Origin: Bacteroidota bacterium
Lineage (GTDB): Bacteria > Bacteroidota > Bacteroidia > AKYH767-A > 2013-40CM-41-45
DNA: 64,000 bases
NCBI GenBank assembly: GCA_016720655.1
Contig: JADKKE010000010.1
Location: forward strand, 69,042-133,041
Reading direction: 5' to 3'
Part shown: piece by piece, positions 1 to 64,000 of the stretch
Layout of the letters: the number at the start of each line of letters is the position of its first letter
Position numbering within the stretch: position 1 is the stretch's first letter
Program-made: the position numbers and the translations under genes
The notes under the pieces: generated by a model
Databases searched by the model: none
Seen by the model: only the letters and a program-made list of their open reading frames with translations
What the model was told of the DNA's origin: nothing

Positions 1-108
1 GTAAAACTGTAAGGTTTAGTGCATAAATGTAGTTCAATTAATAGCCGAACATGCAACAAAAGAGCTTGGTTTTCACTAAAAAGATAAACAAAATAGTGTT
101 TAAAAACC

Positions 109-1284
109 ATGGCAACAACGAAGATCTTTGTGGTGGAGGATGACCAGTTCCTCGGTAACCTGATCAAAAAATCACTGGAAAAACTTGACTTCGCAGAAGT
201 CACACATTTTCTAAGTCCGGAAGAATGTATGAATCATCTTCATGAGAACCCTGACATTGTTACCATTGATTACCTCCTTCCCGGAATGAACGGGATAGAG
301 CTGATGGAAAAGATTAAAAATTACAACCAGGATATTCAGTGCATTGTAGTTTCCGGTCAGGAGAAACTTGATGTTGTGATTGAAACTTACCAAAAAGGAG
401 CAGTCGACTACATCATCAAAAACGATAATGCTCTGGTGAACCTCGAAAATTCCGTAAAGAATCTCTGTAAAACTGTAAAGTTAAAGCAGGAAAATGAAAC
501 GTTGAAGGATCAGGTCATTGACAGAAACAAGTATACGTCCATTCTTGGAAACAGCGGACCTGTCTTCCGCGTACTTCGCCTCATTCAAAAGGTAGAAAAG
601 AGCAATATTATGGTGCTTGTAACCGGACAAAGTGGAACGGGAAAAGAGCTTGTAGCTAAATCCATTCATTATAATTCACCACGCGCAAGAAAACCCTTTG
701 TGACAGTCAATATGGGAGCGATTCCTGCTGACTTGATCGAAAGCGAACTTTTCGGTCATGAAAAAGGAGCTTTTACTGATGCCCGCGATAAACGTATCGG
801 AAAATTTGAAGAAGCCAACGAAGGAACAATCTTCCTCGATGAAATCGGAGAAATGGATCTCTCTTTGCAAACAAAGCTGCTTCGTGTTCTTCAGGAAAAA
901 GAAGTAACACGAATTGGATCGAACAAATCCATCAAACTGGATGTTCGTGTAATTGCCGCAACCAATCGTAACCTGGCCCATGAAGTAAAGGAAGGGAATT
1001 TCAGAGAAGACTTATTTTATCGTCTCCAGGGTTTCCTGATTCAACTACCTCCTCTCTATGAGCGAGGTGATGATGTCATCCTGCTTTCAAAAACTTTCTT
1101 AAGTGATTTTTGCAAGGAAAACAAAATGCCACAAGTATCGCTTTCCAAAGAGGCTGCCAAATTTTTAATGGATTACAAATGGCCAGGAAACATACGCGAA
1201 CTGAAAGCGGTTATTGAAAGAGCTGCAATTATGTCTGAAAATAATGTAATTACTCCTGAAGATTTGGTATTCGCGAATTCCTAA
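109..1284 (+). CDS. Sigma-54-dependent response regulator with a receiver domain and a sigma-54 AAA+ activator domain but no C-terminal HTH DNA-binding domain
   Basis: The N-terminal receiver domain carries the phosphoacceptor region around IVTIDYLLPGMNG. It is followed by Walker A GQSGTGKE, a GAFTDA variant of the GAFTGA motif, and ESELFGHEKGAFT. The protein ends directly after the AAA+ domain at EDLVFANS. Confidence 0.85.
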   Translation: MATTKIFVVEDDQFLGNLIKKSLEKLDFAEVTHFLSPEECMNHLHENPDIVTIDYLLPGMNGIELMEKIKNYNQDIQCIVVSGQEKLDVVIETYQKGAVDYIIKNDNALVNLENSVKNLCKTVKLKQENETLKDQVIDRNKYTSILGNSGPVFRVLRLIQKVEKSNIMVLVTGQSGTGKELVAKSIHYNSPRARKPFVTVNMGAIPADLIESELFGHEKGAFTDARDKRIGKFEEANEGTIFLDEIGEMDLSLQTKLLRVLQEKEVTRIGSNKSIKLDVRVIAATNRNLAHEVKEGNFREDLFYRLQGFLIQLPPLYERGDDVILLSKTFLSDFCKENKMPQVSLSKEAAKFLMDYKWPGNIRELKAVIERAAIMSENNVITPEDLVFANS

Positions 1285-1304
1285 AATCATAAAAATGTTG
1301 TTGT

Positions 1305-1338
1305 AAAAACCTCTATGTTTTCATAGAGGTTTTTTTAT
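1305..1338 (+). terminator. Rho-independent terminator
   Basis: Hairpin cctctatg-tttt-catagagg followed by a T7 run, immediately after the stop of the preceding CDS. Confidence 0.6.
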
Positions 1339-1527
1339 TTTGGTTAACATTCATGCAATCCTTGAATACAATTGGGTGATATTTTCAAATTTGATGGACC
1401 TCAAATCCAAAAATCTTGTAAGTTCTTACGATATGGTTCATTTCTTACAAATGTAATGTGTGAGCGACTTCATCAAGAGCAAAAAACACCATGTTGCGTA
1501 GAAGAATAGTGTAGAAATTCCCTTGTA

Positions 1528-1845
1528 ATGAAAAAAATCAAAATCAGACTTCGTTCACGTCAGCGCCAGAGAGTATCCCGGCGAACAATCCTGATCCTGT
1601 CAACTTCCTGTTTTCTCCTGGTGAGCATCGGGATTACTTTGTATTTGAATTTTTCGCGAGTAGATGAAATGAGTGCAAAAGACGATACCCATTTTCAGGT
1701 TTTAATTGCCCCGGAATTTCAACCGGTGAATGAAAAATCACTCTCCGCCCCTCTCGTTGACAACCGTCTGAGTACAAATCCCAATGCGATTTACATACGA
1801 AAGGCAAAACCTTTACAAGCAACTACACAAGCTTCACTTCAATAA
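1528..1845 (+). CDS. Small membrane-anchored hypothetical protein with an Arg-rich N-terminus and one TM segment
   Basis: The N-terminus MKKIKIRLRSRQRQR..TILILSTSCFLLVSIGITLYLNF is paralogous to the N-terminus of the 5416..6768 product (basic stretch, TM segment, then YLNF). It lies 21 bp upstream of the large T9SS gene. Confidence 0.45.
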   Translation: MKKIKIRLRSRQRQRVSRRTILILSTSCFLLVSIGITLYLNFSRVDEMSAKDDTHFQVLIAPEFQPVNEKSLSAPLVDNRLSTNPNAIYIRKAKPLQATTQASLQ

Positions 1846-1866
1846 GCTTTAACTATCGGGATTCAA

Positions 1867-4800
1867 ATGTCAGGTATCATCGCTCATCTTTTTCGCAAAA
1901 ATTGCCTCTTGCTCGCAGGAGCAATTCTTTTTGCTTTGAGCAATGTAGAAGCTGCAACAAAAACATCTGCACAATCAGGAAACTGGACAAGTGCATCAAC
2001 GTGGTCGCCTTCCGGAGTTCCGGCGAATAGCGACAATGTCATTATCGCAAATGGTCATACTGTAACAATTGACAACAACAAGACAATACAAAATATTACT
2101 GTCAATTCCGGCGGGATACTCCTGTGGAATGCGGGTAAACGAATTACAATCAACGGAAATTTTACAGTCAACGGAACAGCGACAATGAACAAAGGAGAAA
2201 TCACACTCTCTTCTCCCGGACTTGCTTTTACACTGGGTCCGTCTTCATTTTTTACCTGGGATCCGGGAACAAATAATTCGACGAATGCAACGCTTTTCAC
2301 CCGTGGTGCTGAAAGTTTTGCCTCAACAAGTACATTGATAATTAAAAACTGGTACAACTACACGCTGTCTCTTGGTTCTGTGATCACCGGAAATTTTGGA
2401 AACCTGATCATGAACAGTCCGGGCGGAAGTAGTTCTATCGTTGAATGGAACCAAAACAACCAATTCGAAACACATCAGATTCTTGGAACTCTGACTATTG
2501 ACCAGGGTTGGATTACACTGGATAAATCCGGAAGTATTTCTTCGACTTCAATCGGCAACATTGTTCTCACTTCAGTGAATTCTGCATTTTATGGCCATAG
2601 CGGAACTCACCTTGGATCGTTTTCAATTACTACCGGTTCCGTTACGAACAATGGAGGAATATTTTACGGTCTGAATAACGGAAATGGAAATGTCACTATC
2701 AATGTAAATGGAAATTTTACAAACATTGGAAATGTGAAAATCATTAATAACGGCGGTGTACTTGCAGTTGGAAATGGTAACGCGACTTTTAATGTGAGTG
2801 GCACTTACCTTCAAAGCACGGGAGATACACGAATAATTTACAATGTTACAACTCTATTGTCAGGAACATTTACGTCAACAATCAATGCACTCAGTCTGAC
2901 CGGCGGAATTTTCATGGGTCAAACCGGTTGTCATATTCTGGGCAGTACTTCCTCCCTGACTATTACAAATAATTGTACAATTAATTTTAGTTCAGCGGCA
3001 GATAAATTCCGATGCACTTCACTTTCAAGTATTGGAGTGGTTTTGAATAATGCAAAAGTAAATTTTACAGTTGGCGGCAACCTTGTTTTCTCCGGTCCGG
3101 GAGCTGCTGAATTTACAAGTTCCGCATCAGCCGGAATTGAAACCATCCAAATTGGAGGAAACCTCCAAATCAATAGCGGTGTTTTCTCTATGAACTATGG
3201 AACATCCGCTGCCTCACACGATTTGACACTCACCATCAACGGAGATCTTATTGTGAACGGTGGCACATCTTACTTGTCGAGAAACAGTGGCACAAGTGTC
3301 ATTACAATTGGTGGAAATATTTCCATTTCATCAGGAATACTTGCAGTGAAAGGTTCTTCCGGAAGCTGCACGTTCAATCTAACAGGAAACTTTCTTCAAA
3401 ACGGTGGTACATTCTACCTCCATAGCAATGGAACAACATTTACACCGAATCCAATCACGTTAAATATAAGTGGAACCTTTGCTCAGAGTGCCGGAACATT
3501 CTCGTTTGACGACAACACATCGAATTCGAGTGCTGTGCACATTTTGAATATTCTTGGATCACAATACAGCATCAGCGGTACAGGGATTATTACCCATGCC
3601 GGCTCGGGAAGCAGCACAGTATTTGGTCTCCTGCGATTTTCCGGTTCCGGCACACAAGTATACAGCCGAACAGGAAACACACATGCTTTAACACAAGTCA
3701 AAATTGAAATTGGGAGCAATGTTCAGATTGGAACCGGCAACCTGCTCATTGCCTCCGGAAATTCAGCGGGAACTGACTATTTGAAAATAGTAACAGGAGG
3801 TAAACTTGATCTCGGTTTAAATCAAATCATTTCAGAAGCAAGTTTTAGCAACTGTGGAATACAAGTTGATTCCGGAGGAACACTTTCAACGGAATCATCC
3901 TATGGACTTTACGATGGAACATCATCCGCATCTCTTGCTTCAACGGGAAATATGGATTATTTCCTTCATGCATCCGGTGTTATTGAATATACGGGAAACG
4001 GAAATCAGATACTCACCGGAACAGGAAATGGAATTGCGACAAGCATCAACCATCAATATGGAATTTTAAAAATAAATAAAAGTAATACGGCTTACGCCGA
4101 ACCGGTCCTTTCCAATGTCATTGTTCGAACGCAACTTCAGATGGAATCCGGTGAATTAAGGCTGAATGGAAATACTCTGACCATCTCCAACGGCAACAAT
4201 TCCGGAATCACCCGAAATAACGGATATATTTTTAGTGAAAGCGATGCCAGTTCATTAGTATGGAAGGACATGTCAGGCGGAATGCACGTTATTCCATTGG
4301 GATTGAATAGCACAACCTATCTACCTGTGTCAATCACCCCTACTTCCGGTTTTCCATCCGATGTACAAATTTCCACTCGTGGGACAGCAGCGGATAATAA
4401 GCCTTACCCTGCTGTCGCAGCAGCTGCTACCTCTATCAATTTATTAATGAATGGCCGAGACGGATCTACTGATGCTGTTGTTGACCGGTGGTGGAATTTC
4501 TCAGCTCCGGGACTAACTGCAAATGTCATACTCAGTTATCCGGGTACAGAAAACACACTTTCTCCAGAGCTATCGGCAGGAATGCTGAGCATGATGAGTT
4601 GGAACGGAAGCAGCTGGTCCTCGCCAAGAGGATCCGGTTTGGGAGTGAATTCAGGTGTTGGCACCCTTACTATAAACAATGCAACGCAGTTTTCACATTG
4701 GATCATTGCTTCTAATTCTGCGGCATTGCCAATAGAGCTCGCTTACTTCACCGCAAATGTCACCGGTAAAGAAGTATTGCTTAGTTGGGCCACTGCAACA

Positions 4801-5289
4801 GAAACCAACAATTCATTTTTCAATATCGAAAGAGGAACAGATGGGATTTCTTATGAATCCATTCAACAAATTAATGGTGCAGGGAACAGTACATCCTTTT
4901 TGACATATGGAGTTACTGATAAAAATCCGATTGAAGGCACATCCTATTACCGGTTGAAACAAACAGATTTTGATGGCAAATATTCTTATTCGAATGTCGA
5001 AGTCATCAATTACACTTCATCACTTGCAAATAAAATTCTGATTAACTCAATAGGTCCGAATCCATTCAAAGACAATTTTACCATACACTTTGCTACTGAA
5101 GCAGAGCAGGATGTGGAATTCCAGCTTTTGAGTTCATCCGGACAAATGTTGGAGAATAAAAAAATTCGTACGCACGACGGTATGAATCAATATGAATACA
5201 CAAATGGACAGAATCTTGAGAATGGCGTGTACTTTATTCAATTGATTTGTCAGGATCAGAAATTGAGCAGGAAGATGGTTAAGAATTAA
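1867..5289 (+). CDS. Large secreted adhesin-like protein of 1140 aa with beta-helix/Gly-Asn-rich repeats and a type-A T9SS C-terminal sorting domain
   Basis: It has a signal peptide (LLLAGAILFALSNVEA) and long degenerate repeats of the form GN/GG/NG. The C-terminal sorting domain reads ...LSWATATETNNSFFNIERGTDG...YYRLKQTDFDGKYSYS...GVYFIQLICQDQKLSRKMVKN. Confidence 0.8.
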   Translation: MSGIIAHLFRKNCLLLAGAILFALSNVEAATKTSAQSGNWTSASTWSPSGVPANSDNVIIANGHTVTIDNNKTIQNITVNSGGILLWNAGKRITINGNFTVNGTATMNKGEITLSSPGLAFTLGPSSFFTWDPGTNNSTNATLFTRGAESFASTSTLIIKNWYNYTLSLGSVITGNFGNLIMNSPGGSSSIVEWNQNNQFETHQILGTLTIDQGWITLDKSGSISSTSIGNIVLTSVNSAFYGHSGTHLGSFSITTGSVTNNGGIFYGLNNGNGNVTINVNGNFTNIGNVKIINNGGVLAVGNGNATFNVSGTYLQSTGDTRIIYNVTTLLSGTFTSTINALSLTGGIFMGQTGCHILGSTSSLTITNNCTINFSSAADKFRCTSLSSIGVVLNNAKVNFTVGGNLVFSGPGAAEFTSSASAGIETIQIGGNLQINSGVFSMNYGTSAASHDLTLTINGDLIVNGGTSYLSRNSGTSVITIGGNISISSGILAVKGSSGSCTFNLTGNFLQNGGTFYLHSNGTTFTPNPITLNISGTFAQSAGTFSFDDNTSNSSAVHILNILGSQYSISGTGIITHAGSGSSTVFGLLRFSGSGTQVYSRTGNTHALTQVKIEIGSNVQIGTGNLLIASGNSAGTDYLKIVTGGKLDLGLNQIISEASFSNCGIQVDSGGTLSTESSYGLYDGTSSASLASTGNMDYFLHASGVIEYTGNGNQILTGTGNGIATSINHQYGILKINKSNTAYAEPVLSNVIVRTQLQMESGELRLNGNTLTISNGNNSGITRNNGYIFSESDASSLVWKDMSGGMHVIPLGLNSTTYLPVSITPTSGFPSDVQISTRGTAADNKPYPAVAAAATSINLLMNGRDGSTDAVVDRWWNFSAPGLTANVILSYPGTENTLSPELSAGMLSMMSWNGSSWSSPRGSGLGVNSGVGTLTINNATQFSHWIIASNSAALPIELAYFTANVTGKEVLLSWATATETNNSFFNIERGTDGISYESIQQINGAGNSTSFLTYGVTDKNPIEGTSYYRLKQTDFDGKYSYSNVEVINYTSSLANKILINSIGPNPFKDNFTIHFATEAEQDVEFQLLSSSGQMLENKKIRTHDGMNQYEYTNGQNLENGVYFIQLICQDQKLSRKMVKN

Positions 5290-5296
5290 GAATTAA

Positions 5297-5352
5297 GAGT
5301 TATGAGTTATGAGTTATGAGTTATGAGTTATGAGTTATGAGTTATGAGTTAA
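5297..5352. repeat. Heptanucleotide tandem repeat (gagttat), about 7.5 copies, preceded by (aagaatt) x2 overlapping the stop codon
   Basis: Perfect tandem copies can be read directly in the sequence. The tract is C-free on the plus strand. Confidence 0.9.
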
Positions 5353-5415
5353 TTTATTATTCAGCAATTTAAGAACAGGGATACAAATCAACAATCATCA
5401 ATCAATATTCGTCTC

Positions 5416-6768
5416 ATGAAAAATAAACTACGCAACAGGAATCGGCAAAAAGCGAGAATGTCTACACGGCTAATGATTGTCCTGGCGACATTCTCGGGTG
5501 TGTTCCTTTTGACATTGGGCTGGTTAGTCTACCTGAATTTCGACAACCTGAGTAAAACCAGAGCTTCCGGCAATGGCGGCGAAGGCGGTGGAACCGCACT
5601 CAATACGACAGGTGAAATTCTGACGGAATTCACATGGGAAAAAAATCCTGTATCACTTGCCACCTTGGGTCCTGATGCAATAAAATGCAGCAAAGATGCA
5701 CATAGCATGAATGGCGGACGGTCCTCTACGAATGGTTTGTCTCCAGGACCAAATGGCAAAGATATCGACCTTGAATTTGAGGCCACAGAATTATTTAATC
5801 AGGAAGGAATAGACATCAGCATAGATTACAGGAGAAGTGAGCCCGGTGGTTCGTTCTTTAGCAGAGGAAACAATTTTAATTTCGGGATAGAAAATAATAT
5901 TTTGACCATCGCTTACCGTATTGAAAATGCAAAGGGAGGAAGTGAAATTGTGAAAGAGCGAACGAATTACGAAATACCTGATGACCCACTCTACCGTACG
6001 TATCGTTTCATTTATTCACCAAATTCAGGAAAAGCAGAAATATTCGTGAACAGTGTTGTTGTTTGGAGTCATCAGGGCCCCGGAAATGCGCCGCTGTCAT
6101 GGAAAAATGCAGGCAATATTGTGATCGGAAAAAACTTGAATGGAAATGGTGTAGACAAAGCCATACTGGATAATCTTGTTGTTCGCTCAACCGGATCGGT
6201 TTCTCCACTTGCAGAGTCTCTTTTGAATTTCATGCTTGAACCGAAAGAAGGAGTTGTCAAAGTTCATTGGTCAAGTTCTGCGAATGACAAAGTTGATTAC
6301 TACACAATTGAGCGATCCATTAATGGTGTTGATTTCGTTAATGTGAGTAATGTTAAATCCAATCCTCAGAAACCGGAAGGAGAAGAATACGAATACATCG
6401 ACAAAACATCTGCATCTACAAGTATTGTATACTATCGCTTAAGGCAAACATTCCTAAACGGAAAATTTGTAACACATCCACTTTCAGCAATCAAATTCAA
6501 AACAGAAAAAGATTTTGCGATAGAACGTGTGAATCCACAAATGTTTGACCACAGTTTCGATGTATCGTATTTTCTTCCGAAGTCAGGGAGAGTCTGGATG
6601 CAACTGAGTGATTCCAAAGGGAAAGTCATCAGTACTGAAACTTTCGAAGCACCACAGGGAAAAAATGTTCATGTATTCAAAGATCAATTGAACCTCGAAC
6701 ATGGAGAATATACGCTTCACCTGATTTTCGATAATAAAAAAATAAGCACGAAGGTGACGAAGGCATAA
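5416..6768 (+). CDS. Membrane-anchored or secreted protein with a Gly-rich linker, a beta-sandwich (LamG-like?) region and a type-A T9SS sorting domain
   Basis: The N-terminus is a basic stretch plus TM segment (MKNKLRNRNRQKAR..LMIVLATFSGVFLLTLGWLVYLNF), followed by GNGGEGGG. The C-terminal sorting domain reads ..VHWSSSANDKVDYYTIERS..YYRLRQTFLNGKF...GEYTLHLIFDNKKISTKVTKA. Confidence 0.7.
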   Translation: MKNKLRNRNRQKARMSTRLMIVLATFSGVFLLTLGWLVYLNFDNLSKTRASGNGGEGGGTALNTTGEILTEFTWEKNPVSLATLGPDAIKCSKDAHSMNGGRSSTNGLSPGPNGKDIDLEFEATELFNQEGIDISIDYRRSEPGGSFFSRGNNFNFGIENNILTIAYRIENAKGGSEIVKERTNYEIPDDPLYRTYRFIYSPNSGKAEIFVNSVVVWSHQGPGNAPLSWKNAGNIVIGKNLNGNGVDKAILDNLVVRSTGSVSPLAESLLNFMLEPKEGVVKVHWSSSANDKVDYYTIERSINGVDFVNVSNVKSNPQKPEGEEYEYIDKTSASTSIVYYRLRQTFLNGKFVTHPLSAIKFKTEKDFAIERVNPQMFDHSFDVSYFLPKSGRVWMQLSDSKGKVISTETFEAPQGKNVHVFKDQLNLEHGEYTLHLIFDNKKISTKVTKA

Positions 6769-6854
6769 ATCCTTCCATTCTAAAAGTATTTAAGCTTCGT
6801 AATAATCCGGTGACGATTTGATTTTATCGGGAACAGGATTTAATCGAATTCATA

Positions 6855-6900
6855 AAAAACAAAAGGGAAACAAATTTCTTTGCTTCCCTTTTGTCTTTTG
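6855..6900 (-). terminator. Terminator hairpin downstream of porE-like copy 1
   Basis: aagggaaacaaa-tttc-tttgcttccctt followed by a T-rich run on the minus strand. An identical element lies at 16655..16700. Confidence 0.5.
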
Positions 6901-6917
6901 TGTTGTTGGGGATCGGA

Positions 6918-8833
6918 TTATTTCTGTGTCATCTTGGTGACCTTAAATTCTGTTCTCCGGTTGGCCTGGTGCTGCTCTTCGCTACACTCCACACCATTGC
7001 TGCAGCCATTCACCAGCTGCGTTTCTCCGTAGCCTTTGGCAACCAGTCGATCAGCAAGGATGCCGTGCTTCACAAGGTAGTCGACGACCGATTCAGCCCG
7101 CTTCTGGGAGAGTGTCATGTTGTATTTGTCGTCGGCCCGCGAATCGGTATGTGAGCCCAGTTCTATCGAGATATCCGATTGTCACGCATGATTCCTACCA
7201 GTTTGTCAAGGCCTTCCGCTGCATCTGTACGGATATTGTATTTATCCAAATCGTAGTAAATGTTCTCCAATACTATCGGTTTGTTCACGATGATCTGTTC
7301 CATCTCCAGCTTGAGCTTGACAAACATATTCTCGCTCTGCTTCTTTCCCACCGTACTGACCGGTTCCGTATTGGTAAAGTAACTGTCCTTGCTCCCCATC
7401 ACTACATAGTCCGTCTCCGGGTTCAGCTTGAAGAAAAATTTTCCATCCGGACCCGTGGTGAAGAGTTCTTCTTGCCCGTCTTCTTGTTGGTCAGTTCAAC
7501 CACCACGCCCGCGAGCGGTTCCTGTGTCGATTTCTCAACAGCTATCCCTTCCAGGGTAAAGCGTAAATCATTCACCGTAAAGGCATAGATATTATCCTGG
7601 GTCGTATTCTTTGTGTCGCGGTTGCTCGATACCAATCCCGCCGTCCCGCTGTCGTTCAAGGCGATTCCAAAATCATCGTAACTCGTATTGAGCGGATAGC
7701 CCATGTTCTGCGGACGGCTCCAACTCCCTTCACTTTGCGTGCTGCTGAATACATCCAGTCCGCCCATTCCGTAATGGCCCTCTGAACTAAAATACAAGAT
7801 CGAATCCTGGAAGCTCATCGGGAAGAGTTCGTTGTTCGGACTGTTTACCGTTGGACCCAGGTTTTCAGGTTTGCTCCACGCTCCGTTTTCTTTTTTGCAA
7901 CGGTACACATCCGTGCTGTCTTGTCCGTTTGGCATGTCATTCACAAAATAGAGTGTGTTCCCGTCTTTGCTCAAACTCGGATGGCCCAAACTATAGTCTG
8001 CATTGTCGTAGGGAAAATCTGTGATGAAACGAAAGGTGCTGTCTTTCTTTATGCCCTGGCAGATCTTTAAGATCACTACATCGTCGTCAGACTTCTTCAC
8101 TTTCCGGGCCACATACGTATTCCGTGTGAAGTAAACAGTATCTCCTTTGCTGCTGAAGCTGGCCGGACCTTCGTGGTAGATTCCGTTCAGTTCTCCTTTG
8201 AGTAATTCCGGTGCGCCGTAATTCCCCTTCCCATTGTCTTTGGAATAATACAAATCCAAAAACGGACGGCCCGTCCACTGGTAGGTTTTCGTCGAACCTT
8301 TTGCCCGGGGTACGGTCGCTCACAAAAACGATTCCATCCTTGTACCACACCGGGGAGAAGTTACTCTGACCGCTGTTGATGCTGCTGCTCTGAAGTGTAT
8401 ACTTTGCACTATCGGCCTGCCACCGTGTAATGCTGTCGCAGGAACTCCGCATTTTGCGCGCGCTTTCATCGCCCGGCTGAGAGCCCAGGTATTGGTCAAA
8501 ATAATTTTTTGCCTGTTCGTATTTTCCGCTCCGCATCAGAAGCTGTGCATACCGAAGGCGGTGGATCGGCTGGACTTCTTTGAGTTGCATCACCTTTCCA
8601 TAGGCTTCCTCCGCCTTGCCCAAATTATTGGTCATCCGGTAACTCTCTGCCAGTTTGATCTGTCCTTCCGGAAAGTTTTTCTTCCCCAGCGCTTTCTGGT
8701 ATTCTTCGATCGCACTGCTGTAGGCCAGATCCCGGTACATCCGGTTACCCTGACGCATGTGATAACTTGCACAGCTACTCAACAGTACTACTACTGCTGC
8801 ACTCGCTGCAATTTTGGAAAAGTTCTTGATCAT
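6918..8833 (-). pseudogene. porE: PorE-like T9SS outer-membrane protein (TPR + PD40/TolB-like beta-propeller + carboxypeptidase-regulatory-like + OmpA_C), copy 1, broken into four ORFs by frameshifts
   Basis: The fragment ORFs 8087..8833, 7423..8259, 7163..7402 and 6918..7118 are collinear with the 510-aa copy 2. The N-terminus has a lipoprotein-like signal (LLSSCAS) and TPR repeats. PD40 motifs (WSKPENLGPTVNSPNNELFP) and an OmpA_C tail (SQKRAESVVDYLVKHGI...NRRTEFKV) are present. The indels relative to copy 2 are mostly at homopolymers. Confidence 0.7.
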
Positions 8834-8838
8834 ATTTT

Positions 8839-8942
8839 ATTTGTTCAAGGTTCAAAGTTCAAGGTTCAAGGTTGTTTTGAGTTGATGAGTTTGAGAGTTA
8901 GGAGTTAGCAACCGTCCCTCGTCCCTCGTCCCCCGTCCCTTC
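8839..8942. repeat. Intergenic short tandem repeats: (ttcaaggt) x4, gag-tt-rich units, and (cgtccc) x3
   Basis: The tandem units are visible directly. The copy at 18405..18500 has different unit numbers. Confidence 0.8.
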
Positions 8943-8944
8943 CC

Positions 8945-9874
8945 TTAAAAATAACGTGGCGTCTTGATCTTCATAATATCATATCCAAAATCATAGCCTA
9001 TCATGATCTCGTGAGAGCCGGAGCTGTAATCCTTGATATCGGTAAATGTAAAATCATAGCTGTAGCCCAAACGCAACTTCTTGCTCAGTTGCAATTCCAA
9101 AAGCGCGACAAAGCTGTCGCCTGTCCGGTAACTTCCGCCGATCCAAAGCGTGTTGGCAAGCAAGACATTCAGATTGAAGTCTGCTTCCACCGGTGCATTC
9201 TGTACATACTTCACCAGCACGCTCGGACGAAGAACTACATCCGGATGCACCGGCAATGCCACACCCACTGTCCCAAAGTAATGGCGCACCTGATGCGGGA
9301 TCACCTCGCCGCTATTCACATCGATACTCAGACTCTTGCTTGGATCATAGCTGATGATCGTAGGTACCGATAAGCCAGCATAAAATTTTTCAGTATACAA
9401 ATAGGCGCCTGCTCCAACGTTCGGCAGGAATTTCGATACCTGATCACCCGCAAAAGCCGGATCACCCGTATCCCAGTATTTTAAATCGCTGTTCTTATAA
9501 CTGTAATACCCGCCTCCGGCACGAAGTCCAACCGAGAGTTTCATCTTCGCTCCTACCTTCAGATGATACGCCGCATTCAGGTACGCATCCGTTCTGTCCG
9601 TCACCGCGATTTTATCATGGCTCAGCAATACGCCCCAGCCAAAATTCGTCAGACCCAAAGGACCGTGCAAAGAAGCAACCTGTGTCTCCGGCGCGCCTTT
9701 AAAATCAACCCACTGCTTCCGGTACAACAGTGTCGCCATCATGTACTCTTTGCTCCCCGCATACGCAGGGTTCAACAGCAAATGATTAAACATATACTGG
9801 CTCACAAGGATGTCCTGCTGCGCATAACCACTAAGGCCACTCAGGAACAGGACGATCGTTAGGATTCTTTTCAT
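8945..9874 (-). CDS. porP: T9SS membrane protein of the PorP/SprF family, copy 1
   Basis: Signal peptide followed by QQDILVSQYMFNHLLLNPAYAG...LLYRKQWVDFKGAPETQ, the hallmark N-terminus of PorP/SprF. The protein is 309 aa. It lies directly downstream of an adhesin with a type-B sorting domain. Confidence 0.9.
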   Translation of the reverse strand: MKRILTIVLFLSGLSGYAQQDILVSQYMFNHLLLNPAYAGSKEYMMATLLYRKQWVDFKGAPETQVASLHGPLGLTNFGWGVLLSHDKIAVTDRTDAYLNAAYHLKVGAKMKLSVGLRAGGGYYSYKNSDLKYWDTGDPAFAGDQVSKFLPNVGAGAYLYTEKFYAGLSVPTIISYDPSKSLSIDVNSGEVIPHQVRHYFGTVGVALPVHPDVVLRPSVLVKYVQNAPVEADFNLNVLLANTLWIGGSYRTGDSFVALLELQLSKKLRLGYSYDFTFTDIKDYSSGSHEIMIGYDFGYDIMKIKTPRYF

Positions 9875-9927
9875 GGGTTTTTATTCGCTCTGCAATTGTT
9901 TTGAAGGAGATGAAGCATGGATGTGAT

Positions 9928-11067
9928 TTATCTCCGTAAATCCACATATGAATTAAGCCGGATATCAGAATTTTTAATGGTGAGTACAACAAAGTAAGTT
10001 CCCTCCGGCAACGCTTCTCCATCCTTATTTTGCCCGTTCCAATCGGTGTTCATGTAGTTTTCCTTTTTGTAAACTTCATTCCCCCAGCGATTGAATACTG
10101 TGAACATATTTTCCGGGTACCTGTTGATGCCATGGATTTCATAGAACTCACCGAAAGGATCACCGTTGGGAGAAAATCCTGTTGGAAGATCGAGATCACA
10201 TTCCGCTACAGGAGGAACAATGATTTGCACTGTATCATATCCATAGCAGGTTCCATCCGTGATTGTCCACAATAAAATATTGGTACCATCTGTCAGGTTC
10301 GTCACTGTTGAATTTGGTGATGAAATACTGCTGAAAGTAGCACTTCCGCTAAGGTAACTCCAGGTACCGGTTACTGCACCGTTCAGTTGAGCGTCCAAAG
10401 AGAAAATCGGATCACAACCGGTCTGGTCAGTACCCGCATTCGCGGCGATCTGATTCGGCTGAACAATGATCACCGAAGAAGTACTCGTACAGTTGTTTCC
10501 ATCTGTAACGGTAACCGTATATGTATTCGGAGCCAGTCCGCTTGCGGAAGAGGTCGTTCCACCTGACGGTGACCAGGAATAGGTATATGGAATAATACCG
10601 CCATTCACATTTGCATTTGCACTACCATCACTTGTTCCATAGCAGGTAACGTTGACGCTTGTAGCTGTAATTGCTATCGCTTGTGGTTGGGTAATGGTAG
10701 CATTTAAATTAAGTGTACACCCATTTGCATCGGTAATCACAACGGAAATGGTACCCGCGGTTAAGCTATCTGCAATCAATCCTGTATCACTATTCGACCA
10801 TGCATACGTATAAGGTGCGGTTCCACCTGTCGCAGCAGTAACACTTGCATTGCCATTGTCACCGGTATTGCAACTCACCGGTGATGTCGAAGCAATACTC
10901 GAAGCAACAGAACCCGGCTGAAGAATATTTACTGAATCCAAAACCACACAATTATTGTTATCTGTGATAGTCACTACTATATATCCCGCTCCCAAACTAT
11001 CCGCACCGGTTCCAATGTCACCATTTGACCAGGAATAATTATAGGGTGAAGCTCCTCCCCGTGACAC
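9928..11067 (-). CDS. C-terminal segment of the copy-1 SprB-repeat adhesin, carrying the type-B T9SS sorting domain
   Basis: The sorting domain ends ...NGQNKDGEALPEGTYFVVLTIKNSDIRLNSYVDLRR. SprB-type repeats (GGTAPYTYAWSN..DTGL..DSL.AGT..V..TDANGC) are present. Its 5' end overlaps the next segment in another frame. Confidence 0.8.
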   Translation of the reverse strand: MSRGGASPYNYSWSNGDIGTGADSLGAGYIVVTITDNNNCVVLDSVNILQPGSVASSIASTSPVSCNTGDNGNASVTAATGGTAPYTYAWSNSDTGLIADSLTAGTISVVITDANGCTLNLNATITQPQAIAITATSVNVTCYGTSDGSANANVNGGIIPYTYSWSPSGGTTSSASGLAPNTYTVTVTDGNNCTSTSSVIIVQPNQIAANAGTDQTGCDPIFSLDAQLNGAVTGTWSYLSGSATFSSISSPNSTVTNLTDGTNILLWTITDGTCYGYDTVQIIVPPVAECDLDLPTGFSPNGDPFGEFYEIHGINRYPENMFTVFNRWGNEVYKKENYMNTDWNGQNKDGEALPEGTYFVVLTIKNSDIRLNSYVDLRR

Positions 11068-11869
11068 TCACATTGGCAGTACCATCATTTACTCCACTAC
11101 ACCGGGCGTCTACTCCCGAAACTGTTGGAATCAGTTGAGGACTTTCCGTGATGGTGGCTGAAACAGTACCTGTACAATTGTTTGCATCCGTAATTGTAAC
11201 TGTCACTGCGCCGGCAGGCAAACTGTCGGCAGTAATACCTGTGTCTCCATTCGTCCATGAATAAGTAAAAGGAGATGTGCCACCACTGAAGGTGACACTC
11301 GCTGAACCAAGCGCTGAACCGAAACACAAATTATCTATCTGAGAAGAAATGCTTGCAGTAATTGTTGGCAGCGCACTTACCACAACGCTATCCAGGTGTG
11401 TACAATTCACGCTGTCAGTTATGGTGATATAATAAGTACCCGGACTTAATCCGCTTGCAGTGGCAGTGCTTTGTCCTCCCGGATTCCAGGAATACGTATA
11501 CGGGGTGAGACCACTGGTTACGACGACACTGGCTGATCCATTTGATTGTCCACAGGTCGTTGCTGTTGACGAAATGGTGTTTGTGATTGCAGGAGGCTCC
11601 GTTAGTGTGAAGCTTGCTGAATCAACACAGCCATTTGCATCTGTAATATTCACAGTGTAGGAATTGGCAGCAAGTCCTGTGATGTTCTGAGTTGTTTCTG
11701 TAGTTGACCAGAGATATGAAATCGGTGCTACACCTCCATTTACATTCAGGTTAATAAATCCATCTCCGGAATTGTTGCATGTCAGATTGAATCCATTGAA
11801 TCCGAAATTGTCGCAACCGGATCCAATGGCAAAGGTTCCGTAAGAATAAAGGAGGTGTCCAACATACAA
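11039..11869 (-). CDS. Middle segment of the same SprB-repeat adhesin, joined to its neighbours by apparent frameshifts
   Basis: Contains the same repeat family (SGLTPYTYSWNPGG...TITDSVNCT). It overlaps both flanking ORFs. Confidence 0.65.
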   Translation of the reverse strand: MYVGHLLYSYGTFAIGSGCDNFGFNGFNLTCNNSGDGFINLNVNGGVAPISYLWSTTETTQNITGLAANSYTVNITDANGCVDSASFTLTEPPAITNTISSTATTCGQSNGSASVVVTSGLTPYTYSWNPGGQSTATASGLSPGTYYITITDSVNCTHLDSVVVSALPTITASISSQIDNLCFGSALGSASVTFSGGTSPFTYSWTNGDTGITADSLPAGAVTVTITDANNCTGTVSATITESPQLIPTVSGVDARCSGVNDGTANVSVTGRSFTL

Positions 11870-14800
11870 CCATTTGCATCAAAGACTCTGACATTGATTG
11901 TATCTGCAGGTAAATTGCAAGCCTGGTTTCCAAGAATATTATCATCGATATCCCACTCATAAGTATAAGGAGTGCTTCCACCTCCTACTGCTACAGTAAT
12001 ACAAGCAAGTGAATCTCCGTTGCAGGGAACATTGTATCCATTGAACAAAGAAAATGTAGCACTAAGATTGACAGGAATCGGCTGTGTGAATGAAATTGAA
12101 TCTGTATGCTGACAACCATTGCTGTCAGTGACTGTGAGGTAATATGTTCCGGCACTCAGACCCACTGCCGAATCAGCCACATCTCCGTTAGACCATAAGT
12201 ATTGATAAGGCGGTACTCCTCCCGATGCAGTAGCATATGCTGTTCCATCATTGTATCCGAAACAACTCACGTTGACACCACCACTATACACGAAGGGCTC
12301 AGAAATTGTTACACTGGTATCTTTTCTACATCCATTGCCATCAATAATAGTTACATCGTATGTCCCCGAAGTCAATCCGCCAATGCTATCGGTCGTCTGA
12401 GAATTGGACCACAGATATGTATAATTCCCATCTCCGCCGGTAACTGTGAGGGAAATGAAACCATTGCTTCCACCATTGCACTGAACTCCATAACCCTGGA
12501 AATCGGCAGTAACTGCGGGAGTCGTCAATGAATCCGGATTTGGCAAAACGAAACCAACACTATCCGTACAATTATTCACATCCGTTACTATCGCATAAAC
12601 AGTCCCTGAAGTCAGATGACCGCAGGAATCAGTGGTTGCACCGTTTGACCATAAATATGTATAGGGAGCAACACTTCCGGAAGTATTTAGAATTACATAT
12701 CCGGATGAATCTCCAAAACATTTGGGTTGTTGAATAACAGGTGCGTAAGCAAAAGGATTCGGTTGAACAAGTGTTGTTGATCCAAGGATCGAACAACCAT
12801 TGATATCGGATACGGAAACCTCTACTGCTCCTGCTGGTAAATTGAAGATTGTGTCATTTCCTGATCCGGTGGACCAAAGGAAATTGTAAGGTGGAGTTCC
12901 ACCGGTTACTTGAGCAGAAACTGTTCCTGATGAATCTCCGAAACAACGCACATTCACATCTCCAAAAAATTGTATGGAAGTAATGAGCGAAACAAGAGTA
13001 TCCGGTTCCGTCACTGTAATAGTATCCAGTAAAGCACATCCATTAATATCAGTAATTGTCACATCATAAAATCCTGCCGGCAAACCTCCGATGCTGTCGG
13101 TAGTTTGTGAAAGCGGACTCCACATATAAGAATAAGGTATGGAACCGCCATACGCAACTGTTTTGATCCAACCCGAAGATTCACCTCTGCAAATAACATG
13201 ATGAACAATCAGAGAATCCTGTAAAGTTGCAGGTTCTGTAAGAGTGGTTGATATCAGGGTAGTGCAACCATGGTTGTCTGTAACAGTAACTGAATAGGAT
13301 CCGGCAGGAACTTGTGCAATGGAATCAAGAACAGATCCATTCGACCACGCATAAGTATACGGTGCTGTTCCACCGATTACACTTGCCTTCACTGTGCCTG
13401 TAGAATCTCCATTGCATCCGATATTCGTACCACCCGGAGTGATTGAAAAGTTGATGAATGTAGAACTGAGAACAAGAGGTTCGGTGATTAGTACTGTTGT
13501 ATCGAAGGTACACAGATTTGCATCCACGATAGTCACTGTATATGTTCCGGCAAATAAACTGTCGGCACTATTCCCTATATCGCCATTTGACCAACTTACA
13601 TTATAAGGAGGTGTTCCTCCGGATGGAACAACATTGGCTGTTCCCGTAAAACCACCATTGCAAAGTACATCTGTGGAAACGAGAGATGAAGCAGGGATTC
13701 CAACAGCAGCTCCAGGTTGTGTGATCGTTTGTGTAATAATTTGCTGACATCCTTTGGAATCACGAACAGTGTCAGCATATGTGCCGGGTGCAAGTCCGCT
13801 TACGTTTGCTGTGGTATCACCATTGGACCAGGAATGGGTGTACGGACTGGTTCCACCACTTACCGTGGTTGATATTGTTCCGTTTGCATTCCCGTTACAA
13901 GTCACATTATTAAATCCAGAGATCGCTGCATTCAAAATTGTTGGTTCGGTGATCAGCACTGTGTCCTCACTTGTACATCCATTTCGATCTGTAACTGTAA
14001 CGATATATGAATTTGCGGCAAGACCGGTTGCAGTAATTGTTGTTTGACCTCCCGGAGCCCAGGAATAAGTGTACGGTAGAATTCCCCCGGAAGCAGATGC
14101 AGTGGCGGTTCCGTCAGTACCTCCGTTACAACTTACATCCGTTGAACTTGCAACGGATGTAGCAATAATTGTAGGTGGCGCTGTTAGAGTTGTAGAATTT
14201 GTTTTGGTACAGCCACTGGCGTCCGTTACAGTCACTGTAAATGTTCCTACTCCCAGCCCGGTTGCAGTTTGTGTTGTCTGGCCGGAAGGATTCCAGGCAT
14301 ACGTATACGGTAAAGTACCACCTACTGCGACTGCGGTAATTGCTCCATCACTTCCTCCGTTGCAATGCAAATTATATCCGTTGTATCCGGGAGAAGTTAC
14401 ACTCACGTCAATAACCGGAACAGTGATGGAATATGAAAATGTTTGTGAACCGTTTGTCGGACAAGCATTGTCCCTCACAATTACAATGAATGAATACGGT
14501 TGTGATCTCGCATCGGCTAAGGTTGGGGTCCAGGTGAAAGTACCTACAGGGTTCAATATTCCGGACGTTGTAAATGTCGCTCCCGGAATCACGTCATTCC
14601 AATACATCAGGACTGTATCGGTTGGGTTTGGGTCGGTAGAGTTAACAGTAAAAGATATTGTACTTCCCGGACAGCCAACAGTAGCAAAAATATTCGTGCC
14701 ATTAATTCCGGAAGCTATCGGCAACAAGTTTGGGTTACATACCTTGGTTAAAAATTGCATATCCCGGATCACACTACCGATAAGGACACCATTTCTGTAT

Positions 14801-15639
14801 TCACGAACAAGAATAGCTGTTACTCCAATTTCTCCATTCACCGTTGCATTCATATTGATGTCGCCGTTGTTGGAGTTTAAACTCACAGCGGGACTTGATG
14901 ATAAGGGAGATGCAGCGGAATAACCGGGATTAAAAGTAACCGTGCCAATTGTACTTGTTGCTGCGTCGAATTTCTTGGGAGTAACAAATGAATAAACCAA
15001 TGAATCTCCATTCGGATCAAATACTCCATGATTGTATGTGAAACTTTGATTTACACAAACAAAAGCTACAGGAATATTTGTGAATTGTGGCGAACTATTA
15101 CTTTGAAAAGCCAGGTTGTTAAAGGTAGCTTCAACGTACATGTTATCGCTACATGGAGCATTCAGTGTTGTAATTGCGCAATTTCTGCAACACACATAAA
15201 AACTAAATACCCAATCTGCACATTGCTGAGGAAGTGTGACATTGTTTTTGTATTCATATTTCTGATAACCTGCATAAGGTGATGCTGCATTTGTACATTT
15301 GGTTTGCACTGTGCGACAAGGAAAAGTGATTTCCTGCCCTGTGCCGGGCACCAGGTTTAATGTAAAATTCTGATTTCTGCTGCAGGAGGTTGACTTCGCA
15401 TTCAAGGTCACAGTTCCGGGAGCAGCAACTCCTGCACAATCTCTGTAGAAGGATACAGTGACAGTGTATGTGTTCCCACTCACCCAGGTATAGGTAAGAT
15501 CGGCTCCTGACGAGTGTGTTGCGAACGTTTGTTGTGATGGAAAGGCTGCAAAAAAAAGTACGAGGAGAAACGTTAAAACCGGTACTAAAAAACTTCCGGA
15601 ATCTCTTTTTGCAATATTCAGGTATCGTAGTTTCATCAT
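11782..15639 (-). CDS. N-terminal approximately 1285 aa of the copy-1 SprB-like gliding-motility adhesin
   Basis: The likely start is MMKLRYL, with a signal peptide (FLVPVLTFLLVLFFAAFPSQQTFA). The N-terminal domain is conserved with copy 2 (TYTVTVSFYRDC versus TYRVELTFYRDC). More than 12 SprB repeats (GGT.PY.YSWSNG...GTY.VTVTD.NGC) follow. Confidence 0.8.
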   Translation of the reverse strand: MMKLRYLNIAKRDSGSFLVPVLTFLLVLFFAAFPSQQTFATHSSGADLTYTWVSGNTYTVTVSFYRDCAGVAAPGTVTLNAKSTSCSRNQNFTLNLVPGTGQEITFPCRTVQTKCTNAASPYAGYQKYEYKNNVTLPQQCADWVFSFYVCCRNCAITTLNAPCSDNMYVEATFNNLAFQSNSSPQFTNIPVAFVCVNQSFTYNHGVFDPNGDSLVYSFVTPKKFDAATSTIGTVTFNPGYSAASPLSSSPAVSLNSNNGDINMNATVNGEIGVTAILVREYRNGVLIGSVIRDMQFLTKVCNPNLLPIASGINGTNIFATVGCPGSTISFTVNSTDPNPTDTVLMYWNDVIPGATFTTSGILNPVGTFTWTPTLADARSQPYSFIVIVRDNACPTNGSQTFSYSITVPVIDVSVTSPGYNGYNLHCNGGSDGAITAVAVGGTLPYTYAWNPSGQTTQTATGLGVGTFTVTVTDASGCTKTNSTTLTAPPTIIATSVASSTDVSCNGGTDGTATASASGGILPYTYSWAPGGQTTITATGLAANSYIVTVTDRNGCTSEDTVLITEPTILNAAISGFNNVTCNGNANGTISTTVSGGTSPYTHSWSNGDTTANVSGLAPGTYADTVRDSKGCQQIITQTITQPGAAVGIPASSLVSTDVLCNGGFTGTANVVPSGGTPPYNVSWSNGDIGNSADSLFAGTYTVTIVDANLCTFDTTVLITEPLVLSSTFINFSITPGGTNIGCNGDSTGTVKASVIGGTAPYTYAWSNGSVLDSIAQVPAGSYSVTVTDNHGCTTLISTTLTEPATLQDSLIVHHVICRGESSGWIKTVAYGGSIPYSYMWSPLSQTTDSIGGLPAGFYDVTITDINGCALLDTITVTEPDTLVSLITSIQFFGDVNVRCFGDSSGTVSAQVTGGTPPYNFLWSTGSGNDTIFNLPAGAVEVSVSDINGCSILGSTTLVQPNPFAYAPVIQQPKCFGDSSGYVILNTSGSVAPYTYLWSNGATTDSCGHLTSGTVYAIVTDVNNCTDSVGFVLPNPDSLTTPAVTADFQGYGVQCNGGSNGFISLTVTGGDGNYTYLWSNSQTTDSIGGLTSGTYDVTIIDGNGCRKDTSVTISEPFVYSGGVNVSCFGYNDGTAYATASGGVPPYQYLWSNGDVADSAVGLSAGTYYLTVTDSNGCQHTDSISFTQPIPVNLSATFSLFNGYNVPCNGDSLACITVAVGGGSTPYTYEWDIDDNILGNQACNLPADTINVRVFDANGCMLDTSFILTEPLPLDPVATISDSMDSI

Positions 15640-16065
15640 TGATTGGGGTTGTGAAATGGCAAACGGATCACCTCGAATCTTGTTCGAGCGCAAAACGCAC
15701 CAATGGTGCAAGTTCGTATTTCACAGTACATTAATTGACTCTTATACCCCTATCCTTATGAACACTTTTATTAACAAAAACGAAGGATTTTACTCTTGAA
15801 ATTAACAAATCGTCACAATCAATGCATCCGATTCCATTCAAAAAAAAATTGCGTACACGAATTTCAATGCGGCTGTCATGTGCTTATTTTCAACCAAACA
15901 AAATCTTTAATTTTTGGTATCCATGCGGATATCGTTAAAAAGAATTGAAAAATTTTTACACAGGAGCAATAAGCAAACACAAATTTGTGATGCACAACAA
16001 AAATGGAGACACACAAAATTCAATGATAATTACCCTTTCAATCGATCACTCGAAAGGATTGAAAA

Positions 16066-16482
16066 TTATACAGGCCAATCGTTAATAGTCATAACTGTGC
16101 CCGGTGAATCGCCATAGGTCGTAATCGTCATTTTAAGGGCTGAAATTACGATCCTTTCAGTCATGGGATTTGTATCGTGATCATTGTATGATTCAAAGTA
16201 ATTCACAACGTATGCGTCTTCAAACTCTATCGATTTTTCACGCATTCCGGTTCTCCGTGAACGGAAATGAAGTTCACCTCTTTTTGTTAAATGATGTTCC
16301 ACCATCCATTGAATAAAGGTAATATCTCCCGATGTTTCTACTTCAAGGTTGATCAGCCCTCCGAACACACGACCATTGGGTCTTCCTGTTTCTGTGATGG
16401 GTTGATTGAATGCATAATCACAATGCATCACTCTGTACGTTTTTCCTTCGATTACCAATTCGGCATTGTACACAATAGGCAT
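16066..16482 (-). CDS. Hcp/TssD-like tube protein of the Bacteroidota T6SS-iii type, orphan gene
   Basis: 138 aa. The sequence MPIVYNAELVIEGKTYRVMHCDYAFNQPITETGRPNGRVFGGLINLEVETSGD...SIEFEDAYVVNYFESYNDHDTNPMTERIVISA matches my recollection of Bacteroidota TssD proteins in size and motif order. Confidence 0.55.
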   Translation of the reverse strand: MPIVYNAELVIEGKTYRVMHCDYAFNQPITETGRPNGRVFGGLINLEVETSGDITFIQWMVEHHLTKRGELHFRSRRTGMREKSIEFEDAYVVNYFESYNDHDTNPMTERIVISALKMTITTYGDSPGTVMTINDWPV

Positions 16483-16654
16483 AATAGTTGTTTTTAATGA
16501 ATAAGAAATTTTTAAGATCTGAATCCTTTGACCGATTCAATTGAATCACAAGTTATAAATTTTCAATAACATAGCAAACTTCCAATGGAAGCCCGCCCTT
16601 TCGGAAATACTAAGACCGTCACAATCAACAGCATTTTGTAATAGATTATAAAAA

Positions 16655-16700
16655 GACAAAAGGGAAACAAATTTCTTTGCTTCCCTTTTGTCTTTTGTGT
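16655..16700 (-). terminator. Terminator hairpin downstream of porE-like copy 2
   Basis: The same hairpin plus T-run as at 6855..6900. Confidence 0.5.
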
Positions 16701-16714
16701 TGTTTGGGATCGGA

Positions 16715-18391
16715 TTATTGCTGTGTCATCTTGGTGACCTTAAATTCTGTTCTCCGGTTGGCCTGGTGCTGCTCTTCGCTACACTCCACACCATTGCTGC
16801 AGCCATTCACCAGCTGCGTTTCTCCATAGCCTTTGGCAACCAGACGATCAGCAAGGATGCCGTGCTTCACAAGGTAGTCGACGACCGATTCAGCCCGCTT
16901 CTGGGAGAGTGTCATGTTGTATTTATCGTCGGCCCGCGAATCGGTATGTGAGCCCAGTTCTATCGAGATATCCGGATTGTCACGCATGATTCCTACCAGT
17001 TTGTCAAGGCCTTCCGCTGCATCAGTACGGATATTGTATTTATCCAAATCGTAGTAAATGTTCTCCAGAACTATCGGTTTGTTCACGATGATCTGTTCCA
17101 TCTCCAGCTTGAGCTTGACAAACATATTCTCGCTCTGCTTCTTTCCCACCGTACTCACCGGTTCCGTATTGGTAAAATAACTGTCCTTGCTCCCCATCAC
17201 TACATAGTCCGTCTCCGGGTTCAGCTTGAAGAAAAATTTTCCATCCGGGCCCGTGGTGAAGAGTTCTTTCTTGCCCGTCTTCTTGTTGGTCAGTTCAACC
17301 ACCACGCCCGCCAGCGGTTCCTGTGTCGATTTCTCAACAGCTATCCCTTCCAGGGTAAAGCGTAGATCATTCACCGTAAAGGCGTAGATATTATCCTGGG
17401 TCGTATTCTTTGTGTCGCGGTTACTCGATACCAATCCGGCCGTCCCGCTGTCGTTCAAGGCAATCCCAAAATCATCGTAACTCGTATTGAGCGGATAGCC
17501 CATGTTCTGCGGACGGCTCCAACTCCCTTCACTTTGCGCGCTGCTGAATACATCCAGTCCGCCCATTCCGTAATGGCCCTCTGAACTAAAATACAAGATC
17601 GAATCTGGAAGCTCATCGGGAAGAGTTCGTTGTTCGGACTGTTTACCGTTGACCGAGATTTTCAGGTTTGCTCCACGCTCCGTTTTCTTTTTGCAACGGT
17701 ACACGTCCGTGCCGCCTTGTCCGCCCGGCATGTCACTCACAAAATAGAGTGTGTTCCCGTCTTTGCTCAAGCTCGGATGGCCCAAACTATAGTCTGCATT
17801 GTCGTAGGGAAAATCTGTGATGAAACGAAAGGTGCTGTCTTTCTTTATGCCCTGGCAGATCTTTAAGATCACCACATCGTCGTCTGACTTCTTCACTTTC
17901 CGGGCCACATACGTATTCCGTGTGAAGTAAACCGTATCTCCTTTGCTGCTGAAGCTGGCCGGACCTTCGTGGTAGATTCCGTTCAGTTCTCCTTTGAGTA
18001 ATTCCGGTGCGCCGTAATTCCCCTTCCCATTGTCTTTGGAATAATACAAATCCAAAAACGGACGGCCCGTCCACTGGTAGGTTTTCGTCGAACCTTTGCC
18101 CGGGGTACGGTCGCTCACAAAAACGATTCCATCCTTGTACCACACCGGGGAGAAGTTACTCTGACCGCTGTTGATGCTGCTGCTCTGAAGTGTATACTTT
18201 GCACTATCGGCCTGCCACCGTGTGATACTGTCGCAGGAGCTCCGCATTTTGCGCGCGCTTTCATCGCCCGGCTGAGAGCCCAGGTATTGGTCAAAATAAT
18301 TTTTTTATCCGGTTACCCTGACGCATGTGATAACTTGCACAGCTACTCAACAGTACTACTACTGCTGCACTCGCTGCAATTTTGGAAAAGT
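16715..18391 (-). pseudogene. porE: PorE-like OmpA/PD40 protein, copy 2, with a deletion of about 250 bp in the TPR region and internal compensating frameshifts
   Basis: The 510-aa ORF 16715..18247 carries the PD40 repeats, the carboxypeptidase-regulatory-like region and the OmpA_C domain. The original start at 18391 (MIKNFSKIAASAAVVVLLSSCASYHMRQGN) now runs into a stop because a deletion is visible at 18295..18310. The stretch KKKTERGANLKISVNGKQSEQRTLPDELPD is out of frame relative to copy 1. Confidence 0.7.
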
Positions 18392-18404
18392 TCTTGATCA
18401 TATT

Positions 18405-18500
18405 TTATTTGTTCAAGGTTCAAAGTTCAAGGTTCAAGGTTGTTAGTGGTTTGTGAGTTCGTGGGTTAACGTCCCTCGTCCCCCGTCCCCCGTCCCTTCC
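18405..18500. repeat. Intergenic short tandem repeats (ttcaaggt, gtgrgtt, cgtccc units), a variant of the set at 8839..8942
   Basis: Read directly in the sequence. Confidence 0.8.
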
Positions 18501-18501
18501 C

Positions 18502-19431
18502 TTAAAAATAACGTGGCGTCTTGATCTTCATAATATCATATCCAAAATCATAGCCTATCATGATCTCGTGAGAGCCGGAGCTGTAATCCTTGATATCGGT
18601 AAATGTAAAATCATAGCTGTAGCCCAATCGTAATTTTTTGCTCAGTTGCAATTCTAAAAGCGCTACAAAGCTGTCGCCTGTCCGGTAGCTTCCACCGATC
18701 CAAAGCGTGTTGGCAAGCAAGACATTCAGATTGAAGTCTGCTTCCACCGGTGCATTCTGTACATACTTCACCAGCACGCTCGGACGAAGAACTACATCCG
18801 GATGCACCGGCAATGCCACACCCACTGTCCCAAAGTAATGGCGCACCTGATGCGGGATCACCTCGCCGCTGTTCACATCGATACTCAGACTCTTGCTCGG
18901 ATCATAACTGATGATCGTGGGTACCGATAAGCCCGCATAAAATTTTTCAGTATACAAATAGGCACCTGCTCCAACGTTCGGCAGGAATTTCGATACCTGA
19001 TCACCCGCAAAAGCCGGATCACCCGTATCCCAGTATTTCAAATCGCTGTTCTTATAACTGTAATACCCGCCTCCGGCACGAAGTCCAACCGAGAGTTTCA
19101 TCTTCGCTCCTACCTTCAGATGATACGCAGCATTCAAATACGCATCTGTTCTGTCAGTCACCGCGATCTTATCGTGGCTCAGTAAAACTCCCCAGCCAAA
19201 ATTCGTCAGACCCAAAGGACCGTGCAAAGAAGCAACCTGTGTCTCCGGCGCGCCTTTAAAATCAACCCACTGCTTCCGGTACAACAGTGTCGCCATCATG
19301 TACTCTTTGCTCCCCGCATACGCCGGGTTCAACAGCAAATGATTAAACATATACTGGCTCACAAGGATGTCCTGCTGCGCATAACCACTAAGGCCACTCA
19401 GGAACAGGACGATCGTTAGGATTCTTTTCAT
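18502..19431 (-). CDS. porP: PorP/SprF-family T9SS membrane protein, copy 2, identical protein to copy 1
   Basis: The ORF translation is identical to that of 8945..9874. Confidence 0.9.
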   Translation of the reverse strand: MKRILTIVLFLSGLSGYAQQDILVSQYMFNHLLLNPAYAGSKEYMMATLLYRKQWVDFKGAPETQVASLHGPLGLTNFGWGVLLSHDKIAVTDRTDAYLNAAYHLKVGAKMKLSVGLRAGGGYYSYKNSDLKYWDTGDPAFAGDQVSKFLPNVGAGAYLYTEKFYAGLSVPTIISYDPSKSLSIDVNSGEVIPHQVRHYFGTVGVALPVHPDVVLRPSVLVKYVQNAPVEADFNLNVLLANTLWIGGSYRTGDSFVALLELQLSKKLRLGYSYDFTFTDIKDYSSGSHEIMIGYDFGYDIMKIKTPRYF

Positions 19432-19522
19432 GGGTTTTTATTTTTCTTGCACTTGATTTATTCATTGATTGGAATAAATCAAAAATATCTTAGTTGAAAA
19501 TTAGTTTTGAAATTAAATTGCT

Positions 19523-22500
19523 TTACTTCGAAACATAGCGTCTTAAATCAACATATGTATTTTTCTTGATTTCAGAATTTTTAATGGTGAGCACAACAAA
19601 GTAAGTTCCTTCAGGGAGTTCTTCACCATTGTTGTTTTGACCTTTCCAATCCGTGTTCACATAATTTTCTTTTGCATACACTTCATTGCCCCAACGATTG
19701 AAGACACGGAATGAATTGTTCGGATAACCTTCAATACCTTTTATTTCATATCCATCATTGTAAGTATCATCGTTCGGAGAAAATCCTGTTGGCAAATCAA
19801 TATCACACTGATTGTCATAGTCGACCGAAACAGTATCAGCAGATTGACAGGTTCCATTTGTTACCTGCCAGACAAATACTGTTTGTCCGGGTTGCAAAGC
19901 ACTCACATCTGTTGTGTCATTGTTCGGATTAACAATACTACCTTGTCCGGGAGCCTGTATAGTCCAGCTGCCTTGTCCATAAGTAAGACCGATTGCAAGC
20001 AATTGTCCGTGATCAATACACAGTTCCTGATAAGCACCGGCATCCGAAGAAACAGGTTGGTCGGCAGTGACAATTCTACTGTCAGCTCCGGTACACGCAC
20101 CATTTGAAATGATCCAGGTGAGAGTGTCTGTTCCGTAATCCAATAAATCAGCGGTTGCATTTGGAAGTGTAGGATCATTGAAAGCTGAATTTCCCGTTGA
20201 TGACCAAATTCCATTGAAGCCGGTGTATGCTGTTGCGTTCAATTGTATTTGAGCAAGACCACAAAATGCAGTATCTACACCGGCATCCGCAACAAATGTT
20301 GTATAATTAAAAACTGTAACATCATCAGAAGCAGTACACCCATTTGCATCTGTAACTGTCCAGGTAACCTGATTGAAACCCGGCGATAAATTACCTGCTG
20401 TTGTGTTTGGATCTGTGGTTCCCGCAAAAGTTATTCCTGTTGTGGAACTCCAAACACCGGATTGTCCGGTAAGCAGACTTGCTGCCAGTTGAATACTCGT
20501 TCCGGAACACATGGCGGTATCCGGACCGGCAATTGCAAGTACCGGAGATGGCTGATTTAAATTTACAGTTTGTTGAGTAGAACAATTGTTCTGATCAGTA
20601 ACAGTTACGACATATATTCCCGCATCAACATTGGAAATATCCTGAGATGTAGCCCCTCCCGGATTCCACGCATAATTGTATGAGCCCAATCCACCCGAAA
20701 CGCTGATATCAATCGAGCCATTGCTTCCGGCATAACATGTCGGTTGGATTGTGGATGTAACAGTGACAGCGATTTGTGGTGGTGAATCTATCTGGACATT
20801 CACAAACGTTGAACATGCTGCCGCATCAATTACGAACAGGTCATAGGAACCGGCAACGAGATTTGTAGCTATCGAAGAACTTCCACCATATGGAGTCCAG
20901 GAATATGTATACGGTGCGGTGCCACCGCTCACCAATTGTGCACTGGCAATTCCGGTACTGTCACCAAAGCAGGATGCATCCGATGACAAAACCGTAACAA
21001 CAATCGGTGCCGGTTCACGAACCTGAACCGTATCGAATGACAAACAACCGTTCGCATCCTGAACACCTGCTATGTAAATACCGGCAGTCAAACTCACAGC
21101 TGTATCCGTAAACTGCGGCGGCACAGTGTTCCATGTGTATGTAAAAGGTGCTGTTAAAGAAGAATCCGGAACAACGAGCGCTGTACCATCAGCATATCCA
21201 TTGCAGGAAACATCATCAATTACATATGCAAAGGGAACAGGAATATTATCTGAAACCGGTACATCAACAGAACTGATACATCCATTTGCATCAGTAACTT
21301 CAACATTATAAATTCCAGAAGGTATACCGGAAATACTCGAAGTAGTTGCACTCAGGGTATCCCAGGCATATTGATAATTGGGAGTTCCGCCACTTACAGT
21401 TACAGTGGCTGAACCATTTGCAACACCACAGGAAGAATTTGTTGAAGATCCGGTAAGGATCAATTGTGGTGCTGAATTTATACTTATCGTATCTGTTCCA
21501 ACACATCCTACAGTATCCGTGATGGTAACAACATATGATCCCGCGGCAAGATTAATTGCCGTAGGTCCGGTCTGAACCGGATTTGTATTCCATATATAAG
21601 TATAGCCCGGTGTTCCACCACTCACACTCACAGTTGCAAATCCGGTTGTGTCACCAAAACAATTTAATACTCCGGAGACCGAATCCACCGAAACCACCAA
21701 TGCTGTTGAAGAAGGTGAAACAGTTACAGAATCAGTCGTTACACAACCTCTGCTGTCTGTGATTGTAATGTGATAAACCCCTGCAGCAAGACCTGTTGCT
21801 GTATCTTCAGTAGTAATCGGATTGGTATCCCAGGAATACGAATATCCGGGAGTACCTCCGGAAGCAACGACAATCGCGACACCTGTATTGGTACCGCTGC
21901 AAGGAGATGAGCTTACACTGGTTGAAGCAGTCAACTGCGGTGGATCCGTAATCGTAACCGTTTGTGTCGCTACACAACCTGTTGTTGCTTCCGAAACAGT
22001 AACAGTATAAATTCCGGAAGTCAGATTTGAAATTGTAGCTGTACTAAAATTTCCCGGAGTCCATAGATAGGTATAAGTACCTGTTGAAGAACTGGGAACT
22101 GCTGTGGCTGTTCCATCCGTGAGTCCGTGACAGGAGATATCTGTACTGTTCAGAGCAGATATAGGTGAATTTACAAATACATTAAAAGAATAGGTTTGGA
22201 AACCGCTGTTCGGACATGCATCATCCAGAACCGTAACTGTAAATGTGTATGGATTTGTGCTGATACTTCCTGCAGGCGGTGTCCAGCAAAAATTTCCTGT
22301 TGGGTGTGGAAATCCGGAAGTGGTAAAAGTTGCTCCGGTAATTCCCTGGTTCCAGGTCATCGTCACGATTTGCCCGGCATCAATATCATCTGAATTAATA
22401 TCAAAACACAATTGTTGTCCGGGACAAACTGTTGTGTCACGAACAGAGGTACCATTGATTCCTGTCGCGGTGGGAAGATTGTTGGTACAATTGCGCACGT

Positions 22501-23392
22501 AAAATTCCATGTCCCGAACCACACTGCCAATCAAAACACCATTTCTGTATTCCTGCACCAGGACAGCGAGAACACCAATCTCAATTTGAGTTGGGGTCAT
22601 TACGATATCACCGGTTTGAGGGTCAATTGTTATTGCCGGAGATGAAGAAATTGGATTGATGCCGGTATATCCCGGTAAAAACGGAACTGACATAATTGAT
22701 CCCAATGAATCCTGCAAAGGATCAACGAGTGAATACACGAGCGAATCTCCATCCGGATCAGTAACGCCATGGTTATATGTAAAATTTTGTCCGACACACA
22801 GAAATGCAACCGGTACATTGCTAAACTGAGGGGAAGAATTGCATGTGAAATTCAGATTGTCGAGAGTTGTTTCAATATACATCCCAGGATTCGAGCCCAC
22901 CACACAGGGTGAGGGCAGATTCAATGTTGTGATATCACAATTTCTGCAACAATACGACCAGCTGATTACCCAATCCGCACATTGCATTGGCAAGGTGATG
23001 ATCCCTGAATATCTGTATTGCTGGATTCCGGGAATTGTTGACAGCGGATCTTCACAGGAAGTGATGACAGTCGGACAAGGGTAGGTAATTTCACCACCTG
23101 TTCCTGCTACCTGTAATAAGGTGTCTGTAAAAAACTGATTGCAACTTGCTGATCTGAAAACAATACCCACCCCGTTAGGCGGAAGTGAACCTTTACAATC
23201 TCTGTAAAAAGTTAATTCCACCCTGTAGGTATTCCCACCCAAACAGGCATAGGAAATGTCAGAACCGACAAGGTGTGTGGCAGATGCTTTCTGAGGTAGA
23301 ATTGCAGCTGTGGAGGCCAGCGATATTAACAAAATCAACCTGCGAAGTATTTGTTTCATGTTCGTATTTTTTAATTCAAAAATTGGTTGCAA
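19523..23392 (-). CDS. SprB-repeat gliding-motility-type adhesin with a type-B T9SS sorting domain, copy 2 (1289 aa, apparently intact)
   Basis: The signal peptide probably starts at MKQILRRLILLISLASTAAILP (around 23359). The N-terminal domain is conserved with copy 1, followed by SprB repeats (GGTPGYSYSW..., GGTAPYTYSWTP...) and the sorting domain ...EGTYFVVLTIKNSEIKKNTYVDLRRYVSK. Confidence 0.85.
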   Translation of the reverse strand: MQPIFELKNTNMKQILRRLILLISLASTAAILPQKASATHLVGSDISYACLGGNTYRVELTFYRDCKGSLPPNGVGIVFRSASCNQFFTDTLLQVAGTGGEITYPCPTVITSCEDPLSTIPGIQQYRYSGIITLPMQCADWVISWSYCCRNCDITTLNLPSPCVVGSNPGMYIETTLDNLNFTCNSSPQFSNVPVAFLCVGQNFTYNHGVTDPDGDSLVYSLVDPLQDSLGSIMSVPFLPGYTGINPISSSPAITIDPQTGDIVMTPTQIEIGVLAVLVQEYRNGVLIGSVVRDMEFYVRNCTNNLPTATGINGTSVRDTTVCPGQQLCFDINSDDIDAGQIVTMTWNQGITGATFTTSGFPHPTGNFCWTPPAGSISTNPYTFTVTVLDDACPNSGFQTYSFNVFVNSPISALNSTDISCHGLTDGTATAVPSSSTGTYTYLWTPGNFSTATISNLTSGIYTVTVSEATTGCVATQTVTITDPPQLTASTSVSSSPCSGTNTGVAIVVASGGTPGYSYSWDTNPITTEDTATGLAAGVYHITITDSRGCVTTDSVTVSPSSTALVVSVDSVSGVLNCFGDTTGFATVSVSGGTPGYTYIWNTNPVQTGPTAINLAAGSYVVTITDTVGCVGTDTISINSAPQLILTGSSTNSSCGVANGSATVTVSGGTPNYQYAWDTLSATTSSISGIPSGIYNVEVTDANGCISSVDVPVSDNIPVPFAYVIDDVSCNGYADGTALVVPDSSLTAPFTYTWNTVPPQFTDTAVSLTAGIYIAGVQDANGCLSFDTVQVREPAPIVVTVLSSDASCFGDSTGIASAQLVSGGTAPYTYSWTPYGGSSSIATNLVAGSYDLFVIDAAACSTFVNVQIDSPPQIAVTVTSTIQPTCYAGSNGSIDISVSGGLGSYNYAWNPGGATSQDISNVDAGIYVVTVTDQNNCSTQQTVNLNQPSPVLAIAGPDTAMCSGTSIQLAASLLTGQSGVWSSTTGITFAGTTDPNTTAGNLSPGFNQVTWTVTDANGCTASDDVTVFNYTTFVADAGVDTAFCGLAQIQLNATAYTGFNGIWSSTGNSAFNDPTLPNATADLLDYGTDTLTWIISNGACTGADSRIVTADQPVSSDAGAYQELCIDHGQLLAIGLTYGQGSWTIQAPGQGSIVNPNNDTTDVSALQPGQTVFVWQVTNGTCQSADTVSVDYDNQCDIDLPTGFSPNDDTYNDGYEIKGIEGYPNNSFRVFNRWGNEVYAKENYVNTDWKGQNNNGEELPEGTYFVVLTIKNSEIKKNTYVDLRRYVSK

Positions 23393-23544
23393 ATAAAAAA
23401 ATCAAACCGTCCGGAAACCCGTCGATTCGAATTGTAAGAAATTCTCATGTTTTACTTCAAATTAGAAATAAAAGTTCCATTATTTAAGTAAAATCTTGAT
23501 GATCAATTTTATGACTGAGATTTAACAAAAATTTAATTTGTAAT

Positions 23545-23580
23545 AAAAATCCCCGGCTCGATTAGAACCGGGGATTTTTA
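23545..23580 (-). terminator. Rho-independent terminator downstream of cphA
   Basis: aaaaatccccgg-ctcgattagaa-ccggggattttt, palindromic with A/T runs on both sides. Confidence 0.6.
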
Positions 23581-23656
23581 TCAAAAAAGTCCATTAATAA
23601 AACTGAACCTTAACAAGTTAGCCTTGAAACTTTTAACAATTGCTCTGATTTAACAT

Positions 23657-26311
23657 TCAGGCAGTGACAGGATTCGGAATATCTTCTTTGTGAATTTTGA
23701 AGTGATCCTCCTCTTCCTTGTATTTCATGATCTGGCCAAGTGCGTCAGGAACAACATCACTACAAATTGTGATGAATGAGCCTTTTTTCGCATTTCGCAA
23801 TGCATACTCAATCGCTTCCGACTCTTTCGGCATTACTGTTACCTTTTTCTTCGGGTCATCAACTTGTATACCCTTCATCATCAAATCAATGATCTCTTGT
23901 TCCGAACGTCCACGCAAGTTTTTGTCCTGACGAATAATGATTTCGTCAAACATTTGCGAAGCAAGAGTTCCCAAAGCCACAATATCTTCATCTCTTCTGT
24001 CTCCAACACCTGCAATAATTCCAACTTTCGGTTTGGATTCGATTCGGTCGAGGAATCTTGCCAGTGCCTGGAAGCCTGCAGGGTTGTGGGCATAATCTAC
24101 GATCACTTCAAAATTCTTGAAATGGAACATATTCATCCGTCCCGGAGTTTGTGAAGGTGATGGGATAAATGTTTCCAATGCCAAACGCATGTCGTCCACT
24201 TTGAAACCACTTACAAATCCGGCGAGCACTGCAGGCATGATATTTTGAATCATAAATATTGCCTTGCCTGAAAATGTCAGCGGTATGTTCACCACTTTGT
24301 GAACACGGATTTTCCAGGTGCCTTTACAAATAGTAACAAATCCATTTTCAACAATCGCAGCGATTCCACCTTTTTCACAATGTTTAATGATTCGCGGATT
24401 GTGTTCATCCAAACTGAACAGCGCGACATTACTACTCACTGTTTTTCGCATTTCATAAACGAGATCGTCATCAGCATTGAGAATAGCGTAGCCTCCGGGT
24501 AAAACACTTTCAGCGACAACACCCTTCACTCTCGCCATTTCCTCGATCGTATTGATGTCTTTTAAACCAAGATGATCCGCTGCTACATTGGTCACAATAC
24601 CAATATCGCAATTGTGAAAGCCGAGTCCTGCTTTGAGAATTCCGCCACGCGCACATTCCAAAACAGCAAAATCAACAGTCGGATCTTTCAAAACAAATTC
24701 AGCACTAATGGGACCGGTACAATCGCCGGCTTCCACCATTTGATTCTGGATATAGATTCCATCCGTCGTTGTAAAACCAACTTTATAACCCATGGTTTTG
24801 ACCATGTGCGCCATTAATCTCGTCGTTGTTGTTTTTCCATTTGTTCCGGTAACAGCAATAATCGGAATTCGTGCTGTTGCTCCCGGTGGGTACAGCATGT
24901 CGATTACCGGCTCCGCAACATTGCGTGGCAATCCGTCTGCCGGTGCAATGTGCATCCGGAAACCCGGACCAGCATTGACTTCCAGCACTGCTCCTCCGTT
25001 TTCATGCATCGGAATACTGATGTCTGGAGACATGATATCGATACCACAAATATCCAAGCCGATAATCCGCGCGATCCGCTCTGCCATAAACACATTGTAC
25101 GGATGAACGATTTCCGTAACATCTGTGGACGTTCCTCCGGTACTCAAATTCGCTGTGCGTTTGAGATGAAGTTCCTCACCTTTCTTGAGTACGGAATCAA
25201 GTGTGAGATTTTTCTCCTGAAGAATGGCCAAAGTAGTATCATCAATTTTTATTGAAGTGAGCACTTTTTCATGACCATATCCTCTGCGGGGATCTTTGTT
25301 CACCGCATCCACAAGTTCTTTGATCGAATGTTTTCCATCACCTGTCACCATGGCTGGTGTTCGTTTTGCTCCTGCGATAAATTTATAATCAACAACAAGC
25401 AAACGGTAATCGTATCCGGTGATAAATTTTTCTACGATTACTCCGCGCGATATTCTTTTCGCTGCTGCAAGTGCTATCACCGCATCCTCCCAATTCGTAA
25501 CATTAATCGTTGCTCCTCTCCCATGATTTCCACCCACCGGTTTCAATACTACAGGATACCCGATTCTGCGAAGAGCGGATTCCAAATCTTCTTCATCATA
25601 CACGACTTTTCCTCTGGGAACAGGTACAGATGCTGCTTCAAGTAAATTTTTTGTTTCTTCTTTATCACAAGCCACTTCGACAGCAATACTGCTTGTAGTG
25701 CTCGCAACAGTAGCCTGAATTCTACGCTGATTTTTTCCATAACCCAATTGAACCAAAGATTGTTTGTTCAGGCGAATCCATGGAATTTTACGTTTGATCG
25801 CTTCTTCCACAATGGATCCTGTAGACGGACCCAGTCTTTCTTCTTCGCGCAATTCACGCATGCGTTGAATATCTTCTTCGATTTCCAATGCATCGCCATG
25901 GACCATCTCTCCACAAATTCTTACTGCAGCACGTGCAGCAAAAATTCCAACCTTTTCTTCCATGTAACTAAACACAACATTGTATACTCCATGTTGTCCG
26001 GTGCTGCGCGTACGCCCAAAACCTGTGTCCATTCCTGCAAGAGTCTGCAGTTCCAGGGCAAGGTGTTCAATCACGTGACCCATCCATGTTCCTTCACGGA
26101 CACGCTTAAAAAATCCCCCGGGATGCCCTTCCGAGCATTCGTGTTCAAACAAGGTCGGAAAAGTCTTTTCGAGACGTTCGGCAAAGCCTTGAATTTTATT
26201 GGTAGGCATTTCTTCCAATTCTTCAATATCCAGCTTCATCACGATCAGTTTATGACGGCGAATTGACCAGTAATTCGGGCCTTTCATGGCGCGTATTTCA
26301 ACAATTTTCAT
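23657..26311 (-). CDS. cphA: Cyanophycin synthetase
   Basis: 884 aa. N-terminus MKIVEIRAMKGPNYWS, an ATP-grasp region, and a Mur-ligase-like C-terminal half (GTNGKTTTTRL). Confidence 0.9.
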   Translation of the reverse strand: MKIVEIRAMKGPNYWSIRRHKLIVMKLDIEELEEMPTNKIQGFAERLEKTFPTLFEHECSEGHPGGFFKRVREGTWMGHVIEHLALELQTLAGMDTGFGRTRSTGQHGVYNVVFSYMEEKVGIFAARAAVRICGEMVHGDALEIEEDIQRMRELREEERLGPSTGSIVEEAIKRKIPWIRLNKQSLVQLGYGKNQRRIQATVASTTSSIAVEVACDKEETKNLLEAASVPVPRGKVVYDEEDLESALRRIGYPVVLKPVGGNHGRGATINVTNWEDAVIALAAAKRISRGVIVEKFITGYDYRLLVVDYKFIAGAKRTPAMVTGDGKHSIKELVDAVNKDPRRGYGHEKVLTSIKIDDTTLAILQEKNLTLDSVLKKGEELHLKRTANLSTGGTSTDVTEIVHPYNVFMAERIARIIGLDICGIDIMSPDISIPMHENGGAVLEVNAGPGFRMHIAPADGLPRNVAEPVIDMLYPPGATARIPIIAVTGTNGKTTTTRLMAHMVKTMGYKVGFTTTDGIYIQNQMVEAGDCTGPISAEFVLKDPTVDFAVLECARGGILKAGLGFHNCDIGIVTNVAADHLGLKDINTIEEMARVKGVVAESVLPGGYAILNADDDLVYEMRKTVSSNVALFSLDEHNPRIIKHCEKGGIAAIVENGFVTICKGTWKIRVHKVVNIPLTFSGKAIFMIQNIMPAVLAGFVSGFKVDDMRLALETFIPSPSQTPGRMNMFHFKNFEVIVDYAHNPAGFQALARFLDRIESKPKVGIIAGVGDRRDEDIVALGTLASQMFDEIIIRQDKNLRGRSEQEIIDLMMKGIQVDDPKKKVTVMPKESEAIEYALRNAKKGSFITICSDVVPDALGQIMKYKEEEDHFKIHKEDIPNPVTA

Positions 26312-26502
26312 ACAGAGAGGGTATCAGATTACACAAGAATAGACGTTCAAAGTAGCGAGATTTTGCGAAAAGACAAAGAAATGATGAAATATTGTAAAAT
26401 TCTGAATCTTTCAGCTGTATAAACCGTTGAAAACACTTGTCAGAAAGGGCCTGCAATCGATCTGGAATTTTATCTTTGCGCCCGATTATTCTAAGTTTAA
26501 AT

Positions 26503-27372
26503 ATGGAGATCCCTAAAGGAAAACTCATTTCTATCGGAGGTAATGAGGACAAAGGCACTGAGCCGGAACCGAAATTCGCTCAGAAAAACAACCTCAATTT
26601 TTTCGAACTTCAGATTCTTGGAAGAATCATGCATGAAGCAGGCGGACACGATGCTTGCATCGAAGTCATCACCAGCGCCAGTTCTATTCCCGAGGAAGTC
26701 GGACAAAATTATCTCGACGCATTTGGAAAACTCGGCTGCAAGAAAATCAGGATCATGAATATCCGAAATCGTGAGGATGCTCAGAAGCCGGAAATGATCG
26801 AAAGACTTCGCAACTGCGACAGTGTCTTATTCAGCGGAGGAAATCAATTGCGATTGTCATCCATTTTTGGCGGCACTGAATTTCTTGAAATTCTTTCCTA
26901 CAGATATATTCATGAAGAAACTTTTGTCATCGCAGGTACAAGTGCCGGCGCGATGGCGATGTCGAACACGATGATTTATCAGGGTTCCAGTTCGGAGGCT
27001 TTGCTTAAAGGTGAAGTTAAAATTACAACAGGCCTTGCATTCATCAAAGATGTGATTATCGATTCGCATTTTGTTACACGCGGACGATTCGGTCGTTTGA
27101 CACAGGCTGTAACCGCGAATCCATCCTGTATCGGAATTGGATTGGGAGAAGATACCGGCGTGCTCATCACTGAAGGTCGTTACATGGAAGCGGTTGGATC
27201 AGGCCTGATCATCATTATCGATGGACACAATATTCGACATACCAACATTGCAGATCTGAAAGAAGGCTCCCCTATCTCCATCGAAAACTTAATCGTGCAT
27301 GTGATGGCAAAAGGAAATCACTTCGATTTGAAGAGCAGAAAATTCTACGCTGAAGCATTGGTGAATAAATAA
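26503..27372 (+). CDS. cphB: Cyanophycinase (peptidase S51)
   Basis: MEIPKGKLISIGGNEDKG..., catalytic Ser in GTSAGAMAMS, GGNQLRL. Divergent from cphA. The ORF-track start at 26437 is probably too far upstream. Confidence 0.8.
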   Translation: MEIPKGKLISIGGNEDKGTEPEPKFAQKNNLNFFELQILGRIMHEAGGHDACIEVITSASSIPEEVGQNYLDAFGKLGCKKIRIMNIRNREDAQKPEMIERLRNCDSVLFSGGNQLRLSSIFGGTEFLEILSYRYIHEETFVIAGTSAGAMAMSNTMIYQGSSSEALLKGEVKITTGLAFIKDVIIDSHFVTRGRFGRLTQAVTANPSCIGIGLGEDTGVLITEGRYMEAVGSGLIIIIDGHNIRHTNIADLKEGSPISIENLIVHVMAKGNHFDLKSRKFYAEALVNK

Positions 27373-27395
27373 ATTTTATTCCAATTGATATTTAC

Positions 27396-27421
27396 AAAGC
27401 GACTCCGGTCGCTTTTTTTAT
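27396..27421 (+). terminator. Rho-independent terminator of cphB
   Basis: agcgac-tccg-gtcgc followed by a T7 run. Confidence 0.6.
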
Positions 27422-27591
27422 TTCATTCAAGAAATGGCGCCAAATCCATATTTCTAAAATACAATTAATTTTATACCGAGGGGTTTCAAAATGGATTGTA
27501 CAGCATTTTTCTTTGCGTCCTTTGTGAAACCCTTGTGTTCCTTGTGAGCCACAATTGTTTCTTTGACCAGATTTCAGAAGTGTACTCTAAC

Positions 27592-27627
27592 AAAATTGCC
27601 CCTTGAATTATCAAGGGGCAATTTTTA
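27592..27627. terminator. Bidirectional terminator hairpin
   Basis: ttgcccctt-gaattatc-aaggggcaa flanked by A4 and T5 runs. It lies just downstream of the minus-strand gene 27654..29900. Confidence 0.55.
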
Positions 27628-27653
27628 CTTCCACAAAACTAAATCTGGAAATA

Positions 27654-29900
27654 TCAGTTCACAATAACTCTTTGGAAATATTTTTCTCCGGAAATATTAA
27701 GTTTCAAAATATACAAACCTTTGGCAAGACTGAGATCACTTAAGTTTATTCCAATCGTATTGGCACCATCAACAAATGTTTCTGATTTGTTGTATACTTC
27801 TTGTCCTGTCATGGAGTACAGCGACACTGCAAAAGCTCCGGTATTTTCTGCTTTAAATTCTATATTCAGGACATCACTGGCAGGATTAGGATAAACCTGT
27901 AATTGATATTTAACAGCAACCGGATCCAAAGATTGAGCATCTCCCAAACGGGAAGTTGCAGACCAACAATAATTAATGGAAGTACTTGTTGCTGCAGCTC
28001 CTGCATGTGTTGTCAATCCCATCGCTTCTTCGATTGTACGCAACACATTGTAGTGATTGATGGTTTGCGCATAGGTTCCAACAAGGATGTGCGCTCCGTA
28101 AAACACAGTGAAGATTTTATTCGTAGTTGTGAAATCATCTTCATCGTAGGTAACAATCAGCAAAGAATTATTCGCAGGATTTGCACAATACTGTTTGTAT
28201 CCATCAAGATTATTCTGAACCCACCTGTCGAATTGTGTTGTGCGATTACTGATTGGTGCACATACATCGTGTCCGTCATTGCATAAATCCGGAATCACAA
28301 AGCTCACACTTGGAAGGGAATTGTAATTCGTCGGGAAACTTGTGTACGGTTGGTTCAGGGTGGTTGCAACCTGGTTACTACCGGTACCCATCCAGTTTGC
28401 TACCGCATTGTGTTTGCGTACATACAAACCGGAGGAGCTTCCATCATATCCTACAGAAGGCATGCCTTCAGAATAATTAATGAATGATTTCCCAACATTC
28501 ACGAGCTCGCGGGCCAGGTTGGGAGTCGTAAAATGAGAGGATGGAGTATTGTCGTTGGTAACACCCTGATTCGAGCCTGAAAACAATTGCAAATAATTCG
28601 GCTGACTCGGATGTGTGATCGCATAGGAATTGGAAAACTTTGCACCGGCATTTGCAAGACTGTTTATATACGGAGCAGCCGAACTTCCATTGACGGAACT
28701 CGCATTTGTATTCTCGCCAATAACAACCACAATATGGTTAAACAATGGAACGGCTGTTCCCGCTGTTCCATTCGTAGTAAATGACGCGGAAGCAGAAAAC
28801 ACACTTGATCCCGAAGCACAGACTGTTTGTACCTGGAACTCATACGATGTGCTAGCAGTGAGCCCGGTGATGGCTTTTGAATTACTAGTTGCTGTTGTTG
28901 CTGTCCAGGCACTAACTCCGGATTGACGGTACTGAATTTTATAACTGCTTGCACCGGATACTGCATTCCAATTCAATGTAGCCGTGCTTGTACCCATGCT
29001 GCTTGTTGACAATCCTGCAGGAATATCGCATGAAGTACCGCCGGCAAGCGTTGTAAACCATCCACTCGGCGAATACGCACCTGCACCTGAAGCACACACT
29101 GCCTGAACGATAAACTCATAATTTGTTGATGCTTGCAATCCGCTGAGGACAACAGAAGTTGAACTTGTATTCACAGGAGCCGAGTAAGCAGCGCCTGTAT
29201 TTCTGATTCTGTATTCCACATTATAGCTGCTCGCTCCGCTAACACCTACCCAATAAGGTTGTGCTGAAGTAGCGGTTTTATTCATGGTTCCAAACTGATT
29301 TACATCCGGGATACCACAGGATCCGGTGCTTGATCCGTTACCGAGAAGCTGCAATTCAAAAGTAAGATCACTCGAACTTGTAGAGCGATTGTGAACTTCT
29401 GCCGCAATCACATTGTTCCCGTTCACAAAAACTGAACTCGCTAATGTTGCAGAGAAAACTGTACTGCCATCATCCGAACATGTACGTGATGCTTTTGTTG
29501 TGTAGCTCACTGTGCCGGATGGCATATTGTTTCGGTAGACTTCGATACCATTTACATAAACAATAATTCCATCGTCCCTGCGTATTTTCAATGTCAGATT
29601 CGAATATTGGGAAGGATTGGAAATGCTCAGTGTTTTACGGAAATAATATGTTGTCTTCCCGGAAGTCAATTTTGTTGCCGGGCTGTCACCAAATCCCAAT
29701 TCAGCTGCACCTTGAGGCCAGCTTGCATCATTGAATGAAGGCAAACGCCAGTTCGTTCCCTGATTGCTCCCGTTTGCCAGATATTTAAATACAGTGTTGG
29801 CAGGAATCAAAGTAATTGCTGATTGCGCAAATGCAATTTGTGTGCAGAATGTAAGCAGACTTACGAGAAGTAGAAACCAGAGTGTAATTATTTTTTTCAT
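27654..29900 (-). CDS. T9SS-secreted phosphoesterase (phospholipase C / acid phosphatase family) with two Fn3 domains and an N-terminal beta-sandwich domain
   Basis: Signal peptide present. Two Fn3-like units (SSYNVEYRIRNTGAAYS...STNYEFIVQAVCASG and its repeat). The phosphoesterase motif region reads FNHIVVVIGENT...HPSQPNYLQLFSGS. The type-A sorting domain ends ...GLYILKLNISGEKYFQRVIVN. Confidence 0.7.
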   Translation of the reverse strand: MKKIITLWFLLLVSLLTFCTQIAFAQSAITLIPANTVFKYLANGSNQGTNWRLPSFNDASWPQGAAELGFGDSPATKLTSGKTTYYFRKTLSISNPSQYSNLTLKIRRDDGIIVYVNGIEVYRNNMPSGTVSYTTKASRTCSDDGSTVFSATLASSVFVNGNNVIAAEVHNRSTSSSDLTFELQLLGNGSSTGSCGIPDVNQFGTMNKTATSAQPYWVGVSGASSYNVEYRIRNTGAAYSAPVNTSSTSVVLSGLQASTNYEFIVQAVCASGAGAYSPSGWFTTLAGGTSCDIPAGLSTSSMGTSTATLNWNAVSGASSYKIQYRQSGVSAWTATTATSNSKAITGLTASTSYEFQVQTVCASGSSVFSASASFTTNGTAGTAVPLFNHIVVVIGENTNASSVNGSSAAPYINSLANAGAKFSNSYAITHPSQPNYLQLFSGSNQGVTNDNTPSSHFTTPNLARELVNVGKSFINYSEGMPSVGYDGSSSGLYVRKHNAVANWMGTGSNQVATTLNQPYTSFPTNYNSLPSVSFVIPDLCNDGHDVCAPISNRTTQFDRWVQNNLDGYKQYCANPANNSLLIVTYDEDDFTTTNKIFTVFYGAHILVGTYAQTINHYNVLRTIEEAMGLTTHAGAAATSTSINYCWSATSRLGDAQSLDPVAVKYQLQVYPNPASDVLNIEFKAENTGAFAVSLYSMTGQEVYNKSETFVDGANTIGINLSDLSLAKGLYILKLNISGEKYFQRVIVN

Positions 29901-30425
29901 TGCTTTTTTGTTTAGACACGTTTATACATAAGACACCACCCTGACTTTGGATGAGGCAGACAAATTGACCAGATAATAATTTCGAAGAATTATGCCTTTA
30001 ACATTTAAGGCTTAACCATTTCTATGTGTAGGAATACATCCCCGCAGTGAGATGTGTTCGTGTTTGCAATGTTCCACACAGATTATGACTGCAAGTTACC
30101 CAACAATATTGGAGGTAAATTGGAGGATATTTTTTTTTCGATGAATGATCCCCTGCATTTGCATTATAAAGAAGGAATTTCAATCGAATTCAGGAGTATC
30201 CTTTTCACTGATAAAAATCATGTTTGTGTACATAAATAGTATACACTAAAATCAATGATGAAAAAAAAATAAATTGCTCAAACATATTCTCACTAAATCT
30301 GTAAGGATTAACAATTTTTCAGATAAATTTTATTCTGGAAATCAATTATTCATTGCCCAAAGCTTGTCAATCTTTGCACGAATAATCAGGAACGTTCAGA
30401 AATTCAGTCCACTAAAATCAAGCAC

Positions 30426-31675
30426 ATGTTAATATTGGTAAAAGAAAAAATATTCACAATAAAATTGTTTCATTTGCTTTATGAATCCTCCTCCATACTC
30501 AGAGCATGTCAAACATTGGCAACTCAATTCCAATCTGTTTTTTTAAATCACGGCTCTTTTGGCGCAACTCCGAAGATTGTGTTGCAAAAGCAATCGGAAT
30601 ACAGAAATCAAATGGAATTGGATCCTGTCCGGTTCATGATAGATGATCTTGAAAATTTGCTCTGGAATTCTAAGGAACAGCTTGCCCTTCTGGTGGGAGC
30701 AAAAGCTAAAGATTTGGTTTTTGTAAACAATGCGACCACAGGTGTCAACACAGTATTGTTCAACCTGAAGATTAAACAGGGTGATGAATTTCTAACACAC
30801 AATCACGCTTATGGCGCATGCAAAAATGCGCTTGTTCATTATGCCGAAAAACATGGGATCAATGTGCAAGTAGCAGAAGTCCCTTTTCCCCTGAATTCAG
30901 AAGATGAAATTATTGAAGCATTTGTAAAAAAATAAATAGCAAAACGCGCTTTGCATTAATCGACCATATCACTTCGGCAACAGGGTTAATTTTCCCGGTA
31001 AAAAAATTAACCGGAATTCTCCAGGAAAAAGGCATTGAAGTGTTGATCGATGGCGCCCATGCTCCGGGGATGATCGATCTCAACCTCGAAGATATCGGAG
31101 CTGAATATTATACCGGGAATTGTCACAAATGGATTTGTTCTCCGAAAGGTTCAGCAATGCTCCACGTCCGTGCTGATAAGCAGGCAAACTTCCATCCTGT
31201 TTTCACCAGTCATACCTATGATAAACCGGTGGGAGAAAAACGCTGGTCCTCCCAATTCATCTGGGCCGGGACAAGTGATTTCACTCCATACATAAGTATC
31301 GGAGATGCCATCCAATTTGGTGGCTCTCTCATGAACGACTGGCAAACACTTCGTGCCCACAACCACGATCTTACCATTAAAGGAAGAAATATCCTTTTAA
31401 AAGTATTGGACGTCCCGGCACCTGTTCCTGATCACATGCTCGGCTCCTTATCTACTATTCCTTTGCCATTTGCTTATGAACAACCTTCTCACTTTTTCCA
31501 TAACACGCATCCCTTTGGCAAAACGCTCTACGATCAATTCAAAATCCAAATCCCCATCCACGCCTGGCCAGAGAACAATACCCGGATGTGGATCCGCATT
31601 TCAGCTCAAACCTACAATTCAATTGAGCAATACGAATACCTTGGAGAAGCATTAAAAACCTTGCTGAAGCTCTGA
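30426..31675 (+). pseudogene. Class-V PLP-dependent aminotransferase (isopenicillin-N-epimerase-like), split by a +/-1 frameshift at an A8 run near 30918..30935
   Basis: ORF 30426..30935 (..LNHGSFGATPKIV..) and ORF 31040..31675 (..LIDGAHAPGM...GNCHKW, PLP-binding Lys) are joined by an out-of-frame stretch that reads KTRFALIDHITSATGLIFPVKKL. Confidence 0.7.
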
Positions 31676-31679
31676 TTTC

Positions 31680-31795
31680 ATCAGTTCACCCAAAAAAAAA
31701 TTCGTGCATTCGTGGCAAAAAAATAAATGGTGCTATTCATCAGGTCACCAAAAAAATATTCGTGCATTCGTGGCAAAAAAAATTCGTGCTTGACT
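31680..31795. repeat. Direct repeat (2.3 copies of about 55 bp) with the core tcacc-A7-9-attcgtgcattcgtggc-A7-8
   Basis: Read directly. It lies between two convergent genes. Confidence 0.7.
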
Positions 31796-33620
31796 ACTGC
31801 TTCCCTATCCAATAATTCAACAGCGCCACCCGCCACACCAAATTTGCATGCACATTCTCCCCCGCTTTAAAATCAGCAATGAGCTTGGTGGTTTTTTGAT
31901 GATGCAAATGGTCGAGTTTTCGGAAATCGTCTTCGAGTAAAAACTTTAGTGGCCCACGCAGCCATTTTACTTCGCCGGGAGTTACAAACCCTTTTTTGTC
32001 TTTGCGGTTAACAATCGCATCCGGCATAATACCCTTCATGGCTTTCCGTAAAATACTTTTCGTCTCCCCTTTGTGGATCAGATCATCATCATTCAGGGAA
32101 AAAGCAAACTCCACCAAACGATGATCTAAAAATGGAACACGTGATTCAATGCTAAAAGCCATACTGTTGCGGTCTTCGAATTGCAAAAGAGTGGGCAAAG
32201 ATGTTGTAAAAAGTAAATGATATAAAAACTGCTTCAGCGGACTTTCATTCCGCTTCTTCAGGTGAAAAGGAATATCCTGATCCGGACCGAGGAAGGGAAA
32301 ATAACTTTTGTACTCGAGTCCGTACGCTTTTTGTTCAGGCATCATGGCAGTCACCATACTCTTCATTAGAACATCCCTTTTCTTTGTTGCACTCATTCCC
32401 TGCATGCGTGCGTGTGCATTCAAAACAGAGAAACCTTTCAAAGGATGCATAGAACTGAAGTGTCCGCCGATGAGACGATAGAACGAATGCATATAACCTC
32501 CCAGGAATTCATCACTGCCCTGTCCGTCGAGTACGACTTTGATTTTGTTTTGTGCTGCCAGTTCCATCACAAAATATTGCGACAAAGGAGAAGATCCGGC
32601 TATGGGTACATCCGCATGATAAATTGCACGTTCGAAGGAATCTGTAATTTGTACATTTGAAGGCTTCATGAAATGAGGCTTCAGAACGGGGTATTTCTTA
32701 ATCACTTCATTTGCAAACGGACGTTCATCCACTTCATTCTCCCCATCATAATACACCGTAAACGTTTGAAAAGAAGAATCCGGGAATTCCATCGCAACTG
32801 CCGAGGCAATTGCTGAGCTATCTAAGCCACCACTCAGGCAAGCTCCTACTTCTACATCGCTCCGCATGTGCAAACGAATACTATCCAAAAACAATTCCCG
32901 GAAGCGTTCCGCTTTCTCCTCAATCGAACCCTTGAATGAATTGCCTTCCGGAATATCCCAGTATTTTTTCACTTCCAATTTCCCATTCCTGAAAATCAGA
33001 TTGCATGCCGCCGGCAAAGCGTGAATGGAATTAAAATATGTTTCATCAGCATAGGTGTTCCAACCGAGTTGCAATCCTCTGCTCACCTGTGCCCAGTTCA
33101 CTTCATTGGAAAATAATCGGGATGGTTTCAGTGCTTTGTATTCCGAGCCAAAATAAAAACGTTCTCCTTCGTGTAAATAAAAAAATGGTTTGATCCCGAA
33201 ACGATCGCGGGAACAAAACAAATATTTTTCTCTCAAATCCCAGATCGCAAAGGACCACATGCCAACAAAATGATCTACACAATGCTCGCCGTATTCCCGA
33301 AAGGCTGCAAGAATTACTTCTGTGTCGGAATGTGTACAAAAACGATAACCCTTTGCAGCCAGATTGTCCCGAATTTCTTTGTAATTGTAAATCTCTCCGT
33401 TAAATACAATGCTTGCATCAAAATAATGCATGGGTTGGTTCCCATCTTCACTGAGGTCGATAATACTCAGACGATTGTGTCCAAGTGCCATGGCTTCATG
33501 AAAATACGTCCCTCTCGCATCCGGACCGCGATGGGAAATGGCTTGCAGCATCTTTTCCAGAAGTGCAGGCGCATCCTCGGAGGAGATTTTTGGGTCAATG
33601 AAGCCGGCTATTCCGCACAC
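31794..33620 (-). CDS. asnB: Asparagine synthase (glutamine-hydrolysing), class-II amidotransferase
   Basis: 608 aa. N-terminal catalytic Cys (MCGIAGFIDPK), and a synthetase domain with SGGLDSS. Confidence 0.9.
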   Translation of the reverse strand: MCGIAGFIDPKISSEDAPALLEKMLQAISHRGPDARGTYFHEAMALGHNRLSIIDLSEDGNQPMHYFDASIVFNGEIYNYKEIRDNLAAKGYRFCTHSDTEVILAAFREYGEHCVDHFVGMWSFAIWDLREKYLFCSRDRFGIKPFFYLHEGERFYFGSEYKALKPSRLFSNEVNWAQVSRGLQLGWNTYADETYFNSIHALPAACNLIFRNGKLEVKKYWDIPEGNSFKGSIEEKAERFRELFLDSIRLHMRSDVEVGACLSGGLDSSAIASAVAMEFPDSSFQTFTVYYDGENEVDERPFANEVIKKYPVLKPHFMKPSNVQITDSFERAIYHADVPIAGSSPLSQYFVMELAAQNKIKVVLDGQGSDEFLGGYMHSFYRLIGGHFSSMHPLKGFSVLNAHARMQGMSATKKRDVLMKSMVTAMMPEQKAYGLEYKSYFPFLGPDQDIPFHLKKRNESPLKQFLYHLLFTTSLPTLLQFEDRNSMAFSIESRVPFLDHRLVEFAFSLNDDDLIHKGETKSILRKAMKGIMPDAIVNRKDKKGFVTPGEVKWLRGPLKFLLEDDFRKLDHLHHQKTTKLIADFKAGENVHANLVWRVALLNYWIGKQ

Positions 33621-33621
33621 T

Positions 33622-33700
33622 GTTGTTAGGTTATTGAGTTATTGGGTTATTAAGTTATTAAGTTATTGAGTTATTAAGTTATTGGGCTAAGGTCGGATAA
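33622..33700. repeat. Nonanucleotide tandem repeat (gttattrag/gttattggg), about 8 copies
   Basis: Read directly. It starts immediately after the asnB start codon region and is C-free on the plus strand. Confidence 0.9.
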
Positions 33701-33746
33701 ATATCGTAGGGCTTGCGTATGCATGACATTTGGTTTGTCACTTAGA

Positions 33747-35051
33747 TCAGGGGATATTGTTTAATACTCCTGCCAGTTTTCTTGTTAGTTCCTTTCGCGA
33801 ATATTTTTCAACTTCCGCGTTTCCATCACGGAAGGAAAAATTTTGTTGCCAGCGATTTACTGCATCCATCAACCACATCTCGATTTCCTTCTCTTGTTGG
33901 CGATCAAACATTTTTCCGGCATTGCACTCTGCAAGGATTTGAGCTGCATCGCCATTGGACGGACCGATACCCAGAACCGGTCTTCTGGCTCCGATGTACT
34001 CAAACAATTTCCCGGTGAGAATACCTTTGTCATTCTTCACATCCGGAATAACGAGTAACAAAATACTTGATTCCTGCATGTATAGAATAGCCTGCTCATG
34101 GGAAACATGACCAATAATTTCAACTTTTTCTTTCAAATTATTTTCATCAATACATTGAGTCACCTGCCCGGAAATACTGCCGACAAAACGAATTTTCATT
34201 GGCACATTCGGATTTTTATCCAAAACTTTTTTGAAAGTAGAAAAGAATATTTCCGGATTGTAAGAATCTGCAATCGTTCCAACATAGGTAATCAGAAATT
34301 TATCTTTACAAGGCTCAACTCCTGTCTTGAAATCAACAGAATCATAGCCGTTGGGAATCACATGGATTTTATTTTGATCTAATGATTTCGATTTCTGCAG
34401 AAACAATCTTTTGAGGTCATTGCTAACCACAATTGCAGCAGAGCATTGTTCCAAAACTGTTTTTTCCAGATTCTGATCTTTCTTCTTCGCCAATGCCGTA
34501 TGAAGCATATCCTTGTAATAATAAATATCCGTCCAGGGATCGCGCATGTCAGCGATCCAGTGCAGGTTTGGATATTGCTTTTTCAAGGCTAGTCCGATCA
34601 GTTGAGAACTGTGGGGCGGACTGGAAATTACAATAGTATCGATTTTATTTTCGCTGAGTATCCGGCTTGCTGTTTTCACTGCATATTTTACCCAGCCTTT
34701 TCGTGCATCCGGAATAAAAAAGTTACCCCGAATGAATCGCAAAATCTTTTGAGACAATTTCTCTTTGCCCGGGTTTGCAAAACCACCGTAAGGAATACTT
34801 TTCTTGCTGCCGACTTTGGATAAAATTTGCAAAGGTTCAAAAGAATCCGTCCTGTGAATTTCAATTCCGGATGGAATTTCCGCAAGCAAAGTATCATCCA
34901 AAAGCGGATACGATGCTTGCTTCTCGTCAACAGTAAGGACGGTTGCCTGAACCTGAAATTCTGAAAGGTACTTCACAAACTTAAGCGATCTCTGTACACC
35001 CGCTCCCCCGCTGGGAGGCCAGTAATAGGTGATGTACAGGATTTTTTTCAT
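33747..35051 (-). CDS. Glycosyltransferase (GT4-like)
   Basis: 434 aa. N-terminus MKKILYITYYWPPSGGAGVQRSLKFVKYL, and a C-terminal GT-B like half. It sits in a cluster with asnB and the YfhO-like gene. Confidence 0.6.
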   Translation of the reverse strand: MKKILYITYYWPPSGGAGVQRSLKFVKYLSEFQVQATVLTVDEKQASYPLLDDTLLAEIPSGIEIHRTDSFEPLQILSKVGSKKSIPYGGFANPGKEKLSQKILRFIRGNFFIPDARKGWVKYAVKTASRILSENKIDTIVISSPPHSSQLIGLALKKQYPNLHWIADMRDPWTDIYYYKDMLHTALAKKKDQNLEKTVLEQCSAAIVVSNDLKRLFLQKSKSLDQNKIHVIPNGYDSVDFKTGVEPCKDKFLITYVGTIADSYNPEIFFSTFKKVLDKNPNVPMKIRFVGSISGQVTQCIDENNLKEKVEIIGHVSHEQAILYMQESSILLLVIPDVKNDKGILTGKLFEYIGARRPVLGIGPSNGDAAQILAECNAGKMFDRQQEKEIEMWLMDAVNRWQQNFSFRDGNAEVEKYSRKELTRKLAGVLNNIP

Positions 35052-35093
35052 TCGCTTGGATCAAATTGATGAAACAGAATTGTCGGAAAATAA

Positions 35094-37577
35094 TTACGCA
35101 GCCTTCGCTTGCTTATTATTTTTCCATTCCATCCAGCCCATTCCGCCAACAAGCAGCAACAACAAAGCAGAACTTGCCAAAGCAATCTTCTCTCCTGTCT
35201 GCACCACTTGCGGTTCGAATTTCCATTCAACCGTATGAGTACCTGCAGGAACCCGCATGCCACGCAAAACATAGTTTACCCGTGCATACGGCATGAGTTT
35301 ACCGTCTACATACGCATTCCATCCTTTGTCATAATATATTTCGGAAAATACAGCAAACTGCTCGACATTCGATTTCATTGCATAGACCAAATGATTGGGT
35401 TCATATTTAGTAAGCACAATGGAAGCAGCAGAATCAGCACCCGGCTGGAGTCCGCTCAACTGATCTTTGAAACGTTCATCAACAACTGCAGTGTGCGCAG
35501 GATCAAATGAACGCAAAGCAGCAATTTCAGAATCCGCATTTGCAACCACTTTGAATTCATTTACAAACCATGCATTTCCGAAGGCTCCCGGATTTAACAA
35601 GGGTGCTGCGTCCGGATTGTAGATCATGTACTTTGTATTCAGCATATTTAAAGCAGGCTGACTACTCAATACACGAAGAAAAGATGAATCCCCTTTTTGC
35701 ATTCCCATTTTGAGTGCGCTCAATTCAGGTGTGAGACTGTAGTCGATCAGTTCTTTGTAACGCTTTAATTTAGCTCCATGGTATCCGCCTATCGACTGAT
35801 GATAATAAGATGTAGATGCATCATTAAACACATTGGCTGCAAGATTTAATACTCTGTAACTTTGAGTCGTATCCTGCTTAATAATCTGATCAGCCTGTGT
35901 CATTGGAAAAGGAATTACATTGGCAGATTTTTTTACATAATCCTCTGTCAACAAATAACGTTTTCCAACTGTTGCCAGGTCCATGACAACGAGAAACATT
36001 AATCCGTACACAAATATTTCTTTCGAATACCTGTACCGTAAAAATGTCCAGATGAGTGCGCAAGCCAGCAGGATAAACATAAAACTACGGATAGCATCAC
36101 TGGTGACAATGTGTTTGCGTGCTTCTGAAAGATTGCTGAAGAAACCATCAATCACATCCTGTCCGATATTTTTTCCCTGAACAGAGGCAGTAACCTGATC
36201 GTATTCTGTCGGCGTGTAAAAAGAAGTGAACATGCCCGGCGCAATACACATCACACCCACAATTGCAAGAACACCGATCAATGTGTAATTGATTTGCTTT
36301 TTATACTTCGCAAAGAAATCCGTTTCCTTTACCATTCTGTCGACTGCCAGAATCGCCAGCAATGGAAATGTAAATTCAAGAATGATCAGTGTGGTAGTAA
36401 CGGCCCTGAATTTATCGTAGCCGGGAACATTGTCGAGAAAGAAATTGGTGAAGGACATGAAATTTTTTCCCCAGGCCAGAAATAGAAACAGCACTGTTGA
36501 GGCCAGCAACCACCATTTCATCGGACCTTTCACGACAAACAAACCGATTACAAATAATAAACAAACAATAGCCCCAAGATACAAAGGTCCGCCAACGAAA
36601 GGCTGATCACCAAAATAGGCACTGAACTGCGCAATGTTTTGCTTGTAATTATCATCAAGTCCTTTTAAAGCGTCTTTATTATTCTTTGCAATTCCTTCAC
36701 TCGCTCCTCCTTTAAAATCCGGAACCAGAAACGTCCAGCTTTCTCCTACACCATAACTCCAGTCTGTGATATAATCTCTGTCAAGACCTGTCGTCTGATT
36801 TTCTTTATCTGCTTTGAGTTCAGATGGACCACGTGTGGAATATTTCCCGTATTCCTGCGTCGCCCATAAATTTGTAATGTTGGTGGCCACAGCAAGCAAT
36901 GCCATCACACCAAGAACAACCGTAGCTTTTCCAAATTGCGCCAATCTCTTTTCTTTGAATGCTGTATACATCTCTGCAATCCCAAGCATTACAACCATGA
37001 GCATGAGGTAATAGGTGATCTGCAGGTGATTCGCGTTCAGTTCCAATGCAAGGAAGAGACCTGTGAGCGCGGCTCCCAACCACATTCGTCCCCGATACGT
37101 CATGATGATACCGGCGATTACCGGAGCCATGTATCCTATCGCATGAACTTTGGAATTATGTCCGGTGACAAGGAAAATAATGAGATAGGAACTAAAAGCA
37201 AATGCAAAAGATCCGATCATCGCAACACGTGAATCTACTTTCAATGTAATTAAGAGAAAATAAAACCCGATCAGAAACAAGAAAAATAAATTCGCCGGAG
37301 CCGGAAGAAACAAGATAGCCTTGTCAATGTATTGAATGAGGTTCGCACCATAAATTGCAGAGATTTGGTATCCCGGCATACCTCCAAACATAGAATTCGT
37401 CCAGTAAATATGCTCCCCCGTTTTCTCCTGGAAACTGATAATCTCCTGAGACATTCCTTTCCAGTTGTTGATATCACTTTGCTTTAATTCTTTGCCTTCC
37501 AGTAGTGGGAAAAAGTAAATAAATGTGATGACCAGAAAAGCGACAATGGCAATAATGTGAGGCAGGAGTTTTTTCAT
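35094..37577 (-). CDS. YfhO-like polytopic membrane protein (putative GT-C type glycosyltransferase)
   Basis: 827 aa with more than 12 predicted TM segments and a C-terminal soluble domain. The N-terminus MKKLLPHIIAIVAFLVITFIYFFPLL...WTNSMFGGMPGYQI is typical of the Bacteroidota YfhO family. Confidence 0.55.
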   Translation of the reverse strand: MKKLLPHIIAIVAFLVITFIYFFPLLEGKELKQSDINNWKGMSQEIISFQEKTGEHIYWTNSMFGGMPGYQISAIYGANLIQYIDKAILFLPAPANLFFLFLIGFYFLLITLKVDSRVAMIGSFAFAFSSYLIIFLVTGHNSKVHAIGYMAPVIAGIIMTYRGRMWLGAALTGLFLALELNANHLQITYYLMLMVVMLGIAEMYTAFKEKRLAQFGKATVVLGVMALLAVATNITNLWATQEYGKYSTRGPSELKADKENQTTGLDRDYITDWSYGVGESWTFLVPDFKGGASEGIAKNNKDALKGLDDNYKQNIAQFSAYFGDQPFVGGPLYLGAIVCLLFVIGLFVVKGPMKWWLLASTVLFLFLAWGKNFMSFTNFFLDNVPGYDKFRAVTTTLIILEFTFPLLAILAVDRMVKETDFFAKYKKQINYTLIGVLAIVGVMCIAPGMFTSFYTPTEYDQVTASVQGKNIGQDVIDGFFSNLSEARKHIVTSDAIRSFMFILLACALIWTFLRYRYSKEIFVYGLMFLVVMDLATVGKRYLLTEDYVKKSANVIPFPMTQADQIIKQDTTQSYRVLNLAANVFNDASTSYYHQSIGGYHGAKLKRYKELIDYSLTPELSALKMGMQKGDSSFLRVLSSQPALNMLNTKYMIYNPDAAPLLNPGAFGNAWFVNEFKVVANADSEIAALRSFDPAHTAVVDERFKDQLSGLQPGADSAASIVLTKYEPNHLVYAMKSNVEQFAVFSEIYYDKGWNAYVDGKLMPYARVNYVLRGMRVPAGTHTVEWKFEPQVVQTGEKIALASSALLLLLVGGMGWMEWKNNKQAKAA

Positions 37578-37605
37578 ATGGCGGTTTTGGTTGGCTAATT
37601 TTCAG

Positions 37606-37776
37606 CGAATGCTGTATAAAGTATAAAGTATAAAGTATAAGGTTCTGTGTTTTAGAACGCTCGTTGATTGCTTACATGATTTCAATTTATTCATAAATAC
37701 TGTTAGTGTAATGCATAAAATAAATTCCCTCCGACATCCTACCTTATACTTTATACCTTATACCTAATACCTTCAT
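37606..37776. repeat. Inverted pair of heptamer tandem repeats, (gtataaa/g) x4 and its reverse complement, bracketing about 95 bp of the promoter region
   Basis: gtataaagtataaagtataaagtataagg at 37606-37634, and ccttatactttataccttatacctaatacc at 37740-37770. Confidence 0.85.
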
Positions 37777-37793
37777 CATCAAACGCTCTTCAA

Positions 37794-38033
37794 TCACGGG
37801 AGCTCCTCAAAATCGACATACTCCCCCTCATCCTTCAACTTCTTCTTATCCTTGGGAATATTTTCAACATAAACTTTGCCTTCTTCTTTTCGTTTTTTCT
37901 CTTCCATCTCCTGACGGTTCATGAAATTATCTGCAGCTTTATTGAAAGCATTATAGGAACTAAAGAACACAAATCTCCTTATAGCACTGAAGAAGACAAT
38001 GAGAAGAATGGCGACAATGAGGAATTCTTGCAT
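37794..38033 (-). CDS. Small membrane protein, DUF4834-like
   Basis: 79 aa with an N-terminal TM segment, a Lys/Glu-rich linker and a C-terminal GEYVDFEEL motif. Confidence 0.45.
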   Translation of the reverse strand: MQEFLIVAILLIVFFSAIRRFVFFSSYNAFNKAADNFMNRQEMEEKKRKEEGKVYVENIPKDKKKLKDEGEYVDFEELP

Positions 38034-38116
38034 GGTAATTAATTTTCCTTTGCGTTCTCTGTCCTATCGGGAAGAACTATTTCTCGTCACAATGGGACAG
38101 AGGACGCAAAAGATTT

Positions 38117-40933
38117 TTATCGTGAGAGATACAGATTACGCTCTAAATAAACTTTCTGAAAGAAATCATCTTCAAGATCATCAATGAAGTAAATCGCTTC
38201 GCCGGTAGATTTCATTTCAGGGCCTAATTCTTTGTTGACATCAAGAAATTTATCGAAAGAAAAGACAGGGACTTTAATTGCATATCCCTTTTTCTTTGGA
38301 GAAAATTTGAAGTCTTTGATTTTGTTTACACCCAACATCACTTTTGTTGCGTAATTCACATAGGGTTCATCGTATGCTTTGGCAATGAATGGAACCGTTC
38401 GTGAAGCACGCGGATTTGCTTCAATCACATAGACGATCTCATTCTTGATGGCAAACTGAATATTGATCAATCCTTTCACCTGCATCGCCAATGCTATCTT
38501 TCGTGTGATGGCATCCATCTGCTGGAGAACATTGTCGCTCAAATCAAATGGAGGAAGAACGGCATTGCTGTCGCCACTGTGAATTCCTGCCGGTTCGATG
38601 TGTTCCATCATTCCGATGATATACACATCTTCCCCGTCACAAATTGCATCTGCTTCCGCTTCTATGGCTTTCTCCAGAAAATGATCCAGAAGAATTTTGT
38701 TATCTGGTATGTCTTGCAGAATTTTAATCACATGCGTTTCCAACTCTTCCACATTGATCACAATCTTCATGCTTTGTCCGCCCAAGACATAACTCGGACG
38801 AACCAATAATGGAAAACCAAGATCTTTCGACAGTCCAACCAACTGATCTGAATTTTCTACCACTCCAAATTTCGGATAAGGAATATTCAGGTCTCTGAGT
38901 AATGTTGAGAATTGTCCGCGGTCTTCGGCAAGATCCAGGGATTCGAATGTGGTACCTATAATTTTGATGCCGTATTTATTTAATTTCTCTGCAAGCTTCA
39001 ATGCTGTTTGTCCGCCGAGCTGAACAATGACACCTTCCGGTTTTTCATGTTCGATGATCTCGTAAATATGTTCCCAGAAAACCGGTTCGAAATAAAGTTT
39101 GTCTGCAATATCAAAATCCGTCGACACAGTTTCCGGATTGCAATTGATCATGATGGTTTCATAGCCCGCTTCTTTCGCAGCAAGAACACCATGCACACAA
39201 CTGTAATCGAATTCTATCCCCTGCCCGATTCTATTCGGTCCTGAACCAAGAATCACAATTTTCTTTTTGTTGGTAGAGACGCTTTCATTCTCTTCATCGA
39301 ATGTTGAATAAAAATACGGCGTCATCGCTTCGAATTCCGCTGCGCAGGTGTCTACCATTTTCCAAACGCGACGAATGCCGAGATCCTTGCGTTTCTTAAA
39401 AATCTGACTCTCCAGACAACGTAACAAATGCGCAACCTGACGATCAGCGTACCCTTTTTTCTTTGCTTCCATGAGCAAAGCATTGGGTATCGTCTCAACA
39501 GTATATTTCTCGATTTCTTTTTCGAGCTCGATCAGTTCTTCGATTTGTCGAAGGAACCAGGGATCGATCTTGGTAAGTTTCTGAATTGTGTTGAACGAAA
39601 TACCAAGTTTGAAAGCATCATAGATATGGAACAAACGATTCCATCTCGGTCTTTCCAGACTGTCAAGAATTTCTTCCTGGTCACGGATCTCACGACCATC
39701 GGCGCCGAGTCCGTTACGTTTGATCTCGAGCGACTGACAAGCTTTTTGCAAAGCTTCCTGGAAACAACGTCCGATTCCCATGGCTTCACCAACAGATTTC
39801 ATTTGCAATCCCAGGTGACGGTCGCTGCCTTTGAACTTATCAAAATTCCACCGCGGAACTTTTACAATCACATAATCCAGTGTTGGTTCAAAAAACGCGG
39901 AAGTACTTTTTGTAATCTGATTTTTTATTTCATCGAGATGATAACCGATAGCAAGCTTCGCAGCGATTTTTGCAATCGGATAGCCGGTAGCTTTTGATGC
40001 AAGTGCCGAAGAACGTGAAACACGCGGATTAATTTCGATAACAATTATTTCTTCTTCGTTATCCGGATTTACCGAAAACTGAATGTTACAACCACCCGCA
40101 AAATTTCCAATCCCATTCATGCAAAGGATCGCGAGATCACGCATTTTTTGGTAGGTCACATCCGAGAGCGTCATCGCGGGAGCCACAGTGATAGAGTCAC
40201 CCGTATGAATTCCCATCGGATCAAAATTTTCGATGGAACAAATGATGATCACATTCCCGGCCGCATCGCGCAACAATTCCAATTCAAATTCCTTCCAGCC
40301 CGAAATCGATTGTTCGATCAAAACTTCGTGAACAGGAGAAGCATGCAAACCACGATTCAAAAAACTATCGAATTCTTCTTTTGTATGCACAAACCCGCCG
40401 CCCGTTCCACCGAGTGTAAAAGACGGACGAATCACCAATGGAAACCCAATTTCCTGTGCGATCTCTTTGCCTTCGAGAAATGATGTTGCCGTTCTGCCTT
40501 TGCACACACCCGCACCAAGTTCCAACATACGCAAGCGGAATTTCTCCCGGTCTTCCGTCATGTTGATCGCGTCAATATCGACACCAATAATTTTCACACC
40601 ATAACGATCCCAGATCCCCGACTTCTGACATTCAATCGCGAGGTTCAAAGCAGTTTGTCCGCCCATCGTTGGAAGCACCGCATCAATCTTATGCTTCTCC
40701 AGAATTTCGATGATGGATTTTTTTGTCAGCGGCTTGAGGTAAATATTATCAGCCGTCACCTTATCCGTCATGATCGTTGCCGGATTTGAATTGATCAGGG
40801 TCACCTCGATGCCCTCTTCCTTGAGCGATCGTGAAGCCTGGGAACCTGAATAATCAAATTCACAAGCCTGTCCGATAATAATCGGACCGGAACCAATAAT
40901 AAGTACAGATTTTATAGAGAGATCACGGGGCAT
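38117..40933 (-). CDS. carB: Carbamoyl-phosphate synthase large subunit
   Basis: Two ATP-grasp halves ([22 protein letters not shown]; [17 protein letters not shown]). The likely start is [14 protein letters not shown] at 40933. There is no MGS-like tail. Confidence 0.9.
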
Positions 40934-41703
40934 CGTAGAGGATAAGATTAATTGCCTAAAGGCCTGCTTTTTCGCCTGCAAAGGTAATTTTTTCCGCTGC
41001 TTAAGGAAGAAAAACTTATTGACAAAAAGTTATAATATGTTAATCTTAAGTCATTTGCAAAATCCCCTCTGTGCTCTCTGCGTCTTTGCGAGAAATTTTA
41101 TCGCGCAAAGTCGCAAAAGAGCGCAAAGATTTGGAACGAACCGCCGGCATTTCACTCCCGCCCTACCCGTGCTCCGCTCATTCTTCGCTCGCCCGGGGTT
41201 AGAATAATGAGTGTAACGCTCCTTAAAAGGTTCTAGTTTACAGCAGTTCCTTTATATTCTTAAAGATTAAAACCACTAAAATTTATACCCAGAGATAAAT
41301 TAAAAATTTAAATAAATTCCAATTATTTGAAGTGTAGGAAATAATGTATCTTGGTCAGAGGAATTGAAAAAAATACCATCTGTAAGTTTCGTAATCAAAT
41401 TTTTGAATTGTTCTTTCGAAGAAATCGATCAAAACAATAAATTAAATGAACATTAAAATACTTTATCTTTGCAAACTTAGAAGAAAATAAATGAACGTGT
41501 GGTTTCATTCTCATTCTTTCGATTTATATGCAAACAATTGCATAAACCCAACCAAAAACAGAGTATACGCAACGAGTTGCGTAAACATAACCGTTATGCG
41601 CAACTTTAACTCTTTCATAGTATTTTAGTAAAATAAATAAAAACTTAAAATATGGCATTGCAAACAGTTATTCCGTTAAGGCAGGTTCTTTTTCAAGCTT
41701 ACT

Positions 41704-42292
41704 TTGAAGCAATTCAAAATGCACAAGCTCCAGAAAGATTGTACAGTGAAGTTCCTTGAAGGGTTAGAATTTGCTAGCACAAATGATAGAACATTCATCG
41801 GTATATTAAAAGAATTAGGCTTTTTGGATACCAATAATGTTCCGACAAAAAGATATTATGAATTTTTGGATAAAGATGTCGCTCCTGGGGTTTTAGCAGA
41901 GGGGATTAGAGAAATGTTTTCTGATTTGTTTGCAATTAAAAAGGATGCTCAGAAAAATGAATCAAACGGAGGTGTATAATAAATTGCGCACTCTTTATGC
42001 TGGCAAAAAGAAAACAGATAATCTTATAAAATTAATTGCATCAAATTTTGTAGCCTTATGCAATCTTGCTGATTTTGATAGGAGCACGTCAGAAACATCT
42101 AAAGGAGATGGTAAAGAAAAACCTGAACAACCCACGGATAAACCCAAAGAGTTTCAAGAGGATTTGGCACCAAATCGGAAGCACAAGAAACTGGATATTG
42201 ATGGATTACAATATCATATAAATATTGTCCTTCCTGATACAAAAGATCAGGCTGTTTACGATGCAATTTTAAAAGTCTTCGAGACCATTTAG
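41704..42292 (+). CDS. Hypothetical protein of about 195 aa, apparently frameshifted near 41930..41980
   Basis: Two overlapping ORFs read as one sensible sequence across the overlap (..IKKDAQKN / EVYNKLRTLYAGKKK..). It is the first gene of the AT-rich island. Confidence 0.35.
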
Positions 42293-42301
42293 GATAAAAA
42301 T

Positions 42302-42871
42302 ATGGAGGAACTATACAATTTTGTTTACCGCGGTCTGCTCACAGATGAGAGTTTAGATAAGGCTAGGTAGAAAGAACCTTTCAAAGTTTGGAAAGAAGAA
42401 GAACACTCTCTTATGAAGGCTCTATCATTTGAGATGCTCGATGACGACAACATTCAAAAAGCAAGACAAATGTCTATTGTTTATATAGCATTACATTCTT
42501 TTGAAAATTCAGTCCGGAATTAGTTAAGTCTGCAATGGCAGAGAAGTTTCTTGAGACTTGGTGGGAAAAAAAGTTCCTGAGAGAATTAAATCGAAGGTAA
42601 AACAAGACAGGAAGAAGATTCAAAATTCAGGTGGCATGGGAGCAGAGGAACTGAAGAAATAATGTACTGCGATTTCGGAGATTTATCCTCTATCATAGTT
42701 GTAAATTGGGATCTATTTAAAGATATTTTGGCAGACATGGAGTGGACAAAGGCTGTTCTTTCAACTTTAGAAAGATCTCGTAATATAATTATGCATGGCG
42801 GAATTGTAACCCGAGAGGACATGGAAAGAATAGGAATAAATATTAGAGCTTGGGTAAGACAAACGGGATAA
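42302..42871 (+). pseudogene. Swt1-like HEPN domain gene (predicted RNase), broken by three or more frameshifts/stops
   Basis: The reconstructed sequence reads ..LHSFENSVRN / LVKSAMAEKFLETWWEKK / VPERIKSKVKQDRKK... / YCDFGDLSSIIVVNWDLFKDIL...LERSRNIIMHGG. It has the R-x4-H HEPN motif and FGDL..II..NW..F typical of the Swt1-like HEPN family. Confidence 0.55.
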
Positions 42872-43045
42872 AAGCAAGCGAATAACAGCACATTTGCAAT
42901 AGTCTGGCATTCATGCACTGCTGACTATTTGTGGTTTTAAAAAGGTCAGTGCTCCGCATGAACATTTGTGATAAAAAGCCTGCCCATCGCAAATCTGCAA
43001 CCCGTTGGCTCAGTACGAACTAACTACAATACTTAAATTATCCTT

Positions 43046-43264
43046 ATGAATAGCAAACGAAAAGCAGAAATCAGAGATGCTATACTTCAGAAATTCATCG
43101 GAAATCAAACATTTGAGTGGAAAGACATTAAAGAAGGAGAATGGTACTCAAACATCGACGAGAGTTATTACGTTATTGAAAATCAAATTAAACATTTAAT
43201 CGGTCAAGAGCATCTAAAAATGAGGAGCACCCAATTGGTGAACACCATTATTTTAGAGGAATAA
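43046..43264 (+). CDS. Hypothetical small protein
   Basis: ORF only. It lies in the AT-rich island. Confidence 0.3.
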   Translation: MNSKRKAEIRDAILQKFIGNQTFEWKDIKEGEWYSNIDESYYVIENQIKHLIGQEHLKMRSTQLVNTIILEE

Positions 43265-43363
43265 ATTTAACAGAAAAGGGTTGGAGCATTTTGTCTGACA
43301 TAAAAGAGTGAAGGGTATGTTGCACAACTTCGCAAAAGAAGGCGGAAAGTAATATGGTCTGTC

Positions 43364-43660
43364 GTGGTTGGTATTATTACCATACTTACATTTTTGTTGA
43401 TGATCCGGAGAGATTTCTTTGATAGTACATCAACATTAAAATCTGATCCAAAGCCAATTTCAACTCCTACGATCAAAACGGATAGTGTTAAGCCCGTCAC
43501 ATTAATTAATGGTAAAGAACAAACCAGCTTTACTCACCAAGATAGTATTGAATACCTTGCAATCGATGACTTATACTTTGGTAAAATGCAAACGGAGAAT
43601 AGTAGCTTTCTAGTATTGCTGGAATTACCTTGGCCAAATAGTAACTCACGGGAATTATAA
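43364..43660 (+). CDS. Hypothetical small membrane-anchored protein
   Basis: N-terminal TM segment (MVGIITILTFLLMI). Confidence 0.3.
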   Translation: MVGIITILTFLLMIRRDFFDSTSTLKSDPKPISTPTIKTDSVKPVTLINGKEQTSFTHQDSIEYLAIDDLYFGKMQTENSSFLVLLELPWPNSNSREL

Positions 43661-43703
43661 GTATTCTTTATCACATTGTTATGATATCGGCGATACTATT
43701 CAA

Positions 43704-43958
43704 ATGAATCTTAGCTATCAAGCTCCTCCTCTTGAACGCCTTATTAGTGTAATTTGTTCCGAATACGGAAAAACTTTGTCTATAAACAAAGCGACATATA
43801 AATGGGCTACGCCTTACAAGAAAATTAAGGTTGAGTTTCTTTCAAAGGACAAATGTATTACATTGGATATAATTAATAATAAATTAGAAAATGAGAATAG
43901 ACTAAAACAAGAAAAAGAAAATGCCCAAATGCTTAAAGACGATATTAAAAAACTTTAG
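43704..43958 (+). CDS. Hypothetical small protein
   Basis: ORF only. Confidence 0.3.
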   Translation: MNLSYQAPPLERLISVICSEYGKTLSINKATYKWATPYKKIKVEFLSKDKCITLDIINNKLENENRLKQEKENAQMLKDDIKKL

Positions 43959-44222
43959 CAGGACCTGGTTGTATTTGATGCCGGAATGCGCATAACATAA
44001 AGATTAAACGCAATATTTTTGGAGTGGGCGGGCTCGCGTAAGCTAGCGCAGGCGTCCGTGATGCTTCGCACTAGTTTACGTCCGCCCTATCCACACTTTG
44101 TAAACTATTCGGTACATTTGAGTGTGTAGTGACTGATCTCCCAAAAATACTCCGTTAATCTATTCTACGTTTGCGCAACTTCTTCGCGACTTAAGAAATT
44201 TCAACATTATTGATAGAACCAA

Positions 44223-45157
44223 ATGAGTCTAGTCGTTTGCAAAGTTATTAACGATAAAATATACATTGAATCAGATTCAAGAATCACGGATATTGATGAG
44301 GGTAGGAAAAAGGAATCAATTTATGGGGTCCTTAAAGCTATCATTGTCCATCCACGAATATGTATTTCATTTGCTGGATCGATTTACTTGGCAGAAAAAG
44401 CTGTAAGAGAAATTTATAATCAAAAAAGTGTATCGTCACAATATTTGATAGACACCTTACTAAAATACAACTCTGATGGAAATAGAGTTGTATTTACTTT
44501 GTGTACATTAAGAAATAATAAACCGAAATTACAAAAATCGCAAATAATAATGTTGAAACCGGTTTGACTTCTGCTTGGATTGGTGACATCGATGGATTTA
44601 GTGAATTCCAAAAACAATTTCATGAACTTATAAGAAAGAAACAACCAGAAAAAGAATCTTTGACGCAGGCCTTTTCAAGAGTAATTGAAAATCCCAATAT
44701 TCCTACCATTGCAGATTTTCAAGTGAGCACGATTACAGAAACAGGTCCATATGGCGACCGCTTCTTTCGTTACTTTGAGAAATTTACTTTAACCCTTGGC
44801 AGATCACAGACGATAACACTAAAACCTCATGAGAATTCTTCATCGAACGAGAATCATTCCATTGCTAATTCCCATATAATCAACTGGGGATCTGCGGCAG
44901 ATGGCTCATACGGAGTCTGCTATTTCGTTTCAGTTACGCCAGTCATTAATGCTATTGCGTATTACTTTGCACATGGAAATTTTGGAGTTTTATTCTGCCC
45001 TAAATTGAGTTTTGAAGGAATAGTGATCAGGAACATGGACAACATCAAGTTTTTAGAATTTATAAAATCGAAATATAACATTCCTCTAAGAGGATTCATG
45101 TTACGAGATAATTCCGCAGTTCAACTTATAGATATGCGGTTTCCCGCCAAAACTTAG
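44223..45157 (+). CDS. Hypothetical protein(s): two ORFs overlapping by 4 bp at 44564, possibly a single gene of about 310 aa with a frameshift, or a coupled pair
   Basis: ORFs 44223..44567 and 44564..45157 (the latter with a TTG start). No recognisable domain. Confidence 0.35.
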
Positions 45158-45185
45158 TCCATAAAACACTGTCGAATTTGCCTTG

Positions 45186-45420
45186 TTTGCCGCAGTGGAA
45201 GGAGGATATATCTTATGCTAGCTCGGAGCTGCTATTATTTCCCAAATTTATCTATACCCGCCACGCCGGATATGTCCCCAGTTAAAAGTTAACAGCTGTG
45301 AAGGATAAGACCCCAGTTAAAAGTTCGCACCCGCTGCGCAGGATATGACTCCAGTTAAAAGTTCAAAGCTGAGAAGGATGCTAACGCTGCGAAGGATCTC
45401 CAAGCCAAAACTTTTACCTC
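45186..45420. repeat. Island repeat array A: 5-6 tandem degenerate units (gctgYgMaggatatgaccccagttaaaagtt..., about 18-38 bp)
   Basis: Read directly. It ends with the variant gctgcgaaggatctccaagcc. Confidence 0.85.
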
Positions 45421-46446
45421 CACTCGTTTGTCATAATTCGAAAATGTTATGCAGCCAAAGACTGAGATCAACCTTATTTAGTACCAGTTTTACTCAACTG
45501 TAATAGCTGATATCTTAAAGCTGTTGATGGTGGATCCTCGGTGGACATTCATCTTGACCTTTTGTTGTACAGACTATTTAGGAAACCCATTAACAATCAA
45601 TGGAATCAAAATAAAAAATGGGAAAAATGAGTATAAGAAGTTCGTTAGCACCTATCTGACTAAAGTCAACAATAACTACAGGGACTTCATAACCAACTAT
45701 ATGCTATCCGGTGCTCGTTAGTGCATACATATGGTGAGTCTGATGCATCACGGCAAAACAGATTACACCACAACTTATATTTGGGGATCCTATAAGTTAT
45801 CATTTAAGTTTTGATATAAGAGATATCAATCTGGACATTAGCCTTTCGGACTTTATCAGTGAATTAATAGCAGCTATTCATTTGTTTTTTATGAGATTTT
45901 CTGCTATAAATTCAGACTGGTCGCTAAAATTATATTATCCTCAAAACCTAAAAGTATAATTGGAAAGACAATCAATTAAACTAGGAAATCCTATAATTTA
46001 CAAATCAATTCATCCATCTCTGGAAATTCTTGACAAAGATAATGACATAAGTCTTATTTGTAAGTTCATTAAAAATGAAATTGAAGAAGAAATCTATAGA
46101 CATTAAAAATATAAAAGATATCTTGTTACGCAAATTTCGCAACAACAGTGAACGATTGACTCTTGTCATCGTAGAAATAATGAAATCTCAAATCAACCCT
46201 GTGATTTATCAAAACATGAAATCAAAGTTGTAGAAAGTATTAAAAACTAAATTATCAAGTATCAAATGGACATAATTAACCCATACGAGAAAATTTATTT
46301 CGCAAAGTCCATCCTAAAAGGGATAATGTTTTATTATGAACAACTAGATAAAATTAATAAGTCAATTACATTGAAAAGAATTTTCCAATCAAAAGAAAAG
46401 ATGTCCAGTAGCAATTAATTTTCTTAATGCAATTCCTGAAGATGAC

Positions 46447-47313
46447 ATGCTCAACAATTTTTCTCAAAGTCATCCGCAATTGCAATCAGCAATGGAACGG
46501 ATTGATTTTTATTCAAACCTAAGTGTTGCTGAATTATCATATAATGAAATGCATATCATAATATATCTTGACCATTTACTTTTCAGTGCAATAAACATTA
46601 TGTTTTTTAAAGTAAAAATAGAAATTCCAAAAGCCATAAAAGATTTGTCAATAGATGAGAAGATAAAATATTTGATTGAAAATAAATACTACTACCTCCA
46701 AAATGAAAGCCCTTTCGCACGATGTTCATTTCCGCAAGCAGTAGCCTATTGTGATTCAGAAATTGAAAAGTTCAAAGAACTTCGTGCATCAGATTGAAAT
46801 AAATCCGATTACGGCAGAGATAAATAAAATGGTAGAACAATATCTATTTTTGGTTCAAGATAACATACAGGGCAATCAACTTATTTCACCACTTATTGAA
46901 CAAAAGTTTCCAGAGTTTATTGCAAAACTCAAACGAATGCTCTTGGATTCCTAGTTTCTTTGATATTACAGAAGCAGATAAAGAAAGAACATTTCATGTT
47001 TTTGTTCTTGGTGTTTTGCAGGGGAGAATTGAAGGTTACAATATTTCTTCAAATAAGGAATCAGGAGTTGGGCGATACGACATTGCCCTCACTCCAATTG
47101 AATTGAAGAATCCGAGTATTAATTGAAATAAAGAAAAGAGAAAAAGACAAAGCAAATATTGAAAACGAATTGGATGAAGCACTCAATCAGATTGAAAAAA
47201 AACTATATTTTACTGAAATGAGAAATATAGGCGTGCAAACGATTTTAAATGTTGCAATAGTGTTTGAGGGTCTAGAGCCGCATATCAAGTATAATAAATT
47301 TATTCATCACTAA
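46447..47313 (+). pseudogene. C-terminal part of a gene of the AAA-ATPase-like/PD-(D/E)XK (DUF1703-type) family, frameshifted, with the N-terminal ATPase region missing
   Basis: Three overlapping ORFs plus an extension. The motifs are ..FHVFVLGVLQGRIEGYNISSNKESGVGRYDIALTP and, after a frameshift, LIEIKKREKDKAN...LDEALNQIEKKLY, which together give GR.DI...IE.K. Confidence 0.5.
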
Positions 47314-47329
47314 GTAAAAAAGAAATTTC

Positions 47330-47425
47330 TCCAGCTGCGCAGAATATGTCTCGCTCTGCAGGATATGTCCATCTAAAAGCTCACCACTGCGAAGGATGCA
47401 AACCGCTGCGAAGGATATGACCTAT
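47330..47425. repeat. Island repeat array B (4 units, gctgcgcagaatatg.. / ctgcgaaggatgcaaac / cgctgcgaaggatatgacc)
   Basis: Read directly. Confidence 0.85.
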
Positions 47426-47452
47426 TCTGAACAGAATGATGTGTGAAAGCCG

Positions 47453-48061
47453 GTGTGTGAGATCATCCCGAACAAAATAATTATGAAAGAAATAAGTGAC
47501 TATAAACTGATAAGAGATGTTATAGTCATGCAACTTCAGAATTGGATGAAGGAACAAGGAGTTCATTCAAAAACTGAAATTGTTAAACTAATAAGACACA
47601 GATTTGAAAACAGGTATTTAAAACATATAAAATCTGTTGACAGCGGCTTTTTAATCATGGCTGTCTCCTGTTTCGTCATAGAGACATTGCAATCATTTAG
47701 GGAAGGTGTACCTGACACTAATGGAATGGGACCGAGAATGTTTAAGAACTTTTTCAATAATGAACAAGACAATTTCCCTGACTTTAATGAAGGAATATCG
47801 GTTGAATTTTATAAACACATAAGATGCGGAATTCTGCATCAATCAGAAACGACAAATGGCTGGAGAGTGCTTAGAAAAGGCAAACTACTTGACGAAACAG
47901 AATTTTCACTTAACGCAGAACTGTTTCTTGAATCGCTTAACAAAAGCGTGAATAAATATTTAAACGAGTTAGCTAATTCAGACTTCAATTCTAACCTATG
48001 GAAAAATGCATTTATCAAGTTGAAAGATATTTGCGAAAATTGTCACAGAAAAACTGTATGA
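47453..48061 (+). CDS. Hypothetical protein of 202 aa with a possible HEPN-like R-x4-H motif (RCGILH)
   Basis: Clean ORF between two repeat arrays. The motif match is weak. Confidence 0.35.
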   Translation: MCEIIPNKIIMKEISDYKLIRDVIVMQLQNWMKEQGVHSKTEIVKLIRHRFENRYLKHIKSVDSGFLIMAVSCFVIETLQSFREGVPDTNGMGPRMFKNFFNNEQDNFPDFNEGISVEFYKHIRCGILHQSETTNGWRVLRKGKLLDETEFSLNAELFLESLNKSVNKYLNELANSDFNSNLWKNAFIKLKDICENCHRKTV

Positions 48062-48089
48062 TACGAAATGACGATAGCAAGGAGCTGTT

Positions 48090-48205
48090 ATACTTACAGC
48101 TGCAGGAAGGATCTCATGATCCCCACCATCGCTGCGAAGGATCTCCAAGATCCTTTGCTCTTAAATTGTGTGATATTCATCCACTGATCAATGCTTTTCA
48201 GATCT
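48090..48205. repeat. Island repeat array C (2 units) ending in the terminal variant cgctgcgaaggatctccaagatcctttgctcttaaattgtgtgatattca
   Basis: The tail shares about 50 bp with array G at 56700..56745 and contains the palindrome aaggatc-tccaa-gatcctt. Confidence 0.85.
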
Positions 48206-48229
48206 GCTAATGCGTACCGGTTTTTAAAA

Positions 48230-48450
48230 GGGTGAATTACCACGGTGTGCTGTATGTTGTGTGAAAACCCGTGCACAAGGTTATTCCGCCTCTGGAGGCC
48301 GGTAGCTCCCTTTCATGACATCACCTTCAGGTATACTTGGTTCAAAGTGGCTTCGCAAATGGTGGCAATCCATCTCCTCAAGACATCAGATTATCGGTAT
48401 TAATATTTTCCGGGGGAGTTTCATATTTACTTGTTAGCGGCAATTTAGAA
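48230..48450 (+). repeat. Conserved element of about 200 bp, copy 1 (ttgtgtg...cgtgcacaaggttattccgcctctggaggccggtagctccc..tcatgacatcac..tcaggta..ttgg.tcaaagtggcttcg.aaatgg.ggca)
   Basis: About 85% identical to 55570..55790 on the same strand, and it contains a cctc(c/t)ggagg palindrome. It lies upstream of the Abi-alpha-like gene. Confidence 0.75.
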
Positions 48451-48478
48451 AGACACACACAATTTAACGAGATACAAA

Positions 48479-49276
48479 ATGAGCGAACAAAACAAAGAAC
48501 CAAGCGAAAACAAAGTAAGTGAAACAATCAATGCTGTTACAGGGCTTGTGAAAACAGTTCCGGTCTATACTGATACAATTCAACCTGCAGCCAAAGAAAT
48601 TGGAAAGACTCTTGAGACAGTAGCAAAAACAGTTAATGTAGCACTCTTTCCTTTAAAAGCATTAGTTTGGAGTTTTGAAAAACTTCAAATTTTTATTGAC
48701 ACGAAAGTATCTGAAAAATTAAAGAACACTCCTGAAAGTGAAATTAAAACTCCAAATCAAAATATGGTAGTTCCATTTGTGATTATCATGTCTGGTGATG
48801 AACCTGAACTGCAAGAACTCTTCGCGAATTTAATTGCATCTTCAATGGACAATCACACTTCTAATTTTGTTCATCCTAGTTTTGTGGAAACCATAAAACA
48901 ATTAACACCAGATGAAGCAAAAATATTAAGATACATTTCTAAAGAGGCAAATCTTCCTACCACCATTGCAATTCGGAGTGAATCAAGTAATCTGCAAGAA
49001 GGTGGTTGGGATATGTATAGACACGTTTCTCTTTTCGGTGAAAAAGCATTTTGTGTAAACCCTCATTTAACTTCTGTGGCACTTGACAACTTTATAAGAC
49101 TTGGTATTATTGAAATACGTAAAGATTATTCTTATACAGAAAAGAAAATATACTCGGAACTAATGGACGACAAAGAAGTGAAGGAGGTCATAGAAAATAT
49201 TAACAAAACCGAAGGCAGAAAAGTTAGAATCGTTGAAGAAATGGTTATCATTACTGACTTCGGCGCCAATTCATAA
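48479..49276 (+). CDS. Abi-alpha-like (DUF4393) abortive-infection family protein
   Basis: 265 aa. VPFVIIMSGDEPELQELFANLIASSMD...HPSFVETIKQLTPDEAKILRYI resembles the Abi-alpha family as I recall it. It sits in a defence-type island. Confidence 0.45.
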   Translation: MSEQNKEPSENKVSETINAVTGLVKTVPVYTDTIQPAAKEIGKTLETVAKTVNVALFPLKALVWSFEKLQIFIDTKVSEKLKNTPESEIKTPNQNMVVPFVIIMSGDEPELQELFANLIASSMDNHTSNFVHPSFVETIKQLTPDEAKILRYISKEANLPTTIAIRSESSNLQEGGWDMYRHVSLFGEKAFCVNPHLTSVALDNFIRLGIIEIRKDYSYTEKKIYSELMDDKEVKEVIENINKTEGRKVRIVEEMVIITDFGANS

Positions 49277-49309
49277 ACATTTGCGTAACAGACCACATTG
49301 AATACAGAA

Positions 49310-49440
49310 AATAACTGCAGCTAACATCCCCGCTGCGAAGGATAACCTGCCCGTTAAAGTATGCAACCCGCTGCGCAGGATATTACCTCTGTTAAAAGTT
49401 TCCAGCTGCAAGATATGTAATAGCTCGGGGGAAAGTTCTT
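49310..49440. repeat. Island repeat array D (3 units)
   Basis: cgctgcgaaggataacctgcccgttaaagtatgcaac / ccgctgcgcaggatattacctctgttaaaagtttcca / gctgcaagatatg. Confidence 0.85.
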
Positions 49441-50034
49441 GAATTGCCTGTGCGCAAGCTGATCCAACAGCGGAGGTAGGTGGCGATATTAGTATGCAAG
49501 CAAAGGTAATGGCGGAATAAGCAAATACACAATACCGCCCACAACATTTCCAAGCAATGGTTACTGCTTTGTGGCAGATAAGCAATTCGATAGTTTTTAA
49601 TTGTTTTACTAATAATCGACAACAAAAAAGAACAGGAGAAATTATTGTTTAATGCGTATTCAGAACATACCAAAAGTCCTTCTATGGCTTAAAAGGTTAT
49701 GTTTACAGAGTACCTCCACTACTTTTGAATAATGATGGATTAAGAAATTACTTTGTTAGTTGTAATCAAGCTCATGATATCCTAAAGTACTTTGCTTTTT
49801 CGATTGCTTTTCAAGTATTAATCACACTGATTAACAAAATGTTAACTGGATTAATTACAGTGCAGCTTACAAGAATGCTGAAGAAAGAAAGATTTGGGAA
49901 AAGGATGCCGACACCATATCAACTTGGTCTTTAATCGATTTTGTAGTTGAGCATCCTGGCACTTTACTATTTGGTATATCGACATGTATTGTTCGATGTT
50001 TACTTTCCGAAGGCACTGCCACTGTTTTAATACA

Positions 50035-50115
50035 ATTTAAGAAAGTTGAACCCCTGCTACGCAGGATATGACCCCGCTAAAAGTTCAGGCTGCAAAGGAT
50101 CTCATGATCCTTTTC
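50035..50115. repeat. Island repeat array E (2 units, the second being the ggatctcatgatcc variant)
   Basis: Read directly. Confidence 0.8.
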
Positions 50116-50604
50116 CATTCGGTGGTGTGATTTACAATCTACAGTTCTGGGCTTATAAAAGCACTTTTGGTGTCCAATAGTTCAGAAAATCAGGTGTGTT
50201 TACGGTCCTTATCGGAGGAATAAGGCAATCTACTTCGAACAGGGCTTCTTTATCATAGTAATTCCCGGGCGGAGCTGAGTGAACAGCGGCGGAGATGGGA
50301 AATGTGCTTCACTAGAACGGATAAAAGCATGATGCTATGAATATTAGATTTCATGTTTTTCGGTAGGGTGGAAGGTTTTATTGATTAGCTGGAATGGAAT
50401 CAAAATAGTGTCTCCTTACGTTATATTTGATTCAAAGAGAAGCGTTGGCAGGAATATTCTGGCTAATGCAGGCATATACTATCGAAGATCTTATATTATT
50501 GCAATCTGCATTTGTACTCAAAAGAAAATTCTAAGGCGTTCACACTTGCGATATTTTTTTCAGTTTGATTCTACACCACAAATGAAACATCTGGCCTATT
50601 AGGA

Positions 50605-51650
50605 TTGCTTCTTTGTTTCGCTCTTCAGACAAGCGCGCAAATTTTCAGTAAAGAATTTGGCGATATTAATGATACGGTTCAGATATCGGACATCCTTATT
50701 ACAAAAGATTCAAACATTGCCGTCTTTGCACGTTGCGCCCGAAATCCACTTGATGAACTTCTGTTCATCAAATTGGACACTCTGGGGGATACCTTAATGA
50801 CAAAACGATATTCAAATGCTAACAACTTGTTATTGTTTCTGTGGAGCAATCGAAATTTAGACAGTTCATTTTATGTAGTGATGACCAAAACAGATTCTGC
50901 GTTCCCATCGAATCTTGATAAAACGGTCAAATTATATGCCGAAGAGTGTTTATTTTCTGACTGACACAGTAATGGAATTTATGGAAACTCAAATTGGTGA
51001 TCGAGATTCACTTTTGTTCTTTGCAGGAGTGCATATAAAAGTTATTTGTTGAAGATGGACATTCAGGGAAACATTGTCAAGGAGATATTCTTTGGCAGTG
51101 ATGCGTTACACAGTTCCTATAACAGTCCTGAAATAGTGAATTTTATTGTTGATAGAAATCACAATATCATTTGTACGGGAATGGAGGGGGAAGTACATAT
51201 CCCGGAACATTGTTGCAAAGCACCTTCTCGTTAAATTAAATTCAAATGGCGATATTTCGTGGACTTTCTGCAATGCTCTCGCATACGAAGTTTATAACAG
51301 AAGTGGAAGAAAGTTCAGCTGGAGAATATTGGATAATTTCTAAATATTGGTGGATGGGGTCGGAAAGTGCTTCTATAAATATTGTAGATACGAATGGTAC
51401 ATATCTCTGCAGCATATACGGCCCTGGTGATGTCGCGACTACCCACTCCGCTTATTCATTGGCCGACAGCAATCTTGTTTTTACCGGTCGTGTCAATGGT
51501 AACCGGGCTTTCAGAATGGAAGTGAATTCTTCCCGGACGATCATCAATTATAAAATAGGGAATGCGCAGATCGCAACAGAAGCCGTCTTAAACGGAGATC
51601 GAGCAATTTTTGGATCATCGCATACACTCGCTATGGTTGATACACATTAA
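50605..51650 (+). pseudogene. Beta-propeller repeat protein gene, fragmented over four overlapping ORFs
   Basis: A repeated motif of about 50 aa (..DTLGDTLMTKRY.., ..DIQGNIVKEIFFGS.., ..LNSNGDISWTF..) is shared with the minus-strand pseudogenes at 52.4-55.4 kb. A signal-like N-terminus (MLLCFALQTSAQ) is present. Confidence 0.4.
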
Positions 51651-52139
51651 GAGCAATTGCTTCCTGAAGATTCAATAGTCTTAAACCCGACTGTCAACCC
51701 CGGATCTGGGCCGATAATTCGTATTTGGAAATTGTACGGGGACAAATCCAGTTTTTATCAACAAGCACGCCATGGAATTGTTCATCCGGAATCACTATGG
51801 ACAATGGCTGTATTTCTTTAGAACAGAGCAGTTGGAGATGAAGGAGTATTTACTTTTTCCAAATCCCGCAACTGGCAGTTAAATTTCAACAGGAAAACCT
51901 CGCCTTCGGAGCTGTTTTACCTTGTACGACGCACATTCAAATTTGATGGTCAAAGTTTCGAATCCAACCACAAAAAACAATAATATTATTCAACGCCGAT
52001 TATTTTTCATCCGGAATGTATTTTGCCAATTTTGTCACGAGTGTGGAAGCTTGTATTCCGGAAAAGTCATCTTATACATTGAATTAAAGGAAATTTGAGG
52101 CAATACCCGCTCCGCAGATGTGTCTATCTTTTTTTAACC

Positions 52140-52260
52140 ACAGAGGGTCCATGAGATTGTAGATTGTAGAATGCTGATTGTAGATTGTAGATTGTAGATT
52201 GCTGATTGGTGATTTTAAATTGCTGATTGTAGATTTAAGAACTTCTCTGTGCTGCTCGGT
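52140..52260. repeat. Tandem repeat of approximately gattgtagatt / gattgctgatt units, about 9 copies
   Basis: Read directly. It is C-poor on the plus strand. Confidence 0.85.
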
Positions 52261-52403
52261 GTTTAAAAATGCATCCATTTAAAATTAAGCACTTTTAAAA
52301 AAAAATCAAGTCATTCAACATCACTAGGGATGCAGATTCATCAATGGTGTTGATTGAGTTAAGGAAATTTCTACAATCGAAATTAAATAAATGCTTCAGC
52401 CCA

Positions 52404-53758
52404 CTATTCAATCAAGTTTTCTACTCCCATTACCTTCGTTTCCAGAATTGATTTCAAAATGTAAAGTCCTGCTTCCAAATCTCCTTTTTCGATTCTGGTC
52501 CAATGTATTCTCAACTCTTAACATTTTTCTCCTCACCCTTCCTGTCGTGTCATAAAGTGTCAATGAACATTTTAGATTGTTTGGATTTGGGAATAATATC
52601 AGTTACCTTCACCATCTGTTTTAACAAGATAAATATCTTTGACTCCAATAGTTGATGCACCTAAAAAATCAGTATAACCACCAACCAAATATCCTCCGTC
52701 ACTATTTTGAATTACCTGTTGTGCGGCTTCACCACGTGGACTATCCAAAGCTCCAATAATTCTTGACCACAAAACATTTCCCTGTTCATCTGTTTTAAGA
52801 AGGTACATACTCATCGAATCAATAAAATCTTCCTGGGCACCACCTGTAATAATGAATCCACTATCCAAACATTGTTTTATGTATATATCAAACGGCATAT
52901 ACCCACCCGTAGAATCAGAAATTACTTTGTTCCAAAGGACATCCATATTATTATTCAACTTAGTCAAAATAATTTTATATCGTGATGTCCTGCTATAACT
53001 AACACCGGCAACAATTAACCCAGAATCAACTGTATTTGAAACGGATTGAGCAAACATCCTTTCGGAACCACTTAACTGAATAGTTTTATTTTGAAGTAAA
53101 TTTCCATATGAGTCCATCTGTAAACATAAAGTCCGCGTAGAATCCAATGTTCCCCATTCTTCTCACTGTAAAAAGTTCCCCATTTGTTGTTTGAAGAGTT
53201 TGGGATGTTACAACTTTATTGGTCTGATATTTTCTTTGACCATACAATATTTCCGGCGGTATCCATTTCAATAAAAAAGAAGCCATTGGATGTTTGTAAA
53301 TCACCGCTCAGAATAAATGATCCATTGTTCTTTTGAAAAATGGTCCGCGAAGTTAAGCCAATTGGGTCTTGTATTGTCCTTGGTCCAAAGTGTATCACCC
53401 ATATTGTTTGTTCTAATCAACAAAATTTCATTCAATACGCCACAAGTATCACCTGCAATCAGGTAACCTCCATCATTTGTTTGAATCAGTGATTTTCCAA
53501 AGGAATAAGAGTTCATCAAATATGTTTTATTCCAAATAATATTTCCATTTAGATCCATTTTGCATAATAACACACGTGTTGAATCTAATTCATCCATAAA
53601 CCCGGTAAAGGCATAATTACTGTCATTTGTCAAAATTAAATCTAACACAGATTCATAAGATGGACTACCTACAACTCTTTGCCAGAGTTAGTTGAGCGTG
53701 GGCAGTAGTTAAACATTAAACAGCTCCAAAACAATGCAATTTTTAGAATATTCTTCAT
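52404..53758 (-). pseudogene. T9SS cargo gene with beta-propeller repeats and a type-A sorting domain remnant, frameshifted at five or more sites including within the signal peptide
   Basis: Four overlapping minus-strand ORFs (motifs NGNIIWNKTY, GGYLIAGDT, DTLWTKD). The signal peptide is MKNILKIALFWSCLMF. The C-terminus gives ..FPNPNN..SLTLYDTTGRV...AGLYILK..VMGVENLIE when frames are joined. Confidence 0.45.
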
Positions 53759-53954
53759 GGGTCATTGGTTTGTAAATTCAATTAATTGAAAATTGATAGA
53801 TATAAAAACCAGATTCATCTGGAAAATATTTAAAATACTATGACAGCAACTTGATATATTGCTAAATTACAAAATTCTGGTTGTCCTGTTCTTATTTTTG
53901 GTTCCAGCTATTTTTTTTGTAATAATACATCAAAAACTATTTTTATTGCGTCAT

Positions 53955-54015
53955 CTATGTGTAAAGAAATCCCGTTGCGCAAGATATGACCCGCTGCGCA
54001 GGATACAATCGTCCT
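53955..54015. repeat. Island repeat array F (2 units: cccgttgcgcaagatatgacc / cgctgcgcaggatacaatcg)
   Basis: Read directly. Confidence 0.75.
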
Positions 54016-54071
54016 TTATTTTATTGTCGAAAAGGAAAGGGTAGATTGAAGTGTGTCGCGGCGAATTAATT

Positions 54072-55440
54072 TCAATTCATTACTACCAATCGATATATAT
54101 ATTTGGTGGAAGCAAGATTAAAGGAAATTAGATACGTTCCTGCCTGCAGTGAAGTTGGGAGTTCAATAAAAGGAGTAGCTTCCGAATGAATCACCATTGT
54201 AGGAATAATTAGTTTTCCTTGCAAATCATGAAGAGTTACAGATGTAATTTTCTCAGCAGGAATTGAAAAATTGAATCTGCTTCCTGAGCAGACCGGATTC
54301 GGATAAATTTTACTCTTTACAAACGCATCTTCACTGATACCGGCTAAAAGCAGATCTGAAATTCGAATCAGATAGCCTTCAGATCCCGAACCGACCCAAG
54401 CTTTTCCTGCTATATACAATTTATCATTCAGAATTAATGTTTCAGTTGCCTCTAAGGCTGATATACCCAAAGAATAATCTGCCAAGAGGCTGCCCAAAAG
54501 TATCACTCCATATAACTGTGCCTAAACGACCTATCGCGAGATAATTCCTGCATAATTAAGTTGATTTTGACCATTCGAGAACGACGATTGAGGTTCTGCC
54601 CAAATTAAGGAACCGGTTGTATCCACCTTTATCAAAGTTGAGATATTATTAAGTCCCAACAAATAACCATATGGTAATTTACAAATTTCATCCACTTCCG
54701 AATACCACGAACCAATATTATATGTTTGTTGCCATAAAATTAATCCTGTTGTATCAATACAAGTAGTTGGGGTTTTCGATTAGCAAAACAGTATCCGATG
54801 ACATTCCTCCAATAAGAATATTGCCATGGCGATGTTATGATTCCTCCATGATATTGAGTCGGAAATAAATCCGGAAGCCAGTTAATTTGCAATACATTTC
54901 CATCAGTCAGTCTTGATAATAATACAAAGTCATATCCATTTGCAGAACAATAAACATGACCAATAAGGTAGAGGTTGGAATGAATTTCAACGAGTCCGGA
55001 AGGACTAAAAACTGTATCTACCTGTGGTACATATGGAAATTTTGAAATAAAAAATTACCGGTTGAAGTATAAAACATCAGTGAAGGACAATAACTGGAGC
55101 CATACGAAGTTCGAAAAATTAACCATTAAATAATTTCCATTGGACAGCTCCTTGATTATTTGCCCTTCACCAACACTACCTGTTGTATCATCACGTATAA
55201 TCGTTACAATATTCCCGTCCAGGTCTGCTTTAATAGCGAAATATTCGTCAGGACCATTAAGGTACCATGCAGTGCCTGTTAAGAGCAACAAGCTGTCACT
55301 GGTAAGCTCCATATCATTGATGGTTGCATAATGCCGATTCAGAGCGGAAGAATATCCATAGGCAAAATCAACCTGCTGTGAAAATGAAATTTGAAGATCA
55401 AGCAGCATCAGCAAAAGAACGAGAGAAAATAATTTTTCAT
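54072..55440 (-). pseudogene. T9SS cargo gene with an intact type-A sorting domain, frameshifted upstream including in the signal peptide
   Basis: The C-terminal sorting domain reads IYPNPVCSGSRFNFSIPAEKITSVTLHDLQGKLI...AGTYLISFNLASTKYIYRLVVMN. The start MKNYFLSFF.. is out of frame with the 55055..55414 ORF. Confidence 0.5.
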
Positions 55441-55569
55441 GAGTAAACCGGTTGTATTTCTAAAGGGAACAATGAACCCAACCGTTACTGTTGAATGATG
55501 GCCTGTATGTGAGCTCATTCAGAATTGGCAGGGAATCGCTATAAATATAATAAAAAAAACCTTCTGAGC

Positions 55570-55790
55570 GGAATGTTGTGTGCTGGCACGTGCGCACGGT
55601 TATTCCGCCTCCGGAGGTCGATAGCTCCCCTATCATGACATCACTTCAGGTAGATTTGGATCAAAAGTGGCTTCGTAAATGGCGGCACTTCACCTCCTCG
55701 AAACAGCTGTTTTTGGTTTTAAGGATTTTCAGGGAGTTTTGTATATTTACTAGTACTGTGCCACTTTAACGCACCGCTTGAACTAACTGC
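55570..55790 (+). repeat. Conserved element of about 200 bp, copy 2
   Basis: About 85% identity to 48230..48450, with the palindrome cctccggagg. Confidence 0.75.
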
Positions 55791-56114
55791 TATCATATGT
55801 CCAGGTACATTCTCTCTATCCTTTTCTATTTTATCCTAAATTTTTTAGTTTGCTCAAACTCCCGATTCAATTTATTATTTAAGTGCAAAGAATAATATAA
55901 ATGCGGTCATTTCACCACTTCAATTTAAAACTTTTCATAAAGAAACTAAAAAGCATTTAAGACTTTTCCATTATATGATAATTCCAACTGGGATTCTCTC
56001 AATAAAGCTCAGGCCCCTTTTCGACTAAAAGTCAGAACAAATGGACTCAATTTTTTAAATACTCTACGATTTGAATACCCTGCTTCATTTGCCGATTCGG
56101 ATTCCTGTTTAATC

Positions 56115-56501
56115 TTGATGGACTTAAATAAAACCAAACTTTGTCTTTATCTTGAAGAAAATCAAGGTATGCAAGCATACCATCTGGCTGACTATCTGAA
56201 ACCATATATGCTATTTCAACGCTCTGGTTGGGAATGGCAAGAATTTATTTTATATAATCCATCCAATAGATACCTTGTTTCGTTTCCGGATTCACCTGTC
56301 TTTTTAAATGATTCCTTAATTTATGCTCTAGGCAATTATTATGGTGAAGGCGGATTTCAATTTATAAATGTGAACAACAATTCCTTCTTCAGAGTTGATT
56401 TTTCAAATTATGAAATACTTGAATGTTACCAAAGGGAATTTTTCTTTTACTTTACATTATATAATCGAGATTTAAACTCTAATAAATTTATTACAAATTA
56501 A
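56115..56501 (+). CDS. Hypothetical protein of 128 aa
   Basis: ORF downstream of copy 2 of the 200 bp element. Tyr/Asn-rich, no recognised domain. Confidence 0.3.
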   Translation: MMDLNKTKLCLYLEENQGMQAYHLADYLKPYMLFQRSGWEWQEFILYNPSNRYLVSFPDSPVFLNDSLIYALGNYYGEGGFQFINVNNNSFFRVDFSNYEILECYQREFFFYFTLYNRDLNSNKFITN

Positions 56502-56544
56502 CATTCTTCTCCCAAAATTAAACTCCCTTTGAAAATACTCCTTA

Positions 56545-56750
56545 CGCTTTTATAGCAACCCGCTGGAGGGTATGACCCCAGTTAAAAGCTAAAAGCTGCG
56601 AAGGATTCCAAAGATCCGGCCCGCTGCGAAGGATATGACCCTAGTTAAAAGCTCACAGCTGCGAAGGATGCTATCGCTGCGAAGGATCTCCAAGATCCTT
56701 TGCCCTTAAACTGTGTGATATTCAATTGTCTGAACTGTGATTTCGATGAT
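56545..56750. repeat. Island repeat array G (5 units, ending with the long terminal variant)
   Basis: gctggagggtatgaccccagttaaaagctaaaa / gctgcgaaggattccaaagatccggcc / cgctgcgaaggatatgaccctagttaaaagctcaca / gctgcgaaggatgctat / cgctgcgaaggatctccaagatcctttgcccttaaactgtgtgatattca. Confidence 0.9.
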
Positions 56751-56981
56751 TTATATGATTTCACTGATGTGCATCCATACTATTAGCTGGGATTGAAATA
56801 ATTGATTCATGTTCATCATTCCTAAAGAAATTTATTCAACACTGATTTCTCAAAATCAAAATAATCAAAATAATCATCAAAATCATAGTTCAGACAAGGT
56901 GCAGTTCAGACAAAAGTGTTTCATTAAAATCCCCAGCATTTGTTGGTTGTATCCCAAAAATCAATGGTCGAGATTTGGTCC

Positions 56982-57377
56982 ATGATTAAGGAGAAATATA
57001 AACATTCAGATTTAACGGCAAAGATTATCGGATGCGCTTTGGAAGTTCACAAGACTTTGGGAAATGGATTTCAGGAGGTCATCTATCAACGTGCATTGCA
57101 AATTGAAATGGCACAACATGGCCTCGCTTTTCAACGTGAATTCGAAATGCCTGTTTTGTACAAAGGAGAACAAATCGGAACACGAAGGGTTGATTTTCTT
57201 GTGGAAGAAATTATTTCGGTTGAACTCAAAGCACTCACACAATTAGAGCCGGTGCATTTGGCACAAGCTATTAATTACCTCGAAGCATATAATTTGGAAA
57301 TCGGGTTGTTGTTGAATTTTGGTGCAACAAGTATGGAAATTAAAAGATTAACAAATGGGAAATTGCCGGCAATGTGA
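56982..57377 (+). CDS. GxxExxY family protein (PD-(D/E)XK-fold)
   Basis: MIKEKYKHSDLTAKIIGCALEVHKTLGNGFQEVIYQRAL..ELKAL..H.AQAINYLEAYNLEIGLLLNFG has the family motif order. It is flanked by atcaYagttcagacaaRg direct repeats at about 56885-56915 and 57458-57485. Confidence 0.75.
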   Translation: MIKEKYKHSDLTAKIIGCALEVHKTLGNGFQEVIYQRALQIEMAQHGLAFQREFEMPVLYKGEQIGTRRVDFLVEEIISVELKALTQLEPVHLAQAINYLEAYNLEIGLLLNFGATSMEIKRLTNGKLPAM

Positions 57378-57604
57378 AATCTGTCTTAAACGTTTTAATC
57401 TCGTGATTAATTTTAATCTCAGTTGAATCAAACAGCGGCATTCAGTGTAATCACAAAAATCAACATAATCACAGTTCAGACAAAGGAGAATTACGGTAAC
57501 ACATGTCGTCCCTACGGGACTTCACCCCTTGTGTGCGCTTTGCTACCGACATTTCGTCCCAAACGGGACTTACTTGTTGTTCAATAAAACCAAGAGATAC
57601 AACC

Positions 57605-57705
57605 GTATACAATAGAATAAAATCCCGCTGCGCAGGATATAACCCCACTTAAAAATTAATTGCTGCGTAAGATGACGGAAGTTCGGCATCTCCATGCGAA
57701 GGATT
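57605..57705. repeat. Island repeat array H (3 degenerate units), the rightmost array, adjacent to the two-component system
   Basis: cgctgcgcaggatataaccccacttaaaaattaatt / gctgcgtaagatgacgg.. / gcgaaggatttaccac. Confidence 0.75.
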
Positions 57706-57760
57706 TACCACACCGCACAAAAACACTTCGCTTGAAGTGTATTGGTAAGAAAAACATTCC

Positions 57761-58401
57761 TCAAACTATCTTCCCCTTAATCGCCTTCGCCACCGCTTCC
57801 GATTTTGAATGAACCTGCAACTTCTTGTAAATGTTTTTGATGTGACCGTTTACAGTTTCAGGGCTGATGAAACAGGATTCTGCAATTAATTTATAGCTCA
57901 TTCCCTGAACAAGATATTTCACAACTTCTTTCTCCCTGTCTGAAAGGTCAAAATCATTCACTGCTTCTGCTGAGGGTTTATGTTGTACCATCTTCAACAC
58001 TTTTCTGGCTATGCTTGGTGTCATCGGAGAACCGCCTTCATAAACTTCTTTAATCGCGGCAAGCATTTGAACGGGAGGAGTGCTTTTAGAATATAGCCTT
58101 CCGCCCCGTTGCAAATGGATTGAAATATTCTATCGTTGTCATCAAAAATGGTCTCCATCAGGATTTTCACATCCGGAAAATTTTCTTTCGCGATTTTCAC
58201 CGCTTCAATGCCGGATATACCGGGCATTTCAATATCCATAAGAATAACATCAGGGTTTGTTTGCCTGATGTCATTTACAATGTCAGTGCAGTTGGCAAAC
58301 GCTCCGGCACATTCAAATCCCGAACTGCCATTAATAAGCTGGAACAATCCTTCACGTAAACTACGATTATCTTCAAAAATAATTACTCTCAAAGTTTTCA
58401 T
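57761..58401 (-). CDS. NarL/LuxR-type response regulator (receiver domain + HTH), with an apparent frameshift near 58090-58115
   Basis: ORF 58021..58401 is the receiver domain (VIIFEDNRSLREG...ILMDIEMPGISGIEA) and ORF 57761..58114 is the LuxR HTH (LSDREKEVVKYLVQGMSYKLIAESCFISPETV). The two join sensibly as ..AEGYILK / STPPVQMLAAIKEVYEGG. Confidence 0.75.
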
Positions 58402-58528
58402 CTGGCTCTTTAATTTTTTGTTAAAATGGCTGGAAGGAATTATTCACCTGTTTTACTTTTTGTTAATTGTGTTCAAGAACTCCGTTTCGCCATATTCATT
58501 TTTTGGTAAACTTTTGTATAGCGCTATT

Positions 58529-60421
58529 TCATGCTTTAAAAATTAGTTCAAGGTTTGTGCCGCTTCCTTTTTCTGATTCAATTTTCAATTGCGCTTTCAT
58601 TTCTTCCGCGCGGTTTTTCATATTGAGCAAGCCGTTACCCTTTGATGTCTGAGCAACATCAAATCCGACTCCATTATCCCGGATTGCCAGTTTTATTAAT
58701 CCGTTTTCATTTGTCAGGGTGATGGATGCGCGTGTGGCTTGCGAATACTTTACAAGATTGTTGAGCGCTTCTTTAAAAATCAGGTAAAAATTTCTTCTCG
58801 ATTCCAGAGAAAGTTTTAACTCATTTAAATTTTCATCTGCCTGAAATGTGTGTTCAATATTTTTTGCCTTTAGCAAGTTGTACGCAAGCGTACCCATGCG
58901 TGAAATGATATTTTCAAATGTGTCATTCTTCGGATTAATCGTCCAGACAATATCACTCATCACTTCAATTATTTTTCTTGAAGCATCTCCAATCTGTTCC
59001 AGTTCATCAACCACAGCCGGAGATTTTTGTTTGGCCACTTCGCTGTAAACCGAAATACTGTTTAAGGTTGAGCCGACATCATCGTGAAGGTCGCTTGCAA
59101 TTCTGTTCCGGATGTTTTGCAGCTTCAATTTATTCGCTATCCTGAAATTGTTATAAACAAAAAATGAAAGGATCAACAACAAAGCGAGACCACCAATGAA
59201 ATAATTCTTTATCAGTTTTTGTTTTTTGATTTCTACATCTGCCACAGCCAGTTGTTTTTCGTTCTCGGCTTTTGTTGCGACTTCTTTTTTATCAAACTCG
59301 TAATTCATTTCCAATTGAGTTTGCTTTTTTACCTTCTCTTCGTTGTTGATGCTGTCCCTGGCAGCTATGTATTGTATATGATATTCATAAGCTTTTTTCC
59401 AGTCGCCCTTTTTAGAATAGAGTTCACTAAAATAATTATTATCATCTTTAATTAAATCCAACGCTTTAATTTCTGTTGCAAGTTTTAATGCACTGTCCAG
59501 ATATTTATCTGCTTCTGATAATTTATTTTGTTTAATATAAAGCGAGCCAATGTTGCCCAGAGTTGTTGCTATGCAGTATTTATCTTCTTGTTCTTGAGCT
59601 ATTTTCAATGTCCTGAAAGCATAGTCAAGAGCTTTTGGATAGTCGGCTTGCTCACCATAGACAATCCCGATGTTGCCGAGGATCATGGTAATATAATTTT
59701 TTGCTCCAAATTCTTCATCCATCTTCAGAGCCCTGAAATAATAGTCGAGTGCTTTGGGATAGTCGGCTTGTTTCATATAGATAACCCCGATGTTGCAAAG
59801 TGTGGAAGCAATTAAATTATTTAATCCCAATTCTTCTTTCATTTTCAGTGCCTTGAAATAATAGTCAAGGGATTTGGCATAGTCCCCTTGCACATCATAT
59901 ACAACCCCAATGTTGCCGAGAATTCCTGCGATTTTATTTTTATCCCCAATTTCTTCTGCAATTTTCAATGCCGTCAAATAATAGCTCACCGCTTTCGAAA
60001 AATCAGCTTGCATTTGATAAACGCTTCCGATGCGCCCAAGTGTTGTTGCTTTTCCTCTCTTGTCATTTAATTGGTCCCACAAGGCAATAGCTTTGTTGTA
60101 ATGTTCAAGAGCAAAACTGAATTCTCCTTTCAGAAAATTGAACCAACCCAATTGATTATATGAATTTGCAATGCCTTTTTTCCATTGATTTTTTTCTGCA
60201 AGCTGCAATGCTTGTGTGCTAAGCAAGATAGAAGTGTCGGGGTTGATGTTCATCAATTCCCAGCCGATCGCGTTGAGGTGATTTACTTTGTTCGTATCCT
60301 CCTTTGCCGTTTTCAAAACATTCAGCAGCGAATCAATCTTCTGTTGATTCTGCGCCTGAACAGAATTAAATAAAACTCCACACAGGAATAAAAGGGAAAT
60401 CAGACGGAGAAAATATTTCAT
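58529..60421 (-). CDS. Sensor histidine kinase with extracytoplasmic TPR repeats, one TM segment, and HisKA_3 + HATPase domains
   Basis: Signal peptide, about 7 TPR units (..AIALWDQLNDKRGKATTLGRIGSVY..), TM segment YFIGGLALLLILSFFVY, phosphoacceptor region ASDLHDDVGSTL, and ATPase motifs (DNGVGFD, GNGLLNM). Confidence 0.85.
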   Translation of the reverse strand: MKYFLRLISLLFLCGVLFNSVQAQNQQKIDSLLNVLKTAKEDTNKVNHLNAIGWELMNINPDTSILLSTQALQLAEKNQWKKGIANSYNQLGWFNFLKGEFSFALEHYNKAIALWDQLNDKRGKATTLGRIGSVYQMQADFSKAVSYYLTALKIAEEIGDKNKIAGILGNIGVVYDVQGDYAKSLDYYFKALKMKEELGLNNLIASTLCNIGVIYMKQADYPKALDYYFRALKMDEEFGAKNYITMILGNIGIVYGEQADYPKALDYAFRTLKIAQEQEDKYCIATTLGNIGSLYIKQNKLSEADKYLDSALKLATEIKALDLIKDDNNYFSELYSKKGDWKKAYEYHIQYIAARDSINNEEKVKKQTQLEMNYEFDKKEVATKAENEKQLAVADVEIKKQKLIKNYFIGGLALLLILSFFVYNNFRIANKLKLQNIRNRIASDLHDDVGSTLNSISVYSEVAKQKSPAVVDELEQIGDASRKIIEVMSDIVWTINPKNDTFENIISRMGTLAYNLLKAKNIEHTFQADENLNELKLSLESRRNFYLIFKEALNNLVKYSQATRASITLTNENGLIKLAIRDNGVGFDVAQTSKGNGLLNMKNRAEEMKAQLKIESEKGSGTNLELIFKA

Positions 60422-60658
60422 TTCTTATGCTTCAATTGATTGAGGACTTAAATTTTTGTAATAATAACACTGCAAATGTAAACTGTTCATAATTCCTCTG
60501 AAACCCCTTGAACATGGTGTTTTGTACTACTTGCATCAGCAAAACACCTTGTTTATGGTATTGCTCGGCTTTATTGATCGCTTCACCTTTGTCCACGTTC
60601 AAATAAACAATAATTTATTCTAACATCCAAAGCACTCGGGACTAAAAACCAAAACAAA

Positions 60659-61573
60659 ATGAAAAAACTACTACTAAAAATGTTTTACGCCTGCCTGTCG
60701 GTAGGCAAGGCTTTCCTCATCATGATGATGTTTTCTTTTACTGTTGCAAATGCACAGATTATTTACACAGATGTAAATCCGGATTCAACCTTTGTGTTTT
60801 ATACCCGACACCCTGGCAATGTCTATAAAAACTACAATCTTGATTTAAATAATGATGGGAATAATGATTACACTTTAACAGCTTCTGCCTCGTCAACTAA
60901 TACTAATCCATCGTATAATGGTAGGAGGATAATAGCCAGTCCATTAAATGGCAATGCTGTAAAAGATACTTTGGTTAATTCTGACACTGTTTCAATTCCT
61001 TTACAATTTAATGCCCTTATTGACATTAACCTGTCATTAAACCAATCCTGGCAAACATCGGGATGGAATATTTTGAAAGATACGACTTGGTATTCGTGGC
61101 CCGGATCGGGTGTATCGAGTTCTGGGTTATGGAATAATTTATCAGATTATTATTTAGGATTAAGACTATTACAATCAGGACAAACTTACTATGGTTGGGT
61201 AAGATTACGTGTTGATGTATCAGGTGGTCCTGATTCACTTATTATACAGGATTATGCTTACAATTCCATACCCAACCAACCCATCCTTGCCGGACAAACA
61301 ACTACCACAGGAATAAATGAAAATTCTTTTGCTTCATCAATAAATCTTTTTCCAAATCCTGCCAACAACCATGTCACCATCACCTTGGGTAGCAGCAACA
61401 AAAAAGTTGAAGTAACCATCGCTGACATTACCGGAAAAGTAATTTACTCAACAACGGAAAGTGAAACGCAAAAAATAGAAGTAAACACGAAAGATTTTGC
61501 AGAGGGAATTTATGTTGTACAAATTCAGTCAGCATATTTTATTGGAACGAAAAAACTTGTCGTGGAAAAATAA
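60659..61573 (+). CDS. T9SS cargo protein of 304 aa with a type-A sorting domain, function unknown
   Basis: Signal peptide present. The sorting domain ends ..INLFPNPANNHVTITLGSSNKKVEVTIADITGKVIY...GIYVVQIQSAYFIGTKKLVVEK. Confidence 0.7.
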   Translation: MKKLLLKMFYACLSVGKAFLIMMMFSFTVANAQIIYTDVNPDSTFVFYTRHPGNVYKNYNLDLNNDGNNDYTLTASASSTNTNPSYNGRRIIASPLNGNAVKDTLVNSDTVSIPLQFNALIDINLSLNQSWQTSGWNILKDTTWYSWPGSGVSSSGLWNNLSDYYLGLRLLQSGQTYYGWVRLRVDVSGGPDSLIIQDYAYNSIPNQPILAGQTTTTGINENSFASSINLFPNPANNHVTITLGSSNKKVEVTIADITGKVIYSTTESETQKIEVNTKDFAEGIYVVQIQSAYFIGTKKLVVEK

Positions 61574-61602
61574 ATTCAAGTCAAAATTTAAAATTTAACA
61601 AA

Positions 61603-62485
61603 ATGAAAAAACAACTACTAAAGAAGTCTTTTGCCTGCCTGCCTGTTGGCATGGCTTTCATCGTTACAGTATTGATGTTTTCCGCAAGTGCAAATGCACA
61701 AATTGTTTACACAGATGTAATTCCGGATTCAACAATGTATTGTGTAGCCCCAATTGCACTTACTAAAAACTATAATCTTGATTTAAATAATGACGCGAGT
61801 AATGATTTCATTTTAACATCCCAAGCTTTGAATTTTATGACCGGATTGCCATTTCGGAATAGTGTATATGTAAGTCCATTAAATGGCAATGCTGTAATAG
61901 ATACTTTGGTTAGTTCCGATACTGTTTCAATTCCTTTACAATTAAATGCCGTAATTGACAGTAACCTGTTATTACAACAATCCTGGCAAGCATCGGGATT
62001 AAATAGTTTGAAAGATACGGCTTATGGTGGATCGGGTCATGGGTTATGGAATAATTTATCAGATTATTATTTAGGATTAAGATTATTACAATCAGGACAA
62101 ACTTACTATGGTTGGGTAAGATTACGTGTCGATGTAACAAGTAATCATGCCTCTGTTATTATACAGGATTATGCTTACAATTCCATACCCAACCAAGCCA
62201 TCCTTGCCGGACAAACAACTACCACAGGAATAATTGAAAATTCTTTTACTTCATCAATAAATCTTTTTCCCAATCCTGCCAACAACCATGTCACCATCAC
62301 TTTGGGTAGCAGCAACAAAAGTTGAAGTAACCATCGCTGACATTACAGGAAAATAATTTACTCAACAACGGAAGGAAACACAAAAGGTTGAAGTAAGCAC
62401 GAAAGATTTTACAGAGGGAATTTATGTTGTACAAATTCATTCAGCAGGTTTTATTGGAACGAAAAAACTTGTCGTGGAAAAATAA
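61603..62485 (+). CDS. Tandem paralogue of 60659..61573 (about 70% identical), frameshifted in the C-terminal sorting domain at an A-run near 62318
   Basis: The 240-aa ORF aligns over its length with the upstream gene. The sorting-domain remnant (VEVTIADITGK, GIYVVQIHSAGFIGTKKLVVEK) is in other frames. Confidence 0.6.
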
Positions 62486-62521
62486 ATTCAAGTCAAACTA
62501 TTAATAAAAAATCAAAATAAA

Positions 62522-63988
62522 ATGAAAACAAAACTACATATCCAAGGAAGCTTCATCGAAGTTCGACTCTTCGCATTTCTTTTTTCTCTCTGCATTCTGC
62601 TGCCAGCTGTATCCTCCGCTCAGGTTATTTCTGCTGGAAGTTATCATTCTCTCGCTGTTTGCTCAGATAGCACAGTACGGAGTTGGGGATGGAATAATAA
62701 TGGGCAACTTGGCGTTGGCACCACTACATCCAGTTCAACTCCAGTGCAAGTGAACTCGCTCACAGGCATTATCGCCATGGATGGAGGAGGTGTTCCTCCT
62801 TTTATGGGCAATTCATCTTCTCATTCTGTTTTCCTGAAGAATGACGGAACGGTCTGGGCTTGCGGAAAAAATAATTATGGGCAACTTGGCGATGGCACCA
62901 CTACACCCAGTTCGACTCCAGTGCAGGTAAACTCGCTCTCAGGCATTATCGCTGTGGCATGCGGATTTTTTCATTCCCTATTTATAAAGAATGACAGTAC
63001 GGTTTGGGCTTGCGGACGGAATTTCATTGGACAACTTGGCGATGGCACTACAACCAACAGAAGCACTCCTGTGCAGGTGAGCGGTCTCACAGGCATTACT
63101 TCGGTAGCAAGCGGAGGAAACCATTCCCTTTTTCTGAAGAATGACGGAACGGTTTGGGCTTGCGGACAAAATTTATATGGGGCACTTGGCGTTGGTGACA
63201 CCATTGACAGACTTACTCCTGTGCAGGTAAACTCGCTCACAAGCATTATCGCAGTGGCAGGTGGAGGCAGTCATTCCCTTTTTCTAAAGAATGACGGAAC
63301 GGTTTGGGCATGTGGATCGAATTACTTGGGTCAACTTGGCGATAGTACCACCACCGACAGAAGCACTCCAGTGCAGGTGAACTCGCTCACAGGCATTATC
63401 GCAGTGGCAAGTGGAGGCAGTCATTCCCTTTTTCTGAAGAATGACGGAACGGTTTGGGCTTGCGGATTGAATACTTCCGGACAACTTGGCGATGGCACCA
63501 CTACATCCAGTTCGACTCCAGTGCAGGTGAACTCGCTGATGGGCATTACTGCTATGGCAGCAGGATATTTGTTTTCCCTTTTTCTGAAGAATGACGAAAC
63601 AGTTTGGGCTTGCGGAAGAAATGTGGAAGGGCAATTGGGTAATGGTACTTCTGATAACAATCCTCACCCGACTCCCGTGCAGGTTACAGGTCTTTGTCCA
63701 ATGATTACTGCAATTACAGAAACGAAGCAAGAAGATGGGTTTCAGATTTATCCTAACCCAACCACAGGTCAATTCACAATCAACTTAGGAAGTAACAACA
63801 GAAATGTTGTGGTCACCATCACAGACCTTACAGGAAAAATAATTTACTCAACAACAGCAAGTGATCCCGATAGCTATCGGGAACAAAAGATAGAAGTAAA
63901 CATCCAAGATTTTGCAACCGGAATTTATGTTGTGCAAATTCAAACAGCAGATTTTATGGGAACGAAAAAACTTGTCGTGGAAAAATAA
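62522..63988 (+). CDS. RCC1-repeat (alpha-tubulin-suppressor-like) beta-propeller protein with a type-A T9SS sorting domain
   Basis: Seven repeats of HSLFLKNDGTVWACG.N..GQLGDGTTT.RSTPVQV. Signal peptide present. The sorting domain ends ..GIYVVQIQTADFMGTKKLVVEK. Confidence 0.8.
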   Translation: MKTKLHIQGSFIEVRLFAFLFSLCILLPAVSSAQVISAGSYHSLAVCSDSTVRSWGWNNNGQLGVGTTTSSSTPVQVNSLTGIIAMDGGGVPPFMGNSSSHSVFLKNDGTVWACGKNNYGQLGDGTTTPSSTPVQVNSLSGIIAVACGFFHSLFIKNDSTVWACGRNFIGQLGDGTTTNRSTPVQVSGLTGITSVASGGNHSLFLKNDGTVWACGQNLYGALGVGDTIDRLTPVQVNSLTSIIAVAGGGSHSLFLKNDGTVWACGSNYLGQLGDSTTTDRSTPVQVNSLTGIIAVASGGSHSLFLKNDGTVWACGLNTSGQLGDGTTTSSSTPVQVNSLMGITAMAAGYLFSLFLKNDETVWACGRNVEGQLGNGTSDNNPHPTPVQVTGLCPMITAITETKQEDGFQIYPNPTTGQFTINLGSNNRNVVVTITDLTGKIIYSTTASDPDSYREQKIEVNIQDFATGIYVVQIQTADFMGTKKLVVEK

Positions 63989-64000
63989 TATTTTCGTGTA

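Follow-up and report, generated by a model that had tools for sequence, protein, structure and literature searches.

Tandem arrays of short units in an uncultured Bacteroidota bacterium are real, slippage-prone 7- to 8-bp microsatellites that fill gaps between genes, and they belong to a class of repeats already known from cyanobacteria, Xanthomonas, Beggiatoaceae, and a few Bacteroidetes. Our preferred reading, to which we assign a probability of roughly 60%, is that they are long simple sequence repeats (LSSR; STRR in cyanobacteria) made by slippage, tolerated only in intergenic DNA that is probably transcribed and filtered there by the constraints acting on mRNA leaders.

Arrays between Genes

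Where do the arrays lie? The window—the whole 64,000-nt stretch of DNA that was analyzed—carries genes for type IX secretion (T9SS), gliding, SprB, and PorP/SprF. Arrays were located by Tandem Repeats Finder (TRF) and by direct reading of the letters, which recovered the arrays of a first-pass annotation at the places it had given or a few bases away:

5278-5351, + strand: post-stop array of 10 units (AAGAATT x2, AAGAGTT, ATGAGTT x7)
5381-5410, + strand: pre-start array of about 3 AATCAAC-type heptamers, G-free
8843-8873, - strand: CCTTGAA x4.4 on the coding strand (GTTCAAG x4.4 forward), 9 nt from the ATG at 8833
8868-8908, - strand: middle array of about 5 degenerate, G-free CTAACTC-type units (coding strand)
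8913-8944, - strand: G-quadruplex-type array, AGGGACG x4 on the coding strand (CGTCCCT x4 forward), 4 nt after the porP stop
18411-18501, - strand: paralogous three-array intercistronic region, with arrays at 18411-18441 and 18470-18496 and the middle array between them
33621-33686, - strand: pre-start array of AATAACTY octamers x8 on the coding strand (GTTATTRA forward), G-free
37614-37640, - strand: pre-start arm of an inverted pair, TTTATAC x3.9 on the coding strand (GTATAAA forward), G-free
37740-37773, - strand: post-stop arm of the same pair, AAGGTAT x4.9 on the coding strand, C-free
52154-52235, + strand: post-stop array between convergent genes, AGATTGT x11.7, degenerate (74% matches)
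56726-56768, + strand: left arm of a second inverted pair, TGATTTNNA units, upstream of a PDDEXK_3 gene (56982-57377)
56852-56897, + strand: right arm of the second pair, AAAATCA-type units, 2 G in 46 nt and no start codons

The arrays at 5381-5410, at 8868-8908 and its duplicate, and in the pair 56726-56768/56852-56897 are additions to the earlier list. Unit length, previously given as 7–11 bp, is 7 nt in eight of nine arrays and 8 nt in the remaining one; "ttcaaggt" is a 7-mer, "cgtccc x3" a 7-mer x4, "gttattrag" an 8-mer, and "gattgtagatt x9" a 7-mer x11.7. Arrays also create spurious ORF calls (e.g., 8492-8908 and 52084-52278).

Most arrays do abut the end or start of a gene, as had been claimed for all of them. 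The array at 5278-5351 covers the TAA stop (5287-5289) of a T9SS-cargo ORF (1867-5289), and the ATG at 5416 follows 5 nt after the end of the AATCAAC array. The intercistronic spacer at 8843-8944, between porP/sprF (stop 8945) and a TPR-PD40-OmpA gene, consists almost entirely of its three arrays. The octamer array ends 1 nt from the asnB start at 33620 (GTG-TGC, Met-Cys), while the arms of the first inverted pair begin 20 nt past the stop of a small DUF4834 ORF (37794-38033) and lie 36 nt from the yfhO ATG (37577), respectively. The exception is 52154-52235, which abuts no intact ORF; it begins 55 nt past the stop, at 52096-52098, of a T9SS C-terminal-domain gene that is frameshifted. Rfam returned no matches at gathering thresholds across the whole window, and no tRNA or tmRNA was found in it. 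Exact-protein look-ups of AsnB (with a V or M start), the glycosyltransferase, and one PDDEXK_3 start returned no match; the best AsnB match in the species-representative collection, from which the window's own genome is absent, was 83%.

Could such arrays arise by chance? For the statistics, an array had a period of 4–15, at least 3 copies, and a score of at least 40. The window holds nine. Over 100 Markov shuffles the mean was 0.04, and no shuffle gave more than 1. None of the nine lies inside a confident ORF, with about 77% of the window coding; the view that the arrays are intergenic and non-random is thus borne out. Period-7 arrays reach 1.25 per 10 kb in the window vs. 0.11 per 10 kb in 1.59 Mb of other bacteria's loci. 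G-free runs of at least 30 nt (29 vs. 23 expected) and C-free runs (21 vs. 16) are not enriched overall, and only the longest of them are arrays.

Arrays Gain and Lose Whole Units

The arrays are mutable, as the first-pass annotation had proposed: conspecific and near-conspecific sequences differ by whole-unit indels of 7, 14, 21, 28, and about 24 nt. The annotation's own evidence was different unit numbers at the duplicated loci; the flanking arrays of the two window copies (8843-8944 and 18411-18501) in fact have equal unit numbers. The copies differ instead by a single substitution in the G-rich array and, in the middle CTAACTC-type array, by an 11-nt indel and about nine substitutions, the copy at 18411-18501 being the shorter. 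Among 12 copies of the porP-ompA spacer with identical PorP protein we found six alleles (indels of 7, 14, and 11 nt); the G-rich array varies between three and four units among conspecifics, and all 12 copies retain at least four G-tracts (G3+N1-7 x4).

The conspecific metagenome-assembled genomes (MAGs GCA_016718015.1 and GCA_963852685.1) show the same at 5278-5351, with 10 units in the window and 7 and 6 in the MAGs, and at 5381-5410, with 3 in the window and 6 in each MAG; against a 97.6%-identical MAG, each of these two arrays differs by 21 nt. The asnB array has 8 units in the window vs. 4.4 in a 95%-identical strain (L081), a 23-nt indel. Over 7.4 kb aligned between these two, a 60-nt tandem repeat is the only other place with multi-nucleotide indels; the rest (23, 5, and 1 nt) lie in or beside the asnB array. 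The arm at 37740-37773 is unchanged across three samples (the window, L109, and L110). Contig L110 ends inside an array; arrays break short-read assemblies.

A Strand Rule Relative to Genes

Arrays directly past a stop codon have no C on the coding strand, and those directly ahead of a start codon have no G; this rule is obeyed in 9/9 independent cases, a small sample drawn from 64 kb and a few relatives. The lack of C on one strand that had been described is therefore seen, but it is really a matter of orientation relative to the flanking genes. The array at 5278-5351 is C-free on its coding strand, and that at 52154-52235 has 3 C in 82 nt; both have stop codons in all frames (3/3 in the former), as does one arm of the pair 37614-37640/37740-37773 (arrays 1, 5, and 4a). 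The G-free pre-start arrays hold no start codon in any frame, the AATCAAC array included. G-containing pre-start arrays do exist: CCTTGAA in the window, and AATCAGACA and GATTAGCA in the relative L085.

A replication-strand cause of the bias was rejected, since on either strand it goes with the direction of the genes, at + strand genes (5416 and 56982) and at - strand genes (8833, 33620, and 37577). Leaders in general are A-rich and only mildly G-poor (14–17% G), so leader composition is insufficient on its own to account for G-free arrays. That the C-rich, G-free leaders might load Rho (as rut sites) was also considered; cyanobacteria, which have no Rho (PMC12642595), follow the same rule.

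How might slippage and leader constraints together yield this pattern? Replication slippage would make arrays grow and shrink by whole units, and they would survive only between genes because the period is not a multiple of three and most arrays have stops in every frame of one strand or of both. Most would be intercistronic spacers or 5' leaders, and these are probably transcribed, since most lie between codirectional genes without a predicted intrinsic terminator: no terminator-like site was found in any array-bearing spacer, and clear ones occur elsewhere in the window (e.g., 1305-1334 and 27396-27415). Selection at the level of the mRNA would then filter which units persist. A G-free leader would contain no AUG, GUG, or UUG and no Shine-Dalgarno (SD)-like sequence, and would allow only weak A-U pairing. 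Bacteroidetes have SD-blind ribosomes, AUG depletion, and structure-tuned initiation (PMC6847099, PMC9976891); such leaders would suit ribosomes that do not read SD sequences and instead depend on leaders rich in A, weak in structure, and poor in AUG. Where two cistrons meet, reverse-complement partners could form hairpins, and the G-quadruplex-type (AGGGACG)4 array a G4. If expression is affected at all, the effect is likely small and due to structure rather than to a specific sequence.

Array-bearing leaders in the window are marginally less structured than its other leaders (-7.8 vs. -11.6 kcal/mol, P = 0.056), and start-site accessibility does not differ between the two sets (P = 0.29). 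A scan for the Bacteroidetes promoter motif (TAnnTTTG with an upstream TTTG) found one perfect -7 box near an array, TATTTTTG in L081; sigma-70 scans are not applicable to this phylum. A promoter between the arms of a pair is at most a candidate idea.

Inverted Pairs Recur at the Same Junctions

Pairs of arrays are often reverse complementary around an AT-rich spacer of 60–150 bp. The partner that had been noted for the GTATAAA array lies at 37740-37773, with 90% complementarity over 30 nt, and the arms of the second window pair are 86% complementary over 35 nt. Relatives (L002, L085, L003, L004, and L081) have arrays at the same intergenic positions with unrelated units; at the asnB position, for example, L002 has CAACAAC-type heptamers. 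At the carB/DUF4834-yfhO junction, the window, L002, L085, L003, and L004 all carry inverted pairs, again built of unrelated units. A pure filter model leaves this recurrence of pairs at the same positions, after full sequence turnover, unexplained.

Is the pair itself, then, a selected structure, kept by position while its sequence turns over? It could act as a hairpin in read-through transcripts (an RNase III site, insulator, or stabilizer) or as a DNA cruciform or invertible spacer. Beyond the shared junction, this possibility draws on the additional pairs upstream of asnB in L002 and at 56726/56897 in the window, on the arms in L085, which mirror each other unit variant by unit variant (31/31), on predicted hairpins with folding z-scores of -3.9 to -4.6, and on the hairpins that STRR form between cyanobacterial cistrons (PMC2670836). 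We nevertheless regard it as unlikely. The asnB array (in both the window and L081) and the arrays at 5278-5351 and 52154-52235 have no partner, and template switching can produce mirrored arms mutationally, without selection. Sense and antisense strands of the pairs do not differ consistently in folding energy, which gives no specific indication of structure or selection at the RNA level. The spacer has the same orientation in all three observations (the window, L109, and L132), with no inversion seen, and no recombinase was noted near the pairs among the ORFs scanned, which were part of all ORFs.

A more specific version—that the paired arrays and the G4-type array form a selected cistron-junction module in SD-less Bacteroidota, one that tolerates complete sequence turnover—we hold to be distinctly unlikely. 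In read-through transcripts the post-stop array would pair with the following gene's G-free leader, marking the junction for processing or silencing the leader; in transcripts initiated in the spacer, the leader would be free, unstructured, and devoid of start codons. Renewal of the module by slippage and by template switching between arms would explain why position is conserved and sequence is not.

PDDEXK_3 genes belong to a family often found as small insertions, and one such gene follows the second window pair. The array-spacer-array units might be MITE- or Correia-like mobile elements, their arms serving as terminal inverted repeats: the modules are 170–260 bp long, have inverted ends of 30–35 nt, and lie in intergenic DNA, and the arms in L085 enclose an opposite-strand ORF for a small four-helix bundle. 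We rejected this hypothesis, now extremely improbable, because the spacers are not homologous: those of different modules share no sequence, within the genome or between orthologous loci. Moreover, terminal units differ between the window modules, many arrays are unpaired, and no target-site duplication is evident.

Possible Protein Binding and Phase Variation

Do the arrays control neighboring genes? Cold-shock-domain proteins bind about 7 nt per monomer, and such a protein, ribosomal protein S1, or a regulator could use the arrays as multimeric sites from which to regulate the downstream gene, at translation or at transcription. Arrays lie 1–36 nt from start codons, and on the G-free strand three of them (5278-5351 as its reverse complement, 8868-8908, and the asnB array) have an (A)TAACTY core in common, one base off TAACTGA, for which binding sites have been proposed (PMC4679880); reporter data, in addition, suggest that heptamers modulate recF/recO expression in Nostoc. 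Binding by a single protein, which the first-pass annotation had suggested for DNA, is nevertheless improbable because units differ between loci of one genome (TTTATAC, CCTTGAA, AGATTGT, and AGGGACG) and between orthologous loci. Unrelated units at orthologous sites argue against sequence-specific recognition, and copy number is free to vary among conspecific strains. Overall, we find binding sites quite unlikely.

Contingency (phase-variation) tracts, in which gain and loss of units would reversibly switch neighboring genes, many of them surface or secreted, had also been proposed. Unit number is indeed polymorphic between strains, and several neighbors encode T9SS cargo or PorP/SprF or OmpA-like surface proteins. 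However, switching by frameshift is impossible because no array lies within an ORF, and arrays of 27–82 nt exceed any promoter spacer, so that the tracts are also unlikely to fall between core promoter elements. Housekeeping asnB, yfhO, and carB-linked loci bear arrays in several species, three samples share an identical arm at 37740-37773, and an earlier study came to the same negative verdict on this repeat class (PMC4692102). We therefore consider a contingency role very unlikely.

Heptanucleotide repeats are the commonest long microsatellites of prokaryotes, and their function is unsettled after more than 30 years. This lineage offers a good natural test between slippage debris under mRNA constraints and structural elements at cistron junctions because many different units occur within a single genome, several long-read MAGs of the same species exist, and its ribosomes ignore SD sequences. 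The arrays are also ready strain-typing markers for an activated-sludge-type bacterium.

Comparison with Known Repeat Systems

To which known repeats do the arrays correspond? Contingency simple sequence repeats (SSRs) of host-adapted pathogens have units of 1–5 nt, lie inside ORFs or between promoter elements, and switch surface antigens. They share slippage-prone tandem units and strain-dependent copy number with the arrays described here, which, however, have 7- to 8-nt units and lie outside ORFs, also beside housekeeping genes.

The LSSRs of prokaryotes, with units of 5–11 nt (Mrazek et al. 2007, as summarized in PMC4679880), are closer. According to that summary they have mostly 7-nt units, exceed chance, are mostly non-coding, occur sporadically across lineages, and are attributed to polymerase slippage. 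The window arrays likewise repeat a unit of this size head to tail beyond chance, lie mainly in non-coding DNA, and vary in length by whole units. They differ in that many units coexist in this one genome and in their host, since no Bacteroidota appear among the richest genomes of the survey as summarized there (PMC4679880).

Placement, strand rule, and inverted pairs are all on record (PMC4692102, PMC4679880, PMC2670836), and the idea of an unusual, lineage-specific class must be given up. G-quadruplex-forming heptamers (GGGNATC and GGGGA(C/T)T) in Xanthomonas and Nostoc (Rehm et al. 2015, PMC4692102) are intergenic, mostly between codirectional ORFs, and have the G-rich strand in sense within 50 bp after stops and in antisense within 50 bp before starts, which is exactly the rule of the window. 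They favor four units and form inverted pairs, and related species have arrays between the same genes that vary in length and sequence (PMC4692102). The array past the porP stop matches them in its four units and G-tracts, on the sense strand and within 50 bp, but its unit is AGGGACG/GGGGACG and its quadruplex is predicted; most window arrays are A/T-rich without G4 potential, and the host is a Bacteroidota.

The TAACTGA direct repeats of Beggiatoaceae, cyanobacteria, and five Bacteroidetes (MacGregor 2015, PMC4679880) are heptamers that lie forward, a few nucleotides upstream of starts, and occasionally in reverse just past a stop; the five Bacteroidetes carry other heptamers as well. Relatives lack the arrays or have altered ones, and short-read contigs break within them, as L110 does here (PMC4679880). 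The asnB, AATCAAC, and CCTTGAA arrays agree in being intergenic and forward, 1, 5, and 9 nt from their starts, respectively. The window has no TAACTGA array, however: its nearest units, TAACTCA (5278-5351, in reverse) and AATAACTY (asnB), both have no G.

Lastly, the 7-bp units of cyanobacterial STRR form hairpins between cistrons such as hupS-hupL, in intergenic regions of operons that vary in sequence and keep their structure between close relatives; transcript stability or translational coupling has been proposed as their role (PMC2670836, which also cites Jackman and Mulligan 1995 on these repeats). The arrays described here differ in phylum and in units. None appears to contain the classical STRR1-3 units of filamentous cyanobacteria.

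Distribution and Strand Bias of the Arrays

Where do the short tandem arrays of this window lie with respect to its genes, and how far do they exceed chance? At a period of 4 to 15 and at least three copies, the whole window holds nine arrays, against a mean of 0.04 in 100 Markov shuffles. An array was recovered by both TRF and direct reading at every locus named in the first-pass annotation; several unit lengths proposed there (7 to 11 bp) were misjudged, as the TRF period is 7 in eight of the nine and 8 in the other. Period-7 arrays occur at 1.25 per 10 kb in the window versus 0.11 per 10 kb in a comparison set (loci of other bacteria, 1.59 Mb in total). The arrays are restricted to intergenic DNA: all lie outside confident ORFs, with about 77% of the window coding. 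The array at 52154-52235 had been placed against an intact ORF; it instead begins 55 nt after a frameshifted T9SS C-terminal-domain gene. An inverted repeat around it (52131-52145 / 52255-52269, 15 nt, 87% complementary) would put the whole array in a hairpin loop, though it may be a chance match.

We next asked how base composition relates to gene orientation. The arrays had been described as C-poor on one strand. The base bias itself stands, but it is set relative to genes: arrays after stop codons lack C on the coding strand, and arrays before start codons lack G.

Arrays with gene-relative base bias in the window and in its relatives (L002, L085; L081, a 95%-identical strain)
5278-5351, C-free post-stop array, read on the coding strand
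37740-37773, C-free post-stop array, read on the coding strand
52154-52235, nearly C-free post-stop array (3 C in 82 nt)
L002 5658-5692 and 9794-9823, L085 9432-9462, C-free post-stop arrays
5381-5410, G-free pre-start array of AATCAAC units, overlooked at first pass
8868-8908, G-free pre-start array, degenerate, CTAACTC-type, overlooked at first pass
33621-33686, G-free pre-start array in the asnB leader
37614-37640, G-free pre-start array
56852-56897, G-free pre-start array, inverted partner of 56726-56768; pair overlooked at first pass
L002 5844-5904 and 9948-9989, L081 3829-3863, L085 9955-9985, G-free pre-start arrays

The rule is obeyed in 9/9 independent cases (each reverse-complement pair counted once), and the exceptions are units containing both bases (CCTTGAA, AGGGACG, and two L085 arrays). 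None of the G-free arrays has an ATG, GTG, or TTG in any frame; the arrays at 5278-5351, at 52154-52235, and in one arm of the 37614-37640 / 37740-37773 pair have stops in all three frames. ORFs that seem to end or begin exactly at arrays therefore do so partly because the arrays hold stops and no start codons.

The 111-nt spacer that separates porP/sprF from the OmpA-like gene consists almost entirely of three arrays, the first of which, (AGGGACG)4, lies on the sense strand 4 nt after the porP stop. Terminator-like hairpins were found in none of the array-bearing spacers, with clear terminators elsewhere in the window; the arrays are thus probably transcribed. The spacer belongs to a duplication of about 2.4 kb (6854-9212 and 16651-18769; porP/sprF plus a TPR-PD40-OmpA gene, 96-99% identity), whose second copy has a 227-bp deletion relative to conspecific metagenome-assembled genomes (MAGs).

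Length Variation among Strains

The first-pass annotation held the arrays to be mutable, and whole-unit length differences contradict invariance across strains. Over 7.4 kb shared with L081, multi-nucleotide indels are confined to the asnB-leader array region (indels of 23, 5, and 1 nt within or next to the array; 8 units in the window versus 4.4) and one 60-nt tandem repeat. The latter (31692-31789, units of ~60 nt) lies between convergent asnB and aminotransferase genes, with two copies versus three in L081 (a 60-nt indel). Among three conspecific genomes, the array at 5278-5351 has 10, 7, and 6 units and the neighboring AATCAAC array 3, 6, and 6. Two further samples carry the post-stop arm at 37740-37773 in identical form (one of their contigs ends within the array), and unit numbers of the 56.7-kb inverted pair are unchanged in another sample.

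Exact-protein look-up of PorP returned four conspecific MAGs (GCA_016718015.1, GCA_963852685.1, GCA_016718125.1, and GCA_016702675.1); several short-read metagenome contigs came to light as well. Across assemblies with a 100% identical PorP protein, the porP-ompA spacer has six alleles in 12 copies. The AGGGACG array varies by one unit (7 nt), the CCTTGAA array by two (14 nt), and the middle array by 11 nt; at least four G-tracts are kept by the (AGGGACG)4-type array in all 12. Both short-read and long-read assemblies contain these alleles, which rules out an assembly artefact. Their assignment to the paralogous loci varies from MAG to MAG, a pattern that suggests gene conversion. Within the window, the difference in unit number reported between the duplicate loci is absent from the arrays for which it was claimed; the loci differ in the middle array, where one indel (11 nt) and about nine substitutions separate them, with identical flanks.

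Inverted Pairs at Conserved Junctions

Array position is conserved despite sequence turnover, and the paired arrays have hairpin potential. The arms 37614-37640 and 37740-37773, at the DUF4834-yfhO junction, are 90% complementary over 30 nt, and in the second pair (56726/56897) complementarity is 86% over 35 nt. L002 (AsnB 79% identical) has arrays at DUF4834-yfhO and at glycosyltransferase-asnB, both array-bearing in the window, in both cases as two inverted arms separated by 125-150 bp of AT-rich DNA; its units (GTTGTTG / AACCAAC) have nothing in common with those of the window. In L085 the arms (ATTGAAA / TTTCAAT) are mirrored 31/31. At DUF4834-yfhO, two other loci (L003 and L004) have arrays of 10-mers, likewise with inverted partners, and four (L005, L083, L084, and L105) have none. 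Predicted stems of the pairs reach significance (z-scores of -3.9 to -4.6), with no consistent bias between sense and antisense folding energies. Template switching between arms could account for the recurrence of inverted partners; alternatively, they may be selected hairpins.

Two neighboring observations concern other loci. Between the mirrored L085 arrays (9429-10000, reverse strand), a four-helix-bundle-like ORF of the 23S rRNA intervening-sequence type, assigned by eye from its translation, occupies the place of the relatives' DUF4834 small ORF. In L006 (Cloacimonadales; 18683-19418), five AGGTGTT arrays about 173 bp apart are nested in a longer repeat.

Host Genome and a Dispersed Repeat Family

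Pfam hits to PorP/SprF, SprB repeats, and CHU_C and Por_Secre_tail sorting domains identify the window as Bacteroidota; cyanophycin synthetase, AsnB, CarB, and YfhO are also among the hits. Among species representatives, which do not include the window's own genome, the nearest AsnB loci come from uncultured Bacteroidia (83% and 79% identity); GCA_016718015.1 is 97.6% identical to the window over about 29 kb. Many 1-nt indels lie inside window genes relative to a conspecific MAG and L081, so frameshift errors of a long-read assembly are the probable source, or else the window carries several pseudogenes. Genes split in this way relative to L081 and two further loci (L124, L125) lie at 30426-31675, 7178-8302, 11060-11805, 17606-17693, 50380-52098, and 52599-55414. 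Other genes include a TssD/Hcp-like gene beside gliding/T9SS genes (16066-16482), a cyanophycin synthetase and cyanophycinase pair (23657-27372), and a row of three T9SS-cargo genes whose C-terminal sorting domains are nearly identical, one gene having seven RCC1 repeats (60659-63988).

A dispersed repeat with the core CCCGCTGCGAAGGATATGACCC occurs in seven copies (up to 3 mismatches allowed, every copy on the + strand; 0 in 100 shuffles).

Copies of the CCCGCTGCGAAGGATATGACCC family
45247-45404, +
47402-47423, +
49357-49441, +
50053-50074, +
53971-53992, +
56545-56694, +
57624-57645, +
52104-52130, degenerate copy

Within an island of low GC at 41-58 kb, the copies lie between small ORFs (DUF5343, Abi_alpha, and PDDEXK_3), a layout that looks like cassette boundaries, but no integrase was seen. 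The array at 52154-52235 is located just downstream of one copy, as is the 56.7-kb inverted pair of another.

Proposed Origin and Relation to Known Repeats

How might such arrays arise and persist? There is good evidence for their mutability and gene-relative strand rule. We propose that slippage would generate arrays and that those inside ORFs would be purged, since their period is not divisible by three and stop codons occur in most units. Where spacers are transcribed, selection at the mRNA level would then retain G-free units ahead of start codons. Bacteroidia ribosomes initiate without Shine-Dalgarno pairing, AUG depletion is seen upstream of starts, and weak structure tunes initiation (PMC6847099, PMC9976891). 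Our test of mRNA-leader structure gave a weak trend (P = 0.056).

The arrays had been taken for a novel, lineage-specific class; they are instead a Bacteroidota instance of a heptanucleotide repeat class known from Xanthomonas, Nostoc, Beggiatoaceae, cyanobacteria, and a few Bacteroidetes. As Mrazek (2007) is cited in PMC4679880, heptanucleotides are the most abundant of the 5-11 nt simple repeats of prokaryotes, with polymerase slippage blamed. In Beggiatoaceae, cyanobacteria, and five Bacteroidetes, TAACTGA heptamers precede start codons by a few nucleotides at most and are accompanied by other heptamers; they are absent from close relatives, and contigs break in the arrays (PMC4679880). STRR heptamers of cyanobacteria fold into hairpins at intercistronic sites (PMC2670836). 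The suggested role as contingency tracts is unsupported, and for GGGNATC-type repeats of the same class, in Xanthomonas and Nostoc, phase variation was judged unlikely (PMC4692102). Those repeats are intergenic, between co-directional ORFs, with the G-rich strand sense ≤50 bp after stops and antisense ≤50 bp before starts; four units are preferred, inverted repeats are possible, and the same gene junctions are occupied in related species with varying length and sequence (PMC4692102). The (AGGGACG)4 array of the window, a putative G-quadruplex former, fits this G4 class in every feature but unit sequence.

Follow-up and report, generated by a model that had tools for sequence, protein, structure and literature searches.

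The window (the whole 64,000-nt stretch of DNA that was analysed) contains a tandem pair of T9SS cargo modules from an uncultured activated-sludge species of Bacteroidia (GTDB order AKYH767-A). Each module encodes an SprB-repeat adhesin of its own, ending in a type-B CTD, together with an outer-membrane protein of PorP/SprF type and a lipoprotein that is PorE-like and predicted to bind peptidoglycan. If the modules work as in Flavobacterium johnsoniae and Porphyromonas gingivalis, the T9SS would export the adhesin, the PorP-like partner would hold it at the surface, and the PorE-like protein would use its OmpA domain to tie this partner to the cell wall. The two-module layout is old, and gene conversion would keep the porP–porE–terminator unit, which is under strong purifying selection, near-identical within single genomes. 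Both porE copies are disrupted in the window, but are probably functional genes in the species: the 1-nt frameshifts would be uncorrected indel errors in a long-read consensus and not mutations, while a 227-nt deletion may be either a strain variant or an artefact. We put the probability of this reading as a whole, which was built from sequence comparison, at roughly 80%. The features are listed in Table 1, in the numbering of the window. Copy 1 is referred to as distal and copy 2 as proximal.

Table 1. Features of the two modules (window numbering).
Feature	Position	Strand	Remarks
Terminator-like hairpin with U-run, downstream end of duplicated unit	6848..6905	-	Directly 3′ of distal porE; RNA fold
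Duplicated unit, distal (copy 1)	6854..9885 (3032 nt)	-	97.35% identity to 16651–19442
PorE-like gene, distal	6918..8833	-	Three 1-nt indels, giving four ORFs; Pfam domains on repaired protein
PorP/SprF-family gene, distal	8945..9874	-	309 aa, intact; PF11751, TIGR03519
Adhesin 1, SprB repeats and type-B CTD	9928..15711	-	Three ORFs; Pfam SprB, CHU_C
Hcp/TssD-like gene, between the two modules	16066..16482	-	138 aa; PF17642, 115 bits
Duplicated unit, proximal (copy 2)	16651..19442 (2792 nt)	-	Content as distal unit, less 227 nt within porE
PorE-like gene, proximal	16715..18401	-	227-nt deletion after 18305; 1-nt deletions after 17604, 17650 and 17687
PorP/SprF-family gene, proximal	18502..19431	-	309 aa, intact; protein as distal copy
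Adhesin 2, SprB repeats and type-B CTD	19523..23392	-	Intact; Pfam SprB, CHU_C; TIGR04131, 47.6 bits

The duplicated unit and its genes

A near-identical stretch of ≈3.0 kb had been placed at 6850–9886 and 16650–19443 in a preliminary description of this DNA, within a few nucleotides of the limits found here. Between the two units, 2716 of 2790 aligned positions are identical (97.35%), with 244 gap columns, and the likeness of their porP–porE content is far above chance. Just beyond the edges of the units, the identity between the copies drops to ≈40–75%. The distal unit begins 11 nt ahead of the porP start and ends at the terminator past porE, where the hairpin has a predicted folding energy of −27.5 kcal/mol (z = −8.97 relative to shuffled sequences). 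A counterpart of this terminator sequence accompanies the proximal porE at ≈16645–16702. The duplication is real. That it was created during assembly is next to impossible, since 74 aligned positions distinguish the two units, whose flanks are also unlike, and since the two-copy layout recurs in four further, independently assembled MAGs of the same species, on contigs of 0.2–1.9 Mb, and in another species. We found no support for such an artefact.

The PorP proteins are members of the PorP/SprF family by full-length profile match, scoring 262.9 bits against PF11751 (cut-off 22.3; residues 18–294) and 277.4 bits against TIGR03519 (cut-off 90.55). As had been reported, the distal and proximal proteins are the same at 309 of 309 residues; their genes differ at 26 nucleotides, every one of them synonymous. 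The porP start is separated from the adhesin gene upstream by 53 nt in the distal module and 91 nt in the proximal one, and the adhesins end in a CHU_C/TIGR04131 domain.

Correction of the three indels in the distal porE (single bases absent after 7176 and after 7468, and a surplus T at 8299) restores an intact ORF of 638 aa. Its N-terminus, MIKNFSKIAASAAVVVLLSSC, has a lipobox (LLSSC), and the lipoprotein signal can be read directly from the sequence. Pfam profiles placed on the repaired protein confirm the remaining regions of the PorE family architecture, as proposed in the preliminary description: TPR (TPR_2/TPR_19), a PD40 β-propeller, a carboxypeptidase-regulatory-like region (CarboxypepD_reg, 34.9 bits) and OmpA_C (OmpA, 63.3 bits). 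The NCBIfam T9SS_PorE profile (NF052230) matched residues 10–606 of 638 with 439.2 bits, which is under its curated cut-off of 600, and the gene is therefore referred to as PorE-like rather than PorE. The best family match was to CHU_0125_OmpA, with 485.2 bits, under its cut-off of 620.

Both adhesins carry the C-terminal domain of type-B cargo, with CHU_C scores of 79.8 and 82 bits and TIGR04131 scores of 43.1 bits for the adhesin 1 ortholog and 47.6 bits for adhesin 2, relative to a cut-off of 35. There are seven SprB repeats (PF13573) in adhesin 2 and 10 + 3 + 2 over the three fragments of adhesin 1. Two 1-nt indels, a deletion at ≈11805 and an insertion at ≈11060, break up adhesin 1, which by comparison with its ortholog starts at about 15639. 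Neither occurs in the six other loci compared, and an in-frame 27-nt deletion at ≈12293 is likewise private to this assembly. The repaired protein has 1903 aa and is 98.6% identical to an intact ortholog of 1912 aa. Adhesin 2 has 1289 aa when read from a TTG start and 1278 aa by the calls in relatives. These lengths agree with the earlier figures of ≈1900 aa (joined) and 1289 aa, and the Pfam and NCBIfam matches bear out the earlier annotation of the modules as SprB-repeat adhesin with type-B sorting domain, PorP and PorE-like protein. The adhesins had also been said to share only their N-terminal and sorting domains. This is true of the DNA, in which the likeness is limited to the ends (≈75%), but not of the proteins, which are 36–39% identical over >1000 residues of SprB repeats. 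The Hcp/TssD-like gene was found in every same-species assembly that covers its position, and had no tblastn match in the related-species loci L019–L030.

Frameshifts and the 227-nt deletion in porE

The several indels previously noted in the distal porE correspond to the three 1-nt indels described above. In the proximal porE, the TPR region is indeed lost, through a frameshifting gap of 227 nt, rather than ≈250 bp, that corresponds to copy-1 positions 8511–8737 and removes residues ≈33–108. The compensation ascribed to this copy exists among the three small deletions, which sum to −3 and leave a stretch of ≈28 codons out of frame, but does not extend to the large one. The longest surviving ORF (16715–18247, 510 aa) has no signal peptide.

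The comparison set consisted of 12 same-species loci, and the aligned assemblies were 97–98% identical to the window at the nucleotide level. In multiple alignments of these assemblies, all eight 1-nt frameshifts (three in each porE copy and two in adhesin 1) were private to the window. The three distal indels were absent from L005, L002 and L010, and all four lesions of the proximal copy were absent from seven other assemblies. GCA_016718015.1 has an intact porE of 638 aa at both positions. Among four short-read contigs, each of which spans one of the two units only, three (L007, L008 and L010) have an intact 638-aa porE and one (L009) a truncated, stop-free gene. In three other long MAGs, the proximal porE has private frameshifts that are different in each case: two 1-nt insertions in L003, one deletion in L006, where adhesin 1 likewise has private frameshifts, and in L001 a deletion of 2 nt together with an insertion of 1 nt. 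L006 is from the sister MAG JADJDN, a CANU assembly of Nanopore R9.4.1 data that received one round of Illumina Racon polishing (PMC8012365).

Indels are also dense elsewhere in the window. Relative to a short-read contig, there were 93 indel events and 77 mismatches at 48.8–52.6 kb (3.9 kb), and 31 indels and 58 mismatches at 52.6–61.6 kb. In parts of the window, the density reached ≈28 indels per kb in comparison with short-read contigs, and many of the indels lie outside homopolymers. Loss of one nucleotide at 58087 splits a response regulator gene that is intact (213 aa) in eight other assemblies, and a DUF5343 gene is likewise split. Besides the 27-nt deletion in adhesin 1, private multi-base deletions of 12 and 6 nt occur near 49615. 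Each porE copy in the window has 3–4 private indels and 4–10 private substitutions, a ratio that suits consensus error better than pseudogene decay. Sequencing error, one of the causes offered in the preliminary description, is the best-supported explanation for the 1-nt frameshifts in the porE copies and adhesin 1, given that all are private, that the other MAGs differ, and that the surrounding indel noise is dense. With the porE frameshifts read as consensus errors, the locus is an ordinary one.

Over the initial 30 kb, every one of the eight coding frameshifts lies at 6.9–18.3 kb, and both porP copies are free of hits (zero, compared with about three expected; by our estimate this is marginal, with P ≈ 0.05). 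Clustering of this kind, with porP spared, is also the pattern expected from selective decay of porE.

In the base-by-base alignment of the copies, each 1-nt indel alters the length of a short mononucleotide run. This is what slipped-strand mispairing at homopolymers would produce if phase variation toggled the PorE-like anchors, but the runs are just 1–6 nt long and scattered, and three hits per gene are unlike a phase switch. The positions vary among the long MAGs and the indels are absent from the short-read assemblies; moreover, similar indels occur in unrelated genes, many of them away from homopolymers. We consider phase variation highly improbable.

The 227-nt deletion, which is private to the window assembly, has to be considered separately from the consensus errors, and on the sequence comparison may have arisen either in the strain or during assembly. 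If real, the proximal porE would be dead in this strain, and the near-identical distal PorE would serve both modules in trans. The size of the deletion is untypical of homopolymer consensus error and its junction is clean. In addition, with identical PorP proteins and PorE copies that diverge at few residues, one PorE could plausibly pair with either PorP. Against this, the 227 nt are present in 7/7 other proximal and 3/3 distal copies, the same assembly has the other private multi-base deletions (12, 6 and 27 nt), and no flanking direct repeat was found that would suggest a mechanism for the loss. The deletion junction was not found in a metagenome collection, a search with almost no power, as the intact junction itself was found only once. 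We regard a real deletion as possible, with the evidence leaning against it. A real deletion would not conflict with reading the small indels as errors.

Purifying selection and gene conversion

Among 14 copies of porP, 53 of the 55 variable sites are third codon positions, and despite this variation the protein is identical in 12 of the 14. The pattern of substitutions shows strong purifying selection on porP. The corresponding comparison for porE was made in the repaired frame, in which the two window copies differ synonymously at 27 codons and non-synonymously at 7. Over 12 same-species copies, third codon positions account for 82 of 107 variable sites, and 79 codon columns vary only synonymously compared with 20 that change the amino acid. 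Where copy 2 runs out of frame, the two substitutions present are silent when read in the original frame, and the distal copy has no private non-synonymous change outside one 24-nt cluster. By these codon counts, porE is also shown to be under strong purifying selection. The relaxed selection on PorE suggested in the preliminary description is contradicted by the same counts and by the intact 638-aa porE of relatives. A pseudo-porE seen twice was not upheld either, as the 1-nt lesions are private and the relatives are intact or differently broken.

It is very unlikely that the two porE copies are true pseudogenes that arose very recently in this strain, with selection relaxed on the PorE-like proteins and still acting on PorP and the adhesins. 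The disruption of both porE copies beside two intact porP genes in the window, and the concentration of frameshifts within 1–30 kb in porE and adhesin 1, are in its favor. However, the lesions are private to one assembly, and other assemblies have intact genes or different private lesions. In the original frame, the great majority of porE substitutions are silent, the third-position bias has been kept, and the distal copy is devoid of private non-synonymous changes beyond the single cluster. Furthermore, adhesin 1, the response regulator and the DUF5343 gene are frameshifted as well, in a window where the indel density against short-read contigs reaches ≈28 per kb in places.

In L021, a locus from another species, the two modules have the same order, with distinguishable Adh1 and Adh2 orthologs (60–62% aa identity). 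Its porP–porE units are 67–75% identical to those of the window and 99.8% identical to each other over 1941 nt, a value that could be inflated by repeat collapse in this short-read assembly. Because the two-module array is common to another species, it is old and pre-dates the species divergence; yet the porP–porE units are 97–99.8% identical within genomes, which points to gene conversion. The paralogues within a genome are closer than the orthologues between species, and the site patterns are mosaic and incompatible: porP has 360 pairs of sites that fail the four-gamete test and, when long contigs only are used, at least 14 recombination events; short-read contigs may join parts of both copies, which would exaggerate the mosaicism. 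The distal porP of the window has proximal-type alleles at most position-diagnostic sites. These patterns indicate that the porP–porE unit is homogenised within genomes by gene conversion. Gene conversion had been offered earlier as a cause of the porE disruptions; L021 and the 14 recombination events support it as a property of the locus, but not as the cause of the disruptions.

Duplicated bacterial genes, for example tufA/tufB and the rRNA operons, are known to evolve in concert through gene conversion. The modules resemble these in the likeness of paralogues within a genome, the mosaic alleles and the sharp tract boundaries, and differ in that the homogenised tract is a two-gene anchor unit behind divergent cargo genes. 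Gene conversion might in this way maintain one “universal” anchor pair behind adhesins that are 36–39% alike, with a redundancy that permitted a real inactivation of the proximal porE by the 227-nt deletion and left the distal PorE to act in trans. We regard this extension as tentative and rather doubtful.

Relation to known T9SS cargo clusters

In F. johnsoniae, six porP-like genes adjoin porE-like genes, and it has been proposed that PorP–PorE-like complexes anchor non-mobile type-B cargo to the cell wall (Gorasia et al. 2022, PMC9143113). The F. johnsoniae clusters of type-B-CTD, porP/sprF-like and porE-like genes have the same gene order and content as the modules described here, and the same PorE-like regions. 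In the window, by contrast, two modules lie in tandem, with porP–porE 97% alike and adhesins 36–39% alike. PorE (PG1058) and PorP of P. gingivalis belong to the core T9SS. The four-region architecture and the lipoprotein signal are common to PG1058 and the window proteins, which match T9SS_PorE over the full length, but their scores under the curated cut-offs set them apart as cargo-linked PorE-like paralogues. With SprB/SprF of F. johnsoniae, the modules share SprB repeats (PF13573, 7 to 10+), a type-B CTD and an adjoining PorP/SprF-family gene, although the adhesins are far shorter than SprB (1278 and ≈1903–1912 aa). No sprC or sprD homologs were identified among the annotated flanking genes, and orthology with SprB was not supported. 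The porE-like genes beside the adhesins argue for static adhesins rather than SprB orthologs.

The main value of these results is one of caution: a pseudo-porE seen twice in the same stretch of DNA is best explained by residual indel errors of long-read metagenome assembly, and the pattern provides no ground for inferring relaxed selection on PorE-like anchors. The cargo-linked PorP–PorE pair is very strongly constrained and evolves in concert across tandem modules whose adhesins have diverged. This combination fits the published idea of a PorP–PorE-like cell-wall anchor for static type-B T9SS cargo (PMC9143113), and suggests that the anchor pairs can be swapped between cargo proteins.

Duplicated porP-porE units and adhesins

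Two SprB-repeat adhesins in the window are each followed by a porP-porE unit, referred to here as distal (behind adhesin 1) and proximal (behind adhesin 2). A duplication of this unit had been proposed in the preliminary description, and base-by-base alignment of 6854–9885 with 16651–19442 bore it out: 2716 of 2790 aligned positions are identical (97.35%), with 244 gap columns. The unit begins 11 nt before the start codon of porP and ends just past a strong terminator-like hairpin 3' of porE (−27.5 kcal/mol, z = −9); identity between the copies collapses immediately beyond both ends. The two PorP proteins are indeed identical, as described, and all 26 nucleotide differences between their genes are synonymous. 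The adhesins, which had been thought to be alike only at their ends, are paralogous over most of their length, with 36–39% identity across >1000 residues. Both porE copies are disrupted in the window, each in a different way, as had been noted (see the table). Repair of the distal copy yields an intact lipoprotein of 638 aa with TPR, PD40, CarboxypepD_reg and OmpA regions. In the proximal copy, the 1-nt deletions lie within 83 nt and jointly restore the frame.

Features of the window and of its adhesin locus (window positions)
Feature	Position	Strand	Remarks
Distal porE	6918–8833		split by three 1-nt indels
G-to-A cluster, distal porE	7917–7940		codons ~298–306
Distal porP	8945–9874	minus	ORF, 309 aa
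Adhesin 1	9928–15711		split by two further 1-nt indels; 1903 aa after repair
27-nt deletion, adhesin 1	~12293		in frame
Hcp/TssD-like gene	16066–16482	minus	138 aa; PF17642, 115 bits
Proximal porE	16715–18401		227 nt of TPR region missing; three 1-nt deletions
Proximal porP	18502–19431	minus	ORF, 309 aa
Adhesin 2	19523–23392		intact
Cyanophycin synthetase and S51-family peptidase	23657–27372		synthetase, 884 aa
Low-GC stretch	41000–49600		small ORFs; GC 32–37% vs 41–45% elsewhere
DUF5343 gene	41704–42292	plus	two overlapping ORFs matching profile positions 22–98 and 91–138
Abi_alpha abortive-infection gene	48479–49276		PF14337, 160 bits
Indel-rich stretch	48800–56700		up to ~28 indels per kb
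LuxR/GerE-type response regulator	57761–58401	minus	two ORFs; 1-nt deletion at ~58087
TPR histidine kinase	58529–60421		630 aa
Por_Secre_tail gene	60659–61573		304 aa
Apparent extra tandem copy	61603–62325		diverged

Origin of the porE lesions

An exact-sequence look-up of PorP found the locus in ten places, in four NCBI MAGs (contigs of 0.2–1.9 Mb) and four short-read metagenome contigs. All of the recovered loci are 97–98% identical to the window, and therefore represent other strains of the same species, none of them the window itself. The window's species was absent from the matches when genome contigs were searched with the repaired PorE protein (best match 85% aa).

In multiple alignments with these assemblies, each of the eight 1-nt frameshifts was private to the window, as were the 227-nt deletion in proximal porE and the 27-nt deletion in adhesin 1. 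Both porE copies (638 aa) and adhesin 1 (1912 aa) are intact in GCA_016718015.1. Among the short-read contigs, porE is intact in L007, L008 and L010, and stop-free to the contig's limit in L009. The remaining three long MAGs have their own, different private frameshifts in proximal porE: two 1-nt insertions in GCA_963852685.1, a 2-nt deletion and a 1-nt insertion in GCA_016718125.1, and one 1-nt deletion in GCA_016702675.1, where adhesin 1 also carries private frameshifts. Because the lesions differ between the long-read-style assemblies and are absent from all short-read assemblies, they point to consensus error rather than inherited pseudogenes. The pseudo-porE that seemed to be present twice is thus best explained by sequencing-consensus error in the 1-nt indels (probability about 0.8). 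Phase variation was also considered as a cause of the frameshifts, and rejected. At 2932–7499 of the GCA_016702675.1 locus, no gene was called at the expected site of the 884-aa cyanophycin synthetase and both adhesins are fragmented, which suggests that this assembly, too, contains many indel errors.

Relaxed selection on porE had been offered as another explanation. In the repaired frame, the window copies differ by 27 synonymous and 7 non-synonymous codons. In 12 copies from the species, 107 sites vary, 82 of them at third codon positions; by codon column, the variation is synonymous throughout in 79 and changes the amino acid in 20, some of the latter adjoining private indels in other MAGs and thus perhaps being alignment effects. 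Both substitutions in the out-of-frame stretch of proximal porE are synonymous in the original frame. Decay would erase the codon-position bias that these substitutions retain, which speaks against relaxed selection on porE. The window-private changes comprise 10 substitutions and 3 indels in the distal copy, and 4 substitutions and 4 indels in the proximal one; this indel-to-substitution ratio is more in line with consensus error than with natural decay. PorP is more constrained still, with 53 of 55 variable sites at third positions (14 copies, two from the window and 12 from loci L001–L010) and 12 of 14 proteins identical, a constraint that is unusually strong for an outer-membrane protein.

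The distal porE also contains six window-private G-to-A changes (gene strand) within 24 nt, altering four residues: the sequence reads NDMPNGQDSTD there, and SDMPGGQGGTD in all other copies, including the window's proximal one. All five private non-synonymous changes in distal porE fall in this cluster, which could stem from a local error in the consensus or from micro-conversion with a different paralogue as donor.

No direct repeats that could give slippage were found at the boundaries of the 227-nt deletion. A search of a metagenome collection returned no matches to the deletion junction, a result without power, as the intact-junction control matched only one contig. We consider it rather unlikely that this deletion is a real strain variant; it may instead be an assembly artefact. 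The 27-nt deletion in adhesin 1, seen against six other loci, represents a genuine difference in repeat length or else an artefact of assembly.

Indel noise was found elsewhere in the window as well. Compared with short-read contigs of the same species, there were 93 indel events and 77 mismatches at 48.8–52.6 kb, and 31 indels and 58 mismatches at 52.6–61.6 kb. The indels are mostly 1–2 nt long and deletion-biased, and many lie outside homopolymers. The indel-rich stretch, in which 1–2-nt indels predominate, looks like unpolished long-read consensus. Several T9SS cargo genes at 50–56 kb are broken into small ORFs, where relatives have genes of 457–538 aa with Por_Secre_tail domains. The response regulator that is split here, next to the TPR histidine kinase, is unbroken (213 aa) in eight other assemblies. 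The split DUF5343 gene is probably a further frameshift error. CCWGG or GATC-like motifs occur close to several of the indel sites, a possible hint of basecalling error related to methylation.

The supplement to PMC8012365 lists JADJDN (GCA_016702675.1) as Aved_18-Q3-R54-62_MAXAC.153, assembled with CANU from Nanopore R9.4.1 reads; the polishing described in that source consisted of Racon and medaka, followed by one Illumina Racon round with --include-unpolished (PMC8012365). Judging by the accession series, JADKEM and JADKED presumably stem from the same study. A literature search for the four GCA accession numbers found no mention of them.

Gene conversion and neighbouring genes

Another species (L021) has the same gene order, CphA, adhesin 2, PorP, PorE, adhesin 1, PorP, PorE; a further relative (L027) carries only one module. 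The L021 orthologs of adhesins 1 and 2 remain distinguishable, with 60–62% aa identity to their counterparts and ~38–41% to the other paralogue, so the module duplication predates the species split. The two L021 porP-porE units, however, are 99.8% identical to each other over 1941 nt, starting exactly at the porP start, and only 67–75% identical to those of the window. The copies in this short-read assembly are perhaps partly collapsed, but collapse itself still requires high similarity. Within the window's species, 360 pairs of porP sites fail the four-gamete test, with no fewer than 14 recombination events (long contigs only). The distal porP genes of four MAGs share a common set of distal-type alleles; that of the window is proximal-type at most of these sites. 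The duplication is genuine and conserved, and gene conversion keeps its copies homogeneous. Gene conversion, also raised initially, holds as a property of the locus and not as the cause of the porE breaks. An assembly artefact was considered as the source of the duplication and rejected.

An orphan Hcp/TssD-like gene lies between the two adhesin modules in every assembly of the window's species that spans the position; it had no match in the related-species loci, and no further T6SS genes were found nearby. Conserved on the left side of the adhesin array, in related species too, are the cyanophycin synthetase and, beside it, a divergently transcribed S51-family peptidase that resembles a cyanophycinase. 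The low-GC stretch, a strain-variable neighbourhood that includes the Abi_alpha gene, is possibly a variable defence island. What appears to be an extra tandem copy after the Por_Secre_tail gene is ~93% identical, with many gaps, to the Por_Secre_tail gene of other assemblies, which lack the extra copy.

Identity and probable role of the module

Domains and families could be assigned firmly. PorP clears the PorP/SprF cut-offs by a wide margin, and both adhesins exceed the cut-off for the type-B CTD. All regions of the PorE architecture are present in the PorE-like protein, along with a lipobox; its scores fall short of the curated thresholds for core PorE (439 vs 600) and CHU_0125 (485 vs 620), which makes these proteins cargo-linked PorE-like paralogues. 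The adhesin-PorP-PorE module is of an already known kind. In F. johnsoniae, six porP-like genes adjoin porE-like genes, and PorP-PorE-like complexes have been proposed to anchor non-mobile type-B cargo to the wall, unlike the mobile SprB, which has SprF only (PMC9143113). By analogy, the two adhesins would be static proteins of the cell surface that are exported through the T9SS; PorP would hold each one, and the PorE-like lipoprotein would link it to peptidoglycan through its OmpA domain.

Follow-up and report, generated by a model that had tools for sequence, protein, structure and literature searches.

A solitary TssD (Hcp) gene between two T9SS adhesin modules of an environmental Bacteroidota, read as a probable auxiliary tube protein of a distant T6SS-iii

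A gene encoding a TssD (Hcp) protein stands alone between two T9SS adhesin modules in the window, by which we mean the whole 64-kb stretch of Bacteroidota DNA that was analysed. We favour, at a probability of about 0.72, the reading that this independently transcribed gene supplies a distant T6SS-iii with an auxiliary Hcp of the minor type, the adjacency to T9SS genes being synteny by descent. According to this reading, a promoter of its own would drive tssD as a monocistronic unit, and the protein is predicted to form or join hexameric rings and so become part of the T6SS-iii tube, probably as a low-abundance minor or specialised Hcp and not as the bulk tube subunit. Its specialised role could be effector recognition, or it could provide a ring at the tube tip adjacent to VgrG. 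The location between two adhesin modules would then most likely represent the inherited gene order of one small lineage, with no functional link.

Identity and fold of the orphan TssD

The product of the orphan gene (MBL0257533.1) is labelled 'hypothetical' in NCBI records of the window species, and NCBI already annotates its orthologue P0005 as TssD. A reading made from the sequence alone (hereafter the sequence-only reading) had described a 138-aa tube protein of the T6SS-iii type, and both profile and structure searches bore this out. The TssD profile PF17642 was the sole Pfam match and covered residues 6-120, nearly its full length, with an E value of 2.3e-33 and 115.2 bits (gathering cut-off 25.8 bits); an NCBIfam scan gave no model match. 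Comparison with PDB sequences identified Hcp1 of F. johnsoniae (6bdc, 1e-18) and TssD of B. fragilis (7yw0/8gra, 2.9e-13). The AlphaFold2 model, built as a monomer from a 60-sequence alignment, reached a pLDDT of 93.7 and a pTM of 0.83, and its best Foldseek match was again 6bdc Hcp1 (TM 0.82/0.92, 32% identity, E 3e-12), with TM values of 0.80-0.92 across the top structural matches (6bdc, 8gra/7yw0). Overall, Foldseek ranked Bacteroidota Hcps above proteobacterial Hcps, and both far above eCIS and phage tubes.

All six near-invariant residues of the family (P35, G42, G69, F87, E97 and W136) are kept in both the orphan TssD and P0005. The N-terminus of the orphan, MPIVYNAELVIEGK, has no hydrophobic leader or signal-peptide-like stretch, and Pfam searches detected neither a T9SS C-terminal domain nor similarity to any T9SS component. 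The orphan gene therefore encodes a genuine and intact TssD-family protein with the Hcp fold, which has the profile, fold and invariant residues of a T6SS-iii TssD/Hcp but is located outside a T6SS cluster.

A complete T6SS-iii locus in sister assemblies

An exact-protein look-up of the window PorP retrieved GCA_016718015.1, GCA_963852685.1, GCA_016718125.1, GCA_016702675.1 and a number of metagenome contigs, all of which show the order SprB2-PorP-PorE-TssD-SprB1-PorP-PorE. A look-up with the sigma-54 activator added GCA_016704735.1, from which the retrieved stretch covers only the sprB1-porP1-porE1 side and not tssD. Exact look-ups with the window TssD and the window cyanophycin synthetase gave no match. 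The T6SS locus was found through a TssC search starting from the nearest canonical loci, of which one match (P0159) was looked up and proved to be encoded in exactly these five sister assemblies, within a complete T6SS-iii locus. This locus comprises TssN, TssO, ClpV, TssB, TssC, two TssD genes, a 319-aa PAAR protein, a NucA/NucB DNase, two further TssD genes and two VgrG genes, and also encodes unannotated proteins of 147-174 aa and 374 aa, among others. On JADKEM010000001.1 (1.93 Mb), the one sister assembly from which the separation is known because both loci lie on the same contig, the orphan is located at ~57 kb and the T6SS genes at ~369-387 kb, ~310 kb apart.

The conspecific assemblies are close to the window (TssD 99% identical in L029; DNA about 96-98%), and from them we infer that a T6SS-iii is present in the window's own assembly. 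Among the options that the sequence-only reading had offered, that of an orphan Hcp working with a T6SS from another locus is thus the favoured one, as all five sister assemblies carry a complete T6SS-iii. The same reading had held that a complete T6SS with its own Hcp, together with a recent, pseudogene-like copy of no conserved linkage, would speak against it; a complete T6SS with its own Hcps was indeed found, but the orphan copy is not recent, does not resemble a pseudogene and retains a conserved linkage.

Relation to other TssD paralogues

The T6SS-iii locus of the sister assemblies encodes three TssD proteins of 129 aa each that are 87-92% mutually identical (TssD1-3) and a fourth of 137 aa (TssD4) directly upstream of VgrG. 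The orphan shares 37-39% of its residues with TssD1-3 and 43% with TssD4, and with 37-43% identity to the in-locus TssDs it is not a recent copy of them. Neighbour joining of 131 family members placed both orphan orthologues with TssD4 and with the VgrG-proximal third TssD of another locus (L007 D3), a grouping that is weak evidence because the sequences are short and diverged and the method is distance-based. Both orphan orthologues, TssD4 and L007 D3 also have in common an insertion of 7 residues close to the C-terminus.

TssD4 of the sister-assembly locus (L038) and L007 D3 are only 44% identical, in comparison to 96% for TssC and 80-91% for TssD1-2 of the same two loci, which shows that the VgrG-proximal long TssD class evolves much faster than the bulk tube TssDs. 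A division of the same kind was shown by experiment in B. fragilis, where the abundant sHcp forms the tube and minor Hcps form heteromers that recognise and co-vary with effectors (PMC13213661), and Bacteroidales T6SS loci in general hold one major Hcp plus minor Hcps evolving with effectors (PMC13213661). The orphan has both properties sought for such a minor or specialised class, namely low identity to the multi-copy TssDs and membership of a divergent class, the latter taken from the weak tree. A minor or specialised role is probable because the orphan groups with the long, fast-evolving TssD4 and not with the near-identical 129-aa TssD1-3.

Gene neighbourhood in the window

The genes around the orphan follow the minus-strand order sprB2, porP2, porE2, tssD, sprB1, porP1, porE1 (Table 1), which confirms the earlier statement that tssD is encoded alone between porE2 and the copy-1 SprB adhesin; the interval 15640-16700 brackets the gene and both of its spacers. 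These spacers measure 232 bp (porE2-tssD) and 354-430 bp (tssD-sprB1), and neither contains a minus-strand ORF of at least 50 aa.

Table 1. Positions in the 64-kb window of the orphan tssD gene, its neighbours and the nearby signals.
Feature	Coordinates	Strand	Description
sprB2	19523..23392	-	SprB-repeat adhesin; Pfam SprB x7 and CHU_C (type B T9SS) C-terminal domain
porP2	18502..19431	-	PorP/SprF family, 309 aa; PF11751 E 4.6e-78
porE2	16715..18247	-	PorE-like T9SS outer-membrane protein; PD40, CarboxypepD_reg, OmpA
porE2 intrinsic terminator hairpin	16651..16696	-	21-bp perfect stem followed by U-run; at edge of duplicated porP-porE segment
Candidate Bacteroidota-type promoter of tssD	16548..16578	-	TTTG-N19-TAACTTGT; 65 nt upstream of ATG
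Orphan tssD (hcp)	16066..16482	-	ATG-initiated ORF, 138 aa; coordinates include stop codon 16066-16068
Weak hairpin, possible terminator	16032..16059	-	Just past tssD stop codon; from pattern scan
Conserved non-coding block before sprB1	15661..15776	-	Probable promoter or leader of sprB1
sprB1	9928..15636 (start 15711/15636)	-	SprB-repeat adhesin with CHU_C; three frameshifted ORFs in window
porP1	8945..9874	-	PorP/SprF family, 309 aa; PF11751 E 4.6e-78; part of 96-99% identical repeat
porE1 and terminator region	6854..8833 (gene 8833-~6900)	-	TPR/PD40 fragments (Pfam); second copy of duplicated segment

Pfam scans of the window detected no TssB/C, VgrG, PAAR, ClpV or TssE/F/G/K/N/O/P elsewhere in the 64 kb, in agreement with the claim that no other T6SS component is present; these scans covered ORFs of at least 120 aa, antisense overlaps of larger genes being left out, and nearly all ORFs of at least 70 aa in the ORF-poor 41-58 kb part. 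No effector/immunity pair, VgrG, PAAR or adaptor gene adjoins the orphan, whose neighbours are porE2 and sprB1, and no phage genes flank it (Pfam). The missing effector, VgrG or PAAR partner, unlike the situation in typical auxiliary modules and in Bacteroidales minor Hcps, counts against an auxiliary Hcp.

A porP-porE segment of ~3.3 kb is duplicated in the window at 96-99% identity (repeat families D1-D8), the sprB parts of the two modules being only ~75% alike, and the boundary of copy B falls at 16651, just upstream of tssD. In the window, porE2 is N-terminally truncated by indels (638 aa in sister assemblies L029/L030), porE1 is fragmented (intact, 638 aa, in L027/L030) and sprB1 is frameshifted (intact, 1912 aa, in sister assemblies and in the related locus L001). 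Comparison with L029 revealed 1-nt homopolymer indels, two of them in sprB1, and two larger gaps including one of 227 bp in porE2. The frameshifts of sprB1 and of both porE copies are very probably an assembly artefact, because the same genes are intact in the sister assemblies and differ there mostly by single-base homopolymer indels, and for the same reasons they were rejected as a sign of a decaying locus.

Transcription signals around tssD

The porE2 terminator hairpin folds at -28.9 kcal/mol (z = -9.1), and none of 200 shuffled sequences folds as well. Such a strong intrinsic terminator would insulate tssD from transcription out of porE2, so that tssD would need a promoter of its own. The candidate element TTTG-N19-TAACTTGT occurs only once in the window and not at all in the T6SS locus L038. 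In the form TTTG-N18/19-TAACTTGT it is kept in the window and in the related loci L002 and L001, with N18 and diverged flanks in the distant L001, and it presumably acts as the tssD promoter. A sigma-70 consensus scan found three sites in comparison to a shuffle mean of 3.9, and plain TAnnTTTG counts across the window showed no excess over chance.

The hairpin beyond the tssD stop codon is weak (-11.4 kcal/mol, z only -1.65) and its stem is not conserved in the alignments with L002 or L001, so read-through into sprB1 is possible. The block preceding sprB1 is 98% identical between the window and L002, in comparison to 72-82% for the adjoining spacer; two of its sub-blocks are also kept in L001, and it has no second copy in the window. 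Rfam matches in the two tssD spacers were all sub-threshold and fell on the terminator hairpin, and no family was found for this block. A sigma-54 promoter proposed by eye within the block was rejected since the GG-N10-GC spacing is unmet. Since tssD has a promoter-like element of its own and a conserved block lies close to sprB1, the two genes may be transcribed separately.

A search for a cis-motif common to the orphan tssD and the T6SS locus found none. The sequence CCACCCrTTyGGGTAGTTGAC precedes tssD1 and tssD3 of the T6SS locus and is absent before the orphan, and there is thus no sign of shared cis-regulation with that locus. Its absence is a second observation that counts against an auxiliary Hcp.

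Distribution of the porE-tssD-sprB gene order

An exhaustive HMMER search of 1.84 billion representatives recovered 654 TssD-family clusters, and no more than three of the representatives belong to the orphan clade. Three matches were obtained at E <=1e-30, namely two of the orphan type, P0005 (62% identity) and the truncated P0002 (82% identity), and the triple-domain fusion P0006, the window protein not being listed. A word-indexed homologue search reached 4 proteins only. A locus search with a 3-sequence TssD alignment found only L001 among GTDB representatives and nothing in two metagenome scans. P0009 (1437 aa) was dropped as a TssD candidate because Pfam disagrees, and P0008 was left out of the context comparison (1-kb contig).

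The order porE-tssD-sprB occurs in three lineages, namely the window species, L002 (TssD 93.5% identical; porE-tssD is visible there too) and the P0005/L001 species (CALMQM01; TssD 62% identical). In the last of these, 18 contigs always show porE-tssD-sprB(1912 aa)-porP, and most of its short-read contigs end 190-300 bp upstream of tssD, as would be expected if that species also has the porP-porE repeat. The SprB proteins of the window and P0005 species are 83% identical, in comparison to 62% for TssD; survival of the gene order at 62% TssD identity is also expected under a functional link. The next relatives at 36-42% identity (P0007, P0003, P0004 and P0010) are all inside canonical T6SS-iii clusters, beside TssC or VgrG, and outside the small clade every relative with a readable context is within a T6SS-iii locus. 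These contexts indicate that adjacency to T9SS genes is, on the genomes searched, a property peculiar to one small lineage and not a recurrent association. Co-occurrence of tssD with SprB loci in relatives, which the sequence-only reading had asked about, therefore holds for three lineages and fails outside the small clade.

The strongest rival explanation is that the Hcp fold was recruited by co-option to the T9SS adhesin modules, either as a cytoplasmic ring chaperone or regulator of SprB-type cargo or in T6SS-T9SS cross-talk, which we regard as improbable. Co-option would fit the order conserved in three lineages, the strong purifying selection on tssD described below and the lack of an adjoining T6SS effector, and tssD and sprB1 do share an orientation, with a weak unconserved hairpin between them that permits read-through. 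However, SprB/PorP/PorE modules are widespread and so are TssD genes, yet their linkage is limited to a tiny clade; a full T6SS-iii with the related TssD4 exists in the same species, and every family-invariant Hcp residue is kept. Co-option is also difficult to reconcile with the proteins themselves, as TssD lacks a signal peptide and SprB1, a Sec/T9SS substrate of 1912 aa, is far too large for the Hcp lumen; moreover, the promoter-like element of tssD and the conserved block before sprB1 suggest separate transcription, and sprB2 has no tssD partner. A mechanism in which a cytoplasmic ring of the orphan Hcp acts on SprB1 biogenesis, or couples T6SS firing to adhesion or gliding, and in which this function would hold porE-tssD-sprB together, is if anything slightly more doubtful.

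Two proposals of the sequence-only reading are affected by these results. That the tube gene is 'coupled' to a T9SS locus is not supported, in view of the 21-bp-stem terminator, the promoter-like element of its own, the distance of ~400 bp to sprB1 and the restriction to one small clade. That the protein was co-opted for something else, here the T9SS, found no support given the narrow distribution, the retained Hcp invariants and the full T6SS in the species.

Selection, intactness and remaining alternatives

Comparison of the orphan tssD with L002, with a 1-nt indel of the latter removed, gave 93.5% amino acid identity, a dN of 0.035 and a dS of ~1.07, for a dN/dS of 0.02-0.03. Every sister assembly, like the 18 contigs of the P0005 species, has the gene intact. 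Comparison with L001 gave a dN of 0.34 with saturated dS, which makes the nominal ratio of 0.15 unreliable. In L002 the 1-nt indel cuts the tssD ORF to 87 aa, and the diverged part 3' of this indel still has a dN/dS of 0.02, indicating that the frameshift is either very recent or an assembly error in the one short-read contig concerned (SRR28161545). The orphan tssD is under strong purifying selection, and the low dN/dS together with intact ORFs excludes a decaying relic.

The region is also mosaic. Identity of the window to L002 is 94-100% across porE2 and the opening ~100 nt of tssD and falls to 80-86% beyond, which indicates that a recombination event broke off within tssD and that the porP-porE cassette has been homogenised.

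These data bear on a further alternative, less probable than co-option, in which tssD is a functionless leftover stranded by a rearrangement or by insertion of an adhesin module and now decaying while linkage carries it along. Isolation from all T6SS partners, a TssD identity between species (62%) below that of the neighbouring SprB (83%), the truncated ORF of L002 and the recombinational mosaic would all be compatible with such a history. It is opposed by a dN/dS of 0.02-0.03 at a dS of ~1, by the value of 0.02 persisting downstream of the L002 indel and by the intact ORFs of the sister assemblies and the 18 second-species contigs, as well as by a conserved promoter-like element and a confident Hcp model with all invariant residues kept. 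The rapid divergence is itself typical of the VgrG-proximal TssD class (44% between TssD4 and L007 D3, in comparison to 96% for TssC). The last alternative, that tssD is left over from a phage or eCIS tail tube, the phage version of which the sequence-only reading had also raised, is scarcely credible: Hcp and phage tail tubes have a common fold and viral tubes do appear as distant structural matches, but PHROGs gave 0 matches, the best viral structural matches (E >=8e-7, 6-16% identity, TM 0.5-0.69) are weaker than Hcp1 (E 3e-12, 32%, 0.82/0.92), the nearest sequence relatives are in T6SS-iii loci and no phage genes flank tssD.

Significance

Extra hcp genes outside T6SS loci are frequent in other organisms (PMC13213661) and orphan hcp/vgrG/PAAR islands have been catalogued (PMC13098142). 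Orphan hcp genes are thus a well-known feature of T6SS genomes and the TssD family is already curated, which makes the present finding largely ordinary. It is mildly new that an environmental Bacteroidota has a TssD of the minor type that stands alone, is under selection, lacks an effector partner and lies between two T9SS adhesin modules. The 'hypothetical' product can be named TssD, a result of little importance beyond annotation. The auxiliary-Hcp reading would mean that environmental Bacteroidota, like Proteobacteria, retain selected Hcp paralogues distant from the T6SS-iii cluster. The fast-evolving long TssD class may extend the picture of major and minor Hcps from gut Bacteroidales to another lineage, and a solitary minor-type Hcp could serve as a handle on cargo encoded elsewhere.

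Comparison with known systems

The orphan and auxiliary hcp genes of Proteobacteria resemble the gene described here in that a tube paralogue lies far from the structural cluster in a genome with a complete T6SS (here, in sister assemblies), and in that it has its own promoter, a candidate in the present case, and presumably feeds the same machine. They differ in belonging to PF05638 and not to the Bacteroidota TssD family PF17642. In addition, in a typical auxiliary module hcp is accompanied by vgrG, PAAR, adaptor or effector-immunity genes, whereas the orphan tssD is alone among T9SS genes. The SprB/PorP(SprF)/PorE modules, each an adhesin with a type-B CTD and its own PorP/SprF-like and PorE-like partners, contribute flanking genes only, and nothing but adjacency places the orphan TssD in the T9SS.

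Hcp1 of F. johnsoniae (PDB 6BDC), a T6SS-iii tube protein, is similar in size and fold and is the best match in both sequence and structure; the orphan differs from it by the 7-residue insertion near the C-terminus and by being encoded outside a T6SS locus. The minor Hcps (Hcp1-4) of Bacteroidales GA2/GA3 systems, as opposed to the major sHcp (PMC13213661), are found inside the T6SS locus beside cognate effectors and have been shown to form heterohexamers. The orphan lies ~310 kb from the locus in the one sister assembly with both on a single contig, has no effector next to it and belongs to an environmental Bacteroidota MAG, not to a gut Bacteroidales. Both systems nevertheless have several paralogues of low identity, with a conserved multi-copy class accompanied by divergent ones.

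Probable recombination within the orphan tssD and the flanking cassettes

Comparison of the window with the corresponding locus of a relative (L002; TssD 93.5% identical in amino acids) showed that porE2, the adjoining spacer and the 5' part of the orphan tssD were 94–100% identical, in comparison to 80–86% for the 3' part of tssD and 72–82% for the downstream spacer. Synonymous divergence (dS) between the two loci was 0.10 for porE and ~1.07 for tssD. This fall in identity inside the gene points to a recombination breakpoint within tssD at window ~16360–16400.

The two porP-porE cassettes of the adhesin modules, each with its terminator hairpin, were nearly identical to one another (see table) while the sprB genes adjoining them were only ~75% alike, and this disparity suggests that the duplication reflects gene conversion or a recent cassette replacement and not a simple tandem duplication. 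A non-coding block upstream of sprB1 was also highly conserved in L002 and partly kept in the locus of a more distant species (L001; TssD 62% identical), with the remainder of the spacer diverged. This block occurred once in the window, had no counterpart upstream of sprB2 and matched no Rfam family; it may serve sprB1 as a leader or a site of regulation.

A contig scan of GTDB species representatives returned the 62% orthologue of L001 as its sole match. Both peptide patterns of the scan match the window TssD exactly and the window's own species was not returned, indicating either that it has no representative in the collection or that this stretch was masked.

Positions of features in the window
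Feature	Window position	Remarks
porP-porE cassette and terminator hairpin, two copies	6854–~9900; 16651–~19450	96–99% identity
Indel/gap sites in sprB1 and porE2	~11060, ~11804, ~12292, ~17605, ~17651, ~17692, ~18306	Relative to intact sister assembly
Non-coding block upstream of sprB1	15661–15776	98% identical to L002
Cyanophycin synthetase (884 aa); cyanophycinase-like Peptidase_S51 gene in divergent orientation	23657–27372	
Class-V aminotransferase	30426–31675	Broken into two ORFs
Low-GC stretch, few long ORFs	~41000–58000	29–40% GC vs 42–49% in highest-GC stretches
Abi_alpha	48479–49276	Inside low-GC stretch

Assembly quality and neighbouring genes

Against an intact sister assembly, sprB1 and porE2 were split by single-base homopolymer indels together with gaps of 27 bp and 227 bp. 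The split genes of the window show a pattern typical of long-read assembly errors, and gene calls in it therefore need care.

The cyanophycin synthetase and Peptidase_S51 genes, an ordinary pairing, are the immediate upstream neighbours of the first adhesin module. The low-GC stretch resembles a defence or mobile island in which some genes may be frameshifted, and also encodes two DUF5343 fragments, a PD-(D/E)XK nuclease and a LuxR-type response regulator.

TssD classes of the T6SS-iii loci

In the T6SS-iii locus of the sister assemblies (L038), the 21-nt motif CCACCCrTTyGGGTAGTTGAC followed by TAnnTTTG was found upstream of both tssD1 and tssD3 (L038 11707 and 14915), making it a candidate shared promoter or operator of these major Hcp genes; it was absent upstream of the orphan tssD. 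An exhaustive HMMER search for TssD relatives also identified P0006, a 428-aa protein of three fused TssD domains (PF17642 x3, E 8.8e-85) that would in effect form a covalently linked half-ring of Hcp. The VgrG-proximal long TssD of L038 (15514–15927) was only 44% identical to that of the T6SS-iii locus of another organism (L007 10001–10420), where TssC was 96% and TssD1-2 80–91% identical between the same two organisms. These identities mark the VgrG-proximal long TssD as a rapidly evolving class of 'minor Hcp' in organisms other than gut Bacteroidales.

Follow-up and report, generated by a model that had tools for sequence, protein, structure and literature searches.

The window (the whole 64,000-nt stretch that we analyzed) contains a strain-variable, AT-rich island of 16.8 kb (40934-57695; coordinates refer to the plus strand unless noted). 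The island lies between carB and a two-component system, as an earlier sequence-only reading had placed it. On its left, and directly downstream of it, is the conserved gene carB (38117-40933, minus strand), which encodes the large subunit of carbamoyl-phosphate synthase (938 aa; Pfam CPSase_L_D1/D2/D3). The order carB then YfhO is kept in 8 other species. On its right are a LuxR-type response regulator (57761-58401, minus strand) and a TPR-HisKA_3 histidine kinase (58529-60421, minus strand; 630 aa). The kinase's protein sequence is identical across the 23 public contigs that we read, and the index places it in 28 collection blocks. The regulator has 213 aa in all related strains and is frameshifted in the window (an A5 run at 58083 is one A short).

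The GC content is 0.360 at 40934-57695 versus 0.429 at 1-40933, which bears out the proposed shift in base composition on the left side but not on the right. The right flank (57696-64000) has a GC content of 0.387, and GC does not mark that border; we placed the right end at 57695, where homology with island-less variants of the locus (L001-L003) stops. The carB-side junction is common to the window and another contig, L089. As had been noted, the island looks sparsely coding: the longest ORF in 41-58 kb has at most 265 aa, versus up to 1309 aa in the flanks. Also in agreement with the earlier reading, we found no tRNA genes in the window and no integrase or transposase domains in a Pfam scan of plus-strand stop-to-stop segments of at least 40 aa and selected minus-strand segments. 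No Rfam families were found in the window.

In five short-read contigs that are independent of one another (L004, L005, L006/L088, L089, and L090/L091), from the same species and 98-100% identical to the window, all 13 genes of the island are intact. We used these contigs as references. In the window itself, only two of the genes are clean. Seven of the 13 resemble conflict modules, either stand-alone or of two genes: the two PDC-M34 genes, a 192-aa HEPN gene, Abi_alpha (PDC-S47), a PDDEXK_9 gene, a GxxExxY gene, and an Ntn hydrolase. The defense-type domain calls (DUF5343, HEPN_Swt1, PDDEXK_9, Abi_alpha, and PDDEXK_3) were all confirmed by Pfam.

The first two genes match both components of PDC-M34, a PADLOC system, at full length. 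A DUF5343 protein (41652-42297; 214 aa in the reference; PF17278, 1.3e-40) matches the PDC-M34A model at positions 1-207 of 208 (5.3e-73), and a Swt1-like HEPN protein (42302-42871; 189 aa in the reference; PF18731, 3.9e-13) matches PDC-M34B at positions 4-191 of 192 (7.3e-70). The second gene starts 4 nt past the first on the same strand and has the R-x4-H motif (RNIIMH). In the window, 5 indels disrupt each of the two genes, which we attribute to consensus errors. PDC-M34 is itself a candidate: PADLOC's PDC systems are proposed only by "guilt by embedding" in other defense systems. Another candidate, the single-gene module PDC-S47, is matched at full length by the Abi_alpha gene (48479-49313; 279 aa in the reference; PF14337, 6.7e-45; PDC-S47, 3.2e-68). 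This gene had been described as intact, and its reading frame is indeed open for 265 aa, but it has 10 partly compensating indels relative to the reference, which garble its middle and C-terminus.

Between these modules is a solitary HEPN-fold protein of 192 aa (47483-48061), with the R-x4-H motif that had been reported, in an invariant RCGILHQxE. This gene is one of the two clean ones (0 indels and 2 substitutions). No Pfam HEPN model matched the protein, and a Foldseek search was empty. (The UniRef name on one distant member of the family, "Apea-like HEPN", was not reproduced.) In contrast to known HEPN RNase toxins (HEPN/MNT toxins, AbiV, and the HEPN domain of Csm6), it has no adjacent MNT antitoxin-like gene. 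An uncalled 135-aa ORF (45554-45959, mapped from L089 4661-5068) contains RCSLVH, another R-x4-H, and may be a HEPN remnant; an hhalign comparison with the 192-aa family was weak (probability 3.6%).

Two genes encode PD-(D/E)XK proteins. One is a 349-aa protein with a C-terminal PDDEXK_9 nuclease domain (46266-47313; PF08011, 4.4e-12; 7 indels in the window). The other is the GxxExxY gene (56940-57377; 145 aa), which is intact, has the PDDEXK_3 domain (PF13366, 1.7e-37), and belongs to the expected family (TIGR04256, 8e-41). Neither protein matched any PADLOC model.

The last of the seven (44223-45157; 310 aa in the reference) encodes a proteasome-like Ntn hydrolase whose C-terminal domain is uncharacterized. 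The protein was recognized by its proteasome fold and catalytic residues. There was no sequence-level match to Pfam or to proteasome homologs in PDB. Compared to known proteasome-like Ntn hydrolases (HslV, Anbu, BPH, and the 22 families of Fuchs et al. 2021; PMC8665760), the 310-aa protein carries about 150 additional residues as a C-terminal domain, which modeled poorly, and some members of its family have TPR repeats at the C-terminus.

The other six genes encode an orphan membrane protein, a 144-aa predicted membrane protein (49617-50040; 15 indels in the window), three T9SS-secreted repeat proteins, and a 241-aa signal-peptide protein (55797-56521; 6 indels). The orphan (43046-43958; 304 aa; intact in L089 at 2149-3063) has a central transmembrane helix, has no match in Pfam, PADLOC, or NCBIfam, and has no homologs among 5.8 billion proteins. 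The T9SS assignment in the sequence-only reading held up, as Por_Secre_tail was found in the 500-aa repeat-rich protein (50582-52082; PF18962, 3.7e-07; 33 indels), the 528-aa protein (52404-53758, minus strand; PF18962, 1.6e-08; 11 indels), and the 483-aa protein (54072-55518, minus strand; 2e-05; 11 indels). The last two contradict its statement that the small ORFs are all on the plus strand. Three of its "intact small genes" were also misread: 43046-43958 is one gene that 4 indels split into three ORFs, 44223-45157 is the Ntn hydrolase gene with a frameshift near 44530, and 56115-56501 is the C-terminal half of the 241-aa gene. It had left the functions of the small genes open; after repair, one is HEPN-fold and one is a proteasome-like Ntn hydrolase, and the other two are the orphan membrane protein and the signal-peptide protein.

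Gene content differs among near-identical strains: strains with 99% identical flanks have different genes after the regulator. In L005, a 228-aa HEAT_2-like gene replaces the 241-aa gene at the same position. In 80 other species, we found no case of the island's genes adjoining carB. Ahead of carB in the closest other species are an alpha/beta hydrolase and rpmH; both are missing from the window, so the island's empty site is not definable. Overall, this is a genuine strain-variable accessory region, AT-rich and enriched in abortive-infection or defense-type genes, as had been proposed.

Is it a defense island? Like classical defense or integrative genomic islands, it has low GC, clustered defense-type genes, and variability between strains, but it lacks a tRNA, an integrase, and flanking direct repeats. 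It could instead be a general flexible region, in which the genes with nuclease domains are selfish or toxin-like and the T9SS cargo serves surface variation. In favor of this, the T9SS cargo and the signal-peptide protein take up about 5.2 kb of the 11.4 kb that is coding; the GxxExxY and PDDEXK_9 proteins are not matched by PADLOC; and both PDC matches are to candidates only. Also, homologs of the 310-aa protein occur in ordinary-looking contexts, beside housekeeping-type genes. On the other hand, in our reading of the gene table, one homolog of this protein ends a prophage-like structural module (a ClpP-type protease and tightly packed, co-oriented small genes). Furthermore, two PADLOC candidate systems, Abi_alpha, and two HEPNs whose R-x4-H motifs are intact cluster within 8 kb of the island. 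We consider a flexible region unrelated to defense to be unlikely.

The spacers of the island contain oriented repeats. The first 3' repeat cluster (45257-45404) is built of units around GCTGCGMAGGAT, and similar clusters are at 47331-47431, 48080-48190, 49329-49417, 50053-50110, 53971-54019, 56557-56773, and 57624-57704. Across five strain variants, 71 copies of the motif, all in one orientation, occupy most of the intergenic spacers. There are no copies in the 45 kb to the left or in about 10 kb beyond the kinase. A conserved leader, about 230 nt long, lies upstream of Abi_alpha (48246-48478) and again upstream of the 241-aa gene (55564-55796). It was found ahead of six unrelated genes, and RNAalifold gave weak support for a structure.

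These features could indicate a repeat-punctuated array of cassettes, each a gene with the 5' leader and/or 3' repeat clusters, that are exchanged at the repeats, as in an integron without intI or attC. The GxxExxY cassette (56774-57623) is absent from L001-L003, and both junctions are at repeat units (the left one inside a degenerate unit and the right one where a full unit begins). This cassette is also flanked by a 53-nt inverted repeat (I1). The exchange of the 241-aa gene in L005 and the sharing of one leader by six unrelated genes fit as well. Integron arrays and CALINs similarly have small accessory or defense genes, similar repeats in one orientation between them, and cassettes that are present or absent. 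However, the island has no intI, its genes occupy both strands, with upstream leaders of their own, and the repeats are direct with a hairpin of just 8 bp, which is unlike the imperfect palindromes of attC. Neither the window nor the other loci contain a recombinase; only some strains have a Y1 transposase, about 8 kb past the kinase. The junction evidence comprises two junctions, and homologous recombination at dispersed repeats would give identical ones. A cassette array of this kind is quite doubtful. Within the accessory region as we read it, recombination at the oriented repeat clusters may add and remove cassettes.

The sequence-only reading saw the island as dominated by decayed genes. 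The frameshifts do exist in the window, but only this assembly has them. Because near-identical strains hold every gene intact, the apparent decay is almost certainly due to sequencing or assembly errors. Over 40934-57695, a comparison of the window with the references shows 171 indels and 151 mismatches, while the short-read references differ among themselves by 3 indels and 170 substitutions (ratios of 1.13 and 0.018; Fisher p = 2e-37). (Between references, 3108 nt contained 1 mismatch and no gaps, 8234 nt contained 15 mismatches and no gaps, and 3764 nt contained 93 mismatches and 1 gap.) This skew argues for consensus error rather than pseudogenization. Most of the indels (141 of 171) are of 1 bp, they go in both directions (108 deletions and 63 insertions), and they are about as dense in coding sequence (9.5 per kb) as in non-coding sequence (11.6 per kb), which is the pattern of an unpolished long-read consensus. 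Against this explanation, many of the indels are outside homopolymers, with 29 one-base deletions at non-repeated bases. The noisy stretch (41115-56567) begins 182 nt upstream of the start codon of carB, and the density is just 0-2 indels per kb over 57-61 kb. A second noisy stretch, an internal duplication (6841-8510 versus 16639-18305; 36 mismatches and 9 one-base gaps), is another hard-to-polish region and is not AT-rich.

Two sister MAG contigs, presumably products of the same long-read project, are clean, with 3-6 indels over lengths of 14-22 kb, so the noise is local and unusually strong. The sister loci are in assemblies GCA_016718125.1 and GCA_016718015.1, which presumably belong to an activated-sludge MAG set. 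From the style of the locus tags and these accessions, we infer that the window is from the same study. For that set, Nanopore reads were assembled and Racon was used with the --include-unpolished option. The stretch 41.1-56.6 kb is most likely a poorly polished long-read consensus, with spurious indels of 1-2 bp at about 1% of positions; the probable cause is variation of the region between co-existing strains, which would have left little consistent read support.

It is very improbable that these are real pseudogenes, decaying in the window's strain after a loss of selection or by a local indel-making process: the frameshifts do stand in the deposited sequence (a fragment ORF is an NCBI protein), substitutions are also denser at 48-52 kb, and the 528-aa T9SS gene lacks 229 nt that are present in four references (junction 52601|52602), which resembles a genuine deletion and may be a real lesion, but the nature of the indels, their compensation within a few bases in Abi_alpha, the concordance of the five other assemblies, and the similar noise in the duplication all argue against it.

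It is instead quite likely that the window's decay is an artifact and that the population's version of the island has 13 intact genes, in an uncultured Bacteroidota species of activated-sludge-type metagenomes. The island carries candidate anti-phage genes. The HEPN and PD-(D/E)XK proteins could act as infection-triggered RNases and DNases, which would halt the growth of phage by abortive infection.

The window comes from the genome of a member of the Bacteroidota with a type IX secretion system (T9SS). The left part of the window contains long intact ORFs, including carB (38117-40933, minus strand), a YfhO-like membrane protein, asparagine synthase, and cyanophycin synthetase. Between 41 and 58 kb, the largest ORF has 265 amino acids at most. 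The sequence-only reading had described this region as an AT-rich, defence-type accessory island dominated by decayed genes. We place the island at 40934-57695, between carB and a LuxR-type response regulator (57761-58401, minus strand), beyond which lies a histidine kinase with TPR and HisKA_3 domains (58529-60421, minus strand). The shift towards A+T is clear on the carB side (GC content of 0.360 in the island versus 0.429 in 1-40933) but weak on the right side (0.387 in 57696-64000). The island is accessory and of the defence type, as had been proposed, but its genes are not decayed: the indels are private to the window.

We reached this view by comparing the window with public contigs from other assemblies. 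Three short-read metagenome contigs (L004, L005, and L006) run from the regulator into the island, and their genes for proteins of 145, 241, 483, 528, 500, and 144 amino acids, followed by Abi_alpha, are intact. (In L005, a HEAT_2-like gene takes the place of the 241-aa gene.) With the window's 202-aa ORF as the query, we found a 192-aa protein that is 99% identical, and the contigs encoding that protein complete the island. L089, from another metagenome assembly, begins inside the 5' end of carB and has intact genes for proteins of 214, 189, 304, 310, 349, 192, 279, and 144 amino acids.

The window differs from L089 by 82 mismatches and 99 gap openings or gaps over 9651 nt, and from L088, another contig with intact island genes, by 94 mismatches and 112 gap openings or gaps over 5302 nt (47.4-52.6 kb). 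Between references, the corresponding counts are 1 and 0 over 3108 nt (L089 versus L088), 15 and 0 over 8234 nt (L088 versus L004), and 93 and 1 over 3764 nt (L088 versus L005, which have diverged naturally). Across the island, the window differs from the references by 151 substitutions and 171 indel events (108 deletions and 63 insertions; 141 of the events are of 1 bp), versus 170 substitutions and 3 indels summed over the pairs of short-read references (p = 2e-37, Fisher's test). With such counts, and with the genes intact in other assemblies, a pseudogene-rich, decaying region is very unlikely. From these sequence comparisons, we conclude that the frameshifts in the window are consensus errors, with the possible exception of one 229-nt segment. 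This segment, from the gene for a 528-aa T9SS protein, is missing at 52601|52602 and is present in L004, L005, L006, and L088. There is no flanking direct repeat, and the loss may reflect either a true deletion or a collapse in the assembly.

Coding and non-coding sequence are equally affected (9.5 and 11.6 indels per kb), and the density peaks at 13-31 per kb at 48-52 kb. The first indels are 182 nt upstream of the start codon of carB, and the last are at 56567. The kinase has none, and its protein is identical in the 23 public contigs read (28 collection blocks in the index). The regulator (213 amino acids) is unbroken in each of the six related loci; the window has lost one A of an A5 run at 58083, and this splits the gene into ORFs of 126 and 117 amino acids. 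A second noisy patch, with 36 mismatches and 9 one-base gaps, lies at an internal duplication (6841-8510 versus 16639-18305). The full duplication covers about 3 kb (6841-9885 versus 16639-19442, 96-97% identity), and a 510-aa gene is whole in copy 2 (16715-18247) and present as overlapping ORFs in copy 1. Since the noise is found both at the variable island and at the duplication, it tracks DNA that is strain-variable or repeated, and hence hard to polish, rather than base composition or gene function. Separately, three overlapping ORFs of 379, 276, and 1309 amino acids on the minus strand at 9928-15711 resemble a single giant gene interrupted by two more frameshifts; an intact 1289-aa paralogue is at 19523-23392.

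The origin of the sequence is also informative. NCBI lists one fragment ORF from the window as a MAG protein whose locus tag is of the IPQ03 series. The assemblies behind the sister loci are GCA_016718125.1 and GCA_016718015.1, which we take to be part of the activated-sludge MAGs of Singleton et al. That study used CANU to assemble Nanopore reads. A Nanopore MAG set is the likely source of the window, and this fits the reading of the frameshifts as consensus errors. Two sister MAG contigs, taken as being from the same project, have just 3-6 indels in 14-22 kb at this locus, so the indel problem is local. When frameshifts cluster in a strain-variable island of a MAG built from long reads, other assemblies should be consulted before gene decay is called. 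Here, the comparison removes the headline claim of decay and turns "small intact ORFs" into pieces of larger genes.

After repair, the coding density of the island is about 68%. Only two of its genes, those for the 192-aa protein (47483-48061, plus strand) and the 145-aa GxxExxY protein (56940-57377, plus strand), are free of indels in the window. A segment that had been taken as intact, 43046-45157, is in fact two broken genes: a 304-aa orphan membrane protein (43046-43958, plus strand, 4 indels in the window) with no detectable homologue, and a 310-aa proteasome-like protein (44223-45157, plus strand, 2 indels). Another supposedly intact ORF, 56115-56501, is the C-terminal half of the gene for a 241-aa signal-peptide protein (55797-56521, plus strand, 6 indels). 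The other repaired genes include a 144-aa membrane protein (49617-50040, plus strand, 15 indels) and three T9SS cargo proteins of 500 (50582-52082, plus strand, 33 indels), 528 (52404-53758, minus strand, 11 indels), and 483 amino acids (54072-55518, minus strand, 11 indels). The T9SS proteins and the signal-peptide protein probably reside at the surface or are secreted and have no connection with intracellular defence. (Outside the island, at 60659-63988, are three more T9SS cargo genes, whose C-terminal sorting domains at 61469-61573, 62381-62485, and 63884-63988 are about 90% identical in DNA sequence, and an RCC1-repeat gene with 150-nt tandem units.)

We then examined the candidate defence genes. 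A Pfam scan of concatenated stop-free segments (all those of at least 40 amino acids on the plus strand, and selected ones on the minus strand) reproduced the domains called by the sequence-only reading: DUF5343, HEPN_Swt1, PDDEXK_9, Abi_alpha, PDDEXK_3, and Por_Secre_tail. In a PADLOC search, the first two genes of the island, DUF5343 (214 amino acids, 41652-42297, plus strand, 5 indels) and the Swt1-like HEPN gene (189 amino acids, 42302-42871, plus strand, 5 indels), proved to be both components of the candidate system PDC-M34. The intact DUF5343 reference matches the PDC-M34A model (PDLC04589) over positions 1-207 of 208 (E = 5.3e-73, versus 3.4e-28 and 3.9e-23 for the two fragments in the window), and the intact Swt1-like reference matches the PDC-M34B model (PDLC04592) from end to end (E = 7.3e-70). 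In L089 the two genes are 4 nt apart on one strand, and the HEPN component has the R-x4-6-H motif as RNIIMH. In the same search, Abi_alpha (279 amino acids, 48479-49313, plus strand, 10 indels) was identified as the candidate system PDC-S47, with full-length matches to PF14337 (E = 6.7e-45) and PDC-S47 (E = 3.2e-68). PDC systems are candidate defence systems that were proposed by "guilt by embedding," and they are predictions only. Our literature search for PDC-M34, and for DUF5343 with HEPN, found no paper.

The island also encodes two PD-(D/E)XK proteins: a PDDEXK_9 protein (349 amino acids, 46266-47313, plus strand, 7 indels) and the GxxExxY protein, which belongs to TIGR04256 (139.1 bits versus a curated cut-off of 35) and to PDDEXK_3 (PF13366, E = 1.7e-37). 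The 192-aa protein, which extends over most of an ORF that had been described at 47453-48061, has an invariant RCGILHQxE motif, with R114 and H119 conserved in all 36 family sequences. Its predicted structure (pLDDT 95.8) is the four-helix up-down HEPN fold. None of the 36 members matches any Pfam HEPN model at E ≤ 0.01, or any other Pfam family, so a place in the ApeA-like HEPN family of Pfam is not supported. Given the motif and predicted fold and the lack of a Pfam match, we call it a HEPN-fold protein without assigning it to a named Pfam family. The genes for the 310-aa and 349-aa proteins are separated by 1.1 kb, and an uncalled 135-aa ORF in this gap (45554-45959 in the window; L089:4661-5068) has RCSLVH, an R-x4-H motif like that of the 192-aa protein; its profile similarity to the 192-aa HEPN family is weak by hhalign (probability 3.6%). 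Based on what is known of these families, the HEPN proteins would act as RNases via R-x4-H and the PD-(D/E)XK proteins as DNases. If infection sets off these activities, the outcome could be abortive infection.

The most interesting gene of the island is the one for the 310-aa protein. Close homologues are few, but a profile search of 1.84 billion representatives yielded 873 relatives of about 300 amino acids. The family begins with M-[T/S]-L-V-V, with threonine or serine at residue 2 in 130 of 139 members. Among 43 sequences, D18 and K37 never vary, and 41 have G51. The catalytic set of the proteasome is Thr1 or Ser1, Asp17, Lys33, and Gly47 (PMC8665760), and residue 2, D18, K37, and G51 correspond to it. 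In the AlphaFold model, confidence is low overall (pLDDT 53.5) but good in the N-terminal 160 residues, and the model has the alpha-beta-beta-alpha sandwich of peptidase T1. Structure prediction thus gave a proteasome-like fold for one ORF of the earlier reading and a HEPN fold for another. The core of the 310-aa family has no match among Pfam or PDB sequence profiles (HslV, Anbu, BPH); only the TPR tails matched, and 8 of 43 members have C-terminal TPR repeats. Fuchs et al. 2021 (PMC8665760) described 22 proteasome-like families, several of them in Bacteroidetes. The 310-aa protein, whose family may be one of those 22, is a predicted proteasome-like Ntn hydrolase that is not filed in Pfam.

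Homologues of the 310-aa protein occur singly and in varied contexts: adjoining an HNH protein and a T9SS repeat protein, between a WD40 protein and an ECF sigma factor, adjoining a polyprenyl synthase, or among unknown genes. At one locus (L097:8001-8924), the homologue comes after tightly packed, co-oriented small genes that include a ClpP-type protease, and RadC is next; this looks like the accessory end of a prophage-like structural module. A tblastn search with the 310-aa protein against phage and plasmid collections gave no match, and our literature search found no paper that ties this family to defence. As an Ntn hydrolase, the protein would act as a peptidase or an amidase, and its C-terminal domain or TPR repeats might sense or recruit a partner.

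The content of the island varies between strains. The left border is the promoter region of carB and is common to L089. The right border is at 57695, 66 nt past the stop codon of the regulator, where 99% identity with the island-less variants L001-L003 ends; L002 and L003 come from GCA_016718015.1 and GCA_963852685.1. In L001-L003, the regulator is followed by a HEAT_2-like gene and then DUF6326, a cNMP-binding protein, and DUF885. In 80 other species, none of the island's genes lies within 10 kb of carB, and carB followed by YfhO is kept in 8 of the 80. The closest species, whose carB is 91% identical, has an alpha/beta hydrolase and rpmH before carB; both are absent from the window. A scan of genome contigs for carB found no genome closer than 91% among the matches listed, and exact-protein look-ups of Abi_alpha, carB, the GT4 glycosyltransferase, YfhO, and P0121 gave no match. 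Scanning metagenome contigs with a 197-aa fragment identified one locus, at 60% identity. Because no island gene sits near carB in the other species and content differs between related strains, the island is variable rather than conserved, but no simple empty site can be defined. This is a defence-type variable region that carries known candidate systems.

Some 4-8 kb past the kinase in L001-L006, which is outside the window, there are small genes that match Imm11 immunity proteins, as well as a second pair of a TPR-HisKA_3 kinase and a regulator. The neighbourhood keeps its variable, conflict-related character beyond the window's right end.

How might the content of the island change? Most intergenic spacers from 45 kb rightwards contain clusters of direct repeats. 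The repeats are based on GCTGCGMAGGAT and all point the same way; the clusters are at 45257-45404, 47331-47431, 48080-48190, 49329-49417, 50053-50110, 53971-54019, 56557-56773, and 57624-57704. The clusters are also found in L001, L002, L005, L088, and L089, that is, in every strain variant. Repeat unit A is CCCGCTGCGCAGGATATGACCCCAGTTAAAAGYTCAC, and unit B is GCTGCGAAGGATCTCCAAGATCCTTTGCCCTTAAACTGTGTGATATTCA, which holds an 8-bp hairpin. The motif occurs 71 times in about 45 kb of sequence from the variable region of five strain variants, and 85 other loci lack it. Past the kinase, a stretch of roughly 10 kb has no copies, save one isolated two-mismatch match inside the kinase gene, and the neighbouring 55 kb or so has none, save scattered two-mismatch matches inside genes. 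L001-L003 lack a cassette containing GxxExxY (56774-57623); the left junction of the cassette falls within a degenerate unit, and a full unit starts at the right junction.

Six unrelated genes are also directly preceded by a shared 5' leader of about 230 nt. In the window, it occurs before Abi_alpha (48246-48478) and before the 241-aa gene (55564-55796); other copies, all on the minus strand, are at L001:13820-14120, L001:15500-15800, L002:19200-19535, and L005:17340-17640. It contains the long invariant runs GAATGTTGTGTGA, GGTAGCTCCC, and TGTATATTTAC. The leader has no Rfam match, and its RNAalifold covariation term is weak (-1.05), so we do not claim a structured RNA. (More broadly, Rfam gave no match at gathering thresholds in the window or at E ≤ 1 in the clean references.) The window has other repeated sequences as well. 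Short intergenic tandem repeats with 7-8 nt periods are at 5278-5351 (GTTATGA x10.6), 33622-33684 (GTTATTGA x6.9), 37614-37773 (GTATAAA and TACCTTA as an inverted pair), and 52153-52235 (AGATTGT x11.7). A GC-rich intergenic block of motifs just upstream of carB (41050-41180; CTCTGCGTCTTTGCGAGAAA ... GCGCAAAGTCGCAAAAGAGCGCAAAG) is unlike the island repeats.

Cassettes could turn over by recombination at the repeats, and the oriented repeats together with the common leader may explain changes in island content without integrases. A far bolder combined proposal is that this is a recombinase-less cassette array peculiar to this lineage, with units bounded by the leader and 3' repeat clusters, and also that the Ntn hydrolase, with its sensor-like C-terminal domain, is a new kind of anti-phage effector; we consider it improbable that both hold. 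We rejected an integron or CALIN, since no integrase domain was found in the segments scanned and the repeats are direct units with an 8-bp hairpin rather than the imperfect palindromes of attC (R''/L''/L'/R' boxes). An integrative island targeted to a tRNA is likewise rejected, given the lack of tRNA genes in the window (ARAGORN), of an integrase, and of direct repeats at the island's borders. The absence of integrases and transposases, remarked on from sequence alone, was borne out by the Pfam scan of plus-strand and selected minus-strand segments. No recombinase gene was found near the island; a Y1 transposase lies about 8 kb past the kinase in some strains only.

Three features deserve further attention: the family of the proteasome-like protein, the orphan membrane protein, and the way the repeats and leader are arranged. 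Of these, the first offers a lead in the form of a sizeable family (873 cluster representatives) with a predicted proteasome fold and putative catalytic residues but without a Pfam model. Once repaired, the island is a compact set of candidate abortive-infection genes from an uncultured wastewater species of Bacteroidota, and it includes complete copies of two PADLOC candidates.
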